Source of the DNA: an uncultured virus (IMG/VR IMGVR_UViG_3300049982_000266)
Lineage: Duplodnaviria > Heunggongvirae > Uroviricota > Caudoviricetes
IMG/VR virus record: IMGVR_UViG_3300049982_000266
DNA length: 20,000 nt
Direction: 5' to 3' (one strand)
Below, piece by piece: positions 1-20,000 of the stretch. A program made the position numbers and the translations under genes. The stretch's first letter is position 1. Each line of letters begins with the position of its first letter. The notes beneath the pieces are model-generated. The model was not told the DNA's origin, ran no database searches, and saw only the letters and a program-made list of their open reading frames with translations.

Positions 1-1855
1 CCTCGGGCCGGTACAGGACGAAGACCTCGTCGCCGTCCACGATCTCCGGCTCGACCGGAGGGGCCAGGCTCGTGTTCGCCGGAAGCACCGGCGCCTCCTC
101 GTCCTCGGGCACGTAGACGTCGACCGGCGGCAGGGCGGCCGGGGGCGGGGGCTCGATCGCGCCGGTCGACGGGACGACGATCGGCCCGCCCTCGTGCACC
201 GGCGCCTCGTCCTCGTGCAGACCCGCCACGACGGGCGCTGCGGCCAGGGCGGGGGCCGGAGCCCCGACCGGGGCGATCGCGGGCTGAGCGACCTGCCGAG
301 GGGCCGGAGCGGGCGCGCTGTAGGACTCGGCCCGCACGGTGGTCGGGCTCTCCTGCTGCTGACGCTCGGCCTCCTCCTCGGCGGCGTTCTCGACGGCCTG
401 CTTCGTGCCGACGTACGCGCCGACGCCCGAGGTCACCGCGCCCATCGCGGCCCGCTTCGCGGAGTCGACGGCGCCCCGCGCCTTGTCGCCGAGCGCGCTG
501 GCCGCATCGCCGAACGGGTCGGGGTTGCGCACCATGCGGGTGAGCCTCCGGAACGGCCGGAGCACGGTGAACATGACGACGCTGAAGAGCGCGACGAGCA
601 TGAGCGCCAGCCACGTCGGCAGTCCGCTGGCAGGGTCGAGCAAGATCCCGATGCTGAGCACGGTGAAGGCGGCGCCGACACCGAAGGCAACGCAGTTGAC
701 GATGGCCGCGCCGACGGTGTTGCCGACGCCCCGGACCACGCCCGGCATGAGGATGCCCATGACGAGCAGCAGCGGCGCGAACATCACCGCGAGCCGGACG
801 ATGAGGAAGGCGCCGATGATGAGCAGCGCCGACACGAGCACGAACGGGGCGGCGCAGAGCATCGCGAAGAGCGAGACGAGCACGGCCCCCATCCGGCTCT
901 CCGAGCGCTTGCCGGTGAAGTAGGCGTAGGCGTCCGGATCGGACTCCTGGATCTCGGCGGCGGCCTGCTCCCAGCGCTCCTGCTTCGCCTCGATCACGGC
1001 GGCGCGTTCTTCGGCGGGCAGCGCCGCCTCGGCCCACGTGAGCGCCTGCGAGTCGAAGATCACCGGCCCGTACTGCTCGGCCGTCGCGCCGTTGCTCTTG
1101 CCGAAGGTCCCGGTGAGCCACTGCTGGTAGAGCACGGCGTCGTGCAGGCTGCCAGCGGCGGCGTCCGCCGGGTCGTCGCTGTCCTGCCCGGCGACCCCGT
1201 TGAGCCCGGCGTTGACGGCCCCGAGCGCCGTGGTGACGGTGTCGTCGGCGACGTGCCCGGCAGCCACCGGGTAGCGGAAGAGCACCGTCGCCAGCACCAT
1301 CACGAAGACGGCCCAGCCGACGGCTCCGGCGGTGCTCGCCAGGTTGCCCCGGCGCGCCTTCCAGATGAGCCCGAAGCCGAGCGCGGCCAGGGCCAGTCCG
1401 AGGAAGGACTCGAAGACGGTCTCGCGCAGCGTCGAGGTGACGTGCTCCAGCAGCCCGTCGAAGGCGCCGAGGAAGGTCGGCTCGAAGGCGACGTCGGTCA
1501 GGGCGTTCGTCAGGGCGACGCCCGCCTTCGGGATCTCCAGCAGCCAGTTCGAGATCGCGGTGCCGACGGTCGCCTCGGGGTTGCGCGCGGCGTCCGGGCC
1601 GCAGCCGAGGTCGTAGGTGGTGAAGCGCAGACCGGCGTAGCCGTACTGCTCATAGATCGACGTCGTCGGCTTCTCGGCGAACGGGTCGCCGGGCTCGGGC
1701 ACCTCGGGGTCGGAGGTGAAGTACCCGGCCAGCCCCCGGCCGGGGGTGTCCGGCGTCGGCGCATCCTTGCAGTCGAAGGGGGCGGCCGACGCCGGAGCGG
1801 CGAGCAGGACGAGAGCGGTCAGAGCGAGCCCCAGCAGGGCGAGCAGCCGCCTCAC
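1..1855 (-). CDS. VirB6/TcpH-like polytopic membrane protein of a conjugative T4SS (3' end beyond the window)
   Basis: Absent from the ORF track because it has no stop in the window. Manual translation from GTG at 1855 (GTGA overlap with the VirB4 stop) is open to position 1: signal-like N-terminus VRRLLALLGLALTALVLLAPASAA, then YGYAGLRFTTYDLGCGP, several hydrophobic segments, a soluble loop (YQQWLTGTFG), a second TM cluster and a Pro/Ala/Glu-rich tail. Lies directly after VirB4. Confidence 0.75.
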   Translation of the reverse strand, partial: MRRLLALLGLALTALVLLAAPASAAPFDCKDAPTPDTPGRGLAGYFTSDPEVPEPGDPFAEKPTTSIYEQYGYAGLRFTTYDLGCGPDAARNPEATVGTAISNWLLEIPKAGVALTNALTDVAFEPTFLGAFDGLLEHVTSTLRETVFESFLGLALAALGFGLIWKARRGNLASTAGAVGWAVFVMVLATVLFRYPVAAGHVADDTVTTALGAVNAGLNGVAGQDSDDPADAAAGSLHDAVLYQQWLTGTFGKSNGATAEQYGPVIFDSQALTWAEAALPAEERAAVIEAKQERWEQAAAEIQESDPDAYAYFTGKRSESRMGAVLVSLFAMLCAAPFVLVSALLIIGAFLIVRLAVMFAPLLLVMGILMPGVVRGVGNTVGAAIVNCVAFGVGAAFTVLSIGILLDPASGLPTWLALMLVALFSVVMFTVLRPFRRLTRMVRNPDPFGDAASALGDKARGAVDSAKRAAMGAVTSGVGAYVGTKQAVENAAEEEAERQQQESPTTVRAESYSAPAPAPRQVAQPAIAPVGAPAPALAAAPVVAGLHEDEAPVHEGGPIVVPSTGAIEPPPPAALPPVDVYVPEDEEAPVLPANTSLAPPVEPEIVDGDEVFVLYRPE

Positions 1856-4374
1856 GCGGTCAGCGCCAGGTCGGCGTCGCGGGCCGTCCAGGTGGGCGTG
1901 GCGGTGCTGTCCAGGGCGGCCAGCAGCGCCGGGTTCCACGTCAGGTCGACACGCATCTTCTCGACGTTGCCGTCCACGTCGCGCATGACGAACTCGCGCG
2001 AGCCCGAGCGGGCCGTCGAGCGGCGGTCCTGCGGGCTGAGCCCGGCCAGGGTCGCCTCGTAGCCGACGCCCTCGGGGACGCGCAGCAGCCGGAGCGCCTG
2101 GCGGGCGTGGTCCTCGTCCTGCGTGCGGCCGACGAAGGCCGTGCTGACGAAGTTCGCGACGTCGAGCCCGAGCAGGTCGCTCGCGTTCTGCGACGTCGGC
2201 ATGACGCAGGCGTTCCACTTGCGGCTGTCGCGAGCGAGCCGGGTGAACAGCGCGCGGCCCGACCCCCAGTCGCCGAGGAAGTGCGCCTCGTCGAGCCCGA
2301 CCATCTTCCGCTCGCTCATCGCGCGGCCGTAGATGGCCGTCGAGGTGAGGTAGGCGGCCAGGTGCAGCAGCGGGACGGCCAGCGCCTCGCCGGTGCTCCA
2401 GGACTCGCGAGGCACGCCGCGCGGAGGCAGCACGAGCCCCGGCATGGTGAGCACCGTGAGCACGGCGTCCGACGACCGGTCGAGCGAGTAGCCCGAGCCG
2501 TAGAAGAGCCGGGCCAGCGGCATGTCGGCCATGTCGCGCAGGTAGTTGGCGATGACCTTGCCGTGCGGGCTGTCGTGGCCGTCCAGGTTGCGGATCACGG
2601 TCTGGATCGAGCCGGTGCTGAAGCCGCCGGTGACGCGCACGGCGTCAGCGATCACGAGCCGGGTCTCCGGCATCGCGTCGACCTGCGGCGGCAGGAGCAT
2701 CCGCAGGACGTCGGTCACGAGCCCCTTGCGCTCGGCCATCGCCTCGGCCTTCGCCGTCAGCCACAGCGTCTCGTCGGCGAACGCCTCCCGGCGCGGCTCG
2801 GGCACGACGCTGTACGGGTTGAGGGTGCCGGACTCGGCGTGCAGCAGGTCGACGTGCCGCGAGACGCCCTGCAACTCCGGCAGGGTCGTGAGCCGGGCCA
2901 GCGGGCCGGACGGGTCGAGCAGCGTCGTGGTGTTGCCGCGCATCGCGTTCACATAGGCGAGCGCGCCCATGAGCACCGACTTGCCCGCGCCGAGTCCGCC
3001 GACGATCGGCGTCACGCCCGAGGTCTCGCGGACCTCCGTGGCGAAGTGCGGGTCGAACATCACGGCCCGGCGGCTCGTGCCGCAGGTGTAGCCGAGGTAG
3101 GAGCCGCGCCGGTCGCCGAGGCTAGCCGACACGGTCGGCATGGCGGCGGCGAAGGCGAGCACCGGCAGGCGGCGGCGGTGCGCGGTGCTGCTCAGCGGCT
3201 CGCCGGGGATGAACTCGCGGAGCAAGCCCTCCTGCCCCTTCGGGTGCTCGACGGCCATGCGCAGCGGCTTGTAGAGGTCGACGACCTGGCGGGCGCGGTC
3301 CAGGCACTCGTCCTCGGTCGCTCCGGACACCGCGAGGCGGTGCCAGCCGTAGGCGCGGGTCGAGATGACCTCGTGGCCCTCGGTCATCTCGTCGTCGACC
3401 TGGCGGGCGCGGGCGGTCTTGCGCCCGAGGTCGAGCGGGACGTCGATCCCGTGCTCGGCGTAGTGCTTCTCCATGTCGCGGCCGACGAGCAGGCGGCGGC
3501 CGACGGCGGCCTTCGCGTCCTCCCCGGAGAGCATGTCGACGCGGCTGCTCCACTCGACGGTGAAGGGCAGCCGGTCGGCGTGGCTCATCCACGGGTCGAA
3601 CGCCGGGTGCGGCGCCACGACCTCGTCGGTGCGGCCGATGGTCAGCACGGCGACGTAGCGGGTGACCTGCTTCCCGGCACGCTCGGCGGTGACCTTGACG
3701 CAGCGTCCGAGCGGCGCAGTCTCGTAGGTGACGCCGTCGGTGAAGGCGTGCAGGTCGCCGGGCTCCCACTCGCCGTTCTCGACGGGGCTCAGCGACGACG
3801 GCGCTGGCAGCCCGAGCGCGACGCTGCGGTGCAGCAGGAACTCGACGTCGCGGGCGGTTGCGGGCGCGCCCTCGATCCCCGGTCCGGCGACGACCTTCGC
3901 GATGCTCTTGACCTGCTCGGCGATCTTCTCGCGCTCGCTCTTCGTAGGCTTGCGGCTCAGCATCTCCAGCACGGCGGCGGTCCACGGCCGGTCGCCGATC
4001 TCGACGCCGAGCAGCACTTCCTTCTCGGCGAGCGTCGTGGTCTGGAGGTGCCGCTGCACGGCGACGAGGTGGTCGCTCCACGGGCTCCCGGCGGCCTTGC
4101 CGCCGACGGGCTCGGGGGTGTTGCGGTCCAGTCCCTCGGCCCACACGCGGACCGGGTAGGGACGGCTGGTCACGCGCCAGTGCAGCCGGTGGCCGGTGAG
4201 CCCGGCCAGGGTCGTGCCTGCGCCCATGAGCAGGGCGGTGCGCTGCTTCTCGGAGCGGAACGCCCAGTGCTGCGGCGGCAGGACGAACCACGCGACGACG
4301 CGGTCACGGGTGATCGTGAGGTTGCCTGCGATCTCGCGCAGGGCGAGCGGACTCTTCGTGGTCTCGGTCTTCAA
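1852..4374 (-). CDS. virB4: VirB4-like conjugative ATPase (TcpF/ConE, AAA_10 type), about 840 aa
   Basis: Walker A GGLGAGKS, LLDPSG motif, Walker B VGLDEAH, RDSRKWN and SQN motifs, C-terminal FVMRDVDGNV. Likely start is TTG at 4374 (TTGA overlap, CAGGAG RBS), not the ORF-track start at 4548. Confidence 0.9.
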   Translation of the reverse strand: MKTETTKSPLALREIAGNLTITRDRVVAWFVLPPQHWAFRSEKQRTALLMGAGTTLAGLTGHRLHWRVTSRPYPVRVWAEGLDRNTPEPVGGKAAGSPWSDHLVAVQRHLQTTTLAEKEVLLGVEIGDRPWTAAVLEMLSRKPTKSEREKIAEQVKSIAKVVAGPGIEGAPATARDVEFLLHRSVALGLPAPSSLSPVENGEWEPGDLHAFTDGVTYETAPLGRCVKVTAERAGKQVTRYVAVLTIGRTDEVVAPHPAFDPWMSHADRLPFTVEWSSRVDMLSGEDAKAAVGRRLLVGRDMEKHYAEHGIDVPLDLGRKTARARQVDDEMTEGHEVISTRAYGWHRLAVSGATEDECLDRARQVVDLYKPLRMAVEHPKGQEGLLREFIPGEPLSSTAHRRRLPVLAFAAAMPTVSASLGDRRGSYLGYTCGTSRRAVMFDPHFATEVRETSGVTPIVGGLGAGKSVLMGALAYVNAMRGNTTTLLDPSGPLARLTTLPELQGVSRHVDLLHAESGTLNPYSVVPEPRREAFADETLWLTAKAEAMAERKGLVTDVLRMLLPPQVDAMPETRLVIADAVRVTGGFSTGSIQTVIRNLDGHDSPHGKVIANYLRDMADMPLARLFYGSGYSLDRSSDAVLTVLTMPGLVLPPRGVPRESWSTGEALAVPLLHLAAYLTSTAIYGRAMSERKMVGLDEAHFLGDWGSGRALFTRLARDSRKWNACVMPTSQNASDLLGLDVANFVSTAFVGRTQDEDHARQALRLLRVPEGVGYEATLAGLSPQDRRSTARSGSREFVMRDVDGNVEKMRVDLTWNPALLAALDSTATPTWTARDADLALTA

Positions 4375-4724
4375 GGGGTCTCCTGGATGCGCACGCGGCT
4401 GGTGGTGACGCGGTGCGCAGTCGGCTTCGCGGGGCGGCTGGCGCGGACCTCGGCGCGCACGGTCTGGAGCAGGCTCCGGACGGTGCGGTCGCTGTCGACG
4501 TAGCCCATGACGGCGTAGGTGACGAGGGTCGCGATGACGGCCTCCCACACCGGGACTCCGACGCCGAGCACGGGCACGATCGCCTTGACGGCCAGGATGC
4601 CGAGGAAAACGGCGATCCAGACCCCGTAGGCGACGTAGCGCGCGTGCCAGGGCAGCGGGGCTCCGGCGGGCCCGAGCCAGATGGCCCGGATGCGGAAGAC
4701 GTCGTCGTCGGTACGAAGCCTCAC
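4371..4724 (-). CDS. VirB3/TcpE/PrgI-like two-TM protein, 117 aa
   Basis: GTG at 4724 overlaps the upstream stop. Two hydrophobic segments (YVAYGVWIAVFLGILAV, VPVWEAVIATLVTYAVMG). Immediately precedes VirB4. Call rests on size, topology and position. Confidence 0.65.
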   Translation of the reverse strand: MRLRTDDDVFRIRAIWLGPAGAPLPWHARYVAYGVWIAVFLGILAVKAIVPVLGVGVPVWEAVIATLVTYAVMGYVDSDRTVRSLLQTVRAEVRASRPAKPTAHRVTTSRVRIQETP

Positions 4725-4969
4725 TGGATGATGATGCCGGTCAACTCGTCGGCGAACGAGTAGAGGATCGGCCCGGCGGCGATGACGACGAGCCCGATGA
4801 GCACGAGCGTCATGGTCGAGGCGGCGTCGGACACGCGGCCCTTGCGGCTGCTCGCGATGATGCCGATGCCGATGACGAGGCACAGGATCGGGACGATGAG
4901 GCGGACGCCCGCCTCGACGATCCCGTCGGTGTTCAGCGTCGCGGCGAGGGTGATGCTCTCGTGGATCAC
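4721..4969 (-). CDS. Small two-TM VirB2/TcpD-like pilin-type protein, 82 aa
   Basis: GTG at 4969 with upstream CAGGAAGCAGGA. Two TM helices (LIVPILCLVIGIGIIAS, MTLVLIGLVVIAAGPIL) flank a short basic loop. First gene of the T4SS cluster. Confidence 0.6.
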   Translation of the reverse strand: MIHESITLAATLNTDGIVEAGVRLIVPILCLVIGIGIIASSRKGRVSDAASTMTLVLIGLVVIAAGPILYSFADELTGIIIQ

Positions 4970-4974
4970 GGGTC

Positions 4975-5036
4975 CTGCTTCCTGTAGTGGGAACGCCCGG
5001 CTCGCTCGGCCGGGTCGTGGATCTACGCTAACACAG
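4975..5036 (-). promoter_or_regulatory. Putative promoter and structured leader of the conjugation operon
   Basis: Extended -10 TGT-TAGCGT (hexamer 5025-5030), hairpin CCCGGC-CGAGCGA-GCCGGG (4996-5014), then CCCACTACAGGAAGCAGG before the GTG. Confidence 0.55.
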
Positions 5037-5058
5037 CGCACAGTGCGCTGCGCAGTTC

Positions 5059-5613
5059 TCAGACCGGCGCGTCGCAGGGGATCGAGCGGCCGTCATTCGT
5101 GAGCAGCCGCCAGCCCCAGTGCGTACGCACCGGCACGGCGGTCGCGTCCACCGTGGGGCCGTTGCGCCGGATGACGAAGCCGTCGCGCTCAGCGGCCTCG
5201 CGGTCGTCGTCGAGCGCCTTGTGGCATCCGCTCGCGTTGCCCATGCCGCAGACGAGCACGAGCCACGCCGGGCCGTTCGTGCGGTCTGCCTCGGCCTTGC
5301 TCCGGCCGCCCATGCCCCGGCCCTCGCGGTGCTGGAGGTTCGTGCCCGGCCAGCCGCAGCGCTGGCACAGACCCATGTCGCGCAGCCACACGAGGTTGCG
5401 CGTCGCGGTCGAGGGGCCGGTGTCCCGGAGTGCCTGCTGCCGGGGCTGTGCGGCCCGCTGCGGCGCTGCTGCGCGGGCCGGGGGCGCCGACCGCCGGACC
5501 GGCTCCTGGCGGGCCTGGAGCGGCTTGCCGCGCTCCAGGGGCTTCGTCGTCTTCAGCGGCTTGTCGCCCTGCGCCAGCGGCGTCTTCCGGGCAGGCGGTC
5601 CGGAGCGCTTCAC
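5059..5613 (-). CDS. Phage HNH-type nuclease with basic N-terminus
   Basis: RDMGLCQRCG...LQHREGRGMGG...N...LVLVCGMGNASGCH resembles the actinophage HNH/zinc-binding pattern. GTGA overlap with the upstream gene. Confidence 0.65.
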   Translation of the reverse strand: MKRSGPPARKTPLAQGDKPLKTTKPLERGKPLQARQEPVRRSAPPARAAAPQRAAQPRQQALRDTGPSTATRNLVWLRDMGLCQRCGWPGTNLQHREGRGMGGRSKAEADRTNGPAWLVLVCGMGNASGCHKALDDDREAAERDGFVIRRNGPTVDATAVPVRTHWGWRLLTNDGRSIPCDAPV

Positions 5614-6023
5614 CGGCGCGGCTTGTCGACCTGCGGCCGAGCCGGAGGCACACGCGGCAGCGCCTTCGCCGTGCCCGCCACGAGCGCGGCGACGTTGCGC
5701 GGGGTCCGCCCCTCGGCGACCTTCATGCGGCCCTCGCGCAGTGCCCGCCGGTAGGCGGCCTCGTCGTCGGGGTCAGCGTCCGGGATCGCCTCGGGCGAGG
5801 CGTCGAGCCGGTCGCGTCGCATCCGCTTCACCTCGGCGATGATCTCGGCGGGAGCGACGAAGGGCGCACGCTTCGCGACGGCGACGACGGCCTGGCGCGC
5901 GTCGTCGAAGGTCACGTCCTCCAGCACGAGCGTCCAGGCGTCGGGGGTGAACTCGTCGATCTTCTGCGCGGGCATGATCTGCGACACGAGCGCGAGCAGG
6001 GCGGTGGTCTCGGAGAGGTTCAC
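5610..6023 (-). CDS. Phage replication accessory protein (G39P-like helicase loader/inhibitor), 137 aa
   Basis: Likely GTG start at 6023, 1 nt after the initiator stop. Pattern LLALVS...DAWTLVLEDVTFDDARQAV...PFVAPAEII is typical of the gene that follows phage initiators. Confidence 0.6.
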   Translation of the reverse strand: MNLSETTALLALVSQIMPAQKIDEFTPDAWTLVLEDVTFDDARQAVVAVAKRAPFVAPAEIIAEVKRMRRDRLDASPEAIPDADPDDEAAYRRALREGRMKVAEGRTPRNVAALVAGTAKALPRVPPARPQVDKPRR

Positions 6024-6024
6024 G

Positions 6025-6930
6025 TCAGCCCTCCAGGGCGGGGGTCGTCGGGACGGGCTCCCACGGCGCCCGGCGACCGCCAGTGGCAGCGGCGTCCATC
6101 GCGCGCTCCAGGACCCCGTGAGTCTGTGCCATGCCCTGCGCGCCGCGCTGCTGGCGGTCGGCGCGGTTCTGCACGTCACGCCGGACCCAGTTCCGCCAGG
6201 TCGCGGCCCAGTCGACCTTCACGCCGCGCTGGCCAGGCGCGGAGCGCCAGTGGTCGCAGAAGACCTCGTGGATCTTCGCGGCGTCCTCGGCGGTGAGCCC
6301 CTGCGCCAGCGTCCAGGCGACGAGGTCGGGCTCCAGGACGAAGGGCTCCGGGAGGCGGGTGCCCTTGCGCTTCGGCGTCGGCGCAGGCTCGGCTTCGAGC
6401 GAGGGGGTCCCCTGCGAAGCAGGGGGGGTGTCTTCTGCGTAGTGCTTCTGAGGAGTGACTACAGCGGCAGGGTCCCCGACCGTCGGCTCCCCGACTGCCG
6501 GGTCCCCGACCGACGGGAAGCCGTCACCCTGCACCCGCCGCCTATCCGGGCGGTCCTCGACGGCCTGCGCCCCCTTCAGCCGGGCTGCCTCGGCCGCCCA
6601 CTCGGCGACAGGCTCGACCGAGATCTCGACGTCGGTGAACCACCGGGGGCCGCGCTCCGTGCGCACGCTGTAGCGCACCCGGCGGTAGTAGCCGTGCGCG
6701 ATCAACTCCTGGATGCCGGAGCGGATCGCCTCGCGGCCTTCCTTGCCGCCGCGCTCGACGGCCTCGGCGCGGACCTTCCAGCCGTCCGGCTTCGCCAGCA
6801 GCGAGCACAGGATGCCGCGCGCCTTGTAGGACAGCCGCTCGTCTTCGAGCAGCGCGTTCGGGATCGCCTCGTAGCCCGAACGCGGACGGCGCTTCCGCAG
6901 CCGCGAGCCCTCGTCGGCGGGGGAGGTCAT
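6025..6930 (-). CDS. Phage replication initiator / replisome organiser (N-terminal winged HTH)
   Basis: IPNALLEDERLSYKARGILCSLLAKPDGW...GREAIRSGIQELIAHGY HTH region, central repeat linker, C-terminal GTRLP...FCDHW...KVDWAATWRNWVRR domain. Confidence 0.8.
   Translation of the reverse strand: MTSPADEGSRLRKRRPRSGYEAIPNALLEDERLSYKARGILCSLLAKPDGWKVRAEAVERGGKEGREAIRSGIQELIAHGYYRRVRYSVRTERGPRWFTDVEISVEPVAEWAAEAARLKGAQAVEDRPDRRRVQGDGFPSVGDPAVGEPTVGDPAAVVTPQKHYAEDTPPASQGTPSLEAEPAPTPKRKGTRLPEPFVLEPDLVAWTLAQGLTAEDAAKIHEVFCDHWRSAPGQRGVKVDWAATWRNWVRRDVQNRADRQQRGAQGMAQTHGVLERAMDAAATGGRRAPWEPVPTTPALEG
6470..6510. repeat. Three iteron-like direct repeats GG(G/C)TCCCCGAC with 15-bp period
   Basis: Copies at 6470-6480, 6485-6495 and 6500-6510, inside the initiator gene. 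Confidence 0.7.
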
Positions 6931-7265
6931 CGGTCGCCCTTCCGCGCGTTGCAGGACTCGCGCGCGAGCACGCAGTTCGCGAGCACGTCCGGTCCGCCCT
7001 TCGAGGTCGGGACCACGTGGTCGACGGTGACGGTGCGGTAGATCAACCGGACGCCGCAGTAGCGGCAGTCCCAGCCGTCACGCGCGACGACGTGCGTGGC
7101 CCGGCGCATCGCCAGGGACAGGCAGCCGGGGCCGGTCCACACGGTGCTCGGGCGGCTCCGCTTCCAGCGGAGGTCGGGGTCAGCCTGGAGGGCTGCCACG
7201 AGTTCGAGGAGACGGATCTCCCTCGTGTCGCACGCTGCTGCGCGCTCGATCGTCTGTACGCTCAC
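6927..7265 (-). CDS. HNH endonuclease (McrA-like), about 112 aa
   Basis: RDGWDCRYCG...TVDHVVPTSKGG...NCVLARESCNARKG. Likely GTG start at 7265 with GGAGAG RBS; the ORF track starts at 7328. Confidence 0.85.
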   Translation of the reverse strand: MSVQTIERAAACDTREIRLLELVAALQADPDLRWKRSRPSTVWTGPGCLSLAMRRATHVVARDGWDCRYCGVRLIYRTVTVDHVVPTSKGGPDVLANCVLARESCNARKGDR

Positions 7266-7364
7266 GCTGAAGTGCTCTCCGTTCGGTGCTGCGGACGGGT
7301 GGTGCGAGGCGGCGGCTCGGGATCCCACTCCCGGCCGCCGTCGGCCTTGCTCGGGTCGGTGACG

Positions 7365-7757
7365 TTAGCCCACGTCGAGGGTCAGACCGGCCAGCCACTC
7401 GCGCATCGGCGCGTCGGGCAGGAACCACTCGCCGACGACGTGCCGGTCGGCGAAGCCCTCGTGCAGCGCGTGCTCGCTGTCGCCGGGGATGAGCCCGACG
7501 AGCAGGATCGGCTCGCGGCAGTCCATGTCGGCAGGCGTGATGATGTAGCACTGCCGGTTGATCGCCCGCAGTTCCTTCAGCCGGGTCAGCGGGTGCTTCG
7601 AGAGCCCGATCTTGACCCAGCCCTGGCGCTGCATGACGTAGGTCTGTGCGTCAGGGTGCTGGCCGAAGGCGGTGCTCTTCGCCCCGCCGCAGACGCGGCA
7701 GCGCTTCAGGCGCCACGCCGACGCGGGCGGCTCGAAGAGCGTCAGCGGCTCGCTCAC
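7365..7757 (-). CDS. GIY-YIG family protein (T5orf172/Mug113-like), 130 aa
   Basis: TYVMQRQGWVKIGLSKHPLTRLKEL...EHALHEGF...VGEWF. GTGA overlap start at 7757. N-terminal CRVC. Confidence 0.8.
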   Translation of the reverse strand: MSEPLTLFEPPASAWRLKRCRVCGGAKSTAFGQHPDAQTYVMQRQGWVKIGLSKHPLTRLKELRAINRQCYIITPADMDCREPILLVGLIPGDSEHALHEGFADRHVVGEWFLPDAPMREWLAGLTLDVG

Positions 7758-8176
7758 CGCTCGCGGTGCCAGCGCAGGAGGAAGTCGCGCGCGCCGTCGA
7801 TCACGGCGACGTTCTCCGGCGTCGGCAGGCTGACCCGCTGGCGGGCCTGCGCGTGCGCGAAGGTCACGTTGCCGTCGGACTCCAGCAGCATCCGCCAGCG
7901 CTCGCCGCTGAAGCGCGGGTGCGCGCTCGCCTCGGCCAGCCACTTCGCGGTCTGCTCGGCGTCGCTGAGCGCCTGCACGTCCGACGCTTCGGCGTCTACG
8001 TCGAGCACCCCGCTGGCGGCGTCCAGCGGGCTCACACCGGCCCGCAGAAGCGGCCGGAGGTAGTCGGCGACCGCGCGCACCCTGGCGGGCGCGTACGGCC
8101 ACTTCTGCTCGTCGGCGGGCAGCGGCTCGGGCTGTGGCCCGGCGGGCAGGTCGGGGAAGAGCGGGACGTCGGTCAC
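7754..8176 (-). CDS. Hypothetical phage protein, 140 aa
   Basis: GTGA overlaps at both ends; typical high-GC codon pattern (VTDVPLFPDL...RWHRER). Confidence 0.65.
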   Translation of the reverse strand: MTDVPLFPDLPAGPQPEPLPADEQKWPYAPARVRAVADYLRPLLRAGVSPLDAASGVLDVDAEASDVQALSDAEQTAKWLAEASAHPRFSGERWRMLLESDGNVTFAHAQARQRVSLPTPENVAVIDGARDFLLRWHRER

Positions 8177-8391
8177 GATCCGTCCAGGGGGACGAACTCG
8201 GCGACGATGACCGTCGTCGTGAGGCGGTGCTCCAACAGAGGGTGCCACTTCGAGGCGGGCTCCTCGGCGGCGAAAGATCGCGCCTTCGCCTCGTCGGTGA
8301 AGCGCTTGCGGCGCTGCTCGACGTCCGGCGGGAACCACGCGACCACCCACTCCTCGACGGTGGTCGAGCCCTCGTCCGGCAGGGCCGTCAC
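8173..8391 (-). CDS. Hypothetical phage protein, 72 aa
   Basis: GTGA overlaps at both ends (VTALPDEG...FVPLDGS). Confidence 0.6.
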   Translation of the reverse strand: MTALPDEGSTTVEEWVVAWFPPDVEQRRKRFTDEAKARSFAAEEPASKWHPLLEHRLTTTVIVAEFVPLDGS

Positions 8392-8675
8392 GGCTCGACC
8401 ATCTCGTCCTCGGGGGCGCGGACCGGGAGCCCGCGCTGGAGGGCGACGGCGACCCGCTCGGCGCGACCGAGCCCGCCCCACACGCCCTCGGGTTCGTCGT
8501 TCGCCAGGGCGTACTCCAGGCAGGCGTCCCGGATCGGGCAGGGGGCGCCGTCGTCGGGGCCGTTGCACACGCGCTTCGCGCGCATGATGACCTGCTTCCC
8601 GCCCTGCTCGGGGTAGAAGATCTCGGGGTCGGTGGAGGCGCAGACGGCGCTTCCCCAGTCGGGCGTGTCGATCAT
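8388..8675 (-). CDS. whiB: WhiB family Fe-S transcriptional regulator, 95 aa
   Basis: W...C.STDPEIFYP...AKRVC...CPIRDACLEYAL...GVWGG...ER: four Cys plus the GVWGG turn. ATGA overlap start at 8675, within ORF 8388..9716. Confidence 0.95.
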   Translation of the reverse strand: MIDTPDWGSAVCASTDPEIFYPEQGGKQVIMRAKRVCNGPDDGAPCPIRDACLEYALANDEPEGVWGGLGRAERVAVALQRGLPVRAPEDEMVEP

Positions 8676-10048
8676 GCCGTCGGCTCCTCGCTGCTCGGGT
8701 ACGGACCGTCGACCTCGCCCATGACGGCGACCTCGGCGGCGTGCTGCTGTGCCTTCGCGAGAGCGGCGGCTGCCCGCTCGCGCTTCTCGCGCTCGGCCTT
8801 CGGGATCGGCCGGATCGCGATGCTGCCCTGCGTGCCCTCCCGCTGCGGCTTGTGGAGTTCCTTCAGCGGACCGCGCAGCCCGTCGGGAGTCAGCGCCCAC
8901 TCGACGACGGCGCGCTCCCACGCCTCCTCGTCGAGCACCGCGCGGGGCTTGTCGCGGCCGTAGCGGATGCCCTCGTACTCGCCGAAGGCGATGCCGTCCA
9001 CGAGCGCGGCGGCGGCCTTCTGGCCCTTGTCGGCGGCACCCTTCGCCGAGCGGTGCTCCATGTAGTCCCGCAGCACTGCGGCGATGCGCTGCTCGTCCGG
9101 CGTCGAGCCGAGCAGCGTCCAGGACTCCGGGCTGCGCCCGTGTCGCTCGGCCTGCGGCACGTTCCAGCAGTAGTCGCGGGCGAAGCAGTAGCGCGCGCAG
9201 ATCGGGCTCAGCGCCGGGCCGGGCTCGTCGCGCGGCTGCTCGATCCCGAGGTCGATCTGCGTCGCGAGCGTGATGAGGTCGTCGACCGCGCGCTCGGCGT
9301 ACTCCAGGTTCCAGGGGCGCTCGAAGACGACGTCGCGGCCGTCGGCGCGCTGCACGTAGACGATGCGCACGACGCGGACGTAGGCACCCTCGCGGTGCTT
9401 CGACAGGGCGTAGGTGAACGCCTGCTTCCACTCGCTCTCGGGCGGGCCGTCGTCGGTGATGACCGACCACTTGTAGTCGCCCGCCGTCTTCAGGTCGTCG
9501 AGCGAGCCCATGATCGGGTCGTACTCGTCGAAGCGGCTCTCGCCGATGCCCTCGATCTTCACGGGCTGCTCGAACTCGCGCCACGGGTACAGCCGCTTGC
9601 GCAGGGCGGCGACGGAGTCGTGGATCAACTGGCCCATGTACGCGGCGCGCTTGTCGGTCCACGAGGCGTAGAAGTCCTCCGGCGGGCGCTCGCGGTACTG
9701 CACCTGGCGGCGGCACGCGCTGTGGTCGCTGGCGCTGACCTTCACGTCGCCGAACTCGCTGGCGCGGGCGGCGCGCCCGGCCTGGTTCTCGGCGTCCTGC
9801 TGGCGCAGGTCGTCACCGAGGGTGTTGCGGTGCCCGGCGATCGCCTGCTCGACGAGCAGGTCGACGAGGTCGCGCCGGTAGCGGCGGCAGCCGGTGCGCT
9901 TGCACGCGCCCTGCTGCTGCGGCCCGGCGTGCTCGTGACGGCCCGCGCCGCACACGCACGGCTCGGTGGACGGGCCGTACATCGGCGGCCGGGAGAGGAT
10001 GATCTTGACGCGCTCGCGCGCCTCGTCGATCGGCAGACGGGTGGGCAC
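8672..10048 (-). CDS. Cas4-like / PD-(D/E)XK exonuclease with Fe-S staple (RecE-equivalent)
   Basis: SASDHSACRR, GQLIHD, D...DLKT, QAFTYA motifs and C-terminal CARYCFARDYC. Extra N-terminal Cys/His cluster. Confidence 0.85.
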   Translation of the reverse strand: MPTRLPIDEARERVKIILSRPPMYGPSTEPCVCGAGRHEHAGPQQQGACKRTGCRRYRRDLVDLLVEQAIAGHRNTLGDDLRQQDAENQAGRAARASEFGDVKVSASDHSACRRQVQYRERPPEDFYASWTDKRAAYMGQLIHDSVAALRKRLYPWREFEQPVKIEGIGESRFDEYDPIMGSLDDLKTAGDYKWSVITDDGPPESEWKQAFTYALSKHREGAYVRVVRIVYVQRADGRDVVFERPWNLEYAERAVDDLITLATQIDLGIEQPRDEPGPALSPICARYCFARDYCWNVPQAERHGRSPESWTLLGSTPDEQRIAAVLRDYMEHRSAKGAADKGQKAAAALVDGIAFGEYEGIRYGRDKPRAVLDEEAWERAVVEWALTPDGLRGPLKELHKPQREGTQGSIAIRPIPKAEREKRERAAAALAKAQQHAAEVAVMGEVDGPYPSSEEPTA

Positions 10049-10074
10049 TGGACTCGCTTCCTGTGGGGATGGCG

Positions 10075-10119
10075 CCGGTCGCTCACCGGCGAGAGGGACA
10101 GTAGCCGGGGGGTCCGACA
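10075..10119 (-). promoter_or_regulatory. PafBC/RecA-NDp-type promoter plus conserved leader hairpin
   Basis: TGTCGG(10119-10114)-N10-TACTGT(10103-10098), followed by CCGGTGAGCGACCGG (10089-10075). Confidence 0.75.
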
Positions 10120-10131
10120 GACCCCCCGGCT
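10103..10131 (-). terminator. GC-rich hairpin after the helicase stop, overlapping the PafBC-type promoter
   Basis: Perfect 12-bp stem AGCCGGGGGGTC / GACCCCCCGGCT with a 5-nt loop, 5 nt past the stop. No U-tract. Confidence 0.55.
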
Positions 10132-10136
10132 CGGGC

Positions 10137-11867
10137 TCAGCCGACCATCACCGGCCCGGTGTGCACCTGCACCGAGCCGACGAGGAAGCCGCGCTCGGCG
10201 GCGTAGGAGACGGCCGCCTCGCGCATCGTGAAGTACGGGCCGGTCGGCTTGCGGGTGGCCGGGTCGACCGCGACGTGCTTCGTCTCGACGAAGCCCTCGG
10301 TCACGGCGACCGGCTCGGCGACCGGCTCGGCGACCGGCTCGGCGACCGGCTCGGCCGGAGCGACCGGCTGGACGACCGGGAGGTCGCCCTGCTCGTCGAG
10401 GTAGGACGCGAGCGTGCCGACGTCCAGCCGGACCTTCGCGCGGGTCACCGCGACGTAGGCGAGCATGAGGTCCGCCGGGCTGATCTTGTCGGACTCCAGC
10501 GCGAAGTCGGCGATGCGCACGGCGTCCCACTCGCGGCCCTTGCTCTTGTGCGCGGTGGAGATGACGACGTCGGCGTACTTCTCGTCCGACGCGCTCTTCA
10601 GCACGCCGAGGAGCGTCTGCGCGCCGCGCTCGTCGATCAACTTGACCATCGTCGCGAGGTCTCCGGTGGTCTCCTCCTCGGAGACGTACTGCTGCACCAT
10701 CTTCCAGTCGACGAAGGCGGCCAGGTCAGCGTGCTGCGTGCCCTTGCCCGCCATGAGGTCCAGGGCCGCCTCACAGAACTTCACGCTCTCGGTCGTGCCG
10801 CCGACGAGCGCGGCCTTGCGACCCCGCTGCTGCTCGGCCAGCAGGGCGGCCAGGCACCCGGCGTTCGTGCGGCACAGGATCGCGTCGCTGTCCTGAGCGC
10901 CGGGGACGTCGAGGGCGACCCGGACGCTCGGGACCTTGTCGAAGCCCTCCAGGCGCAGCGGCGCGTCGAGCACGTTGAGGAAGACGTTGGCCGTCTCGGC
11001 GACGGCCGGGCCGAAGCGGAAGGACTGCGAAAGCGTGCGGACCATCGTGCCGCGAGCGGCGAACTTCGCCATCGCGTCGACCGCGCCGGTGAAGCCGTAG
11101 ATCGCCTGCGCACTGTCGCCGACGAGGATGACCTGGAGGTGCCTCTGCTGCTCGACGACGGCGGCGATGACCGGGTTCGCGTCCTGCGCCTCGTCGAAGA
11201 GGAGCACGTCGCCGTCGATCTTCGGCGAGGACAACTGCCACATCTTCAGGTAGTGGTCGTGCGTGAAGCGGACGAAGCCGGTCTCGCCCTGGAGGTCGGC
11301 CCACACGCGCTGAGCGTGCGGCAGGAGCGCCTTCGCGATCTCCTGGTTGATCGGGCCACGGACGGCACCGCCGCGCGGGCCGGGGGCGTCCAGACCCTCG
11401 ATCGCCGGGAAGTGATGCGTGCCGATCTCGGTGTCGGCCGAGCGGCAGAAGCCAGCGACACCGGCGAGCACGTGGCGAGCGAGCGTGACGTTGCTCAGCA
11501 TCCGGTGCTGGTCGCCGAAGCCCTTGACCGTCATCGGCGACAGGCGCAGCCACTTCGCGACCTCGGACGGCCACTGGCGGTTCGCGCGGAGCCGGGCGGC
11601 GTAGCGCTTGCCGACGGCCTGGAAGGCGAGGGAGTGGGCGGTGCCCGCGCGGACGTTCACCGGGAACGAGCCCTTCGCCTCGTCGGCGATCGCGCGGTTG
11701 AAGGCGACGTAGGTGAAGCGCTTGCTCGGGGCGGCCTCGGCCAGCAGCCGGAGCGTCGAGGTCTTGCCGGTGCCCGCGCCCGCCTGGATGACGAGGTTGT
11801 CGCCGGTGAGGAAGGCGTCGCGGATCGCGGCCTGCTCGGCAGTGGGGGCGAAGGTCGTGGCGGTCAT
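10137..11867 (-). CDS. UvrD/REP-like superfamily 1 DNA helicase (FBH1-like architecture), about 576 aa
   Basis: PTAEQ, AGAGTGKT, VAFNR, TAHSLA, DEAQD, VGDSAQAIYGFTGA, LSQSFRFG, LCRTN, STAHKSKGREW and YVAVTRAK motifs. Likely ATG at 11867 with CAGGAG RBS. Confidence 0.93.
   Translation of the reverse strand: MTATTFAPTAEQAAIRDAFLTGDNLVIQAGAGTGKTSTLRLLAEAAPSKRFTYVAFNRAIADEAKGSFPVNVRAGTAHSLAFQAVGKRYAARLRANRQWPSEVAKWLRLSPMTVKGFGDQHRMLSNVTLARHVLAGVAGFCRSADTEIGTHHFPAIEGLDAPGPRGGAVRGPINQEIAKALLPHAQRVWADLQGETGFVRFTHDHYLKMWQLSSPKIDGDVLLFDEAQDANPVIAAVVEQQRHLQVILVGDSAQAIYGFTGAVDAMAKFAARGTMVRTLSQSFRFGPAVAETANVFLNVLDAPLRLEGFDKVPSVRVALDVPGAQDSDAILCRTNAGCLAALLAEQQRGRKAALVGGTTESVKFCEAALDLMAGKGTQHADLAAFVDWKMVQQYVSEEETTGDLATMVKLIDERGAQTLLGVLKSASDEKYADVVISTAHKSKGREWDAVRIADFALESDKISPADLMLAYVAVTRAKVRLDVGTLASYLDEQGDLPVVQPVAPAEPVAEPVAEPVAEPVAVTEGFVETKHVAVDPATRKPTGPYFTMREAAVSYAAERGFLVGSVQVHTGPVMVG
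10305..10352. repeat. 12-bp tandem repeat x4 (GGCGACCGGCTC) encoding an EPVA linker
   Basis: Four exact copies read directly from the sequence. Confidence 0.9.
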
Positions 11868-11894
11868 CTCGTGCTCCTGGTCTGTCGGTGTGGG

Positions 11895-11928
11895 CCGGTC
11901 GCTCACCGGTTGAGAGAACCATAGCACA
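11895..11928 (-). promoter_or_regulatory. Extended -10 promoter plus conserved leader hairpin for the helicase
   Basis: TGC-TATGGT (hexamer 11918-11923), then CCGGTGAGCGACCGG (11909-11895). Confidence 0.65.
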
Positions 11929-12025
11929 GCCGTACCTCGGCTTAGCGACTTCCGGCCGGAAAGATGCCGAAGAGCCGGGCTCGGCGTCGCCTTCCCCTTG
12001 CGACATGAGCCCGGCTCCCCAGTGC

Positions 12026-12047
12026 ACCGGCCCCCGCGAGGGCCGGT
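12026..12047 (-). terminator. Hairpin after the RecT-like gene
   Basis: ACCGGCCC-N6-GGGCCGGT, 4 nt after the stop. No U-tract. Confidence 0.45.
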
Positions 12048-12051
12048 CGAT

Positions 12052-13647
12052 CTACCTCGGGAGGGCGTCCCCGAGCATGGCGCGCACGTCAGCGACGACG
12101 CTCGTGCCGAGCATGTCGTACGCCTGCGCCGCGCCGGTCTTGCCGCTCCCGCCGAGCCGGTCGACGGCGCTCTTGCGGTACTGCGCGACGAAGCGCAGTG
12201 CCTCCTCGGCCGTCCAGTCCTTCACTTCGCGCTTCAGGTGCGCGCGCTGACGCTGCGTCATCTTCGAGACCGTCGTGCCGTGGATCGTCGCCAGGACGTC
12301 GATCTCGTCGAGCAGCCACGTCCGGCCCTGCTCCGGGTCGACGGGCGGCGGACCGGCCGGGTCGTCGGCGGGCACGAGCGGGCTGGAGTTGACCGGGTCG
12401 TCGGAGCGGGGCTCCTCCGGGGCGCTCTCCGGCTCGCTGGCGGGCTCGGGGACCACCTCGGCCTCGACGGTGCCGTCCTCGTGCTCCGCGCCGGGAGCGG
12501 CCTCCTGAGCGGCCTCGACGGGCTGCTCGGCGGCGGGCGCCTCAGGTGCGGCCGGAGCCTGCTCCTCGGTGAACGGCTGCCCGCTCTGGACGGCGCCAGC
12601 GGCGGCGCGCAGGAAGGCGTCGAGGTTGGTCTCCTCGCCCTTCAGCCCGCGCACCGGCGTGATGACGCGGCGCTCCGGCGGGCCGGTCTCCTCCCACGCC
12701 GCAAGGATGACCTGGCGACGGGCGGCGGGGTCGGCGCTCTCAGTGAAGGCGGCGAGCACGATCTTGCGGATCTGCTCGGCCTTCGCCGGGAGGAACGGCT
12801 GCGGGGGCTCCGGCGCGGCGGCGGGCTGCGACAGGGTCTCGACGACCTCGCCGTCGATCACGGAGCCGTCCTCGTCGACCAGCGCGCCCAACTCCTCGGC
12901 GGTGTAGTGCGCACCGGCCAGCACCTCCTCAGCGCCTTCACGGACGACTTCCGAGATCGCGCGGGCCTTCGCCATCGCCTCCGGGTAGGTCTCCCAGTTG
13001 CCGGGCTTGTCGTTGCGGGTGCGGGCGCGCACGGTCCACTTGCCGTCGGAGCCCTGCTGGTAGGAGTCGACGAGCCCGGCGCGCACAGCGCGGTCGATCG
13101 TCCAGGTCGCCTCGAAGGTCCAGTCGGGGTCGTCGCTGCGGATGAGGTACGCGGTCGCCTTCAGGTCGCCGCCCTCGACCGAGCCCTCGACCTTCATGCG
13201 CATCTTGTGGCCCGCCCGGCGCACGAGCGCCGACATGAGCGCGGCCGACGCCGTCGGCTTGCCGTCGATCACGTGGATGCCGGTGATCGCGGCCATCGGC
13301 GCGATGCCCAGCATGAGCCCGTACTCGACGGCGTAGAGCACGTTCGCCGGGGCGCCCCGGTACTGCGACGGGAGCAGGTTCGCGTTCGCCAGTTCGCGGG
13401 CGTAGCGGATGCGGGCGTTGAGGCTGAGGTTCGGGCTCGACATGGTCGGCATGAGGGCGCTGCCGGGCGTCACCTCGTCGGCCTTCGGCTCGAAGCCCGC
13501 GTTCGCAGTGCGACCGCCGGTCGAGATCGTGCCGTCGGAGATGGTGCTGCCGATGATCTGGCCCTCGGCGATGCGGTCGGTGGGCGTGCCGTTCGCAGGG
13601 TGGTCAGCGCCGGGTGCGGGCGCCTGGTCGGTCGGGACGTCGGTCAC
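12052..13647 (-). CDS. RecT/Redbeta-like single-strand annealing protein with long C-terminal extension
   Basis: LLPSQYRGAPANVLYAVEYG..LGIAPMAAITGIHVIDGKP...WTIDRAVRAGL...WETYPEAMAKARA...YTAEELG...IDGEVVE resembles actinophage RecT-like proteins. Clustered with an exonuclease and a helicase. Confidence 0.8.
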   Translation of the reverse strand: MTDVPTDQAPAPGADHPANGTPTDRIAEGQIIGSTISDGTISTGGRTANAGFEPKADEVTPGSALMPTMSSPNLSLNARIRYARELANANLLPSQYRGAPANVLYAVEYGLMLGIAPMAAITGIHVIDGKPTASAALMSALVRRAGHKMRMKVEGSVEGGDLKATAYLIRSDDPDWTFEATWTIDRAVRAGLVDSYQQGSDGKWTVRARTRNDKPGNWETYPEAMAKARAISEVVREGAEEVLAGAHYTAEELGALVDEDGSVIDGEVVETLSQPAAAPEPPQPFLPAKAEQIRKIVLAAFTESADPAARRQVILAAWEETGPPERRVITPVRGLKGEETNLDAFLRAAAGAVQSGQPFTEEQAPAAPEAPAAEQPVEAAQEAAPGAEHEDGTVEAEVVPEPASEPESAPEEPRSDDPVNSSPLVPADDPAGPPPVDPEQGRTWLLDEIDVLATIHGTTVSKMTQRQRAHLKREVKDWTAEEALRFVAQYRKSAVDRLGGSGKTGAAQAYDMLGTSVVADVRAMLGDALPR

Positions 13648-13670
13648 TGCTGCTCGCTTCCTATGGGGTG

Positions 13671-13719
13671 CCGGTCGCTCACCGGCTGAGGTGGATCACG
13701 CTACGCGCGGGGTCTGACA
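13671..13719 (-). promoter_or_regulatory. PafBC/RecA-NDp-type promoter plus conserved leader hairpin
   Basis: TGTCAG(13719-13714)-N10-TAGCGT(13703-13698), followed by CCGGTGAGCGACCGG (13685-13671). Confidence 0.75.
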
Positions 13720-13726
13720 GAACGGT

Positions 13727-14032
13727 TCAGCGGCTACACCGCCCCTCGTGCCCAGCGGGCTTGCGCGGGCCAGGCTCGCCCTCGGGGTCGCCGAGCCCGC
13801 AGGTGGTGCACAGGGCGCGCTCACGGGCGCTGTGGGCCAGCATCTCGACGACGATGCGCCAGGTCGCGTCGGACGCCTTGCGCGTCCCGGCCGCCTGCTC
13901 GACGACCTTGCGCTCGGTCCGGCCGAAGTGGGCCACGGCCACGACGGTGTCGCCGCGCTCGCGCAGCACGTGCGCGAGACGGCCCGCCTTGACGCGGCGG
14001 CTCTCGGCCGCGCGCTCCTCCCATGACTCCAC
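13727..14032 (-). CDS. Hypothetical protein, about 101 aa, with C-terminal CxxC...H...C
   Basis: Lies within ORF 13727..14068. Probable leaderless GTG at 14032, 6 nt after TACGGT (14039-14044). Confidence 0.6.
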   Translation of the reverse strand: MESWEERAAESRRVKAGRLAHVLRERGDTVVAVAHFGRTERKVVEQAAGTRKASDATWRIVVEMLAHSARERALCTTCGLGDPEGEPGPRKPAGHEGRCSR

Positions 14033-14092
14033 GGCGACACCGTACACCCGCTTCGCCTCACAGTGCACAGCGCGGTACGCGCGTGTCGCAGA

Positions 14093-14128
14093 CGACGGCC
14101 CCGCGAGCCGAAGCGCGCGGGGCCGTCG
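14093..14128 (-). terminator. Strong hairpin after the secreted-protein gene
   Basis: 13-bp perfect stem CGACGGCCCCGCG / CGCGGGGCCGTCG with a 10-nt loop. Confidence 0.6.
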
Positions 14129-14140
14129 GGACGAGCGGGT

Positions 14141-15670
14141 CTAGCAGGCGGTGCCCGCGTACGGGATGCCGCCGAGGTTGCGCTGGTGACCGCTCGGCTT
14201 CGCGAACTGGTTGACGCCGAGCACGAAGTAGGTCTGCACGAACTTGACCATCGCGTCGAGGTTCGCTCCGTAGTCGCCGAGGGCGACCTGCCCCTGCTCG
14301 TTCGTGCCGAACGAGCCGTCGAGCGCCTGCTGCTGCTCGACCTTCGTGCGCTGCGCCGTCACGATCGCCTTAGCCCGGACGGCAGCGGTGCCGCCGGAGG
14401 GCAGGACGAGCGCGGCCGTCAGCGTGTTCGTGAACTCGGCCGGGCCAGCCGGACGGGTCAGGCGCCCGCCGTTGTCGCTGTCGCCGTCCGGGTAGTAGAC
14501 GTCGCCGTTCTGCCGGTAGGGCGTGCCGTCGGCGCTGCCGCCGAGGGCGTTGTAGGCGCGCTCCACGCCGTAGAGGGTCATCGGCGAGTGCTGCGTGCGC
14601 ACGGCACCGTTGAGCGCCCACGAGGCGTACTGGTGCGGCGTGCGGGTGTAGACCGGGCTGCGGACGTCGTGGTTGCGCACGATGCCGCTGGTCTCGTTGT
14701 TGGAGCCCTTCAGCCACTTGCAGAACGGCACGCCGTTGTAGAGCACCTGCTTCGAGTAGTCGGCCGTGGTCGCGAAGGCGTGGGCGCCCATCGCGGCCTG
14801 GAAGCGCTCGTAGTGGTCGACGTTTGCGGCGTACGCGGTGCCCGGCAGCATCCGGACCGCGACGTTGAGCAGGCGCTCGTGCCACGCCAACTCCTCGGCG
14901 GCCGAGTTCTCCTGCTCGCCGTTGTTGACCACGTTGTTGCCACGGTTCGGCATGACCGCCTGCTGGAGATCCCTGTACCACGCGAGGTCACCGAGACCGC
15001 GCTCCTGAGGGGCAGCGGCCTTGCACACGCCGTTCGGGCAAGGGGTGCGGTCGAGCCCGGTCGTCCAGTGAGCGACGAGCCGGACGGTACGCAGCACCTT
15101 GTCCTGGATGAGCGGGGTGAGGGCGGGCCAGATCGCCCACGCCGCCTCGGCGATCTGCGCCGTGGTCAGCGTCCAGTCCGGCACGGCACAGTCGGCGTGC
15201 GGCGGGACGCCGATCGAGGCGTTGCCACCGGCTGCGGTGTACGGGTACGGGTCGCACGCGAGGCGCGCGTCGTCACCGGCCAGCAGGGCGGTCGTGAACT
15301 TGTCGATCGCCGTGACGGCCTGTGCCTGCCAGGCGCCGTTGACGCTGGTGCCGCCGACGACGCTCGGCATGACCGAGGCGTAGGCGAGCACGAGCGCGAG
15401 GTCGGAGACCCGGCGGCCGTTGCCGTTGAGCGGGCCAGGCAGCGTCGAGCCGGAGCCCGCCGTGATGACCGGCATGAGCCGGGTCGCCATCGCCTGAAGA
15501 GCGATGACCTCCTGCGCGAGCACCGAGTCGGTCGGGGCGGGCGGGGGCGGCGGGACGAAGGGCTGGAGCGTCGGGTCGGCGAGCGCCTGACCGGGGACGA
15601 GCGTGATGCTCAGCGTGGCCGCGAGCAGCGACGCCGTGAGGGTGGCGCCGAGGCGCCTGAGACGGGACAT
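14141..15670 (-). CDS. Secreted protein of unknown function, 509 aa (moron-like cargo)
   Basis: Signal peptide MSRLRRLGATLTASLLAATLSITLVPGQALA, Pro-rich linker, CAGGAG RBS, own -10 (TACGGT 15705-15710) and downstream hairpin. Confidence 0.8.
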   Translation of the reverse strand: MSRLRRLGATLTASLLAATLSITLVPGQALADPTLQPFVPPPPPAPTDSVLAQEVIALQAMATRLMPVITAGSGSTLPGPLNGNGRRVSDLALVLAYASVMPSVVGGTSVNGAWQAQAVTAIDKFTTALLAGDDARLACDPYPYTAAGGNASIGVPPHADCAVPDWTLTTAQIAEAAWAIWPALTPLIQDKVLRTVRLVAHWTTGLDRTPCPNGVCKAAAPQERGLGDLAWYRDLQQAVMPNRGNNVVNNGEQENSAAEELAWHERLLNVAVRMLPGTAYAANVDHYERFQAAMGAHAFATTADYSKQVLYNGVPFCKWLKGSNNETSGIVRNHDVRSPVYTRTPHQYASWALNGAVRTQHSPMTLYGVERAYNALGGSADGTPYRQNGDVYYPDGDSDNGGRLTRPAGPAEFTNTLTAALVLPSGGTAAVRAKAIVTAQRTKVEQQQALDGSFGTNEQGQVALGDYGANLDAMVKFVQTYFVLGVNQFAKPSGHQRNLGGIPYAGTAC

Positions 15671-15725
15671 ACGGATCTCTCTCCTGTGCGGGGGTTGGAG
15701 GAGAACCGTAAGGCTCGATCATGGC

Positions 15726-15895
15726 CTGCGTCGCCGCCGGACACGCCGGGGCAACGCAGCGGGCCGTGGCCCCCACGTGGTCCGGGTCGTTGAGGGAGCG
15801 AACCTCTCGCCGGATCTCGCACCATCCCCGGCCAGGAGGGCTCGCGCCGCTTTGCCGGGGTGATGCTCGGACGTGGGGAACCACGACCCGTTGCG
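15726..15895 (-). ncRNA. Candidate structured non-coding RNA or leader, about 170 nt
   Basis: Long closing stem 15895-15871 / 15778-15755, internal hairpins and a 3' hairpin at 15759-15726. -10-like TACGCT at 15905-15900. No family recognised. Confidence 0.4.
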
Positions 15896-15942
15896 GAAGA
15901 GCGTAGCGCGTTGTGCGCAGCGCGCTACCTCGCAGGGGGCGC

Positions 15943-16554
15943 CTAGGGCAGCAGGTCGTCGACCAGCGGGACGTCGACCGAGCCGATCGGCTCACCGGTG
16001 AGCGGGTTGACGATCACGACGGTCGGTCGCTCGGGCACCGGGGCCGGGGCGGGCGCCGGACCGGACGGCGGCGGGGCCGAGCCGCCACCCGAGCCGCCTG
16101 TGGCGGGCGCTGAGCCCGTGGAGCCGGTGCCACTACCCGAGCCGCCCGAAGAGCCCGCAGCGGCGCCAGGAGCAGGCGTACCGGCGGCGTCCGGCATGAG
16201 GGCTGACGGCACGATTGGCGCCGCCTCGCCGGGCACCTGCACCCCGGCGTCGCGGAGCGCCTGCTCCAGCGTGAAGATCCGCCGCCCCTGCTCCTCGACG
16301 ACGGTCAGCAGGCGCCGGTTGTCCTTCGCCTGGCCGCGAGCGACGTCGAGCGCATCGTCCAGCGCGTCGCCGTTGCGGAGCGCCTGGACGAGCACGAGCG
16401 CGATGAGCACGCCGAGCACCGTGGCGATCGCGAGCAGCGCGAGTCGCTGAAGCCGCGTCAGCCCCGTGCGCACGGTGACGCTCTGCTGCACCGGCGCGGC
16501 CGGAGAGACCTTCGCGGCGGCGGTCAGCAGCCGCTCACGCTCACTGGCACGCAC
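15943..16554 (-). CDS. Single-TM membrane protein with coiled coil and Gly/Ser/Pro-rich tail (lysis-region protein)
   Basis: GGAGGT RBS, TM segment LALLAIATVLGVLIALVLV, helical region, low-complexity tail. Confidence 0.7.
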   Translation of the reverse strand: MRASERERLLTAAAKVSPAAPVQQSVTVRTGLTRLQRLALLAIATVLGVLIALVLVQALRNGDALDDALDVARGQAKDNRRLLTVVEEQGRRIFTLEQALRDAGVQVPGEAAPIVPSALMPDAAGTPAPGAAAGSSGGSGSGTGSTGSAPATGGSGGGSAPPPSGPAPAPAPVPERPTVVIVNPLTGEPIGSVDVPLVDDLLP

Positions 16555-16642
16555 TGAGACCTCCGATGATGACGGACCACGAGGCGGCCCATGCGGTCAC
16601 GCGCGGGTAGGAGGTCAGCAGGTACACCGCCACCCCCGTCAC
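16541..16642 (-). CDS. Possible 33-aa hydrophobic peptide
   Basis: GTGA overlap with the upstream stop. MTGVAVYLLTSYPRVTAWAASWSVIIGGLSACQ fills the intergenic gap. Confidence 0.3.
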   Translation of the reverse strand: MTGVAVYLLTSYPRVTAWAASWSVIIGGLSACQ

Positions 16643-16941
16643 TTCGACCCCTTCTTCTCGTCGGCGCCGAAGACGAGCGGGGCGCCGGTCAGGGCGATGC
16701 CGAGACCGACGGCGGCGGGCTCGACCTTCGCCGAGATGAAGACCTCGTTGACGATGATCGCCATGCCTGCGATGAAGAGCAGCACGTCGCGCAGGGTCGC
16801 GAAGCCCGTCGGCAGCGGCGTGCGGGTCCGCACCGGCTCGGGCGCCAGAGCAGGAGCCGGGGCGGGGGCCACCGGCTCGGGCGGGGGTGTCGGCACGCTC
16901 ACCACGCGCCGCCGCCGACGCGGAGGAACGGGCGCGGTCAT
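16639..16941 (-). CDS. Holin-like two-TM membrane protein, 100 aa
   Basis: Two TM segments (VLLFIAGMAIIV, AAVGLGIALTGAPLVF), charged C-terminus DEKKGSK, located downstream of tail genes. Confidence 0.5.
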   Translation of the reverse strand: MTAPVPPRRRRRVVSVPTPPPEPVAPAPAPALAPEPVRTRTPLPTGFATLRDVLLFIAGMAIIVNEVFISAKVEPAAVGLGIALTGAPLVFGADEKKGSK

Positions 16942-16950
16942 GCCCCGAGG

Positions 16951-17334
16951 CTACGGGGCAGGCGGGCTAGCGTCGCCCTCGGTCACGGGCCGCCGACTGT
17001 CCCTCGCGGGCTTCCCGGCCGCCTTCGCCTCCAGGCGCTCGCGGAGTTCGGAGATCACAGCGACCTGACTGCGCACGACGGCCTGCGACTCGTCGAAGGC
17101 CGAGGAGAGCGCCCTGACGCGCGCGTCGCTCTCGGCGACGGCCCCTCGGTAGGCGGCCTGCTGCTCGTAGAGCGCGGTGAGGAGGTCGGCCTGCCGGTGC
17201 AGCGACTCGGCCAGCGAGGCGCGCAGCCCGCCGACCATCGCTCCGGGGGAGACCTCCAACTGCTCGCCGCCGGGCTGCTCGGGCGCAGCCTCCAGCGCGG
17301 GCTCAGGCGTGGTCTCCGGCGCGGTCTCGGTCAT
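16951..17334 (-). CDS. Hypothetical coiled-coil protein, 127 aa
   Basis: ATGA overlap at 17334 with GAGGA RBS; helical, heptad-like sequence. Confidence 0.7.
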   Translation of the reverse strand: MTETAPETTPEPALEAAPEQPGGEQLEVSPGAMVGGLRASLAESLHRQADLLTALYEQQAAYRGAVAESDARVRALSSAFDESQAVVRSQVAVISELRERLEAKAAGKPARDSRRPVTEGDASPPAP

Positions 17335-17630
17335 GCTTCCTCGGGGGTGTAGCGGTAGGGGGTCAGGGGCTCGCCGGGCTCGCCGACGTTGGCGGTGTAG
17401 TGCGCCAGGGCGGCCTTCGTCAGCACGCGCGAGACGCACCGCTGAGCCTCCGGGCTCTTGCGCCCGTCGACTCCCTCCAGTCGTCCGGTGAAGGTGCACA
17501 GGTGCAGGTTGAGCACTCGGCCGCCGGTGTCGGACAGCACGGAGATCACGGCGGCGAAGTTGACGCCGCCGTTGCCGACGTCAGCCCCACAGCGGTCGCA
17601 CTCGACAGAGCCGTCAGGTCGTGTGGTCAT
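17331..17630 (-). CDS. Hypothetical Cys/His-containing protein, 99 aa
   Basis: CDRC...HLC...C pattern. TACGCT lies 7 nt before the ATG, so the mRNA may be leaderless. Confidence 0.65.
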   Translation of the reverse strand: MTTRPDGSVECDRCGADVGNGGVNFAAVISVLSDTGGRVLNLHLCTFTGRLEGVDGRKSPEAQRCVSRVLTKAALAHYTANVGEPGEPLTPYRYTPEEA

Positions 17631-17649
17631 GACCCGGAGCGTACAGCGG

Positions 17650-20000
17650 CTACGCGGCCCGGCCGGGAGGCACGCGGCTCTCCAGCGTCTCGATCCGAGC
17701 GAAGGCGTCCTGAAGCGCGGCGACCGAGGTCGACAGGAGCGCGTACAGGTCGATCCCGAGCGAGCCGTCGGAGTCGATCGTGGTGACGATGACGTCGGCG
17801 ATGTCGGCGGGCAGGGCAGCGCGGGCTTCCTGCGCCACGACGCCTCGCCCCCGACGCAGGTTCGTGACGTCCCGCGCCTTGACGTTGCGCGTGGCCCGCA
17901 GCGAAGTGGAGCCCTCGACGTCGGCCTCGCCAGGGCTGTCGGCGAGGCCGGGCGTGACCTGCTTCAGTTCGTAGTCCCGGACCCGCAGAGCCTTGATCGC
18001 GGTGACGGCCGACGAGGTCTCGGTGTCCTGCACGCCGCTCTTCATCCGCTCGTCCGAGCCGGTGATGTGCGCCGATGCGACCGAGCGGATGTAGGCGCCA
18101 CCCGCCCAGTTGATGATCTGCATGTTGTCCCACGTGCCGTCCCAGTTGTAGCGGATGGCACCGCCTCGACCACCGGCGGGCGGGGTCATGAGGCGCAGCA
18201 GAGTGCTGAAGGCGTTGTTGGCCGAGCCGACCAACTCCACGTAGTCGCCGCCGGTCATGAGGGTGTGGGCGCTGCTCGTGACGCGGTTGTACCACGAGAC
18301 CGAGGACGTCATCTGCACGGTGCCGCTCTGCGTGATCGCGATGGCGGTGTTGTTGCCGCGCGCGTACATGACGACGTCGTTCGAGTTGATGATGACCGAG
18401 GCGCCGTAGGTGTCGCGCACGTTGAGGCTGATGCCGTCCGGGCGGATGTTGACCTTCGACGGGCCGGGGCTTCCGACGGACGAGAAGGTGTCGCCGGAGT
18501 AGGCGCCGCTGAAGAGGTCGAGGGTGCTGCTGCCGATGCCGCCGACCGTCGTGTAGGTCGCGTGGATGCTGGCGGGCTGGTGCGTCAGCGAGTTCGTGTG
18601 CAGGGTCATGCCCGCGTGCCCGGTCGGCGGGCTCTTCCACAGGGTGATGCCGATGCCGCTGGTCGGCGTGGTGCGCGTCGAGACGTCGGACGCCTGCACG
18701 ATGCCTGCGAAGCGCGCGCTGCCGGTGTTGGAGATGAAGACGGTCTCGACGCTGCCGCTGTAGGCGTGCAGCCCGGTCGCGTTGAGTTCCACGCGCGAGC
18801 CGGTGTCGGCGGTCTTGATGCGGGCGCCGATGAGAACGTCGGCGTCGAGCGTCCCGGCGGTCAACTTCCCGACGTTGAGGCTGCCGATCTTCGCGTCCTG
18901 GATCGTCGCGTCGGCGATCTTCGCGTTGAGGATCGTCGCGTCCTCGATCTTCGCGTTCGTGATGGCGCCGTCGAGGATCTTCGCGCTGGAGATGGCCGCG
19001 TCAATGATCTTCGCGCTGCCGATCGCGGCGTCGGCGATGATGCCGCTCGCGGCGGTGATCGTGCCCGTGACCATCTCGACCGACGAGATGCTGGCGGCCT
19101 TGATCTCGCGCGCGGTGACGGCGTCGGTGGCGATGGTCCCGGCCGTGACCGCGTCGACCGCGATCTTCCCGGCGATGATGGCGTCTGTCGCGATCTCGGC
19201 GGCCGTGATGGCTCCGGCCAGGATCTTCGGCGTCGTGATCGCGTCGTCGGCGATCTTCGTCTCGGTGACAGCACCCGCAGCGATCTTCGCCTCGGTCGCC
19301 GCACCGGCGGCCAACTTCGCCGTCTGCACCGCGCCGTCGGCGATCTTCTCCACAGTGACCGCGAGGTCGGCGATGCGGTCCGCCGAGACGGCGCCGAGCG
19401 CGATCTTCGCGGTGTCGATCGCGCCGTTGACGATCTTCTCGTTCGAGATGATCTCGTCCACGAGATCCTGCGAGACGACCCGCTCGGGCTGAGCGGACAC
19501 CTCTGCGCTCGGGTCGCTGCGGTTGCCGGTTCGGTCGACGGCCACGAAGCGCACGTAGGTCAGTGCGTCGTAGTTCCGGTCGACGATCGGGCTCGTGCCG
19601 GGGTTCGTGAGCGCGTCGTAGAGCGTCGCCGCCGAGGGCTCGAAGCCGCCGACGTCCGACACGTGCACCTCGACATGCCGGAGGTCGGCCGACATCGGCG
19701 CCGTCGTGCCGTTGCCGACGTCGGCGAGCCCGTCCCACACTGCGCGGATGACGCCGAGCGACGGCGTCAGCGTCGGCGCGGTCGGCTTCAGGGGAGGCGT
19801 CGTGTCCTCGACGACCTGCACGATCGGGCTCAGCGTGTAGCCGCTGGTGTTGCCCGAGGAGTCCTGCGTGCGCACCCGCGCCTGGAAGTAGGAGCCCGGC
19901 TCGACCTCCTCGACGTAGGCGGACTCGGTCCGCGCCACGACCTCCAGCGTCCACGGGGAGACCGGCGCTCGCCCGTCCAGCCCGCCCAGCGAGCGCCAGG
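17650..20000 (-). CDS. Phage tail fibre / minor tail protein with FN3-like domains, decapeptide repeat shaft and C-terminal Peptidase_S74-like intramolecular chaperone (5' end beyond the window)
   Basis: Frame is open to the right edge. FN3-like motifs (YFQARVRTQDSSGNTS, YVRFVAVDRTGNRSDPS), many AI/VTxxKIAxG repeats, and SDERMK...GVVAQE...IDLYALL...ALQD..ARIETLE. Confidence 0.85.
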   Translation of the reverse strand, partial: WRSLGGLDGRAPVSPWTLEVVARTESAYVEEVEPGSYFQARVRTQDSSGNTSGYTLSPIVQVVEDTTPPLKPTAPTLTPSLGVIRAVWDGLADVGNGTTAPMSADLRHVEVHVSDVGGFEPSAATLYDALTNPGTSPIVDRNYDALTYVRFVAVDRTGNRSDPSAEVSAQPERVVSQDLVDEIISNEKIVNGAIDTAKIALGAVSADRIADLAVTVEKIADGAVQTAKLAAGAATEAKIAAGAVTETKIADDAITTPKILAGAITAAEIATDAIIAGKIAVDAVTAGTIATDAVTAREIKAASISSVEMVTGTITAASGIIADAAIGSAKIIDAAISSAKILDGAITNAKIEDATILNAKIADATIQDAKIGSLNVGKLTAGTLDADVLIGARIKTADTGSRVELNATGLHAYSGSVETVFISNTGSARFAGIVQASDVSTRTTPTSGIGITLWKSPPTGHAGMTLHTNSLTHQPASIHATYTTVGGIGSSTLDLFSGAYSGDTFSSVGSPGPSKVNIRPDGISLNVRDTYGASVIINSNDVVMYARGNNTAIAITQSGTVQMTSSVSWYNRVTSSAHTLMTGGDYVELVGSANNAFSTLLRLMTPPAGGRGGAIRYNWDGTWDNMQIINWAGGAYIRSVASAHITGSDERMKSGVQDTETSSAVTAIKALRVRDYELKQVTPGLADSPGEADVEGSTSLRATRNVKARDVTNLRRGRGVVAQEARAALPADIADVIVTTIDSDGSLGIDLYALLSTSVAALQDAFARIETLESRVPPGRAA
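18870..19450 (-). repeat. Degenerate 30-bp coding repeats (10-aa period, xKIAxGAVTx)
   Basis: Recurrent + strand (c/g)gatcttcgc units in 30-bp register; boundaries approximate. Confidence 0.8.

Follow-up and report, generated by a model that had tools for sequence, protein, structure and literature searches.

The stretch of DNA analysed here, referred to below as the window, is 20,000 nucleotides long, comes from a soil metagenome and probably lies inside a single element of 127 kb. The genes for VirB4, memB, the nuclease, RecT, WhiB, the initiator and a secreted 509-aa protein all mapped to a single JGI/IMG contig of 127,106 bp, a length that matches related actinophages without an integrase, which typically measure 115-127 kb. 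According to GC3 frame analysis, every gene in the window lies on the minus strand, which bears out the earlier claim that its phage and secretion modules are co-oriented, and the gene order given by the first-pass annotation therefore runs from position 20000 down to 1. The features follow in that order; R1 and R2 denote scores of leader models, R2 being a covariance model built from 16 sites in relatives only, none of them from the window.

17650..19998, minus strand: tail fibre, 5' end open (Pfam PF13884 Peptidase_S74, 6.1e-5, above cut-off; phrog_892, 4e-26)
16639..16941, minus strand: holin-like small membrane protein (2 predicted TM segments)
15943..16554, minus strand: single-TM protein (1 predicted segment) with a Pro/Gly/Ser-rich tail
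14141..15670, minus strand: secreted 509-aa protein, hydrophobic segment at the N-terminus
13727..14068, minus strand: 113-aa protein (56% identity over 97 aa to phage record G403)
13661..13694, minus strand: RecT leader hairpin (R2 27.4 bits, E 0.0015), -10-like TAGCGT ahead
12052..13647, minus strand: RecT-like single-strand annealing protein (phrog_561, 1.9e-40)
11885..11918, minus strand: helicase leader hairpin (R2 19.7 bits, E 0.1; R1 28 bits)
10137..11867, minus strand: UvrD/SF1 helicase (Pfam AAA_19 and UvrD families; phrog_1967, 7.9e-87)
10065..10098, minus strand: nuclease leader hairpin (R2 27.3 bits, E 0.0016)
8672..10048, minus strand: Cas4-like PD-(D/E)XK nuclease (phrog_1674, 3.6e-6)
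8388..8675, minus strand: WhiB-like regulator (Pfam PF02467, 5.2e-18; phrog_472, 3.8e-18)
8173-8394, 7754-8176 and 7365-7757, minus strand: three small genes (frame analysis)
6927..7328, minus strand: HNH endonuclease 1 (PF01844, 1.2e-10)
6025..6930, minus strand: replication initiator or primosomal-type DNA-binding protein (phrog_4707, phrog_1408 and phrog_3992, 1e-12 to 1e-16)
5610..6179, minus strand: phage protein, start uncertain (phrog_22143, 2.8e-19)
5059..5613, minus strand: HNH endonuclease 2 (HNH2), the final phage-type gene ahead of the junction (phrog_740, 4.4e-25)
5028..5055, minus strand: terminator-like hairpin right behind the HNH2 stop codon (RNA fold of 4967-5058)
4988..5030, minus strand: leader of memA and the secretion operon (R1 28.0 bits; R2 22.7 bits, E 0.02)
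4721..4969, minus strand: memA, 82 aa, first gene of the operon (2 TM segments by prediction)
4371..4724, minus strand: memB, 117 aa, VirB3-like by position (2 TM segments by prediction)
1852..4374, minus strand: VirB4/TcpF-family ATPase, 840 aa (PF12846, AAA_10, 4.6e-27; NCBIfam NF052333 TcpF, 6.2e-29)
2..1855, minus strand: VirB6-like polytopic membrane protein, 3' end open (NF046089, CD3337/EF1877 mobilome membrane family, 1.3e-9)

The phage-side inventory of the first-pass annotation (an S74 tail fibre, a holin-like gene, RecT, a Cas4-like nuclease, WhiB and an initiator) agrees with the matches to families and relatives. In particular, the tail fibre combines pentapeptide-like repeats, encoded by a 15-nt repeat family, with a C-terminal S74 intramolecular-chaperone domain, and is 36-56% identical to the fibres of relatives. 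The holin-like protein has no family match and shares 75% identity over 55 aa with a gene of G403 (114,594 bp), which, together with G402 (126,865 bp), is a related IMG/VR phage record. The single-TM protein next to it, also without a family match, is possibly a lysis accessory protein, while for the 509-aa protein structure comparison offers, as a lead only, an alpha/alpha-toroid, polysaccharide-lyase-like fold, its Atlas structure neighbours lying at TM 0.4-0.67, under the bar for naming. RecT carries a long acidic C-terminal extension and is 38-45% identical to actinophage RecT proteins; the helicase is 45-47% identical to that of G403, and its start is placed at the ATG at 11867 because this codon comes after a ribosome-binding site (RBS). 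A search of 5.8 billion proteins gave only 12 homologues of the nuclease, one of which is called Cas4 by its source, and the nuclease has conserved Cys residues, some of them invariant. The WhiB gene overlaps the nuclease stop by ATGA, the gene at 8173-8394 shares 61% identity with a G403 gene, and the one at 7365-7757 is MUG113/T5orf172-like (PF13455, 1.7e-4).

The secretion genes form a separate, translationally coupled operon: memB overlaps memA by GTGA, the ATPase gene overlaps memB by TTGA, and the VirB6-like gene overlaps that of the ATPase by GTGA. The first-pass annotation had described a pilin-VirB3-VirB4-VirB6-like operon, of which the last two members hold by family assignment, and the labels "pilin" and "VirB3" reflect size, topology and position only, because memA and memB match no family in profile searches. 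That said, memA is 52% identical to the first gene of another cassette, L031, and memB is 27-50% identical to the gene just before VirB4 in nine other cassettes. Both Walker motifs of the ATPase are intact (Walker A, GGLGAGKS, at residue 459; Walker B at 694). It has 1,627 homologues, with a top identity of 59%, and the closest of them (55-59%) are mostly found on chromosomes or short contigs of Nocardioidaceae, a location that fits an origin in an integrative and conjugative element (ICE). The VirB6-like protein, with a predicted signal peptide and 5 predicted TM segments, is 31-43% identical to the gene right after VirB4 in other cassettes. Only these four secretion genes are visible in the window, where the operon runs off at position 1; any hydrolase, coupling ATPase, relaxase or oriT would lie outside it. 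A Logan contig continues for 1,430 bp past position 1, and the rest of the cassette may lie on that side.

The two modules are physically continuous. The gap between them was given as 89 bp, and this figure is exact: it spans 4970-5058, from the HNH2 stop codon (5059-5061) to the GTG start of memA (4969-4967). Support across the junction, a check proposed in the first-pass annotation, comes from a second assembler, in the form of a Logan contig of 5,629 bp (depth 19.4) that covers 2893-8521 with 0 differences from the window and flanks the junction by 2,077 and 3,463 bases, even though such contigs possibly derive from the same reads as the window assembly, so that their independence is incomplete. 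The Logan contigs next to it reach depths of 20.7, 18.9 and 18.8, and both sides of the junction lie at 19-21x. An assembly chimera of a phage and a conjugative element is conceivable in principle, as the source is a soil metagenome, short repeats are common to high-GC actinobacterial DNA, and the Logan contigs do break at 2893-2920, 8492-8521 and 10304-10346. However, all of these breaks lie away from the junction, which is crossed in one contig without a mismatch and at a depth equal to that of its neighbours, and we consider this explanation very improbable. What is more, the junction and its surroundings show no att-like repeat, integrase or transposase, as the first-pass annotation had stated, and none of the 22 ORFs scanned in the window matches an integrase or transposase family.

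The two modules are also tied by their leader sequences. The pattern CCGG-N(1,2)-GAGCGA-N(0,1)-CCGG has 4 matches in the window against 0.01 expected (0 of 200 shuffles reached 4), and all four lie on the coding strand, immediately upstream of RecT, the helicase, the nuclease and memA, so the resemblance once noted between the leader of the secretion system and those of the phage recombination genes stands. The leader module consists of a terminator, a -10-like box, a hairpin with an invariant GAGCGA loop, and an RBS. Ahead of the nuclease hairpin there is a 13-bp terminator-like stem, and in the memA leader the hairpin CCCGGC-CGAGCGA-GCCGGG (4996-5014) sits between a -10-like TAGCGT of the phage type (5025-5030) and the RBS. 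Its stem, CCCGGC/GCCGGG, differs from the CCGGT/ACCGG of the other three while the loop is kept, i.e. the change is compensatory, with the caveat that the model sites were picked by a filter for stems of at least 4 bp, which makes the covariation statistics partly circular. R2 ranks the four leaders of the window first to fourth in 212 kb, that of memA third, the top control reaching 17.6 bits (E 0.33). In G402 and G403 together (241 kb) the leader has 49 matches at E<=0.1, 43 of them on the coding strand; 61 actinobacterial genomes have at most 2 matches each, plasmid loci carrying the cassette have none at E<0.1, and the leader was not seen ahead of the first cassette gene in any of the six other cassettes inspected. 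At the level of sequence, the leader module is specific to this phage lineage. With the operon placed behind a phage-type leader, the cassette is most likely expressed together with the early genes of the phage.

The lineage itself would appear to be one of large actinobacterial tailed phages of about 115-150 kb, without integrases and with almost every gene on the same strand. G402 and G403 resemble the window in the nuclease (34-43% identity), helicase, holin, HNH genes and initiator, in the position of WhiB, and in tail-fibre repeats, one-strand architecture and leader hairpin, but have no AAA_10/VirB4 gene. The terminase family of G402 and G403 includes many contigs of 128-151 kb. Of 914 terminase matches, the best 120 include none on the 127-kb contig, and no head or packaging gene was linked to that contig; head genes would be located beyond the window. 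The HNH2 homologue of G403 occupies the same position, after an initiator and a DnaC-like gene, and is followed, at the site of the window's secretion operon, by approximately 27 kb of small unknown genes, which suggests that the cassette sits in a variable slot. The first-pass annotation held that close phage relatives without the secretion system would speak against a conjugative phage. Searches with PF12846 (G402-G404) and with the window's VirB4-like protein (three Kitasatospora genomes) found the cassette in 0 of 6 relatives, a result that goes part of the way against the idea, these six being distant (27-48% nuclease identity); the sole close relative (87% identity) is a 3.4-kb contig. 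The label "phage-plasmid", in turn, lacks support: the window shows no partition gene, and G402 and G403 have no ParB match.

Could the operon then simply belong to a conjugative neighbour? One might think of a phage-ICE tandem, of a conjugative plasmid or ICE that harbours a prophage, or of a prophage into which an ICE has nested; in each case the phage merely adjoins the secretion operon of its partner or rides along. The cassette family is indeed widespread beyond phages, occurring on linear plasmids of Streptomyces and on chromosomes of Nocardioides, while the phage relatives lack it, and in two IMG/VR records (G406, G408) it lies at the contig edge, by the tail/lysis end of a siphovirus module, with integrases present. 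Against this stand the junction, free of any visible integrase, transposase or att-like repeat, the absence from the related phages of an integrase able to drive accretion (no tyrosine integrase in G402 or G403, no serine recombinase in G403), and a lineage-specific leader that is fused up to the start codon of the operon here and is missing from other cassettes; co-orientation and even depth fit one element too. All in all, we regard two adjoining elements as unlikely. Two further IMG/VR records, G405 and G407, have this cassette placed between an early and a structural module of a phage, and are independent precedents. All four records carry structural genes, a count that is selection-biased because IMG/VR records are predicted viruses.

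A different possibility is that there is one element whose cassette is no conjugation system but a remnant, incomplete or put to another use, e.g. a VirB4/VirB6 envelope module that the phage might employ for exclusion, envelope remodelling or export. The window shows only VirB4, VirB6 and the pair of small membrane proteins, whereas in other copies a cell-wall hydrolase and an FtsK/SpoIIIE pump follow. Five cassette loci of 14-24 kb from IMG/VR showed no evident relaxase, two cassette-bearing Streptomyces plasmids are non-mobilizable by PLSDB typing, and phage cargo is limited by capsid capacity, according to one report (PMC12282955). Yet the Walker motifs are intact, the order and translational coupling of complete cassettes are kept across four genes, and further cassette genes may lie past position 1. 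In our estimation, this is less probable still than two elements.

The reading we favour, with a probability of roughly 0.6 taken as a whole, is that one phage-type element captured and rewired a conjugation cassette. The cassette, of the Gram-positive VirB4/TcpF and VirB6/ConG-like kind, would have been captured from the pool of actinobacterial ICEs and plasmids, at the far end of the phage's early region for recombination and replication. The same leader module heads the RecT, helicase and nuclease units as well as dozens of transcription units in related phages, and such repeated modules may have provided the recombination points. The cassette would then reside inside the packaged genome and could act as an envelope-spanning conduit for DNA or protein, making conjugative transfer of the phage genome possible. 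As for the conjugative phage proposed by the first-pass annotation, the continuity, single contig, co-orientation and shared leader support it in part, and the 0 of 6 relatives speak against a conserved hybrid family. Part of a conjugation-type machine under a phage control sequence hints at a virus that might also spread by cell contact.

In Gram-positive type IV secretion systems (T4SS) such as those of ICEBs1/Tn916 and the Tcp system of pCW3, small membrane proteins are followed by a VirB4-family ATPase and then by a large polytopic VirB6-like protein. The window has this order, with matches to the TcpF model (6e-29) and the CD3337/EF1877 family; the hydrolase, coupling protein, VirB8-like protein and relaxase of those systems are not visible in it, and sequence identity to characterised systems is low. 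Actinobacterial plasmid/ICE cassettes (Streptomyces linear plasmids NZ_CP109057 and NZ_CP029542; Nocardioides genomes) have the same gene order, with identities of 35-59% (VirB4), 27-52% (small proteins) and 31-43% (VirB6), but their surroundings are plasmid or chromosomal backbones that carry ParA, FtsK/SpoIIIE and NlpC/P60 or M23 hydrolases, and they lack the GAGCGA leader present in the window. Phage-ICE tandems (Sci Adv 2026, PMC13651849) likewise place a tailed prophage next to a VirB4-type conjugative module, with possible joint movement, and occur also in an actinobacterial genus, Mycobacteroides. Integrases and att sites bring them about through site-specific accretion, and the authors of that report describe them with the words "rather than a hybrid element", unlike the window, with no recombinase or att at its junction, an integrase-less lineage and a phage leader on the operon. 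The Streptomyces plasmid-phage pZL12/phiZL12, both phage and conjugally transferable according to PMC3583192 and PMC4487206, resembles the candidate dual role of our element in an actinobacterial setting. As described there, its transfer differs in depending on a major tra gene of the Streptomyces FtsK/TraB kind and two neighbours, and it has ParAB, which is not seen in the window; a VirB4 relative was not found in any Streptomyces phage record. Finally, the PeSLs of T4-like phages are composite terminator/promoter stem-loops repeated between variable-region genes and proposed as recombination points that swap unrelated genes (PMC4122927). The window's leaders are also short, repeated, composite modules of this type, albeit from another phage group, host and sequence, and their conserved part is the GAGCGA-loop hairpin between the -10-like box and the RBS. 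By analogy, they too may help to shuffle genes.

The 127,106-bp contig of which the window is an internal piece is best read, in our opinion, as one phage-type element of approximately 127 kb with a captured conjugation-type cassette under the phage's own leader module, a reading to which we give a probability of roughly 0.58. Third-position GC places all real genes of the window (G+C 68-75%) on the minus strand, and the gene order proposed in the first-pass annotation therefore reads from 20000 down to 1. Its claim that phage genes run into a secretion operon across a gap of just 89 bp, with the same orientation on both sides, is borne out by family and frame scans. In this direction, the features are as follows (all minus strand; the leader hairpins carry the GAGCGA-loop motif on the coding strand).

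17650-19998, minus: tail fibre with S74 chaperone domain, open 5' end (family scan)
16639-16941, minus: small gene for a holin-like protein with two transmembrane (TM) segments
14141-15670, minus: secreted 509-aa protein, between the lysis-like genes and RecT
13661-13694, minus: leader hairpin
12052-13647, minus: RecT (family scan)
11885-11918, minus: leader hairpin
10137-11867, minus: UvrD-type helicase (family scan)
10065-10098, minus: leader hairpin
8672-10048, minus: Cas4-like nuclease (family scan)
8388-8675, minus: WhiB (family scan)
between WhiB and the initiator, minus: three small genes, then HNH1
6025-6930, minus: replication initiator (family scan)
between the initiator and HNH2, minus: protein with a PHROG match only
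5059-5613, minus: HNH2 (family scan)
4988-5021, minus: leader hairpin, within the gap 4970-5058
directly after the gap 4970-5058, minus: memA, 82 aa, two predicted TM segments
between memA and the VirB4 gene, minus: memB, 117 aa, two predicted TM segments
1852-4374, minus: VirB4/TcpF-family ATPase (AAA_10 PF12846, 4.6e-27; NCBIfam TcpF, 6.2e-29)
2-1855, minus: VirB6-like protein, open 3' end (NF046089 CD3337/EF1877, 1.3e-9, which is below the model's curated cut-off)

On the phage side, the fibre with its S74 domain provides a virion tail gene of the Caudoviricetes kind. The fibre contains, at 18856-19475 (minus strand), a long run of at least 16 copies of a 15-nt (pentapeptide) repeat, which is common to the fibres of Gordonia, Microbacterium and Curtobacterium phages. 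Family scans of the window found no endolysin family alongside the holin-like protein. The 509-aa secreted protein has no sequence family match, and its structure neighbours in the Atlas hint, as a lead only, at an alpha/alpha-toroid, polysaccharide-lyase-like fold. ARAGORN calls a tRNA-Leu(CAG) at 16061-16148 (minus strand), inside the coding region of a 203-aa membrane protein; this call is probably spurious, since Rfam has no tRNA there even at E<=1, and in the window as a whole the Rfam scan returned no family, whether the gathering threshold or E<=1 was applied. Near its C-terminus, the helicase has a PVAE repeat, encoded by a tandem 12-nt repeat (CGGCGACCGGCT-like) at 10304-10367, where the contigs of the Logan assembly break. 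It also resembles UvrD-type helicases encoded close to the termini of large linear plasmids of Streptomyces, frequently two to a record, and which we presume may be TtrA-like terminal transfer helicases. A Kitasatospora plasmid (L003) was set aside as a relative, being an ordinary MobF plasmid with only the UvrD helicase in common. No partition gene was seen in the window, and the integrase, transposase and relaxase families gave no matches among its 22 scanned ORFs, in agreement with the original observation that integrase and transposase genes are lacking there. Likewise, no relaxase was noticed in five cassette loci.

The secretion operon has two features of a Gram-positive (MPF-FATA-like) type IV secretion system (T4SS), namely a VirB4-family ATPase with NTP-binding motifs and an adjoining VirB6-like protein. 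The ATPase has intact Walker A and B motifs and matches the VirB4 and TraC models in addition to, and more weakly than, TcpF; a PDB sequence search with it gave no matches. The VirB6-like protein has a signal peptide, five TM segments and a conserved position beside VirB4. The VirB4 and VirB6-like labels of the first-pass annotation thus stand on family matches, whereas 'pilin' and 'VirB3' were positional labels and no family match supports them. Small proteins of the memA/memB type, neither of which matches a family, keep their position in nine other cassettes. From memA onwards the four secretion genes overlap one another, by GTGA, TTGA and GTGA in turn, as is typical of an operon with coupled translation. 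These four are all that is visible, the window ending at position 1 within the VirB6-like gene, beyond which any cell-wall hydrolase and coupling or translocase ATPase would lie, and the limited set favours the idea that the cassette is partial or has been repurposed. Such an explanation, which we regard as quite improbable, concerns the function of the cassette and not the structure of the element.

Could the junction simply be an artefact of assembly? The window stretch was found in one soil-metagenome run, possibly its source, and in the Logan assembly of that run four contigs cover it at even depth (20.7, 19.4, 18.9 and 18.8). One of these, 5,629 bp long, matches 2893-8521 without a difference and therefore bridges the junction, so that the check across 4970-5060 suggested with the original claim came out in its favour. 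In addition, exact look-up places VirB4, memB, the nuclease, RecT, WhiB, the initiator and the 509-aa protein all on the one JGI/IMG contig. The reads used by Logan may be those of the original assembly; with a separate assembly in agreement, a chimera, which had been named as a possible refutation, is nonetheless extremely unlikely. Two further metagenome runs, X2 and X3, contain next to none of the stretch and are uninformative about its distribution.

The strongest evidence in our analysis is the likeness between the leader of the secretion operon and those of the recombination genes, a likeness which had already been claimed and which both a four-copy motif and covariance ranking confirm. 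All four leader intergenic regions are built alike. A hairpin resembling a terminator follows the stop codon of the preceding gene; next come a -10-like TAnnnT box, a short, GC-rich stem closed by the loop N-GAGCGA, the ribosome site CCCA..AGGAAGC and, lastly, the start codon, GTG or ATG. In other words, a composite terminator/promoter stem-loop module is repeated between genes, as in the PeSL type of cassette. The motif occurs four times in the window, always on the coding strand, against 0.01 expected. The same hairpin, with differing stems and the same loop, lies between a -10-like box and a ribosome-binding site at 16 sites in the loci L007, L008, L010, L022 and L023. Over the resulting 20 sites, 89% of cells pair, compensatory changes occur in all six pairs, and the observed covariation score was reached by 0 of 500 shuffles, figures that are partly circular because the sites were picked with a stem filter of at least 4 bp. 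Less circular is a covariance model built from the 16 sites in relatives only and run over 212 kb that included plasmid and prophage controls. Here, the window leaders took ranks 1-4 (RecT, 27.4 bits; nuclease, 27.3; memA, 22.7, E 0.02; helicase, 19.7), the best control reaching 17.6 bits (E 0.33). What is more, the stem of the memA copy is compensated and peculiar to it, and this, we argue, points to maintenance and not to a recent copy.

To which partner does this module belong? With a model of all 20 sites, two phage records related to the window, G402 and G403, together yield 49 matches at E<=0.1, and 43 of these lie on the coding strand. The same model, under stricter filters, finds at most two per genome in 61 actinobacterial genomes, with any match at all in 26 of the 61 (five of these genomes, G414, G422, G431, G438 and G442, are flagged as unpublished), and at E<0.1 it has no match in the plasmid, Streptomycetaceae and Kitasatospora loci. 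Across 97 kb of other cassette loci there are only three weak matches, and in no case does one precede the first cassette gene. Being abundant in G402 and G403, scarce in actinobacterial genomes and absent before the other cassettes examined, the hairpin is a hallmark of the phage lineage rather than of host or cassette. Rfam leaves it unmatched at E<=1, and the GAGCGA-loop leader cassette is a regulatory element that had not been described before and that recurs many times over in a large actinophage lineage. Its hairpin combines a variable GC-rich stem with an invariant GAGCGA loop, runs to dozens of copies per genome and is seen also in L010, L022, L023, G402 and G403; a phage regulator might bind to it, in the manner of boxB, or it might act as a stabiliser at the 5' end.

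The phage half of the window belongs to a rare lineage: a search of 5.8 billion proteins turned up no more than 12 homologues of its nuclease. A megablast of the whole window against phages gave no matches, and the matches from a distant blastn were confined to short stretches of RecT and the tail repeats. Relatives are found in three Kitasatospora genomes (L004-L006), metagenome contigs (L007-L013) and the IMG/VR records G402 (126,865 bp), G403 (114,594 bp) and G404. G403 has the most in common with the window, including homologues of the holin (75% identity), a 113-aa protein (56%), the helicase (45-47%) and the nuclease (43%), together with HNH1, initiator, HNH2 and fibre-repeat homologues. 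The record is that of a large siphovirus encoding DnaB, terminase, portal and capsid proteins, a tape measure of 1,686 aa and a fibre of 1,772 aa, with nearly all genes on one strand. Both G402 and G403 have full sets of terminase, portal and capsid genes, the products being 54-57% identical between the two; tyrosine integrases and ParB matches are lacking in both, as is a serine recombinase in G403. For the window as a phage-plasmid, the lack of an integrase in the window and in these two relatives would fit, but the lack of ParB in the relatives and of a partition gene in the window would not. At one end of its record, G402 has an array of 33 tRNAs (L044:932-4895). AAA_10 has no match in G402, G403 or G404, and the three Kitasatospora genomes have only one weak, unlinked match to the VirB4-like protein of the window. 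After the HNH2 homologue, G403 has small unknown genes instead, including a small-terminase-PHROG protein far from the large terminase, which indicates that the cassette occupies a variable slot and is a lineage-specific gain. The cassette would then have been captured into the variable end of the phage's early region and placed under the phage's own repeated leader module.

The secretion half, on the other hand, is a common actinobacterial cassette. Its VirB4 has 1,627 homologues at E<=1e-30, the nearest at 55-59% identity and mostly from Nocardioidaceae, for which reason a Streptomyces host, our first guess from GC content and plasmid matches, was dropped. On Streptomyces linear plasmids the cassette appears at 35-41% identity, followed by a small gene and an NlpC/P60 peptidase, with an FtsK/SpoIIIE gene nearby. 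At 1e-50, and with no more than two candidates scored in each genome, only four of the 401 Streptomycetaceae genomes sampled have it. Other cassettes, too, carry M23 or NlpC/P60 hydrolases and FtsK/SpoIIIE: in the loci L033-L035 an M23 peptidase and then FtsK/SpoIIIE follow, L033 having DUF2637 as well, and FtsK/SpoIIIE is present in L031. The VirB4 homologue of locus L032 (44% G+C) is split by an insert of about 1.1 kb, and P0020, a homologue of 1,181 aa, has a LAGLIDADG (intein-type) domain according to its source annotation.

Scanning viral contigs with VirB4 as a single protein gave no matches; an alignment-based scan found the cassette on five IMG/VR contigs, the loci L031 and L033-L035 among them, with VirB4 at 42-52% identity. 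The four examined (G405-G408) all have full virion modules, as is to be expected given that IMG/VR consists of predicted viruses. The Pfam Phage_capsid model matches nothing in these four, where PHROGs did find capsid genes. G405 (L036, L031, L037-L039) is an 85-kb provirus with one integrase, in which the cassette and FtsK/SpoIIIE have the early genes on one side and a structural module for a contractile tail on the other. The 163-kb G407 (L054-L061, L034) has an internal VirB4-VirB6-M23-FtsK cassette and a full siphovirus structural module, along with a 1,678-aa DarB-like antirestriction protein, two ParB-like proteins and one integrase, and it is itself a candidate conjugative phage-plasmid. 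G406 and G408 have integrases, and in both the cassette lies at the edge of the contig, beside the tail and lysis end, an arrangement that looks like a tandem.

A tandem or nested pair of elements is also the main rival explanation for the window itself. Several points count against a single hybrid: none of the six searchable phage relatives carries the cassette, its place is a variable slot, and only four secretion genes are seen. Terminase, portal and capsid genes lie outside the window; with a terminase profile built from the relatives, none of the best 120 of 914 matches is on the 127,106-bp contig. This terminase family, of the G402/G403 type, has 914 members, many of them on contigs of 128-151 kb, including contigs of isolate genomes. 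Passages in PMC13651849 describe the known phage-ICE pairs as tandems, formed through site-specific accretion, 'rather than a hybrid element', and the att repeats and border integrases of such tandems are not found at the window junction: within the 20 kb there is neither an att-type repeat pair at the junction nor a recombinase. We consider the rival rather unlikely.

If one phage-type element with a captured cassette is indeed the correct reading, a secretion operon wired to a phage early leader would be the first sign of a regulatory fusion of the two main gene-transfer routes. It would allow one to ask whether a virus can move by mating as well, and thereby evade both the limits that receptors set on its host range and decay outside the cell in soil. 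One can go further and imagine a large, integrase-less actinobacterial phage that expresses a full conjugation-type DNA conduit (VirB4, VirB6, hydrolase and FtsK-like pump) as an early operon, from its own promoter and leader, and passes its replicating genome by contact, in addition to virions, to neighbouring cells or hyphal compartments. We find this doubtful; were it true, this would be the first conjugative phage.

Among known systems, the Streptomyces plasmid-phage pZL12 is described, in parts of PMC3583192 and PMC4487206, as transferring by a tra gene of the FtsK kind, and ICEs of the T4SS type occur in Streptomyces according to a passage in PMC9513070. In function, the leader module of the window resembles the PeSL cassettes of T4-like phages, promoter/terminator stem-loops that are proposed in PMC4122927 to mediate the swapping of unrelated genes. 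The uptake of foreign operons by large actinophages of this lineage may find its explanation in the leader cassette described here.
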